A stretch of 63,720 nucleotides of DNA, filler included, from an uncultured bacterium (GCA_964506785.1; 4 parts of 4 records of this genome joined end to end with filler, not necessarily neighbours in it); one strand, 5' to 3'. Shown: positions 1 to 63,720, counted from the first letter of the whole stretch. The notes: generated by a model from the sequence alone, not told the origin. A program made the numbers and translations.

Positions 1-2005
1 TTATCTTCGTCTCTTCTTTTTGGTCGACGGAGACTTGGTTTGCTTCTTCAGAAGTGGTGATGACATGAGGGGTAAGAAAAACCAGGAGTTCCGTTTTTTC
101 ATTTACTGTTCTCTCTTTCCGGAAAAGCATTCCCAATAAAGGGATATCTCCAAGAAGGGGAATTTTACTTAAGGATTTAGTTTCGTCATCTTTAATCAGC
201 CCGCCAATAACTACTGTCTGGCCGTCTTTAATCACTACAAAGGTATTTGCTTCCCGGGTGGCAATGATAGGAGCGTTCAGTTCGGTATCATAGCTGGAAA
301 TTTTCTTAATTACCTGGGTAACCTTTAAAGAAACATCCCGGTTAGCGTTAATAGTCGGCGTGACGGTAAGTTCTATCATTACATCTTTATACTCATAGCT
401 TTTAATCGTATCGCCGTCTTCATCGATAATAACGTCTTTAAGCACTGGCACCTCTTCGCCGATTTTAATTTTGGCTTCCTGATTGTCAGAAGCTAAAATA
501 CGAGGAGAAGAGAGAATTTTGAGTTCGGTATCTTTGGCCAGGGCTTGAAGTATCTGCTCTAAAACCTCCCCCCTGACAATGGTATATTTGAAACCTTCGC
601 CGATAAATGAATCAAGATCCCAGTAAGTTTCATAGGTTTTAGCTACCCCGCCCCGGCGTTCATATTCTTTATTGTAGGTCCATTCCAAGCCGTATTTCAA
701 CTCATCAGTCAGGGTTACTTCGGCAATCAATACTTCAATCAGGGCCTGGGAGCTGCGCACATCCAGTTTTTCAACCAAACGGGCAATAGCCGGAAAATTC
801 TGGGGAAAAGTAGTGATAATCAAGGCGTTAGTCCTTTTATCGGCGACGATACCGACCTTTCCGATAATGCCGCCGATTATTTCCTTCGACAGAATATCTT
901 CAGATTCAACCTTTTCGCTCTCTTTTTTAGTTTTTTTGGCTTTCGTTTCTCCTGCTTCCAGGTTGGCAAAAAGTTCATTTAACACTTTAGCGATATTTTC
1001 AGCCTGGCCATTCTGCAGGGCAAAAACCCGGATATTATCAGCCGTGGCTGGGCTTGCCTTATCTAAAGCAGAGATGAGTTCTTTTATTATCGGTATATTG
1101 GTTTCAGCAGTGATAACGATAAGGGAATGCAGCCTGTTATCCGGAATAATTTTTACTTTTCCGATGATGCCCGGAATGATTTCACCGCGGACTTTTAAAA
1201 CTTTTTCTCCTATTTGGCCTTCTTTTTTTTGAATCCGGGGACGGAGAAGTTCAGCCTCAGGAAGATTCAGGGTTTGATTGAGAATGTTGGCCAGTTCTGT
1301 TTCATCGGCGTAGGTAAGAGGGATTATTTCAATCTGGATTTTTTCCGCATATACCTCAACATCCAACTCTTTTATAATTTCCGCTAAACGCTGGAGGTTG
1401 GAGGCGACGTCAGTAATAATTAAAGTGTTAGAGCGGGTATTGGCAATGAGATGCCCGCCGGGCAAAGCCAAAGGATCCAAATCTTTTTTTAATTCTGGGG
1501 CCGAAATATATTCTAATGGAATAACCTGGGTGATAATTTGGTCAGCCGGGCTGATTTGCGGAGAGATTTTTCCCACCATAGTCTCCACTTTTTTAGTGAG
1601 GGCTTTTTTTTGGGAGACCACTTTGACTATTTTCCCAGAGCGGACCATGGTATAGCCCTTGACTTCCAAGATGGATTCTAAAGCTTCAAGGGCATCCTCA
1701 AGGGGGATTTTCTGAGCGCTGATGACCGTAACCTTGCCTCGCACCCCTTCGTCTTTAATTATGGTCAATTTAGCTATGTCGGCAAAGAACTTTAAGACTA
1801 CATCGATATCGGTATCCTTGAAATTGAATGAGATATACTTTTCCCCGGATTCAGCTTCAATTACCTCGCTTTGGCCGGCCTCATTTTCTATAGTTTTACT
1901 TTCTGGAGGCGATGTAAAACCGGGTATCTGGGCCAAACTGATGCTGGACCAAGTAAGCAGGATTAAGCTGAAAAGGGAAATCTTTTTAAGTTCTAACATA
2001 ACCAT
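1..2005 (-). CDS. gspD: Type II secretion system secretin GspD (runs off the window start, 3' partial)
   Basis: Not in the ORF track; translated by hand at both ends, which are in the same frame. N-terminus MVMLELKKISLFSLILLTWSSISLAQ (signal peptide), then ISFNFKDTDIDVVLKFFAD (N0 domain). C-terminal secretin signature KTELLVFLTPHVI. Start may be 2005 or 1999. Confidence 0.93.
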   Translation of the reverse strand, partial: MVMLELKKISLFSLILLTWSSISLAQIPGFTSPPESKTIENEAGQSEVIEAESGEKYISFNFKDTDIDVVLKFFADIAKLTIIKDEGVRGKVTVISAQKIPLEDALEALESILEVKGYTMVRSGKIVKVVSQKKALTKKVETMVGKISPQISPADQIITQVIPLEYISAPELKKDLDPLALPGGHLIANTRSNTLIITDVASNLQRLAEIIKELDVEVYAEKIQIEIIPLTYADETELANILNQTLNLPEAELLRPRIQKKEGQIGEKVLKVRGEIIPGIIGKVKIIPDNRLHSLIVITAETNIPIIKELISALDKASPATADNIRVFALQNGQAENIAKVLNELFANLEAGETKAKKTKKESEKVESEDILSKEIIGGIIGKVGIVADKRTNALIITTFPQNFPAIARLVEKLDVRSSQALIEVLIAEVTLTDELKYGLEWTYNKEYERRGGVAKTYETYWDLDSFIGEGFKYTIVRGEVLEQILQALAKDTELKILSSPRILASDNQEAKIKIGEEVPVLKDVIIDEDGDTIKSYEYKDVMIELTVTPTINANRDVSLKVTQVIKKISSYDTELNAPIIATREANTFVVIKDGQTVVIGGLIKDDETKSLSKIPLLGDIPLLGMLFRKERTVNEKTELLVFLTPHVITTSEEANQVSVDQKEETKI

Positions 2006-2063
2006 TTGAATGCCGACACTGCGGAAATGCAAGCCTTAGCACTTTTCTATCTTCTGTTTTTGT

Positions 2064-2092
2064 AGTATACACCGAAAAGAAAGGTTTGCCAA
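2064..2092 (-). promoter_or_regulatory. Putative sigma70 promoter for gspD
   Basis: Minus strand reads TTGGCA-17 nt-TATACT in the gap between the gspC-like gene and gspD. Confidence 0.55.
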
Positions 2093-2094
2093 GT

Positions 2095-2916
2095 TTATTC
2101 TTTCAAAATCTTAAAGGTGATTATTTCCTCTTTGTCACGGCCTTTTTTTATTACTTCTAAGGTGACTTCAGAACCGGCGGAGACATTTTCTAAGGCTTGC
2201 TGGGCTCCTTGAACGGTAGTTACCGGGGAACCGTTTATTCCAGTTACTATGTCTCCTCCGCTTAGATTGGCAAATCCAGCCGGAGAATTTTTGTTGACTA
2301 CTAAAACATAAAGGCCCTTTTCTGAAGGCAGCTTTAGCCTTTTGGTTAATTCCGGAGATATCTCTCTTATCTGCATCCCTAACCGCTCCCTGATGGGAAA
2401 AAGGCTCTTTTTGGATTTAATTGGTCTGGGTAGGATTTCAAGGGGTGCTTCTGAAGCGGAAGGAAGTGTTACTGGAGGGGCGAAAGATTTTTTGGGTTTC
2501 TCTGCCGGCGAAAGAGAAAGCACCATTTCCTCTCCTTGGTATTCTAAAACGACCAATTGTTTTTTTTCGCTGATTTCTAAAATTTTAGCTTCAGAAATTG
2601 TGTCGCCCTCGGCAAAGAAATCCTCGCTTTTTTCCTTGCGGTCTTCGATAATTGCCAAGGATTGTTTTCCGTCATAGACAATACCGGTAAGATACAAATG
2701 GGGAAGGGTCAGTTTGGGTAAAACTTTGCCCGAAAGGATTGAACCAGCGAGTTCACCCCGAGGTTCGAAAGGGTTCCGTTCAACTATTATCTGGTAATGA
2801 GAAAATGGCTCGCGGGGATATAGAATTTCACGGTTACTTTCACTGTTTTGGCTAAATATGCTTTCCACTATTCCCAGGACAAAAATTACTGTAAGAACAA
2901 AACTTAATTTTTTCAA
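2095..2916 (-). CDS. GspC-like T2SS inner-membrane protein with C-terminal PDZ domain
   Basis: N-terminal hydrophobic segment; RNPF motif; HR-like LYLTGIVYDGKQSLAIIED; PDZ-like LGMQIREIS...SPAGFANLSGGDIVTGING; located just upstream of gspD. Confidence 0.75.
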   Translation of the reverse strand: MKKLSFVLTVIFVLGIVESIFSQNSESNREILYPREPFSHYQIIVERNPFEPRGELAGSILSGKVLPKLTLPHLYLTGIVYDGKQSLAIIEDRKEKSEDFFAEGDTISEAKILEISEKKQLVVLEYQGEEMVLSLSPAEKPKKSFAPPVTLPSASEAPLEILPRPIKSKKSLFPIRERLGMQIREISPELTKRLKLPSEKGLYVLVVNKNSPAGFANLSGGDIVTGINGSPVTTVQGAQQALENVSAGSEVTLEVIKKGRDKEEIITFKILKE

Positions 2917-3455
2917 TTTTTTTCTCCGCTCAAAAGGATAGAAAGTGAAAGCTGGACCTTTAGCAATTTAGATTTTTCGCCGCTCGAGCTGATTATAATT
3001 TTATCGATAATAAAACGGTGGGATGAGTACTGAAGGTTATATAGAAACTTAGTTAACGAAGCCAGGTCGCCTTGAAGAGCCATTTCCACGGTTAATTTTC
3101 GATAAAATTCATATTCCTTGATTGGCAGGGGTTCAATATTAATCGGCAGGATTTTGGCGCTTTTGGTAAGGTTTTCAATTTCGGAAAGGAGCTGAGATAA
3201 TTCTTCTTCCCGGGGTGCCCTGGCAATAACTTTTTTTCTAAGTTCCAGATAGGTTTGTTCAATTGACGGCTTGCTTTGGCAGATCTGCAGGTTTTTTTCT
3301 AACTCTAAAGCGAGTTTTCTTAATTCTTTCTTCTCCGCAATTATTTTTTTAATCTGGGGTTCTAAAACGAAGGAAAAAAAGATAACCAGGGTAGTTATAG
3401 CCATGGTGGCGATTAATAATTTTTTTTCTCGGTTTGACAAAATTATACTCAGCAT
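2913..3455 (-). CDS. GspM/PilO-family inner-membrane platform protein
   Basis: LSNREKKLL followed by a TM helix, coiled coil and ferredoxin-like C-terminus (LQGDLASLTKFLYNLQ); follows pilMN. Confidence 0.8.
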   Translation of the reverse strand: MLSIILSNREKKLLIATMAITTLVIFFSFVLEPQIKKIIAEKKELRKLALELEKNLQICQSKPSIEQTYLELRKKVIARAPREEELSQLLSEIENLTKSAKILPINIEPLPIKEYEFYRKLTVEMALQGDLASLTKFLYNLQYSSHRFIIDKIIISSSGEKSKLLKVQLSLSILLSGEKN

Positions 3456-3469
3456 GGTTTACCCGGGGT

Positions 3470-4981
3470 TTACTCTTCTGTCGAAAAGGATATGGCAAAC
3501 TCAACCAGATTTTTCCCTTGTTTAGCTTTGGTGCGTGAATAACGGGAAAAAATATTGGAAAATTGAGGAGACTTCTCTAATTTTTTGATTAAATCTGAAA
3601 TTTTGCTGTGTTCCGTAGTTAATCCGGCAAGGTCCCCTTTACCGTTTTTATCCAAACTAAAACGGGTGAGGAGAATGTCCTCAGGGATAATTTCACTTAA
3701 GCCTCTAAGCGCTTCTAAAGGGGAAACCCGTTTGAAGTAATTCTTAAGGAGTTTGATTTCTTCGCGTCTTTCCATAACATGGGTGACGGCTGGCGCCACT
3801 TTAGCTAAGTTTTTCTGGAGCATCTTTTTGCGTGCGAGGTGACAGAGAGCTCCCATTCCTAAAGAAATTTCTAGAAGTACAATCAGGCCAATTGAGGCAA
3901 CGGCGGCAAAAATGACTGTTTTCTGTTTTTTCTTTCGTCCTATTTTATTTTGAAATTCCCTGGGGATGAAATTGAAAGGGTGGGTTCCATCTTCTTCAAG
4001 GGCTAATCCCAGGGCAAGCGGCAAGCGGTAGGAATTCTCAAGGAAATCTTTTTTAATCTCTTCGGATACTTGTATTCCTCCAGGGGCAAAAAACTTGCTT
4101 TCTAAATTTAGTTTTGAAGAGAGGATTTCTTTAAGTCCGGATAGTTTACTTCCCCCTCCGCTTAAAATAATTTGGCTAAAGGTAACTTCAGGACGATCTC
4201 TTAACGGAGCCTCAATTGTCCGTTTAATTTCAAGAATCAGCCGATTATACCAATTTTTCACTGAAGGGAGGTTTTTATCTTTCGGCCAGTTTCCTTCCAA
4301 TTTAGAGTTTTCTGCTTCTTTTTCACTCAGGTTTAAATCGGACATAAGGGCTTTGGTTAAATGCACGCCGGCTACAGGAAAGCTGCGGCTGAAACCGAGG
4401 TTTCCTTCATATACGACATTCACCTCTGTAGCTGTCTGGCCGATATCTATTAAAACGGCATTTTCTTTGTTCTTGGAAAGGTAGGCTTTACTTAGGGCCA
4501 GGGAGCTCAAGCCAATTCTTTCGACGGATAAATTCGTTTTTTTGAACTGATTAAGCAATTTTTCAACGAGAGATTTCTCGATAGCGGCGATTATGATTTT
4601 TGAATTTTTGTCCGGAAGGACTTCTTGAATGGCAAACCCCAGCTCAAATTTTGCTAGGGAAAAAGGAAAGACATTTTCGGCTTCAAAAGAAATCATTTGA
4701 GAGATTTCATTATAATCTTCGGAGGGGAGCCGTAGATATTTAACCGAACAGAGCTGGCGGGGGAGAAAGGTAATTATTGATTTATTTTTTAGCTCGGCTT
4801 CCAGTGATATTTCTTTTAGGAGCTCGGGAATAATCTCATCCCGATTTTTGCCTTCTTGGGGAATAATCAGCCTTTCAAGAAAATTTGAAACTATCCAGCC
4901 TCGGAGAGTTTTTTCCAACTCCAAGAGTTTAATGGATTGGCTGCCAATATCAAGAGTAATGATAGATTTGTTTTTTTTCAT
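3470..4981 (-). CDS. PilM-PilN fusion (GspL-equivalent)
   Basis: Actin-like motifs TLDIGSQSIK, LIDIG and ILSGGGSKLSGL, then an NFIP motif, a TM helix and a PilN-like domain (LEKSPQFSNI). Confidence 0.85.
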   Translation of the reverse strand: MKKNKSIITLDIGSQSIKLLELEKTLRGWIVSNFLERLIIPQEGKNRDEIIPELLKEISLEAELKNKSIITFLPRQLCSVKYLRLPSEDYNEISQMISFEAENVFPFSLAKFELGFAIQEVLPDKNSKIIIAAIEKSLVEKLLNQFKKTNLSVERIGLSSLALSKAYLSKNKENAVLIDIGQTATEVNVVYEGNLGFSRSFPVAGVHLTKALMSDLNLSEKEAENSKLEGNWPKDKNLPSVKNWYNRLILEIKRTIEAPLRDRPEVTFSQIILSGGGSKLSGLKEILSSKLNLESKFFAPGGIQVSEEIKKDFLENSYRLPLALGLALEEDGTHPFNFIPREFQNKIGRKKKQKTVIFAAVASIGLIVLLEISLGMGALCHLARKKMLQKNLAKVAPAVTHVMERREEIKLLKNYFKRVSPLEALRGLSEIIPEDILLTRFSLDKNGKGDLAGLTTEHSKISDLIKKLEKSPQFSNIFSRYSRTKAKQGKNLVEFAISFSTEE

Positions 4982-4993
4982 TTTGGTTAGTAT

Positions 4994-5962
4994 TTAGCTT
5001 TCATGCCAGTATAGTATTTTAACAGGTGTATGGTTTCGGTCAAGGATTACTTCTATTTTTTTTCTTACCGGCAAATTACTCAATCTGGCCGTGGCAGAAA
5101 TCTTAAAGTGGGAACTTGAAAACTTAAGCAATTTCTGAATTTCTGTCGGTATAAGAGGTTCGTTTAAACTGATAAAAGGCTGGTCATCATCAGTGCCTTC
5201 TTTTCCATCTTCTCCCCGGCGGGAGGCAATAATCATTTCAGCCAGAACCTCGGCTCCGGAAACATTTTCTCCTTTCAGGATAGCATAGAGAATTTCTTTT
5301 GGGGCTGTATTTATGTTAACTTTTTCACCGCCAAAAACGGTAAAGTAATCATAGGAGAAAAGTTCCGGGCTCATTCCTTTTACCAATAGAATCTCTTCGG
5401 GGATATCGAGCTTTCCGTCTTTGCAGGGATAGGGATTATCCAGGGATAGATAATAAGGGTCTTCTGCCCCATTTAGTTCTTCGAAAGAGTCTTCATCCCG
5501 CCAATCTTTGAAAGAATCAAGCAAACCCGTAATTTCTTCATAACCGCTCCAGCCGGGGAGGAATTGAAGGAAGCTGAAAAGATTATAGAAATTGTCCATA
5601 TTAAGATTAATTTTGCTGGATTCATCATTAATTACCAGTTGCAGTTTTTCTGGTTCAACACCTAACTCTTCTAAATAGGCTTCCCCAATAGACCAATCTT
5701 CATTATAGGCGTCGTAGTAGGGGGATTCACGTGAGTCAATGAGTAATTTAGCTATACCTATCTCTATTCCGCCCCGGGCTAAGGCATATGCCTTTAAATG
5801 TTCAGCTTGGTAATGAGCCATTTTTAAATCGGTTCGGGAAAAATAAGCGGTACTAAAAGCAAGCATGGAGAGAATAGCCGTAACCCAGAGGGTGATGATT
5901 AAGGCGGTTCCAGCCGCTTGAGATTTTTTATTGCGATTTCCCGATTTTCCTGCAATTCCCAT
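4994..5962 (-). CDS. gspK: Minor pseudopilin GspK
   Basis: GTALIITLW, DESSKINLN, DWRDED, EEILLVKGM and KVNINTA motifs. Confidence 0.92.
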   Translation of the reverse strand: MGIAGKSGNRNKKSQAAGTALIITLWVTAILSMLAFSTAYFSRTDLKMAHYQAEHLKAYALARGGIEIGIAKLLIDSRESPYYDAYNEDWSIGEAYLEELGVEPEKLQLVINDESSKINLNMDNFYNLFSFLQFLPGWSGYEEITGLLDSFKDWRDEDSFEELNGAEDPYYLSLDNPYPCKDGKLDIPEEILLVKGMSPELFSYDYFTVFGGEKVNINTAPKEILYAILKGENVSGAEVLAEMIIASRRGEDGKEGTDDDQPFISLNEPLIPTEIQKLLKFSSSHFKISATARLSNLPVRKKIEVILDRNHTPVKILYWHES

Positions 5963-5990
5963 TTTATTTAACAGCCCGAAATCTGTTTTT

Positions 5991-6572
5991 TTATCGCCTG
6001 AGGCAAATTTTTGTCGAAAGGTTTAGCTTCTCTTTATCTTCCAAAACTAAATTTATCTTAATCCCCTCAGGGAGATTTTCGTCTTCCCAGACGGATTGCC
6101 AATTTTCTCCGTCGAAAAAGTGAAAAGAAAGCTCGCTTATTGATTCAGCCATAAGAGACGTTAGTCCGCCTCTTTTTGATTCTTCACCAGGGACAGGAGC
6201 CTCGCGTCTCATCAGGGCCTGCGATTCTTTATCGTAAAAATAACTGATTTCTTTAAGGGTAGTGGAATAAGCAGAAACATAATCTATGCGCGATTCTTCC
6301 CCTATGAATTTAAGATTGGGATTATCGGCAGATGTGAAGGAGCATCTTAATTCTCTGGATAAGCGGGATAAAGCCAAACGGCCGTTTTGGTAGAGGTCTG
6401 ATTTTCCCTCGGCAAATTTTTGGGCGGCAAATCCGGCCTGAAAAGTTTGATAAATGCAGACAAGAACGAAGCTTAAGATTAAAAGAGCTAAAAGAAGTTC
6501 AATCAGGGTGAAGCCTCGTTTGGTTTTCTCGTTTTTTAGTTGACTGGTCAACTGGCTAATCGATTTATTCAT
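5991..6572 (-). CDS. gspJ: Minor pseudopilin GspJ
   Basis: Prepilin motif RG|FTLIELLLAL; C-terminal W...W..LPEGIKINL; lies between gspI and gspK. Confidence 0.85.
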   Translation of the reverse strand: MNKSISQLTSQLKNEKTKRGFTLIELLLALLILSFVLVCIYQTFQAGFAAQKFAEGKSDLYQNGRLALSRLSRELRCSFTSADNPNLKFIGEESRIDYVSAYSTTLKEISYFYDKESQALMRREAPVPGEESKRGGLTSLMAESISELSFHFFDGENWQSVWEDENLPEGIKINLVLEDKEKLNLSTKICLRR

Positions 6573-7093
6573 GGCTCCCGCCTGGCAACGAAAGTTACCA
6601 TATTTAATTTCTGCAATTTATTTCTGACTTTCCAGGAAATATTAAGCTCGATTTTTCTCAGCTCATCTTCGTCCGGGTCTAAATTCTCCGGATGACTCAA
6701 GTTTATTGAAGTGATTTTAGTTTCCCAGTTGAAACCAGGGTGGGTTTCACCAAAATCGCCAGAAGCATCCTTAAGTTCTGAATAATCACTCATGAACTGC
6801 TCCGCTAATTTTCCCTGCGCCAGAAATGTCGCTTTAGTTAAAAAATTGGAAAGCCCCTCGGCCTGTAAAGAGGCTGAAATAATCTGCAGGACTAAAACCA
6901 GCCCCAGGGAAAGAACAGCTAAAGCAACCAAAACCTCCATCAGGGTAAAACCTTGTTTAGAGGATAGTTGACAGCGGATAGGCGGGAGTTTCTTTTTTAA
7001 GAACCGAGTCTTCCGACTATCAGTTTTTTTACTATCTGCTATATCCTTAAACCTAAACGCTATAGGGAAGGATTTATTTTTCTTGGTATTCAT
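6569..7093 (-). CDS. gspI: Minor pseudopilin GspI with an unusually long (~48 aa) leader
   Basis: QG|FTLMEVLVALAVL; ATFLAQGKLAE; LRKIELNISW. Confidence 0.82.
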   Translation of the reverse strand: MNTKKNKSFPIAFRFKDIADSKKTDSRKTRFLKKKLPPIRCQLSSKQGFTLMEVLVALAVLSLGLVLVLQIISASLQAEGLSNFLTKATFLAQGKLAEQFMSDYSELKDASGDFGETHPGFNWETKITSINLSHPENLDPDEDELRKIELNISWKVRNKLQKLNMVTFVARREP

Positions 7094-7099
7094 GGCGAT

Positions 7100-7134
7100 A
7101 CCTAAAAACTTGCACCTCGTAGGTGCAAGTTTTT
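7100..7134. repeat. REP-like palindrome, left copy of a 35-bp inverted repeat flanking the transposase
   Basis: ACCT-AAAAACTTGCACCT-CGT-AGGTGCAAGTTTTT (14-bp perfect stem, 3-nt loop); exact reverse complement of 7820-7854. Confidence 0.95.
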
Positions 7135-7145
7135 TTGGTGGGGTT

Positions 7146-7799
7146 TTATTCTAAAAGTAACTTTTTGATGCTGGCTAATTCCCGTTGATAGTCTATGTGT
7201 GAATTTACAAATTCCCGATAAGTGTCGGGTTTGATACTTAGAAGAACAGAATAATTGCATATTTTATCTTTTTGCGTTACTTTTTCTAGGAATTCTAAAT
7301 AAGATGAGAATTTCCAGTCTTGGGGTTTATCCACTAAGTGTGCAGTTACAGGATTTAGGTGAATATATCGAGTCAAATGAAGAAGTTGTTCATCTGTTTT
7401 TACTCTAACATTTTGGAATCTACCTTCCCATAAAGGCCCTTTTCTTTTATTTTTATGGTTGAAATATTTTGTATAACTGTTAAGGACTTTACTCATAAAA
7501 ATAGAAATGCCTCTATCCTTTACCTGTTTCAAAATTAGGTGGATATGCGTTGGCATGAGACAGTAAGATATCATTTCTACCAAACACTTTTTTGTTAGAA
7601 GGTGTTTTTGGTAAAATTTTTCTCTTTTCTTTATGGTTGAAAAAGCAGAAAATCTAAATGAAGGTTTTTCTATCCTGTAATATCTAATCAAATTTCTCAT
7701 TCTTTCGTACTCAGACTTATTTCTAAATATTTTGAATCCAGAAATGGTTTTCGAAAAGACGTGATAAATTTCACCCTCAACTAACGGAATTTTTCTCAT
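7146..7799 (-). CDS. REP-associated tyrosine transposase (RAYT; IS200/IS605-related Y1 HUH family)
   Basis: IYHVF N-terminus; HUH motif YCLMPTHIHL; YTKYFN...KGPLWEGRF; catalytic YIHLNPV; WKFSSY. Confidence 0.92.
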   Translation of the reverse strand: MRKIPLVEGEIYHVFSKTISGFKIFRNKSEYERMRNLIRYYRIEKPSFRFSAFSTIKKREKFYQKHLLTKKCLVEMISYCLMPTHIHLILKQVKDRGISIFMSKVLNSYTKYFNHKNKRKGPLWEGRFQNVRVKTDEQLLHLTRYIHLNPVTAHLVDKPQDWKFSSYLEFLEKVTQKDKICNYSVLLSIKPDTYREFVNSHIDYQRELASIKKLLLE

Positions 7800-7819
7800 T
7801 TTTGGTTAACATCCAATGC

Positions 7820-7854
7820 AAAAACTTGCACCTACGAGGTGCAAGTTTTTAGGT
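7820..7854. repeat. REP-like palindrome, right copy
   Basis: AAAAACTTGCACCT-ACG-AGGTGCAAGTTTTT-AGGT. Confidence 0.95.
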
Positions 7855-7861
7855 TGAGTTT

Positions 7862-8398
7862 TTATTTGTTATATTCATAGTCGTAAATAGCTACCCGGCT
7901 GGTAGGGGCGCTAATTACTATAGTGTTTCTTTTCTTTTCACCATTTTGAAGGTAAATCCGGCAATTTTCGCTGCCGCCATCAGGGGAAAAATCCAGATGG
8001 GCTTGGCCCATAAAACTTTCCCCCCGGGGAGTGATAATTTTTAAGAATTCGATATCCCGGCCGAGGGTACGTTCTTTTATTAAAGAGGTAGTAAATTTTG
8101 TAAATTTACCAGTATCATCGATAGATTTTTCTACCCAAAAACCACTTTTTTCTAAGTCAAAATAGATGCGGTATTTTTTCCCTTCGGAAACGCTGTGGAA
8201 ATGAGCAAAACGGATGGTCTGGCTGAGATTGCGGCCGGCTCTTTCTAAACCAACTCCGCGGGAAAATTTTCTAAAATTAGGTAAAGCGAAGAGAGAAAGC
8301 GTGCCGATAATAATAACGACGATAATCAATTCAGTTAAGACAAAGCCGGCCTGCCTTTTAAAATTAATCCCAATTGGTAATGTCATCTCCGCCGCCAT
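7862..8398 (-). CDS. gspH: Minor pseudopilin GspH/FimT-like
   Basis: AG|FVLTELIIVVII; LSQTIRFAH; LDFSPDG. Start moved to ATG 8398 (or 8386), overlapping the end of gspG. Confidence 0.8.
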   Translation of the reverse strand: MAAEMTLPIGINFKRQAGFVLTELIIVVIIIGTLSLFALPNFRKFSRGVGLERAGRNLSQTIRFAHFHSVSEGKKYRIYFDLEKSGFWVEKSIDDTGKFTKFTTSLIKERTLGRDIEFLKIITPRGESFMGQAHLDFSPDGGSENCRIYLQNGEKKRNTIVISAPTSRVAIYDYEYNK

Positions 8399-8852
8399 CT
8401 TTTTTATCCGGACCAAGAGATTGCAAATCATAGTCTGAGTTATGTCCCCCCGGGGATTTATACAGATAGTCACTTACCCAGGGATCCTTGGGTATTGTTT
8501 TTTTAAGATATGGGCCTTGCCAATTGGGTGTCTCTTTTGGCTGGGTGCGCAGGGCGGCTAAACCTTCTTCTGTCGTCGGGAAACGGCCATTATGAAGTTC
8601 AAACATGTCCAGGGCTAAGGAGAATATTTCTAATTGGGACCTGGCTGCTTCAATACGGGCCTTTTTGGAAGTCCCGACAAAGCGAGGCAGAACAACCGAG
8701 GCTAAAATACCAATGATAATTATAACCAGCATCAATTCAATTAAGGTAAACCCCGTTGGAAGTCCGAACGAGAAACGGGGCATCTTGCTTTTCCTGGCAA
8801 AGGGGAACCGTATTTCTAACGGGGCAAAGCCGATTTTATTTCTATCGCTCAT
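8364..8852 (-). CDS. gspG: Major pseudopilin GspG
   Basis: G|FTLIELMLVIIIIGILA; ALDMFELHNGRFPTTEEGLAAL; WQGPYL; DPW; DDITNW. GGAGG Shine-Dalgarno upstream. Confidence 0.96.
   Translation of the reverse strand: MSDRNKIGFAPLEIRFPFARKSKMPRFSFGLPTGFTLIELMLVIIIIGILASVVLPRFVGTSKKARIEAARSQLEIFSLALDMFELHNGRFPTTEEGLAALRTQPKETPNWQGPYLKKTIPKDPWVSDYLYKSPGGHNSDYDLQSLGPDKKDGGGDDITNWD
8751..8831. repeat. Palindromic element in frame within the gspG leader
   Basis: CCCCGTTGGAAGT (8751-8763) pairs with ATTTCTAACGGGG (8812-8824), 11/13 matches. It lies between two GF(A/T) codon sets spaced 78 nt apart. Confidence 0.75.
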
Positions 8853-8910
8853 AAGATTTCCTCCTTCAGTTGTCAGTGGATTCTAATCAGGTTTTCTTTC
8901 TTCAAAAACC

Positions 8911-8972
8911 AAAAGACAGAAGTCAGAAGATAGAAGTTAGAAAAATCTATGTTCTTTTTTCTGCTATCTATC
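8911..8972. repeat. Degenerate heptamer tandem tract with a loosely complementary arm, gspF/gspG junction
   Basis: AAAAGAC AGAAGTC AGAAGAT AGAAGTT AGAAAAA followed by TCTATGTTCT...TCTGCTATCTATC. Confidence 0.75.
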
Positions 8973-8987
8973 CTTTTTAATCTGCAT

Positions 8988-10205
8988 TTACCCAAGGGCT
9001 CCAGTGATTTGAAAAATTGGAAGAAGCATTGCCAAAACAATAAAACCAACGATAATTCCCATGAATAAAATGATAGCTGGTTCAAGGAGACTCGTTGTAG
9101 TTTTTAAGTTGTTTTCCAGTTCTCTCTCATAACTGGAAGCAATTTGATGGAGACTCTTCTCTAAATTTCCGCTTTCCTCACCTACGGCAATTATATTAGA
9201 AACTATCGGCGGGAAAAGCTTGCTTTGCCTTAACGGGGAAGCTAATCCTTGTCCGTCTCTAACTTTTTCTTTAATTTTGTCAAGTTTCCGGGAGACAACT
9301 TCATTGGCAACAGTTTCTTTCGAAAGTTCCAGAGACCTGAGGATGGGAACTCCATTGGAAATTAAATTGCCGACAGTAAGAGCAAAGCGGGAGATAATCA
9401 GGCTCTGAAAAATTTTCCCAGCCACCGGCAGGTTTAATTTTAAGCGGTCGAGTCGTAATCTTCCTTCAGCGGTATGGCTGTATTGACGAAAGGCGACGAT
9501 AGAGACAAAAATGACCGCTAAGGTAATAATGCCGCCCCAGCCATGGAAAAATTGAGAGACAGCAATTAAAACCTGGGTGGGAAGGGGAAGAGTTTGGCCT
9601 AAGTCTTCAAACATTATAACAAACTTAGGAATTACTGCCGTTAGAAGAAAAATAATTGTTGCCAGGGCAACTAACAGCATCGCCAGAGGATAAGCCATAA
9701 TCGAATGCAGTCGGGAGGTTAATTCCCTCTGTTTTTCCAGTAAGTTAGAAATATGAGTGAGGATTTTTTCTAAATCACCGCCGGCTTCTCCAGTTTTTAC
9801 CAAGCTTATATATAAAGGCGGAAAAAGCCTGGAGTATTTAGCTAAGCTTTGCGATAAAGGCTGGCCGTCTTGAACCTGATTTTGTATATCTTTAATAACT
9901 TCCCTGAATTTCAGATTAGTGGTTTGCTCTATCAAAACAGAAAAGGCCTGGGTTAAAGAGGTGCCGGCCCGGAGTAAATCCGAAAGCTGTCTGGTAAAAA
10001 CGACTAAATCCCGCCTGCTTATCTTTTTAATAATTATTTGAGCGGGACGATTTTTTCTGGAGGCCTGGATTATTTCTTCGATTTTTATGGGATAGAGCGC
10101 CTGCCGGCGAAGTTGCTCAATAAGAACTTTTTTGCTTTCGGCTTCAATGATTTCCGAAACTAATTGTCCCGATTTAGTTTTAGCCCGATAAGAGAAAGTC
10201 GGCAT
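8988..10205 (-). CDS. gspF: T2SS inner-membrane platform protein GspF
   Basis: MPTFSYRA; FTRQLSDLL; GEAGGDLE; GEESGNLE; LLEPAIILFMG...AMLLPIF. Confidence 0.95.
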   Translation of the reverse strand: MPTFSYRAKTKSGQLVSEIIEAESKKVLIEQLRRQALYPIKIEEIIQASRKNRPAQIIIKKISRRDLVVFTRQLSDLLRAGTSLTQAFSVLIEQTTNLKFREVIKDIQNQVQDGQPLSQSLAKYSRLFPPLYISLVKTGEAGGDLEKILTHISNLLEKQRELTSRLHSIMAYPLAMLLVALATIIFLLTAVIPKFVIMFEDLGQTLPLPTQVLIAVSQFFHGWGGIITLAVIFVSIVAFRQYSHTAEGRLRLDRLKLNLPVAGKIFQSLIISRFALTVGNLISNGVPILRSLELSKETVANEVVSRKLDKIKEKVRDGQGLASPLRQSKLFPPIVSNIIAVGEESGNLEKSLHQIASSYERELENNLKTTTSLLEPAIILFMGIIVGFIVLAMLLPIFQITGALG

Positions 10206-11728
10206 TATTTGTTTATTTCCTCTACATGGGTTACCCGAAGTACTTCCTCAATCGAAGTCAATCCCTGATGGACTTTTTCCCAGCCGTCATCTCTGAGGGT
10301 TCTCATCCCTGAGGCGATTGCTTGCTGTTTAATGCGGCTGGTAGCAGTTTTCTCTAAAATAAGATTTTTTGTCTGTTCGGTGATTATAAGCAGTTCATAA
10401 ATAGCCGTTCTTCCTTTGTAACCGGTGTGCCGGCAGTCCTCGCAGCCCCTCCCGCGCCAAAATTTTTCTTTTCGCCATTTTACGGGATAATTAATTGCCG
10501 CCAGGAAATCTTCTCTTACCTTGTAGATTTCTTTGCACTTTGGACAGATAAGCCGCACCAAACGCTGGGCAATGACTGTTTTAAGGGATGAGGAAACCAG
10601 ATAGGGTTCAATGCCCATGTCAATCAATCGGGTAATCGCTCCCGGAGCATCGTTGGTGTGCAGGGTGCTAAAAACCAGATGGCCGGTTAAGGATGCCCGA
10701 ATAGCAATTCGGGCTGTGTCTAAATCGCGGATTTCTCCTATCATAATGACATCGGGATCCTGGCGAAGTATCGAACGCAGACCGTTAGCAAAAGTCAAGT
10801 CAATTTTTGGTTTAACTTGAATCTGATTGACTCCTTTGAGTTGATACTCAATTGGGTCTTCAATGGTAATAATCTTTTTATCTGAAGAATTAATTTTGCT
10901 GAGGCAGGCATAGAGAGTGGTCGTTTTGCCGCAGCCGGTCGGGCCGGTTTCTAAAATAATTCCGTAAGGAGTGGTAATCAAAGAGGAGATAACATTTAAA
11001 TCACCTTGAGATAATCCCAACTCTTCTAAATCCAGCATGAGGTGGCTGCTGGGAAGAAGGCGTAAATCAACACTTTCGCCAAAAAGAGTAGGGACAATGG
11101 AAACGCGGATATCAATATCGGCATCGGCAATTTTTAAGCGGATACGTCCATCTTGAGGAAGTCTTTTCTCAGCAATATTTAAATCAGCCATAATTTTAAT
11201 CCGGGAAATAAGGGCGGCTTGAAATCGTTTAATCGCCGGTGGGGTAGAGGTTTCATGCAGTAGCCCGTCAATCCGGTATCTTACCTTAAGCTCATCTTCA
11301 AAAGGCTCAATGTGAATATCGGTAGCTCTATCGCGGTAAGCCTCAAGAATTATCTGATTGACAAATTGGATGATAGAGGCATCTCCGGCTAATTTTTCAA
11401 TATCTTTAATTTCCTCTTCTTTGACTTCTAAACGGGGGTCCGCTTCCTCAACCATTTTTTCCATGGTTTCTGCTCCAATGCCGTAAAATTGCCGGATGGC
11501 TTTGGTGATTTTATCCTCACCAGCGGCAATGATTTCTACTTCGCTGCCCAGGAGAAGGCGCAGGTCATCTAAAGCCTCTAAATCGCGGGGATTAGCCATG
11601 GCTACCACCAGGCGGTTATCAATAATTTTTACCGGGATAAGTTTGTACTGATAAGCAAACTTGGCAGGGATTTTTTCAATTGCCAGAGGGTCGATATCTC
11701 CCTGAGAAAATTTTTCTGAAGCGCCCAT
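10205..11728 (-). CDS. gspE: T2SS assembly ATPase GspE
   Basis: ATDIHIEP; EKRLPQDGR; Walker A GPTGCGKTT; TIEDPIE; LRQDPDVIMIGEIRD; Zn motif CPKC...GCEDC. Confidence 0.95.
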   Translation of the reverse strand: MGASEKFSQGDIDPLAIEKIPAKFAYQYKLIPVKIIDNRLVVAMANPRDLEALDDLRLLLGSEVEIIAAGEDKITKAIRQFYGIGAETMEKMVEEADPRLEVKEEEIKDIEKLAGDASIIQFVNQIILEAYRDRATDIHIEPFEDELKVRYRIDGLLHETSTPPAIKRFQAALISRIKIMADLNIAEKRLPQDGRIRLKIADADIDIRVSIVPTLFGESVDLRLLPSSHLMLDLEELGLSQGDLNVISSLITTPYGIILETGPTGCGKTTTLYACLSKINSSDKKIITIEDPIEYQLKGVNQIQVKPKIDLTFANGLRSILRQDPDVIMIGEIRDLDTARIAIRASLTGHLVFSTLHTNDAPGAITRLIDMGIEPYLVSSSLKTVIAQRLVRLICPKCKEIYKVREDFLAAINYPVKWRKEKFWRGRGCEDCRHTGYKGRTAIYELLIITEQTKNLILEKTATSRIKQQAIASGMRTLRDDGWEKVHQGLTSIEEVLRVTHVEEINK

Positions 11729-11764
11729 CTCAACTGCCTTCCCTTTCTTTAACGTATAGCCTAT

Positions 11765-11793
11765 AATTTACTATATGTCTCCATGGAAGTCAA
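11765..11793 (-). promoter_or_regulatory. Putative sigma70 promoter of the gsp operon
   Basis: Minus strand reads TTGACT-17 nt-TAAATT. Confidence 0.55.
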
Positions 11794-11812
11794 TAGGAAT
11801 AAGAAAAACACT

Positions 11813-11840
11813 CCAACCCTCATTACTGGGGGAGGGTTGG
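11813..11840. repeat. Inverted repeat between divergent promoters
   Basis: CCAACCCTC-10 nt-GAGGGTTGG, perfect 9-bp arms. Confidence 0.6.
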
Positions 11841-11860
11841 TTTGATTCGAATCTTCATTC

Positions 11861-11889
11861 TTGACCAAAAGCGGGACTCATGGTAAGTT
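11861..11889 (+). promoter_or_regulatory. Putative sigma70 promoter of the HprK-like/ABC cassette
   Basis: TTGACC-17 nt-TAAGTT with a TGn extended -10. Confidence 0.5.
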
Positions 11890-11926
11890 AAATGGAGAAT
11901 TTTGGTCCCCAACAGGGTAGTTTAAG

Positions 11927-12742
11927 ATGAAAAAAACAGTTAAATTAGATATTGCCAGGCTTATTTGTTCTTTGAATGGAGAAGGGGGGGAGGGGGTTTT
12001 AAACCAGATAGAACATTCCTATCGACATTTTGCGGTCTCTGGCGAAGGGAAGGGAGATATGTCTCTTAATTTCCAGGTTACCCCTTTTTTTGGCGAAGGA
12101 AAAAATCCAAAGATTTCTTTTGATTCTGAACGGAACTCTCTCCAAATGGAAACCGACAAATTTAATCTCTGGTTCAATTGCCAACTTAATGAAGGTAAAG
12201 CCGTAATTTCAAGCGATAACCCTCTTTTATCTTTAGGGACGATACTTCGCAATATCTATACCTGGCATCTGATGAATGGAGATGGCATTGTTTTTCATGC
12301 CAGCGGTTTAATAAAAGATGGTTCAGCCTATATTTTTATTGGCCCTTCAAAAAGCGGGAAAAGTACGGTGAGTAGACTGTCATCACATTTGACCCTTATT
12401 AACGATGATATAATTTTTTTAAGGGAGGGAAAAGACGGCTTCCGTATTTTTACTACCCCTCCCTGGAGCTGCCAGATAAAAGTCCTGGAGGCCAATATCT
12501 CTGTTCCTCTTCAGGCTCTGTTTCTTTTAAAAAAAGATAAAAGAAATTTTCTGGAAAAACTTTCTCACAAAGAAGCCCTTAGTCTGTTAATGACTTCTCC
12601 GTACTTACCTTTATCGACTGCCAATTTGGAAAGATTAATCAGCCGATTTCAAAGGCTTATAGCCCAAATCCCCACTTATAAATTACATTTCTTACCTCAG
12701 GTTTCATTTTGGCAGTGTATTAAAAATGAATTATCTCATTAA
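11927..12742 (+). CDS. HPr kinase-like P-loop protein (ScmC/lasso-cluster kinase-like)
   Basis: FHASGL..DGSAYIFIGPSKSGKST (His + Walker A); LINDD; TPPW; IPTYKLHF. Confidence 0.75.
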   Translation: MKKTVKLDIARLICSLNGEGGEGVLNQIEHSYRHFAVSGEGKGDMSLNFQVTPFFGEGKNPKISFDSERNSLQMETDKFNLWFNCQLNEGKAVISSDNPLLSLGTILRNIYTWHLMNGDGIVFHASGLIKDGSAYIFIGPSKSGKSTVSRLSSHLTLINDDIIFLREGKDGFRIFTTPPWSCQIKVLEANISVPLQALFLLKKDKRNFLEKLSHKEALSLLMTSPYLPLSTANLERLISRFQRLIAQIPTYKLHFLPQVSFWQCIKNELSH

Positions 12743-13526
12743 AACTTTTAACCTTACTAAAGAGTTCTTTCCGGCTAAAGGATTGCCTGAGTTTCTATTG
12801 CATCCTTTAAAACGTTCAAAGAAAATCTCGGCTCTTAATAGAATTAATCTTGAAATTCCAGAAGGAAAGATATTTTCCCTGCTCGGGCCCAATGGAGCAG
12901 GGAAAACCACTTTGATTAAAATTTTATGCGGCCTTATTTTACCTACCAGCGGCACTTCCGAAGTTTGCGGTTATGATGTTACAAAAGAAGGAACAGAGGT
13001 AAAGAACCTGGTCGGGCTGGTCACCGGTGAAGAACGCAGTTTCTATTGGCGCTTGACTGGGCGGGAAAATCTTCATTTCTTTGCGGCACTTCATGGATTT
13101 TCTTCTAAAAAGACCAATGAAAGAGTAAATTTTCTCTCCCAATTTCTTTCCCTTACGGATTTTTTGAATAAACGCTTTCAGGAATATTCAACAGGTATGA
13201 AACAGCGTTTAGCTATTGCCCGGAGCCTCCTTAATGACCCAAAGGTTTTATTTTTGGATGAACCGACTAAAAGCCTTGACCCGGAAAGTGCTGAAGAGCT
13301 GCGCCGCTTTATTTTAGAAAAATTGGTTAAAAAGGAAGGAAAGACAATTTTTTATACTACCCATCAGTTGAGTGAAGCAGAATTCTTTTCCGATTATATC
13401 GCCATTATGAAGAAAGGGCAAATTAAAATCTTCGGGAGTCTTACAGAGCTGCATCAAAAAAATCTTTTTAGCGGCGAGTTTACCTTAAAGAAATTTTATC
13501 ATGAAATTGTGAAGGAGGGAGTTTAG
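12726..13526 (+). CDS. ABC transporter ATP-binding protein (ABC-2 type)
   Basis: GPNGAGKTT; YSTGMKQR signature; LFLDEPT; H-loop TTH. Confidence 0.95.
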   Translation: MNYLIKTFNLTKEFFPAKGLPEFLLHPLKRSKKISALNRINLEIPEGKIFSLLGPNGAGKTTLIKILCGLILPTSGTSEVCGYDVTKEGTEVKNLVGLVTGEERSFYWRLTGRENLHFFAALHGFSSKKTNERVNFLSQFLSLTDFLNKRFQEYSTGMKQRLAIARSLLNDPKVLFLDEPTKSLDPESAEELRRFILEKLVKKEGKTIFYTTHQLSEAEFFSDYIAIMKKGQIKIFGSLTELHQKNLFSGEFTLKKFYHEIVKEGV

Positions 13527-14336
13527 TTGCCTTTCCGAAAAATGTGGGCTTTTATCAGGAAGGACTTTCTTCTTTTTTCAAGCTACCGCCTTTCTTTTAT
13601 TCTAAGCTGGACGAGCATTCTTTTAGAAATTTCAATTTTTTATTTTATCGCCAAGCTTTTTGGGAAAGAGGCAAGCTCTTATCTTCAAAATTACGGCGGG
13701 GAATATTTCCCTTTTGTCCTTATTGGGATTGCATTTTCAAGCTATTTTTATACTTCTCTGAGAAGTTTCTCCCGGGAACTTCGTCAAGAACAGATGATGG
13801 GGACTTTAGAAGCAATACTGGTTAGCCCGACTAGTATTCCTTTAATTATTATTTCTTTGAGCCTTTGGAATTTTTTGTATACTTCTATTTCGGTAATCGT
13901 TTATTTAGTTTTTGGTGTAGCCATATTCGGGCTTGATTTATCTTTGGCTAACTTTGGCCTGGGCTTAGTGATATTGTTTCTGTCGATACTATCTTTTAGC
14001 GCCCTGGGTATCATTTCTGCCAGTTTCATTTTAGTCTTTAAACGGGGCGATCCTATTACTTGGCTCTTAGGAACGGCTTCTGCTCTTATGGGCGGAGTTT
14101 ATTTCCCGATTGCCGTTCTCCCTCAAGGATTACAGGCTATATCCAGGTTTTTGCCGATTACCTATGCCCTGAGAGCAATGCGTCATGTTTTACTTCAAGG
14201 TTTTGCAACCAGGGATGTCTTTTTAGAAATAGCTGTTCTTCTCACTTTCTGTCTGTTCCTTTTTCCCGCGAGTATATTTATTTTTAGATATGCGGTGAAA
14301 AAAGCCAAGATAGATGGAAGCCTGGTGTATTATTAA
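13527..14336 (+). CDS. ABC-2 type permease
   Basis: Multiple TM helices; EQMMGTLEAILVSP; GVYFPIAVLP...LPITYA. TTG start directly after the ATPase stop. Confidence 0.92.
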   Translation: MPFRKMWAFIRKDFLLFSSYRLSFILSWTSILLEISIFYFIAKLFGKEASSYLQNYGGEYFPFVLIGIAFSSYFYTSLRSFSRELRQEQMMGTLEAILVSPTSIPLIIISLSLWNFLYTSISVIVYLVFGVAIFGLDLSLANFGLGLVILFLSILSFSALGIISASFILVFKRGDPITWLLGTASALMGGVYFPIAVLPQGLQAISRFLPITYALRAMRHVLLQGFATRDVFLEIAVLLTFCLFLFPASIFIFRYAVKKAKIDGSLVYY

Positions 14337-14354
14337 GCAGAAAAAAAAGAATTA

Positions 14355-15407
14355 ATGGAGAATAGTTTATCTTTAGAAGAAAAGCTGTTGTTGGCGGCAC
14401 TTAAAGGGAATGTGCCGGCTGTCCCTGAAAATATAAATTGGGCGGAGTTTTTAAAACTATCCAGAAAAGCCAGAGTTTCCCCTTTTGTCTACTATCAATG
14501 GAAAAAAGTTAATTTTCCTTTTTGCCCCCCGCCGGAAATTTTTGATGCTTTTGAAAAAGATTTCTACGAGACTTTTTCCCGCAATATTTTGATTCAGAAA
14601 CTTACTAAAAAAGTATTTAATCGAATAAAAAAAAATATTGAGATTATTCCTTTAAAAGGCGTTGTCTTTATGGAAAAGTTTTATCCACACTTAGGGACGA
14701 GACCGCTCAGCGATATAGATTTTTTGATTAAAAGCGATGATTATGAAAAATTAAAAAAAATATTAAATGATTCTCAGGGGAAATTACTTGTCAGAAAACC
14801 TTACGCGGCTGTTTTTACATTATCCAACCCAATAAAGATTAATTTTGACGTAGCCTGGAATTTTTTAGCTATTGAACGTTTTATAAAAACCTGCAACTGG
14901 TCTGATGAAGAGGTGTGGAGGAGAGCGAAAAAAACAGAGGTATGCGAAGAGAATATTCTTTTGTTGAGCCCGGAGGATACCCTGCTTCATCTGATTTACC
15001 ACCAGGCTTTTCAGCATTGTTTTAGGAACTTCTTGGGGTATCTGGATATTACCCGCTTAATTAATCAGACATCAATAGATTGGGAGTTTTTTCATAGAGT
15101 AATAATCAGGCTGGGTTTAGCTAGTGTGGCTAAAAAGGAGTTAAAATTCTGCAAAGATTACCTGGGTGCCAATGTCCCTTTAAAGGTAATCTCGAATTTA
15201 AAAGAAAATTTATGGAATCAAATCGTTTTTCGGGGATTTTCTGAATTGGCCCCAGAAAATTTGCATTTATCCTGTCCTGATTTGGTTGACTGGCTTCGCC
15301 AGCCATTTTTTTGGGATAGGTTTTCTCAAATTGGGAAGACTTTTTTTTATGCCCTTTTTCCCAGTAAAAATTGGATGAGGGCCAAATTACGGAAATTTAC
15401 GCCTTGA
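14355..15407 (+). CDS. Nucleotidyltransferase family protein (NTP_transf_5-like)
   Basis: IPLKG...YP...RPLSDIDFLI motif; LSPEDTLLHL..H; DI..LI...IDW. Confidence 0.85.
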   Translation: MENSLSLEEKLLLAALKGNVPAVPENINWAEFLKLSRKARVSPFVYYQWKKVNFPFCPPPEIFDAFEKDFYETFSRNILIQKLTKKVFNRIKKNIEIIPLKGVVFMEKFYPHLGTRPLSDIDFLIKSDDYEKLKKILNDSQGKLLVRKPYAAVFTLSNPIKINFDVAWNFLAIERFIKTCNWSDEEVWRRAKKTEVCEENILLLSPEDTLLHLIYHQAFQHCFRNFLGYLDITRLINQTSIDWEFFHRVIIRLGLASVAKKELKFCKDYLGANVPLKVISNLKENLWNQIVFRGFSELAPENLHLSCPDLVDWLRQPFFWDRFSQIGKTFFYALFPSKNWMRAKLRKFTP

Positions 15408-15573
15408 TTGAAAATTAAGGATAAAATTCTACTCGAGATATAGCCTGAGCTCTACCTTTGCGGCTATTTCTTTAATGAGTACTTAAATTTTGGTTGCTTT
15501 TTTATCAAGAATATATTAGTATTATTTCTAGGGCTATAGCACATTTACAGTCTATATAAAGGGAGAAAATGTT

Positions 15574-16254
15574 TTGAAAAAGAAAACAGTCATCGTTTTA
15601 GTTCCAATCTTATTTGTCCTATGTATTTCATTGGGATGCGGCGGTAAAAAAGGGGTAACTAGGATGAAAGGGACAGTTCCGTTTGTTTCTAGTCAACCTT
15701 ATACTTTAGGCCCTATGGATAAAGTTACGGTAAAGGTATGGCGGCAGTCCGATCTTTCCGATGATTATTCAGTCGATTTTCGAGGAATAATTAGATTCCC
15801 TCTAGTAGGCGAGGTGAGTTGTTTAGGCTTTACTACTTATGAATTGGCTGATTTATTAGAAGAGGAATTAATACGTTACATAAAAAATCCTCAGGTACGG
15901 GTTGAAGTTAAGGAATACAACAGCCACAGGGTGATTATTATGGGCGCCGTGGCTAAACAAGGGGTTTATTATGTAAAGAGCCGGTTGACTATTATGGAGG
16001 CTATTGCCGTGGCGGGTGGTTTTAAAAAAGGAGCAAAAACCACTCAGGTATTTATAGGCCGGGGAGAAATAGGCAATTTAGAGTTGCTTCAGGTAAATGT
16101 GAAAGACGTAATGACAAAAGGGAGGAAGGATAAAGATATACTGCTTCAAAACGGCGATATAGTTTTTATCCCTACTACTTTTGTAGCTAATGTCAATCAG
16201 GCTATCAAAGATGTGTCGGGGACTTTAGATGTCTATAACACTGTAGATGAATAA
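15574..16254 (+). CDS. wza: Polysaccharide export lipoprotein (Wza/OPX family)
   Basis: Lipobox SLGC; YTLGPMDKVTVKVW; GIIRFPLVGEV; YIKNPQV; SLBB repeat AIAVAGG; LQNGDIVFIP. Confidence 0.88.
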   Translation: MKKKTVIVLVPILFVLCISLGCGGKKGVTRMKGTVPFVSSQPYTLGPMDKVTVKVWRQSDLSDDYSVDFRGIIRFPLVGEVSCLGFTTYELADLLEEELIRYIKNPQVRVEVKEYNSHRVIIMGAVAKQGVYYVKSRLTIMEAIAVAGGFKKGAKTTQVFIGRGEIGNLELLQVNVKDVMTKGRKDKDILLQNGDIVFIPTTFVANVNQAIKDVSGTLDVYNTVDE

Positions 16255-18249
16255 TTGAACAATAACAAGATGACACACACCTATGAGCTTAGTATTCGTG
16301 ATTACGTAAGGATAATCCGAAGGAGAAAATGGATTGTCCTTTTTTGTTTTTTTATTGCCATGGCCTCGAGTCTCTTCTATACCATTAAACAAAAGCCTAC
16401 CTATATAGCTTCTGCCACAGTAAGAATACAGGAGCGAATTCCTCATAAGATGCTTACTGGTTTTTTTATCTTTCCGATGTGGGATTTAGAAACTGAGACC
16501 AGGACGATTGTCAGCTTCAAAATCGTCCAAAAGGTGGCTGTGAAATTAGGTCAGATTACACCAGAGATGTCAGAGGAGGAACAAAGTCGGATTATCAGGA
16601 AAATACAATCGGGGATTAAATCCAATCGGGAAGGCGACACGAATTTAATAAAGGTTACAGTAATATCTTCAAATCCTAAAGAACCAACTAAAATCGCCAA
16701 TTTACTTACTGCCGTTTATATTGAAGAAAACCAAAAGATTAAAAGTAAAGAGAAACGAAATTTACGCGAATTTGTCGAAAATCAGCTGGCCAAATATGAA
16801 AATGCCTTGGCGGAAAGTGAATCTGTATTAGTCTACTTTAAAGAAAGTTTACCTTTAAGTTTACAGAATCAAGCTTTAGACTCTATAGCTAGAATTCAAG
16901 ATGACCCGGCTATTTCGGAATTTCGAACCCGATTAGCTAAATTACAGGTAGAAATTTTCGATTTATTAAGAACATATACTGAAGAATATCCCCAGGTAAT
17001 AGAGCTGCGGGAAGAAATGGCTAGTCTTGAGGAACAAATCGATAACCGGATTGACGAATTAACCTCGCATGCCAAAGCTTGGCCGGAAACTAACGTGCAG
17101 TTTGCCCGCCTGCTGCGCAATTTAAATTTAAATCGGGATCTTTATCTTATGTTCAGCAAAAAATTAGAGGAGGTAAAAATTGCTGAAGCAGAAGAGGTAG
17201 CTGATGTTGAAGTGGTAGAACCAGCTGGGGCCTCCCGGCCAATAATACCAAACCGCAGCCGAAACGTAATTTTTGGGGGATTGATGGGTATTGTTTTGGG
17301 TTTAGTCGGTGCCTTTATCTCTGAAAATTTAGATATTTCTATCGGTACGATTGAAGAGGTGGAAGAATTTCTCCAGATTCCTGTTTTGGGCGTTATTCCG
17401 TACATAAAAATAGAGGAGGAAAAGAAGCAATTCTGGCATTCTTCCGCCAGTCGCCCTTCAGAAGATAAAAGGAAAATTCAGGAATTACAACTCCGCCTGC
17501 TTACTCAGTTCAGTCCTAAGTCCCTGATAACCGAAGCTTTTCGGGTTGTCCAGACCAATATCCAGTTTACCTTTTTGGAAAAATTAGGTAATACTATGGC
17601 TTTTGTCTCGGTGGGCCCCAAAGAAGGGAAAACCCTGACGGCAACTAACTGCGCCATCACTATGGCACAGATGGGGAAGAAAACCTTATTGGTGGATTGT
17701 GACCTTCGCCGGCCGGCCATTCATAAAATATTTGGATTAAGTAAAGAAGAAGGTCTTCACGAAGTCCTGATAGGAGATTTGAATAAAGAGAAAGCGGCCA
17801 AAACCATGACTGATGTTCTTTTGGGTAATCTTGAAACCAAGGGGGTATTGCAGAGTCATGCTTTGGAAAATTTAAGTATGGTTTTTTCCGGGCATCTGGT
17901 TTCGAATCCAGCGGCCCTGCTTAGTTCCAATAAAATGGCTGAGTTGATTCATTACTGGAAAAATAAATATGATGTGGTAATTTTCGATACCCCTCCCGTC
18001 CTGCCAGTCTCTGATGCATCCATTTTGGCATCTCAAATAGATGGTGTAGTATTGGTTTATCAAGTAGGGAAGGTTGCCCGGGGAGCTCTTCGCCGAGCCA
18101 AAATGCAGTTAGAAAGCGTAGGGGGAAAAGTGGCCGGTATAGTTTTGAACAATATCCGGGCAACAGAGATGGAATTGAGCGACGCCTACTACTATTACTA
18201 TTATAGGTATGGTGACGATACAGAAAAGAAGAAACATAGGAATATTTAA
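16255..18249 (+). CDS. wzc: Polysaccharide co-polymerase/BY-kinase (Wzc family)
   Basis: Two TM helices around a coiled-coil domain; Walker A GPKEGKT; LVDCDLRRP; DTPPV; C-terminal Tyr cluster YYYYYYRY. Start may be ATG 16270. Confidence 0.93.
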   Translation: MNNNKMTHTYELSIRDYVRIIRRRKWIVLFCFFIAMASSLFYTIKQKPTYIASATVRIQERIPHKMLTGFFIFPMWDLETETRTIVSFKIVQKVAVKLGQITPEMSEEEQSRIIRKIQSGIKSNREGDTNLIKVTVISSNPKEPTKIANLLTAVYIEENQKIKSKEKRNLREFVENQLAKYENALAESESVLVYFKESLPLSLQNQALDSIARIQDDPAISEFRTRLAKLQVEIFDLLRTYTEEYPQVIELREEMASLEEQIDNRIDELTSHAKAWPETNVQFARLLRNLNLNRDLYLMFSKKLEEVKIAEAEEVADVEVVEPAGASRPIIPNRSRNVIFGGLMGIVLGLVGAFISENLDISIGTIEEVEEFLQIPVLGVIPYIKIEEEKKQFWHSSASRPSEDKRKIQELQLRLLTQFSPKSLITEAFRVVQTNIQFTFLEKLGNTMAFVSVGPKEGKTLTATNCAITMAQMGKKTLLVDCDLRRPAIHKIFGLSKEEGLHEVLIGDLNKEKAAKTMTDVLLGNLETKGVLQSHALENLSMVFSGHLVSNPAALLSSNKMAELIHYWKNKYDVVIFDTPPVLPVSDASILASQIDGVVLVYQVGKVARGALRRAKMQLESVGGKVAGIVLNNIRATEMELSDAYYYYYYRYGDDTEKKKHRNI

Positions 18250-18268
18250 TTAGTTCTTTAAAACCCAG

Positions 18269-18505
18269 ATGTTCGAATTTCTTTTTGTCCTTTCTTTGGT
18301 GATTTTCATCGGAGTCAATATCAGTATCCGCAGATGGCGTTACTCTTTTAAGTTTTTCTGGGTGATTGTCTTATTAACTTTACTAAGCCTTTTTACCATA
18401 TTTACCTTTACCGAAATCCACAATGGGTATAATATTTTAATTTTCTTTGCCCTGCTTTTTTTTACTGTGGGTATAGGGATATATCTGTGCCGGAGATATT
18501 TGTGA
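18269..18505 (+). CDS. Small hydrophobic membrane protein (about 3 TM helices), unknown function
   Basis: 78-aa ORF filling the gap between wzc and the ligase gene on the same strand. Confidence 0.6.
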   Translation: MFEFLFVLSLVIFIGVNISIRRWRYSFKFFWVIVLLTLLSLFTIFTFTEIHNGYNILIFFALLFFTVGIGIYLCRRYL

Positions 18506-18512
18506 GGCCAAA

Positions 18513-19831
18513 ATGAAATCGTTATATCCTAAAACACTTATCCAATCGGGGATTATTTTAAGTGCTGTTTTTTTTGTAAGCTGGACCTTCGGAAATCTTA
18601 CCGTTACCGCCTTTCCCTTAACTTTAGCTTTATTAGCCGGCGTAGTCATTGCCCTGATAGTTTTCCTTAATACCGAATTAGCTTTAATAATCTTAATTTT
18701 TTCTATGTTATTATCGCCTGAATTCGATATCATGGAGTTGCATGAAAGGTCTGTGGTTATACGTATTGATGATGTCCTTCTAGTTTTTGCTTTTTTTGCC
18801 TGGTTAGCCAAAACGGCCGTTCATAAGCAAATGGCCTTTTTCCGCCGTACTCCTCTCAACATACCTATTATTACCTATATTTCGGTCTGCATTTTTTCCA
18901 GTATTTTTGGCGTTTATGCAGGAAGAATAAATCCCGTAACTACTTCTTTCTACATCTTAAAATATATTGAATATCCCATGATTTTTTTTATGGTGGTAAA
19001 TATCTTGAGAGACCAAAAACAGATAAAACGTTTTCTAACCTTTATTATACTAACCTACGTTATCGTCTGTCTTAATTCTTATTTTCAGATCGGTCATATC
19101 CCCAGGGTGACCGCTCCCTTTGAAGGCCTAGGTTCTCGAGCCCAACCCAATACTTTTTCCGGATATCTCATGTTTATTATGGCTATTCTTTCTGGGTTTT
19201 ATCTCCACGCTAGATTTTTTCGGGAAAAGTGGCTCTATGGATGTCTCTTCCTTTTGGGGATACCGCCTTTTTTATATACTTTCTCTCGATCGGGATATGT
19301 GGCAATCATTGCCATGTTTATTGCCTTGGCTTTTTTAACCAGAAAAAAAAGGACAATTATAATTTTAGGTTTTTTAGTGATATTTATACTCAGTCCCTTT
19401 TGGCTTCCTTCACCAGTTGTAGAGAGAATCAAGACTACTTTTGTCGGGCCTAAATATGAATTGATGGGTTTCCCTCTACAGTTAGAAAGATCGGCTGGAG
19501 ATAGAATTCTATCTTGGAATATCGCTTTTAAACTTTGGCCCCAACGGCCGTGGCTGGGATATGGGGTAAGTTACATATTTTTAGATATTCAATATATTAC
19601 GGTATTACTGGAAACAGGAGTTCTGGGAATTTTTGCTTTTGCTTGGATATTGGTAACTATTTTTCGATCTGTCCTGCGTATTTATGACAAATTTAAAGAA
19701 AATATCTTTGCCCAAGCCTTAAGCTTAGGATATTTAGCTGGATTTGTTGGTTTATTGCTTCACGCGTTAACTGTTAATACCTTTATCATCGTAAGAATTA
19801 TGGAGCCCTTCTGGTTTATAACCGCCATGGT
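18513..19831 (+). CDS. O-antigen ligase/Wzy polymerase family protein (cut at contig end)
   Basis: Many TM helices; QPNTFSGYL; TFSRSG; R...W...PWLGYG; LLETGVLG. Confidence 0.88.
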
Positions 19832-19931
19832 NNNNNNNNNNNNNNNNNNNNNNNNNNNNNNNNNNNNNNNNNNNNTTAATTAATTAANNNNNNNNNNNNN
19901 NNNNNNNNNNNNNNNNNNNNNNNNNNNNNNN
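19832..19931. other. Artificial contig spacer
   Basis: 44 N + TTAATTAATTAA (stops in all six frames) + 44 N. Confidence 0.98.
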
Positions 19932-20122
19932 ATAAATTCCGTGCGGTAGAGTAATTGATTATTCCGGTGAAGAAAAATCTGCGCGTCAGTAATAACTAAT
20001 GATTTTTTGGGAATATTAAAAAAATCTGAAATTCTTCCTCCAGGAGTAATATGGATTTTTCCCTCAACGCGAAAATCATCTAAAATGGCAATTACCTCTA
20101 TTTCTTCCCGTTCAACTCTCAT
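19932..20122 (-). CDS. Small hypothetical protein (DUF6812-like), cut at contig end
   Basis: MRVEREEIEVIAILDDFRVEGKIHITPGGRISDFFN...LVITDA; directly follows leuC. Family call from memory of the motif. Confidence 0.55.
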
Positions 20123-20131
20123 TTTCTACCT

Positions 20132-21394
20132 TTAGAGGCTATCGGGCCCACTAATTTTTCCCGCTACAGCACTGGCAGCAGCTACGGCCGGACCGGATAA
20201 AAACACCTGGCTTTGAAGATCCCCCATGCGACCGACAAAATTACGGTTAGTAGTTGATATGGCCCGCTCTCCTCTAGCTAAAATACCCATATGACCACCT
20301 AAACAAGGCCCGCAAGTAGGGGTAGAAACTACCGCTCCGGATTTGATAAAAATTTCTATCAGCCCTTCTTTTAAAGCCTCTAAATAAATCTTTTGCGTAG
20401 CCGGTATAATAATCGCCCGAACGGTTGATTTTACCTTTCTTCCTTTTAGAATTTTAGCTGCTACACGTAAATCCGAGAGGCGGCCGTTGGTACATGAACC
20501 AATTACGGCCTGATCGATAGAAATCCTTCCAACTTTATCAATCGGTCTGGTATTAGAAGGAAGATGGGGAAAGGCTACCTGTAAATCTATTTTTTTCGCT
20601 TCGAACTTAAAAAATTTTTTATATCGAGCCTTTTTATCACTACGATAAATTTTATATCCCTTTTTTCGGGGCAGTTTAGTCAAATACTGTTCGGTAATTT
20701 TATCTGGTTCAATAATCCCGCTCTTAGCGCCAGCTTCAATAGCCATATTGCAAATAGTCAACCGTCCATCTATTTCTAATTTTTTGATGGTCTCACCGTT
20801 AAATTCCATAGCGGCGTAACGAGCACCATCGACACCAATCTTCCCGATAGTGTAAAGAATGATATCCTTGCCACCTACCCACTTTTTTAAATTGCCCATA
20901 TAGGTAAACTTTATTGATGGAGGAACCCTGAGCCAGACTAATCCTTTGATAAAAGCATAAGCTAAATCAGTGCTGCCTATGCCCGTAGCAAAGGCCCCTA
21001 GGGCACCATAGGTACAGGTATGAGAATCGGCACCGATAATTAAGTCGCCAGGGAAAACCAGACCTGCTTCGGGAAGAAGAGCATGTTCAATCCCCATCTG
21101 GCCAACTTTAAAAAAATATTCTATTTTCTGTTTTTTGGCAAAATCTTTAAGGATTTTTACCTGGGTGGCCGATTCGATATCTTTACTAGGCGTAAAATGA
21201 TCTGGAACCAGAACAATTTTTCGAGGGTTGAAAACCTTCCGGGCTTTAGCTTTATTAAATTCTTCGATAGCCAGGGGGGCGGTAATATCATTACCTAATC
21301 CTAAATCAACTCGTGCCAAGATGAATTCACCTGGGTTAACTTCTTTCCGGCCAGAATGAGCAGCTAGAATTTTCTCGGTAATGGTCATAGCCAT
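20132..21394 (-). CDS. leuC: 3-isopropylmalate dehydratase large subunit (short LeuC/HacA type)
   Basis: TITEKIL; DHF; GADSHTCT; CNMAIE; GSCTNGR; CGPCLG; STTNRNF. Confidence 0.93.
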   Translation of the reverse strand: MAMTITEKILAAHSGRKEVNPGEFILARVDLGLGNDITAPLAIEEFNKAKARKVFNPRKIVLVPDHFTPSKDIESATQVKILKDFAKKQKIEYFFKVGQMGIEHALLPEAGLVFPGDLIIGADSHTCTYGALGAFATGIGSTDLAYAFIKGLVWLRVPPSIKFTYMGNLKKWVGGKDIILYTIGKIGVDGARYAAMEFNGETIKKLEIDGRLTICNMAIEAGAKSGIIEPDKITEQYLTKLPRKKGYKIYRSDKKARYKKFFKFEAKKIDLQVAFPHLPSNTRPIDKVGRISIDQAVIGSCTNGRLSDLRVAAKILKGRKVKSTVRAIIIPATQKIYLEALKEGLIEIFIKSGAVVSTPTCGPCLGGHMGILARGERAISTTNRNFVGRMGDLQSQVFLSGPAVAAASAVAGKISGPDSL

Positions 21395-21404
21395 AATGAC
21401 ACCA

Positions 21405-22925
21405 TCATTTTTCTCGACGCTGTAATATCCTATTAACCGCGTTTAGATAAGCACGGGCACTGGCTTCAATAATATCGGTGCTGGCTCCCTTACCAAGAAA
21501 AACCCCTTCTTCAATCTTGACCTTAATGGTCACCTCCCCAATAGCATCTTTGCCCTTGGTAACCGAGTTAACTGTATAATCAATCAGTTCTCCGGTCAAT
21601 CCGGTTACCTTATCAATCGTTTTATAAACAGCGTCAATAGGACCGTCGCCCTTACCTGTTTCAGTAATAAGTTTGCCTTTTCTCTTAAGGGTAACCGTCG
21701 CTTCTGGAATTATTTTTGTGCCACTAGTTACTTTCAAACTATCTAAAGAGAAAACTTCAGGCAATGAGATTAGTTCGCCTTCGACAATGATGGCCAAATC
21801 TTCATCATAGATTTCTTTTTTCTTATCGGCTAAGACTTTAAATTCTTCAAAGGCTTTTTGAACTTCATTCTCTGGGAGACGATAACCCAACTCTTCCAAT
21901 CGTTCCCGGAAAGCATGACGACCAGAATGCTTGCCTAAAACCAGTTTACTCATTTTTAAACCGATGGTTTCCGCCCTCATAATTTCATATGTAGTCGGCT
22001 CCTTTAAAACGCCATCCTGATGAATACCGGCTTCATGGGCAAAGGCATTGGCACCAACAATAGCTTTGTTAGGCTGGACCGGTATACCGGTTAAATGACT
22101 AACCAGCCGGCTGGTTTTATAAATCGCCCGGGTATTGATATCGGTCCTAAATTTAAAAAAATCACTTCGAGTAGCCATGGCCATAACTACCTCTTCTAAA
22201 GACGTATTGCCGGCTCTTTCGCCGATGCCGTTAATAGTACACTCTATCTGCCGGGCACCATTGATTACGGCCGAAAGCGAGTTAGCTACCGCCAAACCTA
22301 AATCATTGTGGCAATGGACGCTGATAACAGCCTTCTTAATATTTTTTACTCTTTCACCAATCGTCCTAATTAAATGGCCAAATTCCTCTGGCATAGTAAA
22401 ACCAACGGTATCAGGGATATTAATTGTTCCAGCTCCAGCTTCAATGACCGCCTCAATTATCTCGCAGAGAAAATCAACATTACTCCGACCGGCATCTTCC
22501 GGAGAAAATTCTACATCGCTAACATGCTTTTTGGCCAATCTTACCGCTTCAACCGCATTCTTTATAACCTCTTTACGGCTCATCTTCAATTTGTACTTAA
22601 GATGAATTTCGGAAGTAGCAATAAAGGTGTGAATGCGTCTTTTTGGCGCCTTTTTTAAAGCTTGGACGGCAGACAAAATATCTTCATCAACGGCCCGAGC
22701 CAAACCACAAATGACTGGCCCCCGAACCGCTTCGGCAACTGATTTAACGGCTTCAAAATCACCGGGAGAGGAAACAGGAAACCCGGCTTCAATTATGTCA
22801 ACTTTCAACCGAGCCAGCTGTTTGGCAACTTCCAGTTTCTCTCTGACATTGAGACTGGCTCCAGGGGACTGCTCCCCATCCCTCAAAGTAGTATCAAAAA
22901 TTATTACTTTTTCCATAAATCCCAA
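21405..22925 (-). CDS. leuA: 2-isopropylmalate synthase
   Basis: [41 protein letters not shown]-terminal regulatory domain. Confidence 0.97.
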
Positions 22926-22944
22926 CTACAAACTATGGGTTAAA

Positions 22945-23937
22945 TTATTTCTTCATCCAGGGCATCATTTTGCGGAGGCGCCTACCAACTTCTTCAATCG
23001 AATGTTTTTCTTCTTTCTTTACGGCGGCACGAAACACCGGACGGTTGGCCTGATTTTCGGCAATCCATTCGCGGGCAAACTCACCACTTTTAATTTCACC
23101 CAGAATTTTCTTCATTTCTTGACGAGTTGTTTCAGTAATTATGCGCTTCCCCCGGGTAAAATCTCCATATTCAGCGGTATCGCTTACCCGATTACGCATA
23201 CCCATAATACCATTTTCATAAATCATGTCAGTAATCAGTTTCAATTCGTGAAGGCACTCAAAATAAGCCACCTCAGGTTGATAGCCAGCTTCCGCTAAAG
23301 TTTCAAATCCCGCCTTAATCAGCTCTGTAACTCCACCACAGAGAACCGTCTGCTCACCAAATAAATCTGTTTCTGTTTCCTCGGCAAAAGTAGTTTCAAT
23401 AACCCCGGCGCGGGTTCCGCCAATGGCCCGGGCGTAGGCTAAAGCCAACTGTTTGGCTTTACCGCTGGCATTTTGATATACGGCTAGTAAACAAGGGACA
23501 CCCTTTTTCTCCTGATACATTCGCCGAACCAAACTGCCTGGACCTTTAGGAGCAACCATAAAAACGTCAACATAAGCAGGCGGAATAATCTGATGAAAAT
23601 GAATATTAAAGCCGTGTGAAAAAACCAAGGCTTTCCCTTTGGTTAAATTCGGTTCGATAGCTTCCTGATAAACTTTAGGTTGAACCGGATCCTGGGTTAA
23701 AATTTGAATCACCTGGGAATCCTTAGCCGCCTGACCAGCGGAAAGCGGTTTAAATCTATCTTTAACAGCTTGAGCATAATTTTTCGATCCCTTAAGCTCA
23801 GCGACAACAACCCTAACACCGCTGTCTCGAAGATTTAAAGCCTGGCCTCTTCCCTGAATACCATAGCCAATGATAGCTACAGTTTTATTCTTCAAAAGTT
23901 TGGGATTTGCATCTTTGTCATAATACACCTTGGCCAT
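22945..23937 (-). CDS. ilvC: Ketol-acid reductoisomerase
   Basis: [34 protein letters not shown]. Confidence 0.98.
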
Positions 23938-23952
23938 GATTTTCCTCCCTTT

Positions 23953-24426
23953 TTAGTTTTTCGCAATAGCAATTCTCCCTGTTCGCACCAATTCAGTAAT
24001 GCCAAACGGTTTAAATAGTTCAATAAATTCCTGAATGCGATTTCCTGTTCCGCGCATCTCAATGGTTACTGTGTTGGAACTCATATTAACGATTTTCGCC
24101 TCATTTATTTCTGCCATTTGCTGGATATCGGAGCGGGTCCGGCCATCAGCCTTTACGGTGACCAAAATCAATTCTCGCTCGATAAATCCCCTTTTGGTTA
24201 AATCCTGGACAACAATAACATCAATCAATTTATTTAGCTGTTTGTTTACCTGCTCTAAAATGCGGTCATCTCCTTCGACAACAATAGTCATCCGGGAGAC
24301 ACTTGGATCTTCAGTTTCTCCAACAGTAAGACTGGTAATATTAAAACCGCGAGCACTAAAAAGCCCGGCAATTCGGGCTAAAACCCCAAATCGATTTTCA
24401 ACCAAGCAAGATATCGTATGCTTCAC
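23953..24426 (-). CDS. ilvN: Acetolactate synthase small (regulatory) subunit
   Basis: ACT domain VENRFGVLARIAGLFSARGFNI; KQLNKLIDV; ELVRTG. Confidence 0.96.
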   Translation of the reverse strand: MKHTISCLVENRFGVLARIAGLFSARGFNITSLTVGETEDPSVSRMTIVVEGDDRILEQVNKQLNKLIDVIVVQDLTKRGFIERELILVTVKADGRTRSDIQQMAEINEAKIVNMSSNTVTIEMRGTGNRIQEFIELFKPFGITELVRTGRIAIAKN

Positions 24427-24437
24427 TTTATCCTCCT

Positions 24438-26114
24438 TTAGGCCAATCCGGAAATCATCTCCTTAAGTGAGGCTCCGGCTGGTACCATAGGAAAAACATT
24501 CTCTTCCTGAATTACCTTAAAATTTAAAAATACCGGCTGGACTATTTGTATGGCCTTTTCAATCGCCGGTCTTACTTCTTCTCTCTTATCGACTTCAATC
24601 CCCACCGCACCAAAGGCTTCAGCTATTTTAACAAAATCAGGGTTTTTAAGACAGGTACTTGAATATCTTTTTTTATAAAAAAGCTCCTGCCATTGCCTAA
24701 CCATTCCCAAAGCAGAATTATTCAATATGGCAACCTTTACCGGAGCCTGATAGGAAACGGCAGTGGTTAACTCTTGAATATTCATCTGGATACTGCCATC
24801 ACCGGCAATATCAAAAACAATTTTATCTGGCTTGCCCAATTGCGCCCCAATAGCCGCCGGGAAACCATAACCCATTGTCCCCAAACCTCCAGAAGAAAGA
24901 AAGGTTCTTGGCTTTTCATATCTATAAAACTGAGCGGCCCACATCTGGTTTTGTCCTACCTCGGTAGTAATAATCGCTTCGCCTTTAGTTGCTTCGTATA
25001 TCTGCTCGACAACATATTGCGGTTTAATCCCTTGCCCATCATCTTTATAGGTAAGGGGATATTTCCCCTTCCAGTCTTGGACTTTTTTCATCCATATTTC
25101 GATTGAAGGAGATGAGACTCTCTTATTTATGGATGATAGAACCCTTTTCACGTCTCCAACAATGGGAATAGCCACAGGAACATTTTTACTTATGGAAGTA
25201 GGGTCAATATCAATTTGGATAATCTTCGCCTGAGGAGCAAAATCTTTAATCCGGCCGGTCACCCGGTCATCAAAACGAGCCCCAACAGCAATAATCAAAT
25301 CTGACTCCATAATGGCATGATTAGCATATTGCGTCCCATGCATACCCAACATCCCTAAAGAAAGTTTATGGGTTGAAGGAAATCCGCCTAGACCCAAAAG
25401 AGTAGTGGTAACCGGAATTTGAGTCTTTTCGGCAAATTCCTTTATTTCTTTATCTGCTCCCGCGCTAATTATTCCACCCCCGGCATAAATTATCGGCTGT
25501 TTAGATTGAGAAATTGCCAGAAGAGCCCGTTTAATTTGCCCAGGATGACCTTCATAAGTTGGCTGATAACTGCGGATGTCTATTTTTTCTGGATAATGAA
25601 ATTCTGCCTGTGCCATACTAATATCTTTGGGAATATCAATCAATACTGGCCCGGGCCGGCCGCTCCGGGCAATATAAAAAGCTTCTTTGATGATACGAGC
25701 AAAATCCTTTACATCTTCAACCAAATAATTATGTTTGGTAATTGGCCGGGTAATGCCGGTAATATCCGCTTCTTGAAAGGCATCATTACCAATCATTTTT
25801 GTTGGCACCTGCCCGGTCAAAGCTACCAAAGGAATAGAATCCATATAAGCGGTGGCAATACCGGTAACTAAATTAGTCGCCCCTGGACCAGAAGTAGCAA
25901 TACAAACACCAACTTTTCCGGTGGCCCGGGCATAACCATCAGCCGCATGAACAGCTGCTTGTTCATGCCGGGTTAAAACAAATTTTATTGATGCGTCATA
26001 AAGCGCATCAAAAATAGGTAATACTGATCCCCCGGGATAGCCAAATAGAATATCCACTTTTTCCTTTATCAAAGATTTAATTAAGATCTCCGCTCCAGTC
26101 ATCCTTATCTCCAC
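24438..26114 (-). CDS. ilvB: Acetolactate synthase large subunit
   Basis: [18 protein letters not shown]; ThDP motif GDGSIQMN...NN; MVRQWQ. Confidence 0.97.
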
Positions 26115-26173
26115 AAAGTAGTTTGTTTTTTCTCTAAGTTTACAGTTTTGAACTTTTTTCTTTATACTGTTAA

Positions 26174-27829
26174 CTATTTTCTAAAAATTGCCCCGCTACT
26201 AGCCGAAGTAACCAATTGGGCATAACGCCTCAAATAACCAGTTTTTATCTTAGCTTCTGGAGGCTGCCAAAATTTCCCTCTTTCCTCTAATTCCCCGGGC
26301 ATCAGATTAAGCTCAAGTTTTCTCGCCGGAATATCAATGATAATTTCATCACCCTCTTCCACTAAAGCAATCGGGCCTCCAGCGGCCGCCTCTGGAGATA
26401 TATGTCCAATGCAAGGCCCCCGGGTTCCACCAGAAAAACGCCCGTCGGTAACTAAAGCTACTTCTTCACCCAAGCCCAAGCCAACTAAGGTAGAAGTGGG
26501 AAGAAGCATCTCTCTCATCCCCGGACCACCCTTTGGTCCCTCATAACGGATAACAACCACATCGCCTTTTTTAATCTGATTCTTGAGAATCGCATCCAAA
26601 GCTTTTTCTTCAGAATTAAAAACCCTGGCTGGACCGCGAAATTGTTTGGCCTTATTGCTTACTGCCGCCTGCTTTACCACCGCTCCGTCAGGAGCCAATG
26701 TCCCAAAAAGCACGGCGATGCCTCCTTCAGCGGCAATCGGATTATCTAAACTATGAATTATATCTTGGCTATGAATCATCCCCTGTTTAGCCACTTCCTT
26801 TACTTTTTCACCAGTTACGGTTAAACCATTCTCCAACTTAGGTAAAAGAGCCTGCATTAATCCAGGAATACCTCCGGCGGCATCTAAATCTTCCATAAAA
26901 TAATCTCCTCCGGGACGAAGACTGGTAAGCTGAGGGGTTTGGCGCGATATCTGGTCAAATAAAATCAAAGGAAGATTAATTCCGGCTTCAGAGGCGATGG
27001 CTGTCAAATGCAAAGCCGTATTAGTTGAACCACTTAAAGCCATATCCGCCCGAATAGCGTTTCGAAAATTTTCTTCTTTCATAATCATCCGGCTGGTGAG
27101 ATTTTTTTTAACCAGTTCGACAATTTTTTCGCCACTAGCCTCAGCAATTCTTTTCTTCTTAGCTGATACCGCCAGAGCAGTAGCACAACCAGGCAAACTC
27201 ATACCCATAACTTCGGCCAAACAGGACATGGTGTTAGCCGTATACATTCCCTGACAGGAACCCGCCCCGGGACAGGCCTCAATAGTTAAATTTTCTAACT
27301 CAACTTCATCAATTTCCCCTTTTTTGAAACGGCCTATGGCTTCAAAGGTATCACGAACCAGAGAAAGCTTTCTCATTTTATATCGCCCGGAAAGCATCGG
27401 CCCAGCCGTAACCATAATGCAGGGTATATCCAAACGAGCCGCCGCCATCAGCATCCCCGGGGTAATTTTATCACAGTTGGTAAGAAGCACCAAGCCATCA
27501 AAGGCATGAGCCATGGATACTGATTCAACAGCATCGGCAATCAATTCCCGGGTGGGCAGGGAATAATGCATCCCCAGATGCCCCATAGCCACACCATCAC
27601 AGACTCCGGGAATGCCAAAGAAAAAAGGCAGCCCGCCTCCTGAACAAATACCTCTTTCAATCCAGCGTTCCAAATCACGCATACCGACATGTCCGGGGAT
27701 AAGATCACTGAAAGCAGTAGCTACACCAATAAAAGGTTTAGAAAAATCTTTTTTGCTAATACCAGTAGCAAATAGTAAGGCTCGATGAGGAACCCTTTCT
27801 ATTCCTTTTTTAGTTACATCACTACGCAT
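26174..27829 (-). CDS. ilvD: Dihydroxy-acid dehydratase
   Basis: [47 protein letters not shown]. Confidence 0.97.
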
Positions 27830-27890
27830 TTTTCCCTCCGCTAATAACTGTGAAAATCTAAAGACTACATCCTTGGCTTTTAGAGGCTAT

Positions 27891-27919
27891 ATTGTATAGC
27901 ATACACCTGGAGGTGTCAA
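27891..27919 (-). promoter_or_regulatory. sigma70 promoter of the ilv-leu operon with an overlapping palindrome
   Basis: Minus strand reads TTGACA-17 nt-TACAAT; ACACCT-GG-AGGTGT palindrome at 27903-27916. Confidence 0.75.
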
Positions 27920-27994
27920 ACTATTTATTGATAAAGGTCACTTTCTGTTTCTGTGTAGAATTTAATGTGCAACAACCAAATAATTCTAATAAAG

Positions 27995-29644
27995 TCAGCT
28001 CTGGATATATCGCTTCTGAAAAACCCGCCAGATTTCCAGAGTCATAAGGATAGCTAAAGCAATTAAAATTAAGCTGATAGAGCCTAAAAAATAATGGGGG
28101 GTCTTTCCAAAAAAGAACTGATGCCCTTTGACTAAAAGAGCAGCCAGGGTAGTCACAAGCATAAAAACAGAGGGAATTATAGTAAAACGAGTCGGCTTCT
28201 TAACCCCCAATAAATATGAAGTAATAACCAAAAGGGCTAAAGCAGCCACTAATTGATTAGAAGCACCAAAAATCGGCCAGATCGTCTGCCAGCCTCCGGT
28301 TACACCTAAAAAATAAGCAGGAATAACTACGGCCAAAGAAGCCATCAGGCGGTTTTTAAAAATGGGAAAAGACTGACTGAAAAGTTCAGTAGTAATAAAT
28401 CGGCCTAAACGAACAGTAGTATCTAAAGTGGTCATGACAAATGTTTGAATTAAAGTAGCTCCTAAAATAACGCCTAAGGTTAACCCGCAGAAGTTTTCGA
28501 CAAAATGTCCATAGCCAAGACCAAAGGCTTTTATTGGACCACCACTTTTTAGAATACTAAAAAATGTATCTTGGCCAAGCGAGCCGATCTTCCAAGAGAG
28601 TCCAGCCGAAACAGCTAAAAGGGCAAAGATGGCAACCATCCCTTCGGTTAACATCGAACCAAAGGCAATGAAACGCCCCTGGCGCTCTTTAGCTAATTGT
28701 TTGGAAGTCGTGCCGCCAGAAACTAAAGAATGAAAACCAGAGATGGCTCCACAGGCAATAAGAATAAAAAGCATCGGCCAGAGCGGTCCCTGATTAGGGT
28801 GGGTAAACTTTAGGTAGAAGGGTGCCTCAATATTCGGATGGGAAACAAATAAACCCAAGAGGCCAAAACTCATACCTAAAATGAGTATCCAGGCGGAAAG
28901 ATAATCTCGTGGCTGAAGTAAAATCCAAACCGGCAGAACCGAAGCGAGCAAGCCGTAAAGCATTAAAACGGTAAACCAAATTTTAAAATTAATGGAGGAT
29001 TCCCAGGGCAGGCTAACAGGGAAGAGTTTTCCCAGATAGATAAAAAGACCCAGAAGAATTAAAGCAATAACTGTACCCCAGATAACTGATAATCTCCGCC
29101 GATAAACTATCCAGCCGAAAAAAACGGCTAAAGGGATAAGCATAAAGGAAGGGAAAACAATTTTCGGGCTTGAAGTAAATGTTTTTGCGGCAACCACGCC
29201 AAAAACCGCCGTGACTAAAATTAAGGATAACCATATAAAAATAGAAAAAAATAACCGTGCCCTCTTCCCCAAAGAACCTTCAGCTATCTCTGCAATAGAT
29301 ACCCCCTGGTGACGGGTAGAAATCATCAGGGTCAAATAATCGTGAACCGCTCCCAGAAATACGGCAGCAAAGAGAATCCAGATAAAGGAAATTCCCCAGC
29401 CAAAGGCAGCCACAGCGGCTATGGGTCCGATAATCGGACCGGCTCCGGCAATAGAGGAAAAATGGTGGCCAAAGAGAAGAAACGGTTTAGCTGGATAATA
29501 ATCTACTCCGTCATTTAACTCTACGGCCGGAGTGGCCTTTTTATCCTCTGGCTCAATCAAGGTCTTTTCAATCTTACGGCCGTAGGTAAAATAAGCAACC
29601 ACAAACCAGATTAAAGCCAGAGCAGCAATAATTCCCGAGTTCAT
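27995..29644 (-). CDS. cstA: Carbon starvation protein A family transporter
   Basis: TPA..LNDGVDY; GHHFSSIAGAGPIIGP; LLQPRDYL; ACGAISGFHSLV; WPIFGASNQL. Confidence 0.94.
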   Translation of the reverse strand: MNSGIIAALALIWFVVAYFTYGRKIEKTLIEPEDKKATPAVELNDGVDYYPAKPFLLFGHHFSSIAGAGPIIGPIAAVAAFGWGISFIWILFAAVFLGAVHDYLTLMISTRHQGVSIAEIAEGSLGKRARLFFSIFIWLSLILVTAVFGVVAAKTFTSSPKIVFPSFMLIPLAVFFGWIVYRRRLSVIWGTVIALILLGLFIYLGKLFPVSLPWESSINFKIWFTVLMLYGLLASVLPVWILLQPRDYLSAWILILGMSFGLLGLFVSHPNIEAPFYLKFTHPNQGPLWPMLFILIACGAISGFHSLVSGGTTSKQLAKERQGRFIAFGSMLTEGMVAIFALLAVSAGLSWKIGSLGQDTFFSILKSGGPIKAFGLGYGHFVENFCGLTLGVILGATLIQTFVMTTLDTTVRLGRFITTELFSQSFPIFKNRLMASLAVVIPAYFLGVTGGWQTIWPIFGASNQLVAALALLVITSYLLGVKKPTRFTIIPSVFMLVTTLAALLVKGHQFFFGKTPHYFLGSISLILIALAILMTLEIWRVFQKRYIQS

Positions 29645-29680
29645 TTGTATCCCCCAAAAATCACAGCCCTACCATTTTTT

Positions 29681-30145
29681 TTATTTTATTTCTCCAAGAA
29701 TCTTATTTACTTTTTCCCAGTGACTGCCCTGCCAGTAAATCTTCTGGCAGCTGGGGCAGTTCATAAACTTATCCTGATGTTTAAAAACATAAGGAGGCAC
29801 CTTCTCTTTGCTTTCTTCCTTGGGAATCTTTTCTAAAAGCCGGTTGCAAATAACACAGCGGGTAAAAATTTTCTTTGAATCAGCAGAAAGATGGAAATAC
29901 TCTATAACCCTTTTCAACTGTCTGCCAACGATATCAGAATCTAGAATTAAGCGATTAAAGCCCTGTCTTTTACCCAAATGGGAATCCCGTGTTATAATCA
30001 CCCTTTCCTCGCGGAGACTCATAATTATTAAATCGCTTCTTTTTTCCCCAGTAAAATAGAGCGCGTCATAACCCAGAATGCGCAGCCACTTAGCTAAACG
30101 CCCGAGCATTTTATCAGCAACGAACCTTATTTTTTCTTCAGCCAC
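29681..30145 (-). CDS. Mut7-C RNase (PIN-fold, DUF82) domain protein
   Basis: RFVADKMLGRLAKWLRILGYD; RVIITRD; TRCVICN...CPSCQKIYWQGSH. Start moved to GTG 30145. Confidence 0.9.
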   Translation of the reverse strand: MAEEKIRFVADKMLGRLAKWLRILGYDALYFTGEKRSDLIIMSLREERVIITRDSHLGKRQGFNRLILDSDIVGRQLKRVIEYFHLSADSKKIFTRCVICNRLLEKIPKEESKEKVPPYVFKHQDKFMNCPSCQKIYWQGSHWEKVNKILGEIK

Positions 30146-31845
30146 TTTTGTAAATCTGGAAGAGAAAGGGTATTCAACAAATCGTTCTTTTCCAACCATC
30201 CTCTTCGGGCTACACTTACCCCTAATTCAATATTCGCCAGTTGAGTTAAAATATGAGCGTCAGTACCAATGGTGAATTTAACTCCGAATTTTTTTGCCCT
30301 GCGGACATTCAAATCATTTAAATCTAATCTTTGAGGAAAAGCATTTATCTCTAAAGCGATTTGAGTAAGTCCGGCTTGCTTAAAAATTTTATCAAAATCT
30401 ATCTCATAGGGTTCTCGAGCTCCCATGAGCCGGCCAGTGGGATGAGCAATAATATCTACATATTTATTTCCCATAGCCTTAAGTATTCGCGTGGTCAGCT
30501 GATCCCTACTTTGCTTAAAACCGCTATGAATAGCCGCAATAACCACATCCAGTTCAGAAAGTATCCAATCAGGATAATCCAAGCTGCCGTCAGATTTGAT
30601 GTCGACTTCGGCTCCGGTAAGAACTTTAAGTCCTTTAAGATTATTGTTTAATTTATGAATCAGGTGAATTTTCTTCTTTAAGTTCTCCAGGCTTAATCCC
30701 CGGGCGACCTTTAGACTTTGCGAGTGATCGGCAATAACTATATATTGGTAACCCTTGGCCCGGGCCGCTTTAGCGATATCTTCTATCGAATCTGCCCCAT
30801 CACTCCAGTTGGAATGAACATGAAAATCACCTTGAATATCAGAAAGTTTTACTAACCTCGGCAGCTGGTTTTTAAAAGCCGCCTCTATCTCACCTTGATC
30901 TTCTCTTAATTCGGGCGGTATCCAGGGAAGTCCCAGGGATTTATAAACCTCTTCTTCAGTTTTTCCGGCGATTTTTTTATTTCCTTTACTTCTAAAAACA
31001 CCGTATTCACTTACCTTTAATTTCTTTTTTTTGGCTAATTCCCTAATTTTTATATTGTGGCTCTTTGAGCCGGTAAAATAAACCAAAGCAGCGCCGAAAC
31101 TACCTGGTTTTACCACCCGGAGATCAACTTGAAGGCCATCTTTCAGGCGGACGCTTGATTTAGTCAAACCCTTGGCCAAAATTTCTTTGACTTCAGGGAA
31201 GTGGATAAATGCCTTCATTATTGTCCCTGGCCTAGTAGAACTAGTTAAAATATCAATATCGCCAATCGTTTCTTTACGCCTCCTGAGACTCCCGGCTTCA
31301 CTGATTAATCTCACTTCTGGCAACCTTTTTAAATCTTCGATAATCGGACGCACTGCACTTAAAGCCTCGAAAAGAAGCATTCTTTTTTTCAGTTCTTGAT
31401 GGATTTCTATTCCGTGGAGAATATTTTCTTCTATCTTGGCCCCAAGACCGAAAAGGCTTTGAATCTTATGAGCTTTGGCCGCCTTTTCTAAATCCTTAAT
31501 GCTTTTTATACCCAACTTATCATAAAGAAGCCTGGCTGTTTTTGGCCCCACCTCCGGGACCGATATAATCTGCATTAATCCAGGAGGAAATCCCTTTTTT
31601 AATTTTTCGTATTCTTTTAATTTACCCGTTTTTAAAATCTCTTCAATCCGCTTAGCTACCCCTTTACCAACACCCGGAATAGACTGAAGCTCTCCCCGTT
31701 TGGCAATTTGGGCAATATCTTCGCCCAAATTCTCTATATTCTGAGCGGCCTTTTGAAAAGCCCGGATGCGAAAGAGATTTGCCCCTTTAATCTCCAGCAT
31801 CTCTACCATTTCCCAGAGCATCTTAGCAATCTCTATGTTTTTCAT
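30127..31845 (-). CDS. polX: DNA polymerase X with C-terminal PHP domain
   Basis: HhH motifs IPGVG and VPEVG; GSLRR; catalytic GDIDIL and VDLR; YFTGSKSHN; PHP motifs DFHVHSNWSDG and TDAH. Confidence 0.96.
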   Translation of the reverse strand: MKNIEIAKMLWEMVEMLEIKGANLFRIRAFQKAAQNIENLGEDIAQIAKRGELQSIPGVGKGVAKRIEEILKTGKLKEYEKLKKGFPPGLMQIISVPEVGPKTARLLYDKLGIKSIKDLEKAAKAHKIQSLFGLGAKIEENILHGIEIHQELKKRMLLFEALSAVRPIIEDLKRLPEVRLISEAGSLRRRKETIGDIDILTSSTRPGTIMKAFIHFPEVKEILAKGLTKSSVRLKDGLQVDLRVVKPGSFGAALVYFTGSKSHNIKIRELAKKKKLKVSEYGVFRSKGNKKIAGKTEEEVYKSLGLPWIPPELREDQGEIEAAFKNQLPRLVKLSDIQGDFHVHSNWSDGADSIEDIAKAARAKGYQYIVIADHSQSLKVARGLSLENLKKKIHLIHKLNNNLKGLKVLTGAEVDIKSDGSLDYPDWILSELDVVIAAIHSGFKQSRDQLTTRILKAMGNKYVDIIAHPTGRLMGAREPYEIDFDKIFKQAGLTQIALEINAFPQRLDLNDLNVRRAKKFGVKFTIGTDAHILTQLANIELGVSVARRGWLEKNDLLNTLSLPDLQKWLKKK

Positions 31846-31906
31846 TTCTTCAGCAAATCTGAATTCCTATCGCTCCTTTAGGGAAAACTTGAAGGGAATG
31901 CACTTT

Positions 31907-33136
31907 TTAAAACAGGCCCATTTGTTCCGGGCCGATTTTTTCTCCTTCAGCAAAAATTTTTATTCGTCCATAAACTCCGTCATAACCCGGACAAATCTCT
32001 ACTTTTCCTTCTCTTACCCGAAGGATACTCTCTTTGATTTGGCTGGGGAGCTTATTTAAATCTTCCGAAGGGATATCCAATAGTAGGCGGATTTCATTTC
32101 CATAATGGCTGATTATCCGGTGATATTCTCTCGAAACAGTTTCCGTCCCCCGGCTTTTACCTAAACTTTCGGCAATAATTTCTTCAAGAGGGATAAGATT
32201 ATAAAAAGGAATGCTCCCCTCAGGCTCAAACCCATATTCACGATCAGCTAAATCATCAAGACGATGCATTACCCCAATGGTTAACCGGCCGCCACACTGC
32301 GGGCATACATTATTATGTTTCTTACTCTCCTGAGGAGAAAGGCAAAGGTTACAAGAGCGGTGACCATCAAAATGATATTTTCCTTCTTGAGGGAAAAATT
32401 CAATGGTGGAAACTAATTTCTTTTGGTCCTTTTCTTTAAGAGTGTTAATAATCTCTTTGTAATCCAGTTCGCCTTCAAAAATATTTGCCTCTCGGGCCAA
32501 TCGCGAGGGAGAATGGGCATCTGAATTGGAAATAAGAGTAAGTTTATCATGACGGGAAAGGCGCCAGTTCATCGCCGGGTCACTGCTTAAACCAGTCTCA
32601 AGAGCATATATTTCCCTGCTTAAATTACCAAAACATTCCTCAATCGAATCAAAACCAGAATTGGACCCAAATAAGCTGAAGTGGGGTGTCCAGATATGCC
32701 CGGGAACTAATAGACAATCCTGGGAAATACTTAAAAGTTCTTCTAAAAGGTCGCGGCAGGAAAGGGAAATAATTGGCCGACCATCGCTGGCAAGGTTGCC
32801 AAATCCAGAAAGCGAACGATTAATCCTTTCCACCACTTCAATTGAAGGGGCAAAAATAACATTGTGAACACGATGGCTCCGCCCCCCTTGGGAAAAAATA
32901 TTATTAACCTCGGATGTCAAAATAAAATGAACATCCTGATAAATAAAAAGACCATTTCCTTTGGGCTTAAGCTTTTCTTTTAATTCGGAAAGCCAGAGGT
33001 GATGGGTAAAATCCCCTGTTCCAACTAGATTGAGACCTTTCCATTTAGCCCATTGGGCAATATGGTCTACATCCATTTCCCGGCTGGTTGCCCGGCTATA
33101 TTTGGAATGAAGATGAAAATCGGCAATAAAACGCAT
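31907..33136 (-). CDS. Endonuclease Q family protein (PHP domain + Zn ribbon, TIGR00375-like)
   Basis: ADFHLHSKYSRATS; GTGDFTH; HIWTP; ETGLSSD; SNSDAHS; GKYHFDGHRSC...CPQCG; GYDGVYG. Confidence 0.88.
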   Translation of the reverse strand: MRFIADFHLHSKYSRATSREMDVDHIAQWAKWKGLNLVGTGDFTHHLWLSELKEKLKPKGNGLFIYQDVHFILTSEVNNIFSQGGRSHRVHNVIFAPSIEVVERINRSLSGFGNLASDGRPIISLSCRDLLEELLSISQDCLLVPGHIWTPHFSLFGSNSGFDSIEECFGNLSREIYALETGLSSDPAMNWRLSRHDKLTLISNSDAHSPSRLAREANIFEGELDYKEIINTLKEKDQKKLVSTIEFFPQEGKYHFDGHRSCNLCLSPQESKKHNNVCPQCGGRLTIGVMHRLDDLADREYGFEPEGSIPFYNLIPLEEIIAESLGKSRGTETVSREYHRIISHYGNEIRLLLDIPSEDLNKLPSQIKESILRVREGKVEICPGYDGVYGRIKIFAEGEKIGPEQMGLF

Positions 33137-33139
33137 TTT

Positions 33140-34270
33140 TCAGGATAAATATTCCCTGGGAAGGCCTTTTCCTAAAGTGCAAACTATTTCATAAGGAATG
33201 GTCCCAATGGTTTGAGCTGTTTCCTCTACGGTAATAGATAGCTTCCCTTTTCCCCCGATGAGAATAACTTCATCTCCAAGGGTGGCTTTAGGATTCACCC
33301 CCAAGTCAATCACAATAAGATCCATACAAACTCGACCAACCACCGGCACCTTTTTACCTCTAAAAATTACTTGTCCGCTATTGGAAAGAAACCGGCTATA
33401 ACCCATAGCGTAGCCAATAGGAAGAACGGCAACGGTGGTATCCCTTTTAGCCCGCCAGGTCCGTCCATAGCTAACTGATTGCCCTTGATGAATTTTTTTC
33501 AAAGAGATAATTCTTGATTTCAAACTCATCACTGGTTTGAGAGGAACTAATCTGGCAACTTCCTCCGAAGGATAATATCCATAGAGGATTAAACCGGGAC
33601 GCACCAGGTTAAAATAACCTTCCGAAAGACCAAGAATGGCAGCACTATTAGCCGCATGCCTCCAGGGAATATCTATCTTAAGCTCTTCAAGCTGGTTAAT
33701 TACTTCTTGGAAACGTTTAAGTTGTAAGAAGGTAAAAGTTTTATCTTTTTCATCAGCGGCGGCAAAATGGGTAAAGATTCCATAGAGAGAAAGAAAAGGC
33801 AAATCCTTTTTTATCCTTTTAATGAGAGAACTCGCCTCTTGATGCCAAACTCCCAAGCGGCCCATTCCTGTATCTATCTTGACCTGAATCTTTATTTTTT
33901 TCTTCCGTCTTTTTCCAGCTTGATTTAAGGCTTGGGCCAAGAACCAATCACTTACCGTAGGAATAGCCCGGCAATCGATAAGTGCCTCAATCTGCTCGGG
34001 AAGAATGCCGGAAAGAATAGTAATCGGAATTTTAATTCCGGCCTGACGTAAACCCTGAGCCTCCTCTATTTTAGCCACTCCTAATAAATCCACGTTTTCT
34101 TTTGCTAATAAACGCGAAACCTCTCTTGCTCCGTGTCCATAGGCATCGGATTTGACCACCGCCAGGATTCCGGCACCTTTGACTCGCTTGCGAATCTCTC
34201 TTAAATTGTAACTTAGGGCGGCTAAATTAATCTCGAGCCAAGTCAAAGGCTTAATTTTTCTTTTCATCAT
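33140..34270 (-). CDS. alr: Alanine racemase
   Basis: AVVKSDAYGHG (PLP lysine); KIDTGMGRLG; ANSA; SYG; GRVCMD; TIPYE. Confidence 0.97.
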   Translation of the reverse strand: MMKRKIKPLTWLEINLAALSYNLREIRKRVKGAGILAVVKSDAYGHGAREVSRLLAKENVDLLGVAKIEEAQGLRQAGIKIPITILSGILPEQIEALIDCRAIPTVSDWFLAQALNQAGKRRKKKIKIQVKIDTGMGRLGVWHQEASSLIKRIKKDLPFLSLYGIFTHFAAADEKDKTFTFLQLKRFQEVINQLEELKIDIPWRHAANSAAILGLSEGYFNLVRPGLILYGYYPSEEVARLVPLKPVMSLKSRIISLKKIHQGQSVSYGRTWRAKRDTTVAVLPIGYAMGYSRFLSNSGQVIFRGKKVPVVGRVCMDLIVIDLGVNPKATLGDEVILIGGKGKLSITVEETAQTIGTIPYEIVCTLGKGLPREYLS

Positions 34271-35001
34271 CCGTTCTTCTTCCTCTGTGAAGACAGCGAA
34301 ATCTCCGGATTACGGAGATAGATAGGTTGGAGTTCATACAAATTATCTTTCTTTTTTAATTTCAATTTTTTCTTTCCTAATTGAGCAACAACTGAAGCTT
34401 TAGGAAAGAAAAATTCCTCCGGGGCAAAATGAGCTAAATTTCCCAAACTTTTTTGAATAAAGCTTTGATAAACCTTCAATCCCTCCCCAAAAAAAATGGC
34501 TGGTTTCTTAATCATACGGCAAATTTCATCTATTGTCAAAACCAAATCCTCAGTTTTTCTTTCTACTTTAATCTTTGAGAAATTTTTGTTTTCTTTTTCG
34601 AATATGGCCGTATAAACCAAATTCTTCTTGGCATCAAGGAGAGGGACTAATAAAGTCGCGGAATGACTCTCTGTTAAAGCAAAGTCATCGTTCACTCCTT
34701 GAAGCAAAATTTCTAAAGTAGGGATCCCTAAAAGCGGCTTTTCTAAACATAAAGCCAAGGTTTTGGCAACGGTTATGCCTACCCGAAGTCCGGTAAAAGA
34801 ACCTGGGCCTTGGCTTACGGCAATAGCTTCAATCTTTTCTAAAGAAAGCCGGGCTTTTTTAAAAACCTGAACGATAGCTGGCCAAAGCCTGTCCCGGTAA
34901 TCATCCTGACGTTCATATTGCTCCAGGATTATTCTCTCATTATCTAAAATGGCGACACTGCCTCGATTCATTATGGCTGTTTCAATTCCCAAGATAGGCA
35001 T
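34267..35001 (-). CDS. tsaB: tRNA t6A biosynthesis protein TsaB
   Basis: ILGIET; GPGSFTGLRVG; LDAK; PIYLR. Confidence 0.95.
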   Translation of the reverse strand: MPILGIETAIMNRGSVAILDNERIILEQYERQDDYRDRLWPAIVQVFKKARLSLEKIEAIAVSQGPGSFTGLRVGITVAKTLALCLEKPLLGIPTLEILLQGVNDDFALTESHSATLLVPLLDAKKNLVYTAIFEKENKNFSKIKVERKTEDLVLTIDEICRMIKKPAIFFGEGLKVYQSFIQKSLGNLAHFAPEEFFFPKASVVAQLGKKKLKLKKKDNLYELQPIYLRNPEISLSSQRKKNG

Positions 35002-35069
35002 CTTATTATTCCTTAATCAAGACTACCACCGATTAGATGGAGAAAAATCACACTTCGCAAGTGTATTTT

Positions 35070-35537
35070 TCAATTAGTTATCCGCTCAACAATTTTCTGA
35101 TAAACCTGACCATGAGGAATCAATTTAATCTCTCTCTTATCCCTATAGGGACCAGCAGCAATTCCAAACTTTACCTCCAGATATTCATCTGGCAAAAATT
35201 TCCCTACTTTTTCTCCCCATTCCATAACCGTTACCCCATCTTTATAAAAATATTCCTCCAGGGCTAAATTATGAATCTGGCCAATTTCCAACCGATAGAA
35301 ATCAAGATGGTAAAGGGAAATCCTCCCGTGATATTCTTTAACTAAGGTGAATGAGGGACTGGTAATAGAACTCCCGTTTTTAATTTTTAATCCGCGGGCT
35401 AAACCTTTTACAAAGCAGGTTTTCCCGCTCCCTAATTGGCCGGTCAAAGAAACAACTGCTCCAGAAAAAAGATATTTCCCTAAGTTCTCACCTAAATTTT
35501 GTGTCTCAACAGCCGACCGAGTAACTATTTTTTTCAT
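35070..35537 (-). CDS. tsaE: tRNA t6A biosynthesis ATPase TsaE
   Basis: GQLGSGKT; TSPSFTL; YHLDFYRL; MEW. Confidence 0.96.
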   Translation of the reverse strand: MKKIVTRSAVETQNLGENLGKYLFSGAVVSLTGQLGSGKTCFVKGLARGLKIKNGSSITSPSFTLVKEYHGRISLYHLDFYRLEIGQIHNLALEEYFYKDGVTVMEWGEKVGKFLPDEYLEVKFGIAAGPYRDKREIKLIPHGQVYQKIVERITN

Positions 35538-36545
35538 TTAAAAGTGGGTATATCCCTTAGCTTTAAAGGATTCCCCTTCTTTTACCGGAACAATTTCGCC
35601 AATAAGGGTAAGGGGAAAATTTAATTTTTTGGCCAGTAACCGCCTGGCTTCCCGGGCGGAAACAGTAAAAAGAAGTTCATAATCTTCGCCTCTCTGGGTA
35701 GCCAATATCCAGGGATCAAGATTTAGAATCCGGGCAACTTTCTTTACTGATAGAGATATGGGAACAGCTTTCTTAAATATTTTTGCCCCTACCCGGCTTC
35801 TTTTTAAAATATGTTTGAGGTCACCAATCAAACCATCGCTTAAATCGATCATGGCATTAATTTTAAAATTTTTCACCAGATATTCGGCCTCCTTCAAGCG
35901 AGGATGAGGTTCAAACTGCCTTCTTAAAAGCTGCGTTTGATAGCGTTGAGGAATCTTTCGCTTCCTTTTTAAAATTTCGAGGCCAACTGAGGCTCCCCCT
36001 AGATTACCGGTAACTAAAATTTTGTCTCCTATTTTGGCCCCATCGCGTCTGGTTAAATATTTAGGCTTCACCTCTCCCAACAAAAAGATATCAACTATCA
36101 ACTTCTCCGGGGAGATAGAAGTGTTCCCGCCGATAATATTTACCTGAAATTTAGTCGCCAGGCTTCTGATTCCCCGATATAATTCATCAGCAAAATCTAC
36201 TTTGGTCTTAGACGGCATAGCGACGGAGACTAAAGCTGCTATTGGCCTGGCTCCCATAGCAGCTAAATCACTTAGATTAACGGCTAAGGCCTTCCAGCCA
36301 ATTTGAAAAGGGCTTGCTTCCGGCTGGAAATGCACTCCCTCAATTAACATATCGCAGGTTAAGGCTGACCAATATCCAGTATGATTTTTAATGACCGCCG
36401 CATCATCCCCAATGCCCAAAACTACTCTTTTTTTATCTATTCTAGTTTTCTGGGCAATTCTCTCGATAAGGCCGAATTCCCCAATCGACCGCAAGTCATC
36501 TTTTTTAAGCCAGCTAAGTATTTTTAATTTAGAAGCCCCAGTCAT
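35538..36545 (-). CDS. thiL: Thiamine-monophosphate kinase
   Basis: GEFGLI; GIGDDAA; EGVHF; NLSDLAAMGA; DLSDGL; GEDYELLF. Start moved to ATG 36545 (TAATG overlap with the upstream stop). Confidence 0.94.
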   Translation of the reverse strand: MTGASKLKILSWLKKDDLRSIGEFGLIERIAQKTRIDKKRVVLGIGDDAAVIKNHTGYWSALTCDMLIEGVHFQPEASPFQIGWKALAVNLSDLAAMGARPIAALVSVAMPSKTKVDFADELYRGIRSLATKFQVNIIGGNTSISPEKLIVDIFLLGEVKPKYLTRRDGAKIGDKILVTGNLGGASVGLEILKRKRKIPQRYQTQLLRRQFEPHPRLKEAEYLVKNFKINAMIDLSDGLIGDLKHILKRSRVGAKIFKKAVPISLSVKKVARILNLDPWILATQRGEDYELLFTVSAREARRLLAKKLNFPLTLIGEIVPVKEGESFKAKGYTHF

Positions 36546-37675
36546 TAAATTACCCTCGCTAATAAACTTTTTTTCATTACTACTGCTCCATGCGGGCATA
36601 GTTCTAAACAGCACAAACATAGAATACATTTTTTATAATCTATCTGTAGACGGCCATCTCTATAGGCAATGGCGTTTACCGGACAACTCTTTACGCAAAT
36701 TCCGCATTGGAGGCATTTTTTAGTTATTGCCGGATAAACTCGATAACTCCCGGCCAATGTGTTAACTAAAAATTTAGGTAGAAATTTAAGCATTTTATTC
36801 CTAAAAGAGCTTTGCGGTAAAAGAAATTTATCTAATTTTACCTCTTCTATTTTTTCTCCTAAGAGCTCAATTTCACCAAAATCGCTTTTATATAAGCCGA
36901 GTTTTCGGGCTAAGCTTAATATAGGAAGTTTCATCGGATCCATTCCGGCAACCACGGCCATAATTGCATCCAAAGATAAGGCATCAGAACTTGCCATAAT
37001 TAACCCAACCTTTCGTATTTTACCGGCTGAGCCTGGGCCATCTCCTTCTATGCCCCAAACCCCATCCATAATCGAAAGGTGGGGTTTGAATGCAGAGAAA
37101 ATTTTTAAAATTACCCGACTGAATGATTCTGGATCCAAAGCTTTTTTATGCAATTCCGTTTTAGTCAATCCGGGAACCAATCCATACATATTTTTCACTG
37201 CTCCAGTTAGAAGCATCAGTTCATGAGTTTTAAATTTGGGGATGGAAATAATAAGGTCCATCTCCAAAGCTTCCTCAGAAATAGGAATTTCTTTTATCCC
37301 TGGCAGGTTAGTAGGAATCTTTTTAAAACATTCAAATTTTAAAAGCCTAGCCCCAGTTTGCACAGCCACTTTTTTCATTCCCGATATCTCCCAGACTTTT
37401 TCTACCCCTTGATTATAGCCTCCCGGGGAATCACCGATATAAGGCAGGCCGCCAGCTTCTTTAACTATTTCGGCTATTACCCTGACGACAACCGGGTGGG
37501 TATCAATGGCTGTCTCCGGACTCTTAGCGGAAAGAAGATTAGGCTTAAGGAGAACTTTATCACCTGGCTTGATAAAAGGCTTTATCCCGCCAATTAAATC
37601 GAGGGCTTTGCCAACGGCTTCTTTAATCTTAAAATATTCATAACTGGAACATTGAACGATAGAAACTTTCGCCAC
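36545..37675 (-). CDS. DUF362 domain protein with C-terminal 2x[4Fe-4S] ferredoxin domain
   Basis: VLLKPNLL; THP; PKFKTH; TGAVKNMYG; EGDGP; CLQCGICVKSCP and CILCLCCLELCP. Confidence 0.9.
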   Translation of the reverse strand: MAKVSIVQCSSYEYFKIKEAVGKALDLIGGIKPFIKPGDKVLLKPNLLSAKSPETAIDTHPVVVRVIAEIVKEAGGLPYIGDSPGGYNQGVEKVWEISGMKKVAVQTGARLLKFECFKKIPTNLPGIKEIPISEEALEMDLIISIPKFKTHELMLLTGAVKNMYGLVPGLTKTELHKKALDPESFSRVILKIFSAFKPHLSIMDGVWGIEGDGPGSAGKIRKVGLIMASSDALSLDAIMAVVAGMDPMKLPILSLARKLGLYKSDFGEIELLGEKIEEVKLDKFLLPQSSFRNKMLKFLPKFLVNTLAGSYRVYPAITKKCLQCGICVKSCPVNAIAYRDGRLQIDYKKCILCLCCLELCPHGAVVMKKSLLARVI

Positions 37676-37724
37676 TTTTTATGCCTAGTTAAATGACCAA
37701 TGAAACATTACCTCTTGACACTAA

Positions 37725-38777
37725 TCAATAAATCATTTGGTATTTTTTCAAACTTTCTCTAAATGGCCTTCGGGCTACTCCTCGTTCAGTAATTATGGCT
37801 TCAATATATTTATGCGGGCAAACATCAAAAGCCGGATTATAAACCTTTACTTTGGGAGGGGCAATAAAATATTTACCTATTTTTCTCACTTCTTCATTTT
37901 CTCTTTTTTCAATAGGAATGTCTTTGCCTGATTTAATTTTTAAATCCAAGGTGGAAGTAGGAGCGGCTACATAAAAAGGTATTCTATGCTCCTTAGCTAA
38001 AACAGCTAAGTTGTAGGTGCCAATTTTATTGGCTACATCTCCGTTAGCGGCAATTCGGTCCGCCCCAACAATAACACAATCAACTTTCCTTTGCTTCATT
38101 AAGCTCGCCGCCATATTATCACAAATTAGGATAAGTTCAATCCCTGCCCTTTTTAATTCCCAGGCAGTTAACCTGGCACCCTGTAAAAGAGGCCGGGTTT
38201 CATCAACATAGACCTTAATTTTTTTCCCCTGTTTATGAGCAGTATAGATAATTCCTAAGGCAGTACCGATGCCGCCGGTAGCTAAGGCCCCGGCGTTACA
38301 ATGGGTAAGAATATTCATTTCGTTTTTCAAAAGGCGGGCTCCATATTGACCAATATTCTGACACATTAATTTATCTTCGGCCAAAATCCTATGAGCCTCT
38401 TCCAGCAGTATGTTTTTAATAGATTGGACAGGTTTATCTTTATTGCTTCCGGCTACCTTTTTCATCCTTTTCAAAGCCCAGAAAAGATTGACTGCCGTCG
38501 GACGGGCAGATGAAAGATAGTTTGTTACTTTATCAAGCTTTTTCTCCAGTGCAGAAAAATTCCTAAAATTATATTTTCTTATTCCCAAAATAAGGCTATA
38601 GCCGGCCATTATTCCCAAGGCGGGAGCTCCCCTAACCTGTAACTTTTTTATCGCCCACCACGCCTCACGGATGTTTTCACAATAGCGATAAACTAAACGC
38701 CCGGGCAACTGACTTTGGTCAATAATTTTAATAACGCCCCTCTCCCATTTGACCGCTTCAATAGGGAATTTTTCCAT
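37725..38777 (-). CDS. mtnA: S-methyl-5-thioribose-1-phosphate isomerase
   Basis: VRGAPA; RPTAVNL; THCNAGALAT; ETRPLLQGARLT; GADRIAANGD; NPAFD. Confidence 0.96.
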   Translation of the reverse strand: MEKFPIEAVKWERGVIKIIDQSQLPGRLVYRYCENIREAWWAIKKLQVRGAPALGIMAGYSLILGIRKYNFRNFSALEKKLDKVTNYLSSARPTAVNLFWALKRMKKVAGSNKDKPVQSIKNILLEEAHRILAEDKLMCQNIGQYGARLLKNEMNILTHCNAGALATGGIGTALGIIYTAHKQGKKIKVYVDETRPLLQGARLTAWELKRAGIELILICDNMAASLMKQRKVDCVIVGADRIAANGDVANKIGTYNLAVLAKEHRIPFYVAAPTSTLDLKIKSGKDIPIEKRENEEVRKIGKYFIAPPKVKVYNPAFDVCPHKYIEAIITERGVARRPFRESLKKYQMIY

Positions 38778-39214
38778 AAAACCTCCCCTTTTCTAACTTT
38801 TCTTTTATAATCCGGCGTTTTCCCCAAGCCTTCCAAAAAAGGCATCTATCTTTTATTATACTGGTAATCAATCTTCGCCTAAATAGTAAAATATACCCCC
38901 AGAGTTTCGTTTCATAAAGTAAAACAGCCGGCAGGTTTATTAGAAAAAGCCCAATAGAGTCATTTTTTATCATGTTAAGATATCTATTCTTAACTAAATG
39001 GAACTGCAGATTCTCCGGTAGACAGGAAAAATAATATTTTTGGAAAAAATTTATTTTAGGCTTATCCGTTTGGGTACTAGCACCCCGTTGATGGTAAGCT
39101 AAAGCTAAAGGTGAATAAAAACACCTCCAGCCAAATCGATTTGCCCGCCAGGCTAAATCTAAATCCTCATAAAAAAATTTAAAATCTTCGTCAAAATATT
39201 CTCCGTTTACAGCT
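38758..39214 (-). CDS. Glycosyltransferase family 2, C-terminal part (5' cut by contig edge)
   Basis: Hand translation AVNGEYFDEDFKFFYEDLDLAWRANRFGW...AYHQRGAS...KNRYL, in frame with the 38758-38973 ORF. Confidence 0.85.
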
Positions 39215-39314
39215 NNNNNNNNNNNNNNNNNNNNNNNNNNNNNNNNNNNNNNNNNNNNTTAATTAATTAANNNNNNNNNNNNNNNNNNNNNNNNNNNNNN
39301 NNNNNNNNNNNNNN
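39215..39314. other. Artificial contig spacer
   Basis: 44 N + TTAATTAATTAA + 44 N. Confidence 0.98.
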
Positions 39315-40223
39315 AAGGAGAAGTAAAGGGGAAAGTAAAATTAATCCCAGAGATGAAAAAATTATATCCATAATTCTTTTAATGAAGCGGTTCCAGGCAT
39401 CGTCTAAAGGAGAACCTTTAAGCCCCAGCAATGTTACCCCGTCAAAATTCTCTATTTTTACCTGGCTGGTAATTACACCTAAAAAATCAGCCACTAACCG
39501 GAAACCAACCATTTCTTTTTCACAATCCAAAATCATCTTTACTATTTTTTCCCTGGGCAGCTCGGGCCGAGTTAAAATAACCTCATTAATTCTTTTCTCC
39601 GAAAGTATAGAGGCGAAGTTATCTAAATTTCCTAATACAGGGACGCCAAAGATATATTTATTTTGAGGCTTCTCTTTACAGCTTAGCAAACCAACCGGCT
39701 CATATCCCCAACGGGGGTTATGATAGATATTCTGCAGAATTTTTCGAGCGCTTTCATCCGTTCCGATTATCAAAGTCCGCAGGTTTTCCCCTCTCACCTC
39801 TCTCAGCCAAAGTTCAAAATTTGCCATAATCAGCCGGAAAACGGTTATCGAAAGAATGCCCGCTATCCAGCCAATAAGTAAAACCCCCCGGGAATAGGAA
39901 AATTCGCGGTAAAGAAAAGTTACCGCCATCAGAATGAACATACTGACTGTCATTGATTTAGCCACAGCCAAGAACTCTTCCGAAAAGGAGAGCCTTTTGC
40001 TTAAGCTATAAACCCCATAGGTCCGTAAAGCCAGGAGAAGAATGATAGTCACTATTCCCAGAGCCCGGACATATTCCGCCAGCGGGGGTACACCATAAAA
40101 AACAGGGATTAATCCGGATAAGAAGCGAATCCAGTAGGCAAGAAAAAAAGAAAGGTTAATCAAAAGAATATCGCCGCAAACCAAACTGACAGTAATAAAT
40201 AAATGCCTGCCTTTATTAGGCAA
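39315..40223 (-). CDS. Undecaprenyl-phosphate sugar phosphotransferase (WcaJ/WbaP-like), 3' cut
   Basis: Four N-terminal TM helices; LIIGT CoA-binding-like domain; GVPVLG; IKRIMDII. Start set at TTG 40223, behind an AGGAG Shine-Dalgarno. Confidence 0.88.
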
Positions 40224-41328
40224 CCTTTTCTCCTTTAAAATCCTGGTATATGGTAAAAATAGAATCTTTGAGTTTCTCAAGATGAACCGAGCGGGCAAAT
40301 TTCAAAGAATGCTCCCTGATAGTTTCAGAATTAAAATTCAATTTGGAGAAAGCCTTAACCGCCGCTATTAAAGACTCGGCTTGAAGCTGGTAAAAAAAAA
40401 TACCCGTTTCCCCTTCAACAACCGTCTCCTTCACTCCACCCTTTCCGTAGGCAATTACCGGACAGCCCATGGCTTGGGCTTCCAGGGGAACGATACCAAA
40501 ATCTTCCTCTCCCGGGAAAATCAATGCCCGGGCCTGGGAATAGTATCGGCGGATAATATCTTTTGCCTGCCAGCCCAGAAACTTAACATTTTTGAGGGCC
40601 GCTCTTTCCAGACGGTTTTTTTCCGGCCCCTCCCCGATGATTATCAAAGGCAGTCCTAAACGATTAAAGGCTTCCACCGCCAGATTAATTCGTTTATATG
40701 GGACCAAAGCCGAGACGATTAGAAAATAATCTTTGCAATTATGCCTCCCTTGTGCGGTAAAAAATTCCGTATCTACCGGGGGATAGATTACCCGGGAAAC
40801 CTTTCGGCCGTAGATATTTTTAATTTTTTGGGCGACATTTTCCGAAATAGCCAGAAAAAAATTTACTCTTTGAGAAGAATCTAAATCCCATTTTCTAAGT
40901 TTGGCCAGAATTAAATCTAAGGGTTTTTTTAATATTGAAGGCCAGTGGCCAAAATATTCCCCGTGAAACCCCCAGGCATAGCGCATCGGCGTCAGGCAAT
41001 AACAAATATGGCAGCTGGAAGGCACTGTCTTAACCCCTTTGGCCGCGCAATGACTGGTAGAGATAACCAAATCATATTCTTTTAAATCAAACTGCTCGAT
41101 AGCCTTCGGGAAAAAAGGGAGAAAATAGCGGTAATTTTTAGTGACGGACGGTATATATTGAAGAAAAGAGGTTTTTATCGCCATCCGCCTGATGGGCATA
41201 GAAACTCTCTCCGGATTGAAAACCAGCGTATAAAGACTCGCTTTGGGAAATAATTCGCATAATCCTTCCAGGATTTTCTCTCCCCCGCGCATACCCGTCA
41301 GCCAATCATGAACCAAAGCAACTTTCAT
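40216..41328 (-). CDS. Glycosyltransferase family 4
   Basis: MKVALVHDWLTGMRGGE; VIYPPV; EDFGIVPLEAQAMG. Confidence 0.93.
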   Translation of the reverse strand: MKVALVHDWLTGMRGGEKILEGLCELFPKASLYTLVFNPERVSMPIRRMAIKTSFLQYIPSVTKNYRYFLPFFPKAIEQFDLKEYDLVISTSHCAAKGVKTVPSSCHICYCLTPMRYAWGFHGEYFGHWPSILKKPLDLILAKLRKWDLDSSQRVNFFLAISENVAQKIKNIYGRKVSRVIYPPVDTEFFTAQGRHNCKDYFLIVSALVPYKRINLAVEAFNRLGLPLIIIGEGPEKNRLERAALKNVKFLGWQAKDIIRRYYSQARALIFPGEEDFGIVPLEAQAMGCPVIAYGKGGVKETVVEGETGIFFYQLQAESLIAAVKAFSKLNFNSETIREHSLKFARSVHLEKLKDSIFTIYQDFKGEKVA

Positions 41329-41352
41329 CTTCCGCCTATCTTTAAGTTTGCT

Positions 41353-41381
41353 ATTATATCCTATAATTAGCTGATAGTCAA
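41353..41381 (-). promoter_or_regulatory. Near-consensus sigma70 promoter for the GT4-wcaJ genes
   Basis: Minus strand reads TTGACT-17 nt-TATAAT. Confidence 0.8.
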
Positions 41382-41531
41382 GGGTTTATATAATATATGG
41401 ATGGTAAAATTGACAGATCACACCCACTAATTTTGCCTTTTATCCCGTTAAAGTATTTGCCAAAATCCTTCCATAAAGCAACCGGCCAAAAAAATACGGC
41501 AACCACAGAAAATATGCCGAACTGTAAACTT

Positions 41532-42656
41532 CTAAACGGATTCTCGATATACCTTCAAAACATCCTGCGCGGTTTTCCCCCAGCTAAAAAGTTTAGCCCT
41601 AACCAATCCTCTCTCTCTCAATCTTTCCCTGAGCTGGGAATCAGCCAAAATACGTCTTATTGCCTCAGTCAGTTCGGTTTGATTATGAGGATTGATAAGC
41701 AGTGCTGCCTCTCCGGCTACTTCGGGTAAAGAGGCCACTTTTGAGGTAATGACCGGACAGCCGGAAGCAAAGGCCTCTACCACCGGCAGGCCAAAACCCT
41801 CATAAAAAGTCGGCAAGATAAAAACCTCGGCCCGATTATACCAATAGACCAAATCTTCTTCGTCTAGATAACCGGTAAAAATTACTTCGTTTTCTAACTT
41901 TAATTCTTCAACCAGATGTTCTGCTTCCGGGTAACGGGGATCTTTTTCACCGGCAACTACCAATTTTAAATCTGAAAAAGTGCCCTTCAAATCCTTAAAA
42001 GACCGAATTAACCCGGTAATATTCTTATAGGGGTCGAAGCGGCCGACAAAAAGTAAAACCCGGGCATCAGTGGAAACAATATCAGCCAACCTTTCTTTTA
42101 CCTTATCTCTCGGCATGGGATAATAAATAGGGCTGACCCCATTATAAATAATCCTGATTTTCTCCTCTTTAACCTTCAAAAATTCCATCAGGTCTTTTCT
42201 GGAATGTTTGGAAATGGTAATAACCCTTTTTGCCTTGAAGGTCGCGGACTTCAAGATAAACTTATATAACCAGAGGAGCTTGACCTTTTTTGCCTTGGGG
42301 GTAAAATGGGGGAAAAGAAGGGGGATAAGGTCATGAAGGGTTACTACTAATCTGGGTTTTATAAATAGCGGCACAAAAAAATGCGGCGAGTGAAATACAT
42401 CCAATTTGAGCTTTTTTAATTTACGGGGGAGCAAAAATTGATTAAGAGGCGAACTGCCGGAATAAGGGACCGCCACCAGGGAAAAATTCGGCTTGCTATT
42501 GAGCTTTAATTTTTCTATAAGGGCCGGGTTATTGGAGAAGATAAAATATTCGTTCTTACTGTCTATCTCCGCTAAATTCTTAATTAAGCGCTGGGTATAA
42601 ACACCAATCCCTGAAATTTTAGGAAAAATCCAGCGGGCATCAATTCCAATTTTCAT
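41532..42656 (-). CDS. Glycosyltransferase family 4
   Basis: [30 protein letters not shown]. Confidence 0.93.
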
Positions 42657-42691
42657 TTTTAATCACCTTTCGACTAACCAGCCTCAGATTC

Positions 42692-43822
42692 TTAATGCCG
42701 GCCGGCCATTTCTTCGTATAAAGACAGGGTCTCCTGAGCCGCCTTTTCCCAGGTAAATTCTTTTCTCCGATTAAACCCCTTTCGGACTAAATCCCTTTGT
42801 AAATTTTCATTTTTTAGGATTTCTTCCATCGCGCCGGCTATCTCCTGAATATTCCGCTCCGAAACCTTAAAAGCTGCCTCTCCGACGACTTCATTTAGGG
42901 CTTGCGTGGTAATGACCGGCACCCCGCAGGCCATTGCCTCCAGAGGCGGCAGCCCAAATCCCTCGTAAAAAGAGGGAAAAACAAAAATCTCGGCTAAATT
43001 ATAGATAAAAGGCAAATCAATATCGCTGACATATTCCGTTAAAACCACCTCGTTAGTGATATCCATTTTTCTCATCTTTTCAAAAAATCCCTGATAACTC
43101 CAGCCTCTTTTCCCCACCATGACTAATTTATGATGCGTTTTATTTCTGGCTTTAAAAACGGCAAAGGCCTCAAGCAGCCCGGAAATATTTTTCCTCGGTT
43201 CGATGGTTCCCACCCAGAGAATAAATTTTTCGGGCAATTTATATTTTTTCTTTATTGCCCCGAGCTTTTTTCTATCTGCAATTTTCCGGAAATTTTCGCC
43301 TACCCCTTCGGGGATTATTTTAATTTTTTCGTCCGGCACCGGATAAAATTTCAATAGCTCCTCCTTTGTAAACCGGGAAACAGCAATGATTTTATCTGCT
43401 TTAGCCAAAGTTTTAGGTAAATTATCATTCAAAAAAGCCAGATTCTTTTTCTCGATATATTCAGGGAACCGGCGAAAGGCCAAATCATGAACGGTAACAA
43501 CGGTTTTCCCGGATTTTACCGGCCGGGAAATAAAATTGGGGAAATGGAAAATATCCGCTTCTCCCGATAACCGGTCAAATCTGTAAGGATAGCCCCTTTT
43601 CCAGAGAAAACTAAAAACCCGGCCGGGAAGCCTTATTCCTTTATTGGTAAAATTCCCGGCTGCCTTATTTATTCCTTTAAATTTTGAGCGAAAGTTGAAG
43701 TAAAAAAGAACGAATTGATAATTAGAAGGGAGGCGCATCAGCGCTTTAACTAAAGCTTCTGTATACTTGCCTACTCCGGTTTTCTTTCCAATAACTGTTT
43801 GAACGTCAATTACAATGCGCAT
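42692..43822 (-). CDS. Glycosyltransferase family 4
   Basis: TGVGKY; TVHDL; GTIEPRKN; YEGFGLPPLEAMACG. Confidence 0.93.
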   Translation of the reverse strand: MRIVIDVQTVIGKKTGVGKYTEALVKALMRLPSNYQFVLFYFNFRSKFKGINKAAGNFTNKGIRLPGRVFSFLWKRGYPYRFDRLSGEADIFHFPNFISRPVKSGKTVVTVHDLAFRRFPEYIEKKNLAFLNDNLPKTLAKADKIIAVSRFTKEELLKFYPVPDEKIKIIPEGVGENFRKIADRKKLGAIKKKYKLPEKFILWVGTIEPRKNISGLLEAFAVFKARNKTHHKLVMVGKRGWSYQGFFEKMRKMDITNEVVLTEYVSDIDLPFIYNLAEIFVFPSFYEGFGLPPLEAMACGVPVITTQALNEVVGEAAFKVSERNIQEIAGAMEEILKNENLQRDLVRKGFNRRKEFTWEKAAQETLSLYEEMAGRH

Positions 43823-44733
43823 ACTTTTTGAAAATTACACTTTTTGCATATATTTTCATTGGATGTTCTGGCAAATTTCTCCTCATCTGTTTCATTTTTT
43901 TCTTCGGACCTTAAAAGTTTCTTCATATCGCTGATACTCCCCGATATATACTCTTTCATTCCCTCTACCAGATCGCTACTGAGCTTTAAATGGTACAAAT
44001 CGTTTTCATTTAAATCAAAGGCAGTAACATTGATTTTTTTAAAGGCTGTTTTCCATTTTTCCCTGGCATATAGGGCATAACAAGCCAGTTGAATGTTGGT
44101 GTCGTGTTTATCTATTTTTCCGGTTTTCCAATCAATAATATAAACCTCTCCATCTCTCCGGAATGAACAATCCAGCATGACATAAACCTTAACTTCGTCA
44201 AAATGGAAGAAGGATAATTCCTCCGTCTCCAGCCAGCATTCCCTGGGCATATCGTAGAGATTCTGGTATAAAGCCGAATTATAAAAATTCCTGAGGCATT
44301 TTTCCACCCGCCAGGCGATTAATTTCCAATCCTCATCGTTAATTTCGATATTATATTCGTGTTCAAACAAAGCACAGGTCTTAGGATTCTGGCGGTAAAG
44401 TTTTCTTCTGGAAGAAGCAAAGTCGGAACGCATCTTATCCATAGTTATTTTAATAATTTTCTCTATCGGTAAAGGCCGGATCCCGTGCGAAAGGTTTTTC
44501 AGGCTTCTTTCGATACAGGAATGAACGACACTGCCAATCCACATATATCGATTTTGCAGCTTTTTCAGAATATATATCTCGCGTGTTCTCTTTGGCGCAT
44601 CCAACATCCATCCGCCCCAGCTGCCGTAATAATTATAATAATATTTCCTCAAGCACGCCCTGAATATCGCATCTCTTGACTTTGACCAGGAGAATTCATT
44701 CTCAATTTTTTTCCCGAATATTAAATCTTTCAT
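43810..44733 (-). CDS. PD-(D/E)XK nuclease, AddB/Cas4-like, with a putative [4Fe-4S] staple
   Basis: SWSK...CLRKYY; GSVVH; LD...YIIDWKTG; QLACY; C-terminal CKKCNFQKVC. Confidence 0.87.
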   Translation of the reverse strand: MKDLIFGKKIENEFSWSKSRDAIFRACLRKYYYNYYGSWGGWMLDAPKRTREIYILKKLQNRYMWIGSVVHSCIERSLKNLSHGIRPLPIEKIIKITMDKMRSDFASSRRKLYRQNPKTCALFEHEYNIEINDEDWKLIAWRVEKCLRNFYNSALYQNLYDMPRECWLETEELSFFHFDEVKVYVMLDCSFRRDGEVYIIDWKTGKIDKHDTNIQLACYALYAREKWKTAFKKINVTAFDLNENDLYHLKLSSDLVEGMKEYISGSISDMKKLLRSEEKNETDEEKFARTSNENICKKCNFQKVCAL

Positions 44734-44762
44734 TTGCCGAACTGTTGGCTGTCCGGTATGGA

Positions 44763-45737
44763 CTAATCCAAGATTTCTTTAATTACATAAATCGGCTTCT
44801 GTTGGGATTCATGGTGCGCTCTAACGATCATTTCCCCCAATAACCCCAGGCTGATAAATTGAAAACCGATAATGATTAAAAGGACCGCTAATAACAAAAG
44901 CGGCCGGCCGGCAATCCCCTGATTGAAAAATAATCTCACTATGGAAAGGTAGAAAGCAATGGCAAATCCGCCGAGAGCCGCCAGCACGCCAACCAAGCCG
45001 AATATCTGCATCGGCCGGGTAGCAAAACTTAATAAAAACTTTACCGTAAACAAATCCAATAAAACCCTGATTGTCCGCGAGACGCCATATTTGGATTTTC
45101 CTTTACGCCGGGGATGATGTTGAACCTTCACCTCGGCAAAAGAAATCCCCCTGATACTGGCCAGGGCGGGGATAAAACGATGCATTTCTCCATATAACCT
45201 GAGCGTTTTAATTACCTCCCGCCGGTAGGCCTTAAGGGTGCAGCCGTAGTCGTGCAGTTTAACCTTACTGACATGAGAAATCATAAAGTTGGCTACCTTT
45301 GAAGGCAAACGTCTGGTAAAAAATGGCTCTTTCCTATTGTAACGCCAGCCGCTAACCAAATCATACCCTTCGTTAATCTTTCTAAGTAAGCTGGCAATAT
45401 CTTCCGGGTCATTTTGCGAATCAGCATCAATAGTAACAATTGTTTTTCCCCGGGCATGGGTAAACCCGGCTGAAAGGGCCGCCGTCTGGCCAAAATTTCT
45501 TCGAAAAGAAATTATTTTAATCGAGCGGTCATGCTGGTGGATCTTCTTTAAAACAACAAGGGAACCATCCTTACTGCCGTCGTTAATCCAGATTATTTCG
45601 TAGGCAAGGTGAAGTTTACTTAAAACCTCTTTTAATCTTTGGTAAAGAGCCAGGATGCTTTCTTCCTCGTTATAAAGAGGCACGATTACAGTTAAATCCA
45701 ATAATTTTTTTTCTTCTTCCATATTTTCTTTTTCCAT
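44763..45737 (-). CDS. Glycosyltransferase family 2 (ArnC/DPM1-like)
   Basis: VPLYNEE; NDGSKD; RNFGQTAA; DAD; GEMHRFIP; two C-terminal TM helices. Confidence 0.92.
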   Translation of the reverse strand: MEKENMEEEKKLLDLTVIVPLYNEEESILALYQRLKEVLSKLHLAYEIIWINDGSKDGSLVVLKKIHQHDRSIKIISFRRNFGQTAALSAGFTHARGKTIVTIDADSQNDPEDIASLLRKINEGYDLVSGWRYNRKEPFFTRRLPSKVANFMISHVSKVKLHDYGCTLKAYRREVIKTLRLYGEMHRFIPALASIRGISFAEVKVQHHPRRKGKSKYGVSRTIRVLLDLFTVKFLLSFATRPMQIFGLVGVLAALGGFAIAFYLSIVRLFFNQGIAGRPLLLLAVLLIIIGFQFISLGLLGEMIVRAHHESQQKPIYVIKEILD

Positions 45738-45796
45738 TTTTTCTCTCCCTTGTCCGCTGTTTTACGGATCCCATTCGCCAGTTACCATTCGCTAAT

Positions 45797-46714
45797 CTAT
45801 TCGCTCCAATCGGGAAACTTATTCCTAGGACAAGAGGTTAGCTGAATCCGTTTTTTTCCGTCGGCACTGATAATATAAAGATCCCAGTCGCCGTTTTTAC
45901 CATTAGGGGAAGCCGCGTAAACGATCCATTTCCCGTCAGGCGACCAGGCCGGATAATAATCAGATAGTTCCGGGGTAGTCGTCAATCTCCTTTGCTCCTG
46001 TCCGTCAGCTTCCATCAGCCAGATATCCCCGATTGAATCACTCACATCCGAAACATAAGCAATCGTCTTTCCATCCGGCGACCAGTCCGGGCGACAGTTC
46101 CCTCCCCGGCTGGTAATTCGGGACATCTTCGTATCTTCTAAGTCCATTAGGTAAACATTCCAGCCTAGCTCGCTGCCTGTAAAAAGAATTCTTTTTCCAT
46201 CTGGCGAAAAACTAGCCAGCCCGGTTCGAAAATTCACTTCGGTCAAAAGCTCTTCTTCTGCTGTATCGAGATTAATAAGGTAAATTCTTTCTTTCTGATT
46301 CCGGTCGGAGGTAAAAGCGATTTGCCGCCCATTCGGTGCCCAAGCCGGGTCATAGTTATTAAAATCACCCTGGGTTATCCGTCTCTGGTTTTTTCCGTCT
46401 GCCTCCATAAGATAAATCTGCCATTTTCCGGTCCGATTGGATTTAAAGGCAATCTGTTTCCCGTCTGGAGAATAAACCGGATATTCATCAGATGCCTCGT
46501 TATCGGTCAATTTAACCAATTTTTTACCGTTAGCCTCGATGCGGAAAATCTCCCAATCCCCGTCTCTATCTGATTGAAAAACAATCTTTCCTTTTAAAGC
46601 AGGAAGCATTTCTCCTTCTAATGAAGAGTCTTTAGCGATCTCTTCCTTTTTTTCTGCTCCACAGCCAAAAATAAACAACAGTACTATAAATAAACTGGTT
46701 TTCCTGAATTTCAC
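45797..46714 (-). CDS. TolB-like beta-propeller (PD40 repeat) lipoprotein
   Basis: Lipobox IFGC; repeated P.(W/Y/F)SPDG..IAF.S units. Confidence 0.88.
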   Translation of the reverse strand: MKFRKTSLFIVLLFIFGCGAEKKEEIAKDSSLEGEMLPALKGKIVFQSDRDGDWEIFRIEANGKKLVKLTDNEASDEYPVYSPDGKQIAFKSNRTGKWQIYLMEADGKNQRRITQGDFNNYDPAWAPNGRQIAFTSDRNQKERIYLINLDTAEEELLTEVNFRTGLASFSPDGKRILFTGSELGWNVYLMDLEDTKMSRITSRGGNCRPDWSPDGKTIAYVSDVSDSIGDIWLMEADGQEQRRLTTTPELSDYYPAWSPDGKWIVYAASPNGKNGDWDLYIISADGKKRIQLTSCPRNKFPDWSE

Positions 46715-47883
46715 CTTTCCTCCTTTACCAAACTATAAACATTTTTTATCTGGCCGAGATATTGTTTTTGGTTAAACCTTTTTAAAGCAAACTCTCTTGC
46801 TTTTTTCGCTAAGTTTTCACCTAAATTTCCATCTTCTAAAATTCTTAAAATACCTTTGGCTATCCCCTGGCCATCCACTTCGGTTAACAGCGCTATTTCA
46901 TCATTTAAAATTTGAGTATGGCTAAAAATATTCGTCGCTATCATGGGTTTGCCTGAAAAAAGATAGGAATATATTTTTAAAGGGGTATTATTCCCGATTC
47001 GGCGTGGAGAGACAAGAATATCGGCATATTTCATAAATACGGGCATCTCCCCTATCGCTTTTTCTCCCGTAAATACTATCTCATTAATCAGCCCGGATCC
47101 CTGGGCCAGCTGGCGAAATTTATCAACATTTTCTTTTTTTCCGCCGACAATAACAAATTTAACTCTGGGATAATTTTTAATAACTAATCGGGCCGCTTCA
47201 ATTAGAAGGTCTATCCCTTGATTATATTGTAAGTTACCCGTATAAAGGACGATTTTATTCCCTTTTTCTTTCAATTTCTCGAGTAATTCGATACTTTCCG
47301 GAGGTGGGGCCGATTGAGCTTCAGTCAAAGGTAAATTCTCAATTAAAAAGATTTTCTCTTTGTTTACCCTTTCCCCCGCCCAATTTTTCAGATATGGACA
47401 AATGGCAATAACGGCGCTGGAATTTTTCAAAAGCCATCCCTCGGCAATTTTAGCTAAATTTAACAAGAATGGACTGGCAATAAATTTATAATTGACCAAT
47501 TGTTCCGGAAGGCTTGAGTGCATATCATACATATGGAAAAGGCCGAATATCCTCTTTAGTAAAGCCCCCAGAAACCCTGCTTCTTCATGGCTGTGAATGC
47601 AGTCATAGTCGCCTCGATAAACAAACCAAATAGCCTTTAAGAAAAGAAAGAAATCCAGAGGAATTTTATTCCAGGACGGCCCAATCTTAACATCTTTTAT
47701 CCAGAAGGGACGAAAAGAGCGAAAAATACGGAGGCCGGCTAAATTAACCTCATCTCCTAAAGGATAAGTAAGCAAATCGACTTTATAACCAAGCTGGCTG
47801 AAAGCCTCAAGCCTCTGGCGGATGCTAAAGGGTGTTCCTCTAATTCGGAAAAACGGCTCTGGCGCCACCATCAGTATTTTCAT
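46711..47883 (-). CDS. Glycosyltransferase family 4
   Basis: MKILMVAPEPFFRIRGTP; YDMHSSLPEQ; TPLKIYSY. Confidence 0.9.
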   Translation of the reverse strand: MKILMVAPEPFFRIRGTPFSIRQRLEAFSQLGYKVDLLTYPLGDEVNLAGLRIFRSFRPFWIKDVKIGPSWNKIPLDFFLFLKAIWFVYRGDYDCIHSHEEAGFLGALLKRIFGLFHMYDMHSSLPEQLVNYKFIASPFLLNLAKIAEGWLLKNSSAVIAICPYLKNWAGERVNKEKIFLIENLPLTEAQSAPPPESIELLEKLKEKGNKIVLYTGNLQYNQGIDLLIEAARLVIKNYPRVKFVIVGGKKENVDKFRQLAQGSGLINEIVFTGEKAIGEMPVFMKYADILVSPRRIGNNTPLKIYSYLFSGKPMIATNIFSHTQILNDEIALLTEVDGQGIAKGILRILEDGNLGENLAKKAREFALKRFNQKQYLGQIKNVYSLVKEER

Positions 47884-47914
47884 AATAATTTCTATCTAAC
47901 TTTTTTTGTTTTTT

Positions 47915-48039
47915 GGCTATCAGCCATTAGCCACTTTGGCTCTTAGCTTTTTCACATTACACATCACACATTACACGTTACACAATTTTATTACACACAA
48001 CACATTACACAATTACAATGAGCCAAGAGCTATCAGCCA
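47915..48039. repeat. Nested intergenic repeat: AGCCA/GGCT-type arms around a (CACATTA)n heptamer tract
   Basis: CACATTA CACATCA CACATTA CACGTTA CACAATT (47953-47987), flanked by TTGGCTCTTAGCT and GAGCCAAGAGCT. 20 bp (47929-47948) are identical to 54602-54621. Confidence 0.85.
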
Positions 48040-49688
48040 TCCATGCTAAGTTTAAACAGTCTCACCGGCAGGTCTTTAATTCGATAGACTTCAATTTCCT
48101 CTGCCTTTTTCATTATCTCCGGATAATTTCTATTTAACATTCGCAATTCTTCCCGGTTATTTCCGTCCCAGAGGATTAAATGCGTAACCGGATAGCGCGG
48201 GAATGCTTCCTTTTCATTCCCTTCGCCCAGGTATAAAGCCCGGTGGGAGTTTTCCAAACATAAAAGCGGCGACCAGAGCCCGGCTATATAAGCCTTATCC
48301 AGAATCCGGCCGATTTCCCGCGAGGTGTTTATTACCGTGTAAGCCGGATGAATAAACCATTTGGCATAACGATAGCCATTAGTCAGCGCGGCAGTCAAAA
48401 ACATCGCCAGCACAAAAAGCTTAATTGGCGATAAATCAACTTCGGCCTTTTTTCTAAAAATCGCGCTTATCGTTAAGAATAAATAGTACCCCAGCCAAAC
48501 AAAAAGAGTAGAGAAAGCTATAAAAATTAGAAAACTGATTAGCTGGCGACCGGTAAAAAAACGGTAAACTAATTTAAAAATCGCCAGGCCCCAAATCGAA
48601 TATAGAGCCCAAAAAATAGTTCCCGGCTTATTTCCCGAAAAAACTTTCCCCTTCATCAATCTATTTAAAGCAAAGGCAGTAACCAAACAGAAGGCCGGAA
48701 TGACCGAAACAAAATATCTAAGCGGATTATAATTCAAAATTGAAAAAAAGATAATCCCGCCGCCCCACCAGAGCCAGGCAAAAAATTCGCTGGGATTTAC
48801 CTTCTTCCACTCTTTAAAGAGGGAGTAAAGGAAAAAGGGGAAATAAAAAAGGCTGGTTAGGAAAATCAGCGGGGTCTTGGCCAGATAAAAAATTCTCGGA
48901 CGTCTTAAATTACCTGCCAATCTTTCCCAGCTGCCGGGAATAGCCGTCTTTAACCAGCGCCCGCCATATCTGGCAAAGTAAGCATGATTGGGCTGGTAAA
49001 AAAAGAAAAACCAGAGGAGAAAAGCTATCATTAATCCGGAAAAGAAATAAGCCAAAGACGCAAAAATTTCTTTTTTTGCCCCCTTCCCTTTTTGACTTAA
49101 GGCGAACATTAAAGAAATGACCGAAGCCATAAGAAAATAAACCGCCGTCCCTTTAGAGATATAGGCCAGAAAAGAAGCTAATCCCGCCAGAAATAGAATT
49201 TTTGGCTTTTCTAAGCCCTTTTGCCAGAGGAAAAAGGCAATCAATAAAACGGCGCTCATAAAACTGTCAGTCAAGCCAAGCCGGCTGTACATCAGGTATA
49301 TATAGTTCACCCCCAATAAAAACGCTGCCCCAAAGGCAACTTCAAAATCGTTCTTTTGCAAAGCCAGATAAAAAAGAATCAACCCTAAGAAGGAAATCAT
49401 TACCGCCACCAGCCGAACCTGCCTCAAACCCGAGCCGAAAAGCAGAAAGGAGCCATATTCACTTAGGGTAAGAAAAGGGTTATAAAACATTGGATTCCAG
49501 TCGTCAGTAATCCACCTGCCAAACAAAATTTTATTACGGGCGTTATGGGCATGCGCTCCCTCATCGCCAAACACCCCTCCGCTCCAGCTTAGTTGTATCG
49601 GCGGATCGGCCGCCAGGTGCCCTAACTTAAGCCCCAGAAGAAGAATAAAAAAACAAATAACCAGAATAATTTTTTTCTTTCTGAACAT
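48033..49688 (-). CDS. GT-C membrane glycosyltransferase (ArnT/PMT_2-like)
   Basis: DEG..AHNARN motif after the first TM helix; polytopic membrane protein; YSRLGLTD; ISKG; PLRY. Confidence 0.82.
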   Translation of the reverse strand: MFRKKKIILVICFFILLLGLKLGHLAADPPIQLSWSGGVFGDEGAHAHNARNKILFGRWITDDWNPMFYNPFLTLSEYGSFLLFGSGLRQVRLVAVMISFLGLILFYLALQKNDFEVAFGAAFLLGVNYIYLMYSRLGLTDSFMSAVLLIAFFLWQKGLEKPKILFLAGLASFLAYISKGTAVYFLMASVISLMFALSQKGKGAKKEIFASLAYFFSGLMIAFLLWFFFFYQPNHAYFARYGGRWLKTAIPGSWERLAGNLRRPRIFYLAKTPLIFLTSLFYFPFFLYSLFKEWKKVNPSEFFAWLWWGGGIIFFSILNYNPLRYFVSVIPAFCLVTAFALNRLMKGKVFSGNKPGTIFWALYSIWGLAIFKLVYRFFTGRQLISFLIFIAFSTLFVWLGYYLFLTISAIFRKKAEVDLSPIKLFVLAMFLTAALTNGYRYAKWFIHPAYTVINTSREIGRILDKAYIAGLWSPLLCLENSHRALYLGEGNEKEAFPRYPVTHLILWDGNNREELRMLNRNYPEIMKKAEEIEVYRIKDLPVRLFKLSMDG

Positions 49689-49739
49689 CTAAGCAACCCT
49701 TGAAGTTTCGAAATTTCTCTGCCTGGTATCCCCTGATTT

Positions 49740-51110
49740 TTAAAATCTAAGGCCCATCTCTCCCATTATCTGCATCCGGACATCATCACCGCTTCTTCTG
49801 GTAATAACACCTCCGGGAAAATAATCCCCCGGGATGAACCAGCCGGTAAATAAAGCAAAGGAAAGATGCTCGTTAAATTGATAATCTAAGCGTAAATCAA
49901 TTTCATCGCCGTCGTGTTTTCCTTCGCGGTCCAGCGGTTTTTCAATAGCTTGATAATCGAACCACTCCAACAGAAAATTGAACTTATCGGCCGGCTGGCA
50001 TCTAAAGGTTGTCCGGAAAATCCTTTTATTATCCTCGGTATATTTGGTATGCAGTTCCCCAAAGCGTTCTGAACGAAAAAGGGGATGGAAAGCATTATAA
50101 TCGCCGGAATCAGGATATTCCTCACCGGTGAAATTAATTAAAGTTAAAGCCAGGCTGGGACTATACCTGTAGGGGAAACAATATTCCCCCCCCAGATATC
50201 CTCCCCAAGACCGATAATCCCTTTTGGGCAAAGGAAACGAATAGTTGCGAAAATCGCCCCATTCATAGCAAATCTCCCCTTTAAGGCGAAAATTTTCAAG
50301 TATTTCACCGGCTGCTCTTCCTCCTACTATCCACACCTTGATTTTATTCGGGTGGTTATGCAGTTTGCGCGACAAATCGTTATTGAAAAATAAATAGGGC
50401 TCAATCACATATTTAGAGTCCCGTCCGGCCAGAAAGGTGTCCTCTGGAAAATCGTCTGATAAGAAAGTTCTCTCTGCACCGTTATCATCTTCAGGCCCCG
50501 CTTCTAAAGAAGCAAATTCATAATGAGCAACTACACCGGCAAAATCATGTTCGCCGATATAATCCGGCAGAGAAGCATCCGGCTGGTAAATCCGGCTGTA
50601 AAATCCATCAAGCCAGAATCGGTCGGCTAAAAATCTAAGTTTAACCGCCGTAAAATTCTCCGGGTCATCTTCAGTGAAATCCCTGAACACATCGCGGTCA
50701 CCGGTAAGGAATCCTTCCCCGTAGCGAAGCTCCTGTTTCCCTACGGTTAATTCGAATGGCCAATCAAAAATATTATTCAATTTGAAATTGGCTAAATCTA
50801 TCTCTATCTTTGAATCGTTCAGATGGTCCGCATAATCGTCTCCAAAATAGTGCGGCATTCTGATTTGCCCCTGGAGCTCCAGCATTTCATCGAATAAACT
50901 AACCGCACCAAATAACCGCCCCCGAATCTGATATAGGTCGCGTGTTTTTTTGTCGTTTTTATCGAATGTTTCGTCTGCCTGCCGATAAAAAACGCGGAAT
51001 CTCAGGTCTCCGCCGTAATCGAAACTTGCCTCCTGGGCACCGGCCCGGGTTGATAAATAAAAAAAACATATAAAAACAAACACAACTATTTTTTTCTTAG
51101 GCATTTTCAT
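49740..51110 (-). CDS. Alginate export (AlgE)-like outer-membrane beta-barrel
   Basis: Signal peptide; GGDLRFR; GKQELRYGEG; GDEIDL; FIPGD; ends in aromatic LRF. Confidence 0.75.
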   Translation of the reverse strand: MKMPKKKIVVFVFICFFYLSTRAGAQEASFDYGGDLRFRVFYRQADETFDKNDKKTRDLYQIRGRLFGAVSLFDEMLELQGQIRMPHYFGDDYADHLNDSKIEIDLANFKLNNIFDWPFELTVGKQELRYGEGFLTGDRDVFRDFTEDDPENFTAVKLRFLADRFWLDGFYSRIYQPDASLPDYIGEHDFAGVVAHYEFASLEAGPEDDNGAERTFLSDDFPEDTFLAGRDSKYVIEPYLFFNNDLSRKLHNHPNKIKVWIVGGRAAGEILENFRLKGEICYEWGDFRNYSFPLPKRDYRSWGGYLGGEYCFPYRYSPSLALTLINFTGEEYPDSGDYNAFHPLFRSERFGELHTKYTEDNKRIFRTTFRCQPADKFNFLLEWFDYQAIEKPLDREGKHDGDEIDLRLDYQFNEHLSFALFTGWFIPGDYFPGGVITRRSGDDVRMQIMGEMGLRF

Positions 51111-52063
51111 CCTCCTTTTATGGGTACCGTCTTCCGGAATGCATAGATAAAACCTCCGATTACCCCCCAGATAACTACCATTCCATAGGCAATCCAGGAA
51201 AGTGTTACCGCCCCTGCGGCATCCGCTCCCAGCTTGGATAGAAAAATTACAAAAATATTCTCTCGCACCCCGATACCGTTAATTGAAACCGGAACCATCA
51301 AAATGACCGTAATAATCGGGATAATCAGGAAAAAATGAATCGGGTTGATATCCAATCCCAAAGCCCGCGAAATAAAGTAATAATGAAGAATGACGTTTAT
51401 CTGTAAAAGCAGGGCGTAGAGCATATTGCCCCAGAAACGCTTTTTTTCTTTTTTATAAACGGTAATTGCCTGATGGGCCTCTTTAGCTTTAAGCTTAATC
51501 TTGTTTAGCAGGGGAAGATTAAAAAGCCGTCCTATTTTCTCGGCCGCCTTCGGTTGAATTACCAAAATTAAGCCAAAAATCAGAATTAACAAAACTAATA
51601 CAGAAATCCAGATTAAGGGGATATTGCCAATGATTTTTATTTCAAAGAGCAAAGCCGCCGTAGCAATGGCCACCAGCGCCATCACCCCCGTTGTCCTTTC
51701 CACCAGAACGACCATAAAGGATTTGACCGCATTATGGCTGTAACGGACGGTGTCGTAAGCCCTCACCGTATCTCCTCCGATGGTCGTCGGTAAAAGGTTG
51801 TTAAAAAATGTGCCGACGATATAAGAAGAAAGCAGCTTCGGAAGAGGCACTTTTATCTTCTGTGCGGATAAAAGAAGCTGCCAGCGCAAAATGCTAAAGA
51901 GATATCCGCTTAAATGGAGTAGGAAAGCACAAAGGACCCAGAAATAATTAGTCGATTTAAAGGCAATCCCGATAGCCTCAAGATTAGTCCGCCGTAAAAG
52001 GTAGTAGAGAAGAAAAAAGCTAAGAAGAAATTTAAAAACAAGAAAAACCTTATTCTTTTTCAT
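51107..52063 (-). CDS. Lysylphosphatidylglycerol synthase TM-domain (flippase-like, UPF0104) protein
   Basis: LRWQLLL; FFNNLLPTTIGGD; VLVER; PVSINGIGVRE. Confidence 0.9.
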   Translation of the reverse strand: MKKNKVFLVFKFLLSFFLLYYLLRRTNLEAIGIAFKSTNYFWVLCAFLLHLSGYLFSILRWQLLLSAQKIKVPLPKLLSSYIVGTFFNNLLPTTIGGDTVRAYDTVRYSHNAVKSFMVVLVERTTGVMALVAIATAALLFEIKIIGNIPLIWISVLVLLILIFGLILVIQPKAAEKIGRLFNLPLLNKIKLKAKEAHQAITVYKKEKKRFWGNMLYALLLQINVILHYYFISRALGLDINPIHFFLIIPIITVILMVPVSINGIGVRENIFVIFLSKLGADAAGAVTLSWIAYGMVVIWGVIGGFIYAFRKTVPIKGG

Positions 52064-52791
52064 CGTCTTTTTATAACTCTCGCCGGGACACCGGCGGCCA
52101 CGACGAATTCCGGTAAATTTTTATTGACTAAAGCGGCCGCCCCGACAACCGTACCCGAGCCAACCGTTACGCCGTCTAAAACAGTCACCCGGGCTCCTAA
52201 CCAGACATTATCCTGGATGACAATACCGCCCAGGTTTACCGAAGGCTGAGCGATAATCGGGATATCAATCCTTAAAAAATCGTGGTTCCCTCCTCCGACC
52301 AGATAGGTATAAGCGGCAATCAATATATTCCGGCCTAACTTCACCGAACTCTCTGAATGAATCAGGCAGCAAGTCCCGATGTTGGTATTTTCGCCAACCT
52401 CGATTTTTCCTCCTTTACAGCTTAAAATCGTATTTCGGCTGATTATCACCTTGTCAGCAAGGCTGATACCGCTTTTTTCGTCCCCCTTGGCATCCAGAAC
52501 GCAATAATCGTCAATAATTACGTTATTCCCCAGTAGAATCTTCTCGGGATGCCGAATGGTCAGGTGTTTTCCTAAAATTACACCTTTCCCCATTTTTTTA
52601 AAAAGCAGCCGGTAAAAAATCTTTCTTGAAAAAATTCCCAGAGCGCCGTTCATTCCGCCAAGAAGGAAAGTAACAATTTCGTATTTAAACAAAGAAAATA
52701 ATCCGCCTTTACCAGTCACTAAAGCCCTGTATTTTTTAAAAGCCGAGCCTTTTTTAGTTAAAGCCGTCTGCAATTCGGTTTTTTCTCTCAT
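52060..52791 (-). CDS. Hexapeptide-repeat (LbH) O-acyltransferase
   Basis: Hexapeptide repeats; GGNH; DNVWLG; AAGVPARVI. Start set at ATG 52791 (ATGA overlap). Confidence 0.9.
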   Translation of the reverse strand: MREKTELQTALTKKGSAFKKYRALVTGKGGLFSLFKYEIVTFLLGGMNGALGIFSRKIFYRLLFKKMGKGVILGKHLTIRHPEKILLGNNVIIDDYCVLDAKGDEKSGISLADKVIISRNTILSCKGGKIEVGENTNIGTCCLIHSESSVKLGRNILIAAYTYLVGGGNHDFLRIDIPIIAQPSVNLGGIVIQDNVWLGARVTVLDGVTVGSGTVVGAAALVNKNLPEFVVAAGVPARVIKRR

Positions 52792-53768
52792 AACCAGCCT
52801 TTCTTTCGATACCAATCGACGGTTAAATTTATTCCTTCGGACAAGGTATGATTAGGCGTAAAAGACAGCTCCCTTTCGGCTTTGGATATATCGTAATGCT
52901 GGTCTCGGGTGAAAAATTCGAGACCCCTTTGAGAAAGCGGAGGCCTTTTTCCAAAAAGATAGTACGGCTTTTCCAGAAAAAAGGCGCCGGTTTTAGCCAA
53001 CTTCAAGGGAATATGTATCTTAGGCAAAGGTTTATCCAAAGCTCTGGCGATTAAATTAACCAGCGTATTTAACTCAACCACTTCTTCCCCTCCGACAATA
53101 AAAATCTCCCCCATGGCTTTTTCGTTAAAGGCGCAGAGTTTGAGAGCGTCAACTAAATCGTCGACAAAAAGCGGATGTATCAATACCTTCCCCTGGCCGA
53201 CGACTCTAAAGATTCTTTTCTTTATCGCTTTAAAAAGTTTAAAGGTCCTTTTATCTCGCGGTCCGTAAACCCAGGTGGGCCGGACGATAATCCCGGGTAT
53301 ATCCTCTTTGCTAAAAAAATCGAGACAGATATTCTCGGCTTCGAATTTAGTCTGCCCGTATAGGTTATCAGGTCTTGGCGGTATTTTTTCATCGGTTGGC
53401 AGCTTCTTCAGCTTTCCATAAACGGCCACACTGCTGCAATAGACGAAAGCTTTTAAAACCGACTTATCAACGGCCTTCAAAAGGCTTTTGGTAATCGAAA
53501 CATTGGCTTGATAGTAAAGATGAACTTTTTCCCGCGGGGCGTTAATTAAACCGGCTAAATGAAAGATGACCTCTTTTCCTAGAGCCGCTTTCTTTAAAAC
53601 CTCTAAATCGGTAAACGAAACATAGCATAAATTCACCTTCTGGTCTTTAAGATTAGCTAAACTGGAGGCCTGGCGGCTGAGAACGGTTACCTCATGGCCA
53701 TCCTTTACCAATTTTTCCACTAATCGGCTGCCGACAAAACCGGTTGCCCCGGTTATTAAAATATTCAA
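52788..53768 (-). CDS. NAD-dependent epimerase/dehydratase (extended SDR)
   Basis: TGATGFVG; FHLAG; SSVAVYG; YGQTK; RPTWVYGP. Confidence 0.93.
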   Translation of the reverse strand: MNILITGATGFVGSRLVEKLVKDGHEVTVLSRQASSLANLKDQKVNLCYVSFTDLEVLKKAALGKEVIFHLAGLINAPREKVHLYYQANVSITKSLLKAVDKSVLKAFVYCSSVAVYGKLKKLPTDEKIPPRPDNLYGQTKFEAENICLDFFSKEDIPGIIVRPTWVYGPRDKRTFKLFKAIKKRIFRVVGQGKVLIHPLFVDDLVDALKLCAFNEKAMGEIFIVGGEEVVELNTLVNLIARALDKPLPKIHIPLKLAKTGAFFLEKPYYLFGKRPPLSQRGLEFFTRDQHYDISKAERELSFTPNHTLSEGINLTVDWYRKKGWL

Positions 53769-54565
53769 GTTATGGCCTTATTTTCAGCTTCTATGATTAG
53801 CACATATCCGGTTTGAAATAGATAATCAAGCCGCGAGAACAAAAAAAGAAACGGATAGATAAAAGAATAAATCTTAAAAAGCTTCCTGTTTTTTTTGAAT
53901 TCAGCCGAAGTGGCCGGTGAGATACCGCCTTTAGTTCCTTTTTGCCTTTTTTTTGGGGAAAGTTTCACATAACCGGCATTCAATAATAATTCAAATAGCT
54001 CGGTAACAAAGCCGGAATAAGAATCGCAATTAATAATTCGCATTTTGAATCTTTCAAGCTTCTCCTTTAGTTCCGAAAACGTATAGCCTGCCCTTACATG
54101 CCCGTAAAAAGCAGGCTTGATACCAATTTTTCTTTCTACCCAGTCAAGAACCGGCCCTTTACTGGATTTTGGCACGGTAATATAAAGATGCCCTTCCGGT
54201 TTAAGAATCCGCTTCATTTCTTTTAAAAATAGTTCATCTTCTTCAACATGCTCGAGGATATCAACGGCCAGGATGCCGTCAAAAGTATGGTCGTAGAAAT
54301 TAAGCTTTTTAGGGTCGACCAAAAAAACCTTCTCTTTCAATAGGAGTTTCGTTACCCTGACATTCTCCTCATCAATATCCGAATGGTACCAATCTCCTCC
54401 CTGCTTTCTCAAGTAATAACTGAGAACGCCCTTTTCACAACCAATCTCCAGATATTTATATTCCCGGTCAAAATGAACGAAAGAAAGAATTTGCTCCACT
54501 TTCTCTTTCTTTTTCAAAGACCGCGAAGCCAATTTCAACTGCCAATGCTTTTCAGGATTTCTCAT
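53765..54565 (-). CDS. Class I SAM-dependent methyltransferase
   Basis: LEIGCEKG; FDGILAVDILEHV; RILKPEG; GHVRAGY. Confidence 0.88.
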   Translation of the reverse strand: MRNPEKHWQLKLASRSLKKKEKVEQILSFVHFDREYKYLEIGCEKGVLSYYLRKQGGDWYHSDIDEENVRVTKLLLKEKVFLVDPKKLNFYDHTFDGILAVDILEHVEEDELFLKEMKRILKPEGHLYITVPKSSKGPVLDWVERKIGIKPAFYGHVRAGYTFSELKEKLERFKMRIINCDSYSGFVTELFELLLNAGYVKLSPKKRQKGTKGGISPATSAEFKKNRKLFKIYSFIYPFLFLFSRLDYLFQTGYVLIIEAENKAIT

Positions 54566-54586
54566 TTTCTATTTAAGTTACTCCCC

Positions 54587-54698
54587 AATCTATTCGCTAT
54601 CAGCCACTTTGGCTCTTAGCTCATAGTCAAAATCTTTTCTCCCACATCTTTCATCCTACTTTCTGTCATCTGTCTTCTGTTTTCTGTAATCTGTTCTG
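54587..54698. repeat. Intergenic repeat mosaic with a (TCTGTNN)5 heptamer tract
   Basis: TCTGTCA TCTGTCT TCTGTTT TCTGTAA TCTGTTC (54662-54696). AATCTATTCGCT is shared with 45794-45805, and a 20-mer with 47929-47948. Confidence 0.85.
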
Positions 54699-54701
54699 AT
54701 A

Positions 54702-55709
54702 TCACCGGTGCCCAAAAAAGATTTCCTTAAAAAATATTTTCAAATTCGGCCTGGGGATACCTAAAAAAGTAGGCCGTTTAAGCATATCACATCCCCTGCA
54801 TGGCTCTAAAGTAGCCACCTTTCTCTCTCTCATTGCCCTCCGCAGAGATATATAGGGTTTGTCAACCCATATATAAGCAAGAGAATTATTATTTACACTG
54901 CCCATAATGAGACGGCCAAAAAAGTCCTGCGGACAGGGAGAAACCTCACCGTTCCAGAGAATAACCATAGCGAACCAGGGAAAGGTACAGGCAGAAAATT
55001 TCACTGACTTGGCTGTTTTTTCATTCTCTTTTGACGCATAGCTCCCTCCCCAATTATGCGGTGATTTTACCACAAACCTATTCAGGTGTAAACCATAAAG
55101 CTTATCCTTTAGCTCTTGCTTCTCCGTTTGGTAATTCCCTGTTTTTACCTCATCGAGCTCCATAGTTTCAAAAATAGTAAAAGGGCTAACTTTTCCTAAA
55201 TCTTCCTTCAAACGGAGGAAGTTAGAAATATTATCAATAGTCGCTTTAAAATTAGCCGGCGGACGGATTTTCTCATAGGTCTCCGGCGTAAATCCATCGA
55301 AGGAAAAAGAAATAAAATCCAATCCGGCATCAATAATTCCCCGACCTTTTTCTCCATCAAGAAGGGTAGCGTTGGTATGCAACCGGGTGTAAAGACCGGC
55401 TTTCTTAGCGTAGTCAACCATTCTTGCTAATTCTGGGTGAAGCAGGGATTCCCCCCGATGATGCAGATTTATGTCATACACAAATTTTTTCGCTTCATCG
55501 ATTATTTTTTTAAAAAGTTCAAAGTCCATAAGACCGCCTTTGATAGAATCGGGACTGCTTTGCGGACACATCACACAGCGCAAATTACAGGCGCTGCTTA
55601 ATTCGATCCAGAGCCGAATGGGCAGATAATTTAATTTCTCCTCCTGCCGTCGGTAGCTGGAGGCAATCTGTGATAATCTTTGTCCTCTTTTTAATTTATT
55701 CATTTTCAC
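54702..55709 (-). CDS. Radical SAM protein with SPASM/twitch domain
   Basis: CNLRCVMC; C-terminal CTFPW...PCPQD...CRGC. Confidence 0.9.
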   Translation of the reverse strand: MKMNKLKRGQRLSQIASSYRRQEEKLNYLPIRLWIELSSACNLRCVMCPQSSPDSIKGGLMDFELFKKIIDEAKKFVYDINLHHRGESLLHPELARMVDYAKKAGLYTRLHTNATLLDGEKGRGIIDAGLDFISFSFDGFTPETYEKIRPPANFKATIDNISNFLRLKEDLGKVSPFTIFETMELDEVKTGNYQTEKQELKDKLYGLHLNRFVVKSPHNWGGSYASKENEKTAKSVKFSACTFPWFAMVILWNGEVSPCPQDFFGRLIMGSVNNNSLAYIWVDKPYISLRRAMRERKVATLEPCRGCDMLKRPTFLGIPRPNLKIFFKEIFFGHR

Positions 55710-55731
55710 CCGTCCGTTAATTTTCTTTTCC

Positions 55732-55776
55732 CTATACGCTACCCGCTGTACGCTATTCGCTAACCGCTATACGCTA
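55732..55776. repeat. Heptamer tandem tract (CTATACG-like) x6
   Basis: CTATACG CTACCCG CTGTACG CTATTCG CTAACCG CTATACG CTA. Confidence 0.9.
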
Positions 55777-55777
55777 A

Positions 55778-57217
55778 TTAGCGACGCCCCCGGCCAATTT
55801 TTCTTTTAAAGTAGCTCTTTCCCGCTATGAACAAATGCTTTAAATCGCTAAAAGACCTCACTCCTTTAATGGCTTCGGGAATTCTCTTCCAGATTGAAAT
55901 TTTGCTTTCTACCGCCCAATCAACGGCTAATTGCGAAAGCTCGGTCCAGCTTAAAGTGTCGATAAAAAGCGGCGCCTGACCGTGAGCGGCTCCAACCGAG
56001 ATGCTTTTCTGGCTTTTAAGATTCGACCAGGAAAAATTATCGGTTAAAATATTTTTTTCCTTGGCTATTTTCTCGATTCTGGTCCCGGGATAAATTCGCA
56101 AAAAACTTAACGAAACTTGTCCGCCGATTTCCCGCATTAAATCCAGGGTCATCTGCGCTTCTTTCATCGTTTCCGAAGGGAAACCGATGATATAACTGGG
56201 ATTTTTGACAATTCCTAATTCATCAAGCCATCTGGAAAGGCACCTGACCTGTTCCAGGGTTATTTTTTTTCCGCAAACTTCGTCTAAAATTCTTTGCGAA
56301 CCGGATTCAACGCCAAAAAATATTTTAAAACAGCCGGCCTCTTTCATCGCCGTAAGCAGTCCCTTATCAACCGTATCGGCCCGGATGGAACAGGTAAACT
56401 TTATATTAAGATTCTTTTTCACAATCAAATCGCAAATTTTAAGTACCCTCTCTTTACTCATGGTAAAAGTATCGTCATAAAACCATATCGTTCTGATTCC
56501 GGTATTTCGAATAATCTCTTCTAATTCGGCAATGATACTCTCTGGAGATCTCGCCCGCCAGAGTCTCCCTGACATCTGGCTGGTAATACAAAAAGAACAG
56601 CCAAAAGGACATCCCCGGCTGGTTATTAGATGGGTAGTTTGGCGCCAGCCTTCTCCCGGCACAAAAAGCCGGAAATTATATTTCTCTATCGGCACCAATT
56701 CCCGGGCCGGAAAAGGAAGATTATCCAAATCCTGAATTAGAGAAGCATCGGGATTTTGGCGGATTTTTCCACCCTTGCGATAGGTAATCCCGGAAATATC
56801 TTCTATCTTCAATTTATTTTCATACGCGCGGCATAAATCCAGAAGAATGTTTTCTCCTTCCCCGCGGACGACCATATCAACTGCCGGATTGTAAAGCAAG
56901 GTATCTCTATCGCAAAAGGTAGGATGGGGGCCGCCTATTACCACCCAGCTTTCCGGAGAAACCTTTTTTGCCGCCCGGGAGGCGGCAAAAGATTCGAAGC
57001 GGAATTCCGTTAAACAGGTAATCCCGATAATTTGGGCCTGGGCTTTTTTTATCTCCCTCTTCAAACTGCGCCAGGAAAGCCTGTTTACCGAAGCATCGAT
57101 TACCTCTACTTGAATCCCCTCTCTTTTTAAATATGCGGCTAAAGAAATAAGGCCTAAAGAAGGCAACGGCTCTTTGGAAGTAAATCCTTTAGGTGGAAAA
57201 ATCAGTAATACTTTCAT
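55778..57217 (-). CDS. B12-binding domain radical SAM protein
   Basis: PSLGLISLAAYL; GGPHPT; GEGE; TSRGCPFGCSFC; DDTFT; GVESGS; PGT. Confidence 0.93.
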   Translation of the reverse strand: MKVLLIFPPKGFTSKEPLPSLGLISLAAYLKREGIQVEVIDASVNRLSWRSLKREIKKAQAQIIGITCLTEFRFESFAASRAAKKVSPESWVVIGGPHPTFCDRDTLLYNPAVDMVVRGEGENILLDLCRAYENKLKIEDISGITYRKGGKIRQNPDASLIQDLDNLPFPARELVPIEKYNFRLFVPGEGWRQTTHLITSRGCPFGCSFCITSQMSGRLWRARSPESIIAELEEIIRNTGIRTIWFYDDTFTMSKERVLKICDLIVKKNLNIKFTCSIRADTVDKGLLTAMKEAGCFKIFFGVESGSQRILDEVCGKKITLEQVRCLSRWLDELGIVKNPSYIIGFPSETMKEAQMTLDLMREIGGQVSLSFLRIYPGTRIEKIAKEKNILTDNFSWSNLKSQKSISVGAAHGQAPLFIDTLSWTELSQLAVDWAVESKISIWKRIPEAIKGVRSFSDLKHLFIAGKSYFKRKIGRGRR

Positions 57218-57240
57218 AGTTTTTACCAGCGGCTTCTCCC

Positions 57241-57288
57241 CTGCCCGCTATCCGCTAAACGCTATACGCTCTTTTTTCCCTATACGCT
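57241..57288. repeat. Heptamer tandem tract (CTATACG-like)
   Basis: CTGCCCG CTATCCG CTAAACG CTATACG, plus TTTTCCCTATACGCT shared with 55726-55740. Confidence 0.85.
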
Positions 57289-57293
57289 GTCTT

Positions 57294-58483
57294 TTATCCA
57301 TCCAGCCACTCCTGGGCCCAGATTTCAAAAACTATCAGCGCCCAGAGGCGGTGGCTATTGTCCTTTTTTTTCTCCAGATGCTCCTTAATCAAGGTTTGAA
57401 TATATCCCTCGTTGAATAAACCGCGTTTTTTTATATTTTCTGGCGAAAGAGATTCCAAAAGCAAGGGCTTAAATTCATTTCGCAGCCAATTTTTAACCGG
57501 GCTGCTAAAGCCTTCCTTGTGTCTATTAATAATCTCCGCCGGTAAAAATTCGCTCATTGTTTTCTTCAGGATATATTTGGTTCGAAACCGCTTTAATCTC
57601 AATTGAGGAGGAATTCCCGTAATTAACTCCACCACTTTATTATCCAAGAACGGAAATCTGGCCTGCATTGAATTCGCCATACTCATCTGGTCGACCTTTA
57701 CCAGTCCGGCATCCGGAAGATAAGTCCTCAAATCAACATACTGAAGCTGGCTGGGGCAAGGTAAATCCTTAGCCTGGTTAAAAATTGAACGGACAGGACG
57801 ATAAGAATCCAAACCATTTAACTTTTGAATTAAAAAAGGTGAATAAAGTGCTTTTTTATCCAGAGGGCTAAAATTAATCATCCAGCGATGATGTTTAATA
57901 TCAGAAGGTAAATTCAACCCTTCAAACAAACGCCGCATCCGGTTAACCATCCCCTTCTTTTTCCCCCGGGGGGCAATACCCGCCAGATATCTCTTCATAA
58001 CCCCGGGCAGCCACTCCAGCCGGCCGGCTAAACTTTGGGCCAGATAGGTATCGTATCCGGCAAACAATTCATCACCGCCGTCGCCGCATAGAACGACCTT
58101 GACATAATCTTTGGCCAATTGAAAAGCCAGAAAAGTGGGAATAATCGAGGTGTCAGCCAAAGGCTCATCAAGGAATTTAATTAATTGCCGGGCTAAATCC
58201 GCTGTCTTAGAGGATAAAAACAGTTCATGATGTTCGGTTTTGAACCGCTCGGAAATTAAGCGGGCATAATTTAATTCGTTATAACTTTTATCTTCGAAAC
58301 CAATAGAAAATGTTTTAATTGGCTCCTGGCCGATTTGGCTCATTAAAGCCACAATTGTACTTGAATCGAACCCGCCGCTTAAAAGAACTCCCAGCGGAAC
58401 ATCAGCTAAGAGATTTAACCCCACAGACTCTTTCAGGGTCTTCAGTATTTTCTCTTTTAATAAGAGTTCGTTTTTAACCGGCC
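57294..58483 (-). CDS. Asparagine synthase (AsnB)-like amidotransferase, C-terminal part (5' cut by contig edge)
   Basis: [41 protein letters not shown]. The frame stays open to the contig edge. Confidence 0.9.
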
Positions 58484-58583
58484 NNNNNNNNNNNNNNNNN
58501 NNNNNNNNNNNNNNNNNNNNNNNNNNNTTAATTAATTAANNNNNNNNNNNNNNNNNNNNNNNNNNNNNNNNNNNNNNNNNNNN
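58484..58583. other. Artificial contig spacer
   Basis: 44 N + TTAATTAATTAA + 44 N. Confidence 0.98.
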
Positions 58584-59356
58584 TAGAAGGTGTCGATACC
58601 CGGGCTTTAACCCGGCATATTAGATTACAGGGAGCGATGAAGGCGATGATTTCTACCGAGGATTTGGATGATAAAAGCTTGGTGAAAAAAGCCAAAGCTT
58701 CACCCGGACTGATTGGATGCGATTTGGTCAGGGATGTAACTTCCGAAGAAATCCACTATTGGAGTAAAAAAGGCAAATATAAGGTAGTAGTTATCGACTG
58801 CGGGGTCAAGTTTAACATTTTAAGAGAGTTAGCCAATAACGGCTGCGAGGTAATAGTCGTTCCGGCAAAGATTACAGCTAATCAGGTTTTAGCGATGAAG
58901 CCAGACGGTATTTTACTTTCCAACGGTCCGGGAGACCCGTCAGCCTTGCCCTATGTAGTTAAGACCGTAAGGAAACTGCTTGGCAAAACGCCAATTTTTG
59001 GTATATGTTTGGGGCACCAAATACTCGGCTTATCCTTAGGCGGAAAAACATTTAAACTTAAATTTGGCCATCACGGAGGAAATCATCCGGTCAAAGAACT
59101 AAATTCCGGCAAGATCTCTATTACCGTTCAAAACCATGGTTTCTGTGTGGATATAGAATCTTTGAAAAAAGGAGACCTTGAAATAACACATATTAATCTT
59201 AATGATAATACCCTGGAAGGAATGCGACATAAGAAGCTTCCAGTATTTTCAGTACAGTTTCATCCCGAGGCCGGCCCCGGTCCTAATGATGCCAGATATC
59301 TTTTCGAAGAATTTATTGAGATGATGGAGCAAAAAAAAACAGATAACCGAATATAG
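58584..59356 (+). CDS. carA: Carbamoyl-phosphate synthase small subunit (5' cut)
   Basis: EGVDTRALTRHIR upstream of the listed Met; LSNGPGDP; GICLGHQ; QNHG; QFHPEAGPGP. Confidence 0.96.
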
Positions 59357-59395
59357 AGGGCAGAAAAAAATCCTGCAATCTGACTTCTGTCGTCT
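59340..59395. repeat. Degenerate CAGA-type heptamer arms (inverted) at the carA/asnB junction
   Basis: CAGATAA CCGAATA TAGAGGG CAGAAAA ... CTGCAAT CTGACTT CTGTCGT. Confidence 0.6.
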
Positions 59396-59424
59396 TTAGT
59401 CTAACTGAACGAAGTGAGGTTATG

Positions 59425-61302
59425 GTGTGCGGAATTTGTGGAATCGTAAGTTATAAGGCAGGTGAGCCGGTAAAAGAGGAAGAGATAAAGGAAATGCTCA
59501 ATCGTATTGTTCACCGCGGGCCTGACGACTGGGGAATTTATTGCAAAATTCCCCACGTTGGTTTGGGAATGAGAAGGCTTTCAATAATCGATTTGGTCAC
59601 CGGGAAACAGCCGATACATAATGAAAATGAGACCATTCAGATTGTTTTTAACGGAGAAATCTATAATTTCAAGGAGTTGCGAGAAAATTTAGAAAAAAAA
59701 GGACACCAATTTTATACCTCTTCGGATACCGAAGTAATTGTCCATCTTTATGAGGATTATGGTATAGATTGTCTTGAATCCTTACGGGGAATGTTTTCCT
59801 TTGCCCTCTGGGATGCCGGCGAAAAAAGACTTTTTCTTACCCGGGATAGATTGGGTATTAAACCTCTACATTATACTATAATGGGTAAAAAAATCATTTT
59901 TGCTTCAGAGATAAAGTCTATTCTTTCATGTTTCGGAGTGGACAAAAAAATAGATTTTTCGGCTCTGGATAGGTATTTATCCTTCGAATACACTCCAGCG
60001 CCACAGACTATGTTCAAAACAATAAAAAAACTTTTGCCCGGGCACTACCTTCTTTTCAAGGAGGGAGAGGTAGTTATAAAAAAATACTGGGATATTAATT
60101 TCAATGAAGATATTAATGTTAATGAAGAGAAAATTCTGGAAACCCTGAAAGAGTCGGTGAGCTATCGTTTGGTGAGTGATGTTCCTTTGGGGGCATTTTT
60201 AAGCGGCGGGATTGACTCCAGCTCTGTAGTTGCTTTGATGAGTAAAGTTATGAATACCCCGGTAAAAACTTTCTCTATCGGATTTGAAGATAAAAGTTAT
60301 AACGAATTAAATTATGCCCGTATAATTGCCCGCCGGTTTAATACCGAACATCATGAATTTATCCTTAAGCCAGACATACCGGATTTAATCAAGAAGTTGA
60401 TTGGGTATCTGGATGAACCTTTGGCTGATTTTTCCTGTATCCCTACCTATTTGGTTTCCCAGATGGCCCGCCAATATGTAACTGTTGCTCTCTCCGGGGA
60501 TGGGGGAGACGAGCTTTTTGCCGGGTACGAGTCTTATGCAGCCGAGAAAATGGCAGGCTATTATTGCCGGCTTCCCAAAATTTTTCGCCACGGAGTAATT
60601 GCTCCTTTACTAAGAAGAATCCCGCCCAGCCCTCAAAAAAGGGGATGGATAAATTATCTGCGCCGTTTTACTGCCGGAGAGAATCTCCCGGCAGATTTGA
60701 AGCACGCGCGTTGGATGATATTTCTTGCCGAAAAAGACAAAAAGAAACTTTATACCAAAAATTTACAGGGTGAACTGAAAAAGGCTGATACTTATAGACC
60801 TTGGAGAGAGTATTTTCGAGCCTCAAGTAATTTTGATTCTTTAAGCCAGCAGCAGTATGTAGATTTAAAAACGTATCTCGCCGAAAACATCCTCCTCAAG
60901 GTAGATAGAATGAGTATGGCCAATTCCTTGGAGGTAAGGGTTCCGATTCTCGACCATAAACTCGTAGAATTGGTGGCTGGTCTTCCTTCTTCTTTGAGAT
61001 TGAAAGGTTTTTCTTCGAAGTACTTATTTAAAAAAGCGATGGGTGAGATTTTACCGGAGGAGGTAATAAATCGTCCCAAACAGGGATTTAGTATCCCCGT
61101 CAAAAACTGGTTTAAAGAAGATTTAAAAGATTTACTCCTTGAAGTCTTGAGTGAGGGAGAAATAAATAAGAAAGGCTTGTTCGATTACGGGTATATTAGA
61201 CAACTTATCGAAGACCATCTAAAGGCAAGAGAAAATCATAGCCACATTCTCTGGGCTTTGATGATTTTTAACCTTTGGCAGAACAAATATCAGGCAAATT
61301 AA
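59425..61302 (+). CDS. asnB: Asparagine synthase (glutamine-hydrolysing), class II amidotransferase
   Basis: GTG start gives M-CGICG (Ntn cysteine); [41 protein letters not shown]. Confidence 0.93.
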
Positions 61303-61304
61303 TT

Positions 61305-63720
61305 ATGCCCAAAAGGATAGATTTAAAAAAGATTTTAATTATTGGTTCCGGGCCGATTATTATCAGCCAGGCCTGTGAGTTCGATTATTCCGGCACACAG
61401 GCTTGCAAAGCGCTAAAAGAAGAAGGTTTTAAGGTCGTGCTTTTGAATTCAAATCCGGCGACGATAATGACCGATCCCGAGATAGCCGATAGCACCTATA
61501 TCGAGCCAATAACACCCGAGGTTCTGGAGAGGATTATAGCTAAAGAAAGACCTGATGCATTGCTTCCTACCCTGGGCGGCCAAACAGGCTTGAATACGGC
61601 CATTAAAGCAGCTGAAGCCGGCATATTGGATAAATACAAGGTGAAGATGATTGGCGCAGACTATGAGGCGATAAAAAAGGCCGAGAACCGGGAGTATTTT
61701 AAAAAATCCATACAGAAGATAAAACTTGATTTGCCGAGAAGCAGTCTTGCTTATAATATGCGAGAGGCAAAAGATGCCTTGAGAGAAATAGCCCTCCCGG
61801 TTATTATCCGCCCGAGTTTCACTCTCGGTGGAACAGGCGGAGGAATAGCCGAGACAGAAGAAGAGTTTGAAAAAATAGCAGAATTGGGCTTGAAAAACAG
61901 TATGGTAAGCGAAATTTTGATAGAAGAATCGGTGCTTGGCTGGAAAGAATACGAATTGGAGGTAATGAGAGATAAAAAGGATAATGTGGTGATAGTCTGC
62001 TCCATAGAAAATTTCGATCCTATGGGTATCCATACAGGGGATTCAATCACCGTTGCTCCGGCTCAAACCCTAACCGATAAAGAGTATCAAAGGATGAGAG
62101 ATGCGGCCATGGCGATAATAAGAGAAGTAGGTGTCGAAACCGGCGGCTCGAACATCCAATTTGCGGTCAATCCCAAAAATGGGAAAATGGTAGTTATTGA
62201 GATGAATCCCAGGGTTTCTCGAAGTTCGGCGCTGGCCAGTAAGGCAACAGGCTTTCCCATCGCGAAATTTGCGGCAAAACTGGCTGTCGGTTATACCCTT
62301 GATGAGATACGAAATGACATTACCAAAGAAACCCCGGCGTCATTCGAACCAACAATAGATTATTGTGTCGTAAAAATCCCGCGATTTACCTTTGAGAAAT
62401 TTCCCGAAGCAAAGGATGTCTTGGGTATATCGATGAAATCGGTGGGAGAAACAATGGCAATCGGAAGGACCTTTAAAGAAGCTCTTCAGAAGGGACTTCG
62501 CGGTTTGGAAATTGGACATTCCGGGCTTGATAACAAACTCGATTATCGTAATATCCCTGACGATAAATTAATGCTTAGATTAAAAGAACCTAACGCATCA
62601 AGGATATTTTACATAAAGTATGCTTTACAGAAAGGCATGGGTGCAGATGAAATTGTGAATATTACCAAGATTGATCCCTGGTTTATCGATAATATAAAAC
62701 AGATAGTAAAGCTTGAAAATCAGATGACAGAAGTCAGAACACAGAAGCCAGATGTTGTTTGTCATCTGCCTTCCGGGCTTTTGCTCAAAGCCAAGCAATA
62801 TGGTTTCAGTGATATACAGATTGCCGATTTAACAGGTTCCGACGAATTATCGGTGAGGGAATTAAGAAAGAAACAAGGAATTAAAGCGATATTTAAATTA
62901 GTAGATACATGTGCGGCAGAGTTCGAAGCCTATACCCCGTATTATTATTCAACTTATGAAATGGAGGATGAAACCCGGCGTTCAAAAAGGGAGAAAATAA
63001 TTATACTTGGCGGTGGTCCGAACAGAATTGGTCAGGGGATAGAATTCGATTATTGCTGCTGCCATGCTTCTTTTGCGCTTAAGGAACTGGGATTTGAAAC
63101 GATTATGGTCAATTCCAATCCGGAGACAGTTTCGACAGATTATGACACATCAGATAAGCTATACTTTGAACCGCTGACCTTTGAAGACGTTATGAATATC
63201 GTCGATAAAGAGGAACCTCACGGTGTAATAGTTCAGTTTGGCGGACAGACTCCGCTTAACTTAGCCCAACGGTTAGAAAATGCCGGTGTACCTATAATTG
63301 GCACTTCGGTTGAATCTATAGACACGGCCGAGGACAGAGACAAATTCGCCCGACTTATAAAGAAGTTAAAGCTTAACCAGCCGCAAAACGGCTCGGCCAA
63401 GTCAAAGGAAGAGGCAAAGAAAATTGCCGAGCGTATCGGATATCCTGTCCTGGTAAGGCCGTCGTATGTATTAGGCGGCAGAGCGATGAAAATAGTTTAT
63501 AATGAAGAATCCCTTGATGAGTTTATAAGAGAAGCAAAAGATACTTCCGAGGAACACCCCATGCTTATAGATAAATTTTTAGAGGGTGCTGTCGAGGTGG
63601 ATGTTGATGCGTTATCCGATGGTGACATTACGGTAATCGGCGGTATAATGGAACATATAGAAGAGGCTGGCATTCATTCGGGAGATTCAGCCTGTGTGTT
63701 GCCGCCCCACACTTTAGGTA
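61305..63720 (+). CDS. carB: Carbamoyl-phosphate synthase large subunit (runs off the window end)
   Basis: Hand translation [37 protein letters not shown]; later [17 protein letters not shown] and [12 protein letters not shown]. Confidence 0.97.
62721..62776. repeat. In-frame heptamer tract/hairpin inside carB
   Basis: CAGATGA CAGAAGT CAGAACA CAGAAGC CAGATGT followed by TGTCATCTG (reverse complement of CAGATGACA); encodes [18 protein letters not shown]. Confidence 0.85.

Follow-up and report, generated by a model that had tools for sequence, protein, structure and literature searches.

Repeat tracts scattered over a 63.7-kb stretch of DNA from an uncultured bacterium (the window) are degenerate heptamer arrays like STRRs (short tandemly repeated repetitive sequences), specific for a period of 7 nt and an addition to this lineage. 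On balance, we favor the reading that they are gene-less, STRR-type forms of a repeat system that, when complete, is a cassette carrying a four-helix-bundle (4HB) gene. The window consists of four contigs with N joins (1-19831, 19932-39214, 39315-58483 and 58584-63720).

For detection of period-7 tracts, a lag-7 scan (28-nt windows with 18 or more positions matching at this lag) and Tandem Repeats Finder were applied. The scan of the window revealed seven tracts (7028-7066, 8894-8949, 47935-47991, 54644-54704, 55725-55780, 57232-57281 and 62716-62762), compared with a mean of 0.47 and a maximum of 2 in 30 first-order Markov simulations. Tandem Repeats Finder gave period-7 rows at 6 of the 10 tracts listed earlier in a sequence-only reading (8913-8942, 47953-48017, 54662-54694, 55732-55776, 57246-57270 and 62721-62752), with 3.4 to 9.3 copies per tract and at least three head-to-tail 7-nt units. 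Among the 20 gene spacers that are 45 nt or longer (2147 nt in total), five contain a period-7 tract, whereas 200 dinucleotide shuffles of the same spacers gave 0.10 on average and never more than 1, and none of these spacers scores at any other period from 4 to 12. Therefore, the period-7 enrichment over AT-rich intergenic DNA is real. The occasional 8-nt period named in the same reading shows no enrichment in the spacers. Seven of its ten tracts stand out, while 6538-6563, 45771-45805 and 59340-59395 are weak or not periodic.

These three weak tracts would fit periodicity arising by chance, or ordinary microsatellites with phase variation, in AT-rich spacers, but as an explanation of the whole set this is hardly credible. 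Chance is contradicted by the five spacers observed and by the silence of the other periods, and a microsatellite origin by units that are degenerate, not identical. Phase variation is contradicted by the lack of array indels in the metagenome assembly L081 and in contigs from four studies. The class of phase-variable simple sequence repeats (contingency loci) was rejected, given the degenerate units and the constant copy number among assemblies.

Table 1. Heptamer tracts and associated elements of the window (z, folding z-score; scan, matches at lag 7).
Feature	Position	Strand	Structure	Evidence
gspF/gspG spacer hairpin	8911..8976		CAGAAGN x4 array on + strand at 8911-8942, with degenerate inverted arm	Tandem Repeats Finder; scan; fold z -2.3
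Hairpin and array in pseudopilin leader	6958..7066		long imperfect hairpin 6958-7041 (z -3.7) and CTANNNN x5 at 7028-7066	fold; scan
Weak tract, GT2/beta-propeller spacer	45771..45805	sense (-)	two to three units, TAGCGAA/TGGCGAA core	
AGCCA hairpin element, copy 1	47914..47950		AGCCANT / TTGGCTC inverted mini-arrays	hairpin in fold; dispersed family D17
CACATTA x9 array	47951..48018		TAATGTG on sense strand; one-armed	9.3 copies (Tandem Repeats Finder); scan 23/28
TAGCGAA unit and AGCCA hairpin element, copy 2	54587..54630		hairpin 54590-54626	family D17; spacer z -3.0
CAGANNN array, ~9 units	54644..54704	sense (-)	one-armed	Tandem Repeats Finder; scan 22/28
TAGCGNN x6 array	55732..55777	sense (-)	one-armed; unstructured	6.4 copies (Tandem Repeats Finder); p7 0.56; z +0.46
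Interrupted TAGCGNN array, asnB/B12-rSAM spacer	57241..57290	sense (-)	one-armed	Tandem Repeats Finder; z -0.33
Weak CAGA.../TCTG... inverted tract, carA/asnB junction	59340..59395			65% match to family D3; z -0.63; under 18-of-28 threshold
In-frame CAGANNN x5 array, CarB oligomerisation-domain loop	62705..62785	+	11-bp stem; coding 16 aa	Tandem Repeats Finder; scan; z -2.4

The placement noted from the sequence alone holds: every tract lies in a same-strand junction or inside an ORF on contigs 1, 3 and 4, and contig 2, with leu/ilv genes, PolX and alr, has none. Exceptions to the location between genes are the CarB loop and the pseudopilin leader. Each unit is found at three to four sites within the 63.7 kb, and similar arrays are present elsewhere in the same metagenomes, on other contigs; they include look-alikes of 42-49 nt of the CACATTA array, which in the window is bracketed by a 10-bp outer stem. 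The two AGCCA elements form family D17 (copy 1 is 88% identical to 54590-54621); GCTATCAGCCA from this element has 3 exact occurrences and 5 matches at up to one mismatch, where 0.47 are expected. The interrupted TAGCGNN array is 85% identical to 55743-55775 (family D5) and the CarB-loop array 81% identical to 8905-8941 (family D3). The TAGCGNN x6 array fills its spacer from the B12-rSAM stop codon onward, and the CAGANNN array at 54644-54704 begins at that of the rSAM/SPASM gene. The weak tract at 45771-45805 has a p7 autocorrelation of 0.42, the top period of its spacer, is closer to period 14, stays below the 18-of-28 threshold and shows no fold (z -0.06). The leader tract lies within the 46-codon leader of the pseudopilin ORF 6569-7093, for which the ATG at 7093 is the sole start in frame. 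Position 6538-6563 was not confirmed as a period-7 tract; it is a 7-bp palindrome within pseudopilin leader-peptide codons.

The combination of a tract with a complementary arm, suggested earlier for several tracts, was recovered by folding at 8911-8976, 6958-7041, 62705-62785 and the element at 54590-54626 (z -2.3 to -3.7), but not at 55732-55776, 57241-57288, 45771-45805 and the CACATTA run (z +0.46 to -0.46). Two inverted arrays of one 7-nt unit were obtained in the fold at the first three of these positions; none were obtained for the TAGCG arrays, the CACATTA array or the 54644-54704 array. About half of the tracts in the window are one-armed and do not fold. They lack a complementary arm, so the term "empty site" does not describe them.

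The window was said to contain no catalyst. This overlooks an intact gene for a RAYT-type Y1 transposase at 7146-7799, with HUH and Y motifs and a match to NF047646 of 67.6 bits, although nothing ties it to the heptamers. Together with perfect inverted 35-nt hairpins (fold z -5.0 and -6.3) it forms a RAYT and REP unit spanning 7100-7854. As in REP/REPIN-RAYT systems, short palindromic repeats are present between genes, the transposase is intact with its own REP pair, and one REP hairpin (7100-7134) directly adjoins the 6958-7066 tract. It is nevertheless very unlikely that the tracts are REP/REPIN-like elements spread by this enzyme. The REP sequence is not composed of heptamers, its palindrome occurs only at 7109-7129 and 7825-7845 in the 63.7 kb, in both cases flanking the RAYT gene, the heptamer tracts are devoid of it, and arrays are present on contigs 3 and 4, where REP is absent.

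The link of heptamer arms to 4HB genes, which the sequence-only reading had suggested, was found in related MAGs. TIGR02436 / PF05635 is the 4HB family of "23S rRNA intervening-sequence protein". At locus L011, a TIGR02436 gene (50.1 bits, cut-off 24) lies between inverted GTAGCGA arrays. In 13 related genomes, period-7 arrays are located on both sides of 29 of 51 4HB genes and on one side of 7. The left and right units are within one base of each other in 18 of the 29 two-armed cassettes, compared with 14 of 1027 mismatched pairs. Around 39 4HB ORFs, period-7 arrays have a density of 2.28 per kb up to a distance of 200 nt, versus 0.34 per kb farther off. Across genomes, identity of the 4HB protein goes along with the repeat unit (rho -0.23, reached in 0 of 1000 permutations). 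This shows that arms and gene travel together; such co-variation does not imply an action of the protein on the repeats.

Hairpins that have the arms of the cassettes but no gene are present in the same related genomes. Empty arms match a filled cassette of their own genome in G001, G003 and G004, and in G001 the GTAGCGA arms occur filled (C81, C57), nested (C11, C15) and empty (C16, C44). Filled and empty G001 copies share the unit order, which points to copying, not local slippage. Among 23 gene-less arrays, five share at least 13 nt with arms in their own genome and only two with those of any other genome. Two cassettes, L251 and L244, have CAGAAG/CAGAAT arms and thereby the window's own unit; CAGAAGTCAGAAG is common to the gspF/gspG spacer array and the left arm of L251. 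Over 79 genomes, counts of CAGAWG arrays and of 4HB genes are correlated (rho 0.35 and p 0.001, uncorrected for phylogeny). TIGR02436 is absent from 4 of 23 array-bearing genomes, although these MAGs may be incomplete, and only 1 of 30 loci fetched by the CAGAWG pattern carries a 4HB gene.

For the organism of the window itself, the tracts had been read as possible empty sites left after loss of cargo, or else as elements of mRNA structure or processing. In favor of the former are the cassettes and gene-less arms of relatives, but a 4HB gene, a filled allele or a polymorphism was not found here. As noted before, no TIGR02436 gene is present in the 63.7 kb, and neither a gene nor a remnant was found by jackhmmer, a 22-seed HMM or tblastn in the window or in the further 8.7 kb that L081 provides. 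Among 62 related loci, the gspF/gspG junction is compact in 44, has heptamer arrays of other units in two (L026 and L050) and was found filled in none; likewise, no filled allele was seen at any orthologous junction examined. L081 and four other metagenome assemblies of the population (four runs from four studies, with bridging contigs) show neither a filled/empty nor a length polymorphism. Compared with the arms of 39 cassettes, the CAGAAG arrays share 13 and 12 nt, lengths reached in 8 and 12 of 200 shuffles, and the TAGCG, CACATTA and AGCCA tracts share sequence at the level of chance. By this comparison, only the CAGAAG arrays of the window resemble known cassette arms, and these just marginally above chance. 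That the tracts are empty or non-autonomous cassette copies is thus plausible but unproven.

In the favored reading, the full form would be a small 4HB gene with an array of one 7-base unit on either side, the two being inverted, and the window would hold gene-less forms only. The paired-arm hairpins would be those between gspF and gspG, in the leader of the pseudopilin and in the loop of CarB, and solo arms or solo arrays would be represented by the TAGCGNN and TAATGTG runs and the long runs of CAGANNN. Arrays may have been added at sites which tolerate DNA, namely co-directional spacers, a cleaved signal leader and a CarB surface loop, and would now be fixed, without hypervariability. We infer that the arrays of this organism derive from, or were spread by, 4HB cassettes. 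On polycistronic RNA, paired arms are predicted to form long imperfect stems which, by analogy with the heptamer repeats of the Coxiella 23S intervening sequence, RNase III could cut.

[quoted passage not shown] We regard this as rather unlikely, but several observations are consistent with it. The one-armed TAGCGNN arrays are all in sense orientation: on the + strand, the spacers have 11 copies of CGCTA and none of TAGCG, and 10 of the 11 are on contig 3, where all genes are on the minus strand. A conserved array core with one or two variable positions fits a recognition site. In relatives, most CAGAAG arrays are solitary and precede start codons, and gene-less arrays, at 0.34 per kb in DNA distant from 4HB genes, are far more numerous than cassettes. 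Genome G049, with the most CAGAWG matches (47), has no TIGR02436 match, although this MAG may be incomplete. Against it, CAGANNN arrays are found in both orientations (antisense to transcription at gspF/gspG, sense at 54644-54704), one array lies inside the coding loop of CarB, filled and empty G001 copies have the same unit order, no 7-nt length variation is seen in L081 or the contigs of four runs, and no candidate regulator for array binding was identified.

A comparable case are the TAACTGA direct repeats, which according to PMC4679880 are intergenic in marine Beggiatoaceae, cyanobacteria and a few Bacteroidetes, lie for the most part shortly before start codons, are mixed with related 7-mers, and were proposed to act post-transcriptionally. 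The window likewise has heptamer direct repeats between genes, and its TAGCGNN arrays stop ~20 nt before start codons, as the same paper describes for TAACTGA. Cyanothece strains differ by 7-nt indels in these repeats (PMC4679880); assemblies of the window population do not. Membership in the TAACTGA family was rejected, with six single copies against 5.94 expected and none in tandem.

STRRs are tandem 7-nt units with several unit families per genome and intergenic location, features shared by the window. Reportedly, they were described from filamentous cyanobacteria by Mazel and co-workers in 1990. To our knowledge, these arrays, known for ~35 years, were never explained. The window differs in its non-cyanobacterial lineage (GspE relatives are labelled Omnitrophota), its degenerate and often hairpin-paired units and the array in frame inside a gene. 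As a tentative generalization of the favored reading, for which we claim less confidence, STRRs might be the cis arms of cross-phylum mobile cassettes with Avd-like 4HB proteins and one 7-base unit per protein lineage. The tracts of the window would then be non-autonomous progeny, spreading into operon spacers, usable as coding sequence (CarB loop, pilin leader) and cutting operon transcripts like rRNA intervening sequences. For the 23S intervening sequence of Coxiella burnetii, PMC4990558 gives (GACAGAT)3 GACAGAA before the S23p ORF, with RNase III processing at the first of the repeats, and a repeat number varying among strains. The window has the same heptamer unit (GACAGAT/GACAGAA), which in Coxiella stands beside a 4HB-family gene; GACAGATGACAGAA in the 54644-54704 array equals the unit printed there. 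In Coxiella, the element is located in rRNA and carries the S23p ORF (PMC4990558), whereas the arrays of the window, which have no ORF, are found in mRNA operons and in a coding loop.

Compared with E. coli CarB and with the closest relative, the CarB loop has 6 additional aa, and in G002 the same loop has an 8-mer array. Rickettsia palindromic elements of 100-150 bp, not built from heptamers, are said to lie in frame in protein genes (Ogata and co-workers, in 2000). Hairpin repeat DNA is tolerated in frame in a protein surface segment in both cases, but the CarB insert is heptameric and ~18 nt longer than the loop of relatives.

Tandem Repeats Finder reported period-7 arrays at six of the ten tracts which the sequence-only reading had listed at gene junctions. 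Scanning at lag 7, with 28-nt windows in which 18 or more positions had to match, revealed seven tracts in the window, compared with 0.47 expected from 30 Markov simulations, and none of them lies on contig 2, where the tracts had indeed been described as missing. The enrichment over AT-rich intergenic DNA is clear. Of the 20 spacers that are 45 nt or longer (2147 nt in all), five contain a period-7 tract, versus a mean of 0.10 and a maximum of 1 in 200 dinucleotide shuffles of the same spacers. None of the other periods from 4 to 12 scored in any of these spacers, so that chance periodicity is excluded. In the 130 fetched loci (1.75 Mb), 66 period-7 tracts were counted, compared with 13, 24, 15 and 17 tracts for periods 5, 8, 10 and 11.

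Some of the listed tracts and properties did not hold up. What lies at 6538-6563 is a short palindrome within leader-peptide codons, and the tracts at 45771-45805 and 59340-59395 are weak. Period 8 had to be dropped: three such tracts were found window-wide versus 0.43 expected, but they are located in coding DNA, appear chance-like by eye and are absent from the spacers. Complementary arms were confirmed by folding at four places (z -2.3 to -3.7), whereas the TAGCGNN and CACATTA arrays and the CAGANNN array at 54644-54704 are one-armed.

Contigs, type II secretion genes and heptamer unit families of the window
Feature	Position	Strand	Content
Contig 1	1-19831		type II secretion operon on minus strand
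gspG	8364-8852	minus	contig 1
gspF	8988-10205	minus	contig 1
gspE	10205-11728	minus	contig 1
Contig 2	19932-39214		leu/ilv genes, cstA, PolX, alr
Contig 3	39315-58483	minus (every gene)	glycosyltransferase, radical-SAM and AsnB cluster
Contig 4	58584-63720		carA, asnB, carB
CAGANNN			four sites
TAGCGNN			three to four sites; spacer arrays always TAGCG on sense strand
TAATGTG			one site, nine units
AGCCA/TGGCT hairpin element			two copies, 88% identical

The arrays belong to four unit families. Read on the sense strand, they begin at the upstream stop codon or a few bases from it and extend towards the ribosome-binding site that follows. In the + strand spacers, CGCTA was counted 11 times (10 on contig 3) and TAGCG not once. 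The 11-mer GCTATCAGCCA of the AGCCA/TGGCT element has three exact occurrences in the window. Rfam gave no match across the entire window at gathering thresholds. Promoter and terminator scans of 45000-58483 gave the same counts as shuffles, with no sense-strand terminator at the arrays. Among the unexplained repeats of bacterial intergenic DNA, heptamers are some of the commonest, and the short tandemly repeated repetitive (STRR) heptamers are a known kind. Intergenic repeats of the unit TAACTGA, described in PMC4679880, are another; this unit itself is at chance level in the window. The tracts are of this known kind and add no new class, and an uncultured lineage is now shown to carry heptamer repeats of several unit families.

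Besides the genes in the table, the type II secretion (T2SS) operon contains pseudopilins, gspK and pilMN. Its GspE is closest, among species genomes, to that of an unlabelled MAG (63%) and to those of MAGs labelled Omnitrophota (55-59%). Of the 62 related loci with both genes, 44 have a compact gspF/gspG junction, an approximate count aligned to the GspG start of the window. In two other lineages (loci L026 and L050), heptamer arrays of different units are located at this junction. The tracts of the window are additions. They had been proposed to be empty sites of lost cargo such as a four-helix-bundle (4HB) gene, but alleles filled with a 4HB gene were found at none of the 62 gspF/gspG junctions. 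Among the 130 fetched loci, only L011 carries such a gene. It is a 121-aa ORF between etfA and gspE with inverted GTAGCGA arrays on either side, and its product is a TIGR02436 4HB protein (50.1 bits, cut-off 24).

The nine genomes behind the related T2SS loci contain 0 to 9 4HB genes each. Period-7 arrays reach 2.28 per kb within 200 nt of 39 4HB ORFs, compared with 0.34 per kb farther off. When 12 further ORFs from four more genomes were included, 29 of the 51 cassettes showed arrays on both sides and seven on one side. The left unit is the reverse complement of the right one within one base in 18 of these 29 cassettes, versus 14 of 1027 mismatched pairs. In relatives, genes of a protein family of obscure function are framed by the same heptamer arms. 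Between genomes, protein identity is correlated with unit distance (rho -0.23, 572 pairs), a value reached by none of 1000 label permutations, and the closest pair (L251 and L244, 68% identical) has CAGAAG/CAGAAT arms in both loci. Gene and arms are thus seen to travel as a unit; recognition is not implied by the correlation itself. It raises the question whether the 4HB protein binds or moves its own heptamer array. The array-rich T2SS genomes contain 8, 9, 3 and 9 4HB genes and the array-poor ones 1, 0, 3, 1 and 6, a trend in the right direction in a sample too small to weigh.

Copies without a gene were also detected in relatives. In the related genome G001 the arm pattern has 44 matches, compared with one for the control, and the same four-unit arms occur in three states: they frame the gene (contigs C81 and C57), frame other nested heptamer hairpins (C11 and C15), or are empty and stand opposite one another with a loop of 11-13 nt between them (C16 and C44). 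In C11 and C15 (loci L161 and L165), GC-rich palindromes are nested together with the other-unit hairpins between the GTAGCGA arms, which suggests that the loop is an insertion target. Among 23 gene-less arrays from the T2SS loci of eight genomes, five have 13-25 nt in common with the arms of cassettes in the genome they come from, and only two of the 23 reach 13 nt against any other genome. We lean, with modest confidence, towards the reading that the tracts are gene-less members, decayed or non-autonomous, of a system of cassettes with heptamer arms and are fixed where they are tolerated. The window on its own contributes gene-less copies only: neither it nor L081, a metagenome contig of the same organism, contains a 4HB gene or remnant, in agreement with the sequence-only reading.

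When the arrays of the window were compared with the arms of the 39 cassettes, strings shared beyond the level of shuffles were seen for the CAGAAG arrays alone, and marginally; the TAGCG, CACATTA and AGCCA tracts share at chance, in a test of low power in which about 10 nt are shared even by random shuffles. Of 79 genomes in the closest relative's phylum, 23 carry the CAGAWG pattern, which takes the form of hairpin pairs and also of solo arrays before start codons. Its counts correlate with those of 4HB genes (rho 0.35, p 0.001; 79 genomes, not corrected for phylogeny), and a 4HB gene is present in 19 of the 23 array-bearing genomes versus 34 of the 56 others (Fisher 0.07). Reversing the pattern to obtain a control yields a rotation of the CAGAAGA unit, so that this control is not a clean one. 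Genome G049, with the most CAGAWG matches (47), has no 4HB match, and only one of 30 loci fetched on this pattern contains a 4HB gene, with arms of a different unit. As the main alternative, the arrays might be autonomous, as regulator-binding sites on mRNA of which the cassettes are secondary users. This is less probable. In its favour, the TAGCG arrays are strictly sense-oriented and close to start codons and the arrays outnumber the 4HB genes; against it, the CAGA arrays are in mixed orientation, one copy lies in a coding loop, and filled and empty copies have the unit order in common.

In the literature, heptamers were found linked with the 4HB family solely in the Coxiella paper on the 23S rRNA intervening sequence (IVS). 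According to PMC4990558, (GACAGAT)3 GACAGAA precedes the S23p ORF, RNase III cleaves at the first repeat, and the repeat copy number differs among strains. The string GACAGATGACAGAA of this IVS is also found in the window array 54644-54704. By analogy, paired arms on an operon mRNA would form stems cut by RNase III, and are predicted to split operon mRNAs.

Two tracts are located inside reading frames. In the pseudopilin ORF 6569-7093, the hairpin 6958-7041 and a CTANNNN run at 7028-7066 form most of a 46-codon leader, and the ATG at 7093 is the sole in-frame start. This leader is unusually long ahead of the GFTLME prepilin motif. The tract at 62721-62776 codes for 16 residues in a loop of the CarB oligomerisation domain, which is six residues longer than in E. 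coli CarB and in the closest relative. The matching loop of CarB in genome G002 (locus L205) contains an in-frame (TCAAGGGG)x4 array, and its inter-domain linker contains in-frame inverted 8-mer arrays of the GTCAAAGA / CTCTGACA types, coding for a 30-residue insert. Heptamer arrays act as insertions, able to land in frame within a conserved enzyme. New details here are that arrays occur within CarB, in two lineages, and that arrays are stable from one population to another.

A catalyst had been described as absent, but an intact RAYT-type Y1 transposase gene is located at 7146-7799 on the minus strand (HUH motif HIHLIL, tyrosine motif RYIHLNP). It forms a REPtron (7100-7854) within the type II secretion operon, between perfectly complementary 35-nt hairpins at 7100-7134 and 7820-7854, the only two copies in the window. 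It is very improbable that the tracts originate from this RAYT, because the REP palindrome is confined to the two flanks of its gene.

Contig L081 of the metagenome matches window 45781-58483 at 99.7% identity along 12.7 kb. BLAST gave 34 mismatches and two gap openings, all outside the five arrays and the majority of them clustered in 56684-56772. Every contig-3 array is bridged by contigs from four runs of four studies, and none of the indels and substitutions listed for them falls inside an array. No length or filled-versus-empty polymorphism was found in the arrays of L081 and the contigs of the four runs. Since indels are lacking, phase-variable microsatellites are ruled out on this timescale. 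The same four-run data contain other contigs with 42-49-nt look-alikes of the CACATTA array and loose ends at the arrays of CAGA and CGCTA units, which indicates that the arrays are dispersed in these communities.

Region 56684-56772, in the B12-radical-SAM gene, differs from both L081 and run X5 by about 25 substitutions and two small indels in an otherwise almost identical 12.7 kb and probably represents a patch of recombination. Positions 53766 and 57018 are connected in one contig of run X5, which skips 3251 bases and has only 35 letters on its shorter side; a chimeric assembly or a variant with a deletion may explain it. Past the contig-3 end, a further spacer of the organism, at L081 6985-7089, is filled from the stop codon by about 13 period-7 units, which fold as a hairpin (z -3.1). 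The asnB paralogues at 57294-58424 and 59422-61302, on separate contigs, have patches of 86-89% nucleotide identity in common, and L081 shows the one on contig 3 to be complete, at 623 aa.
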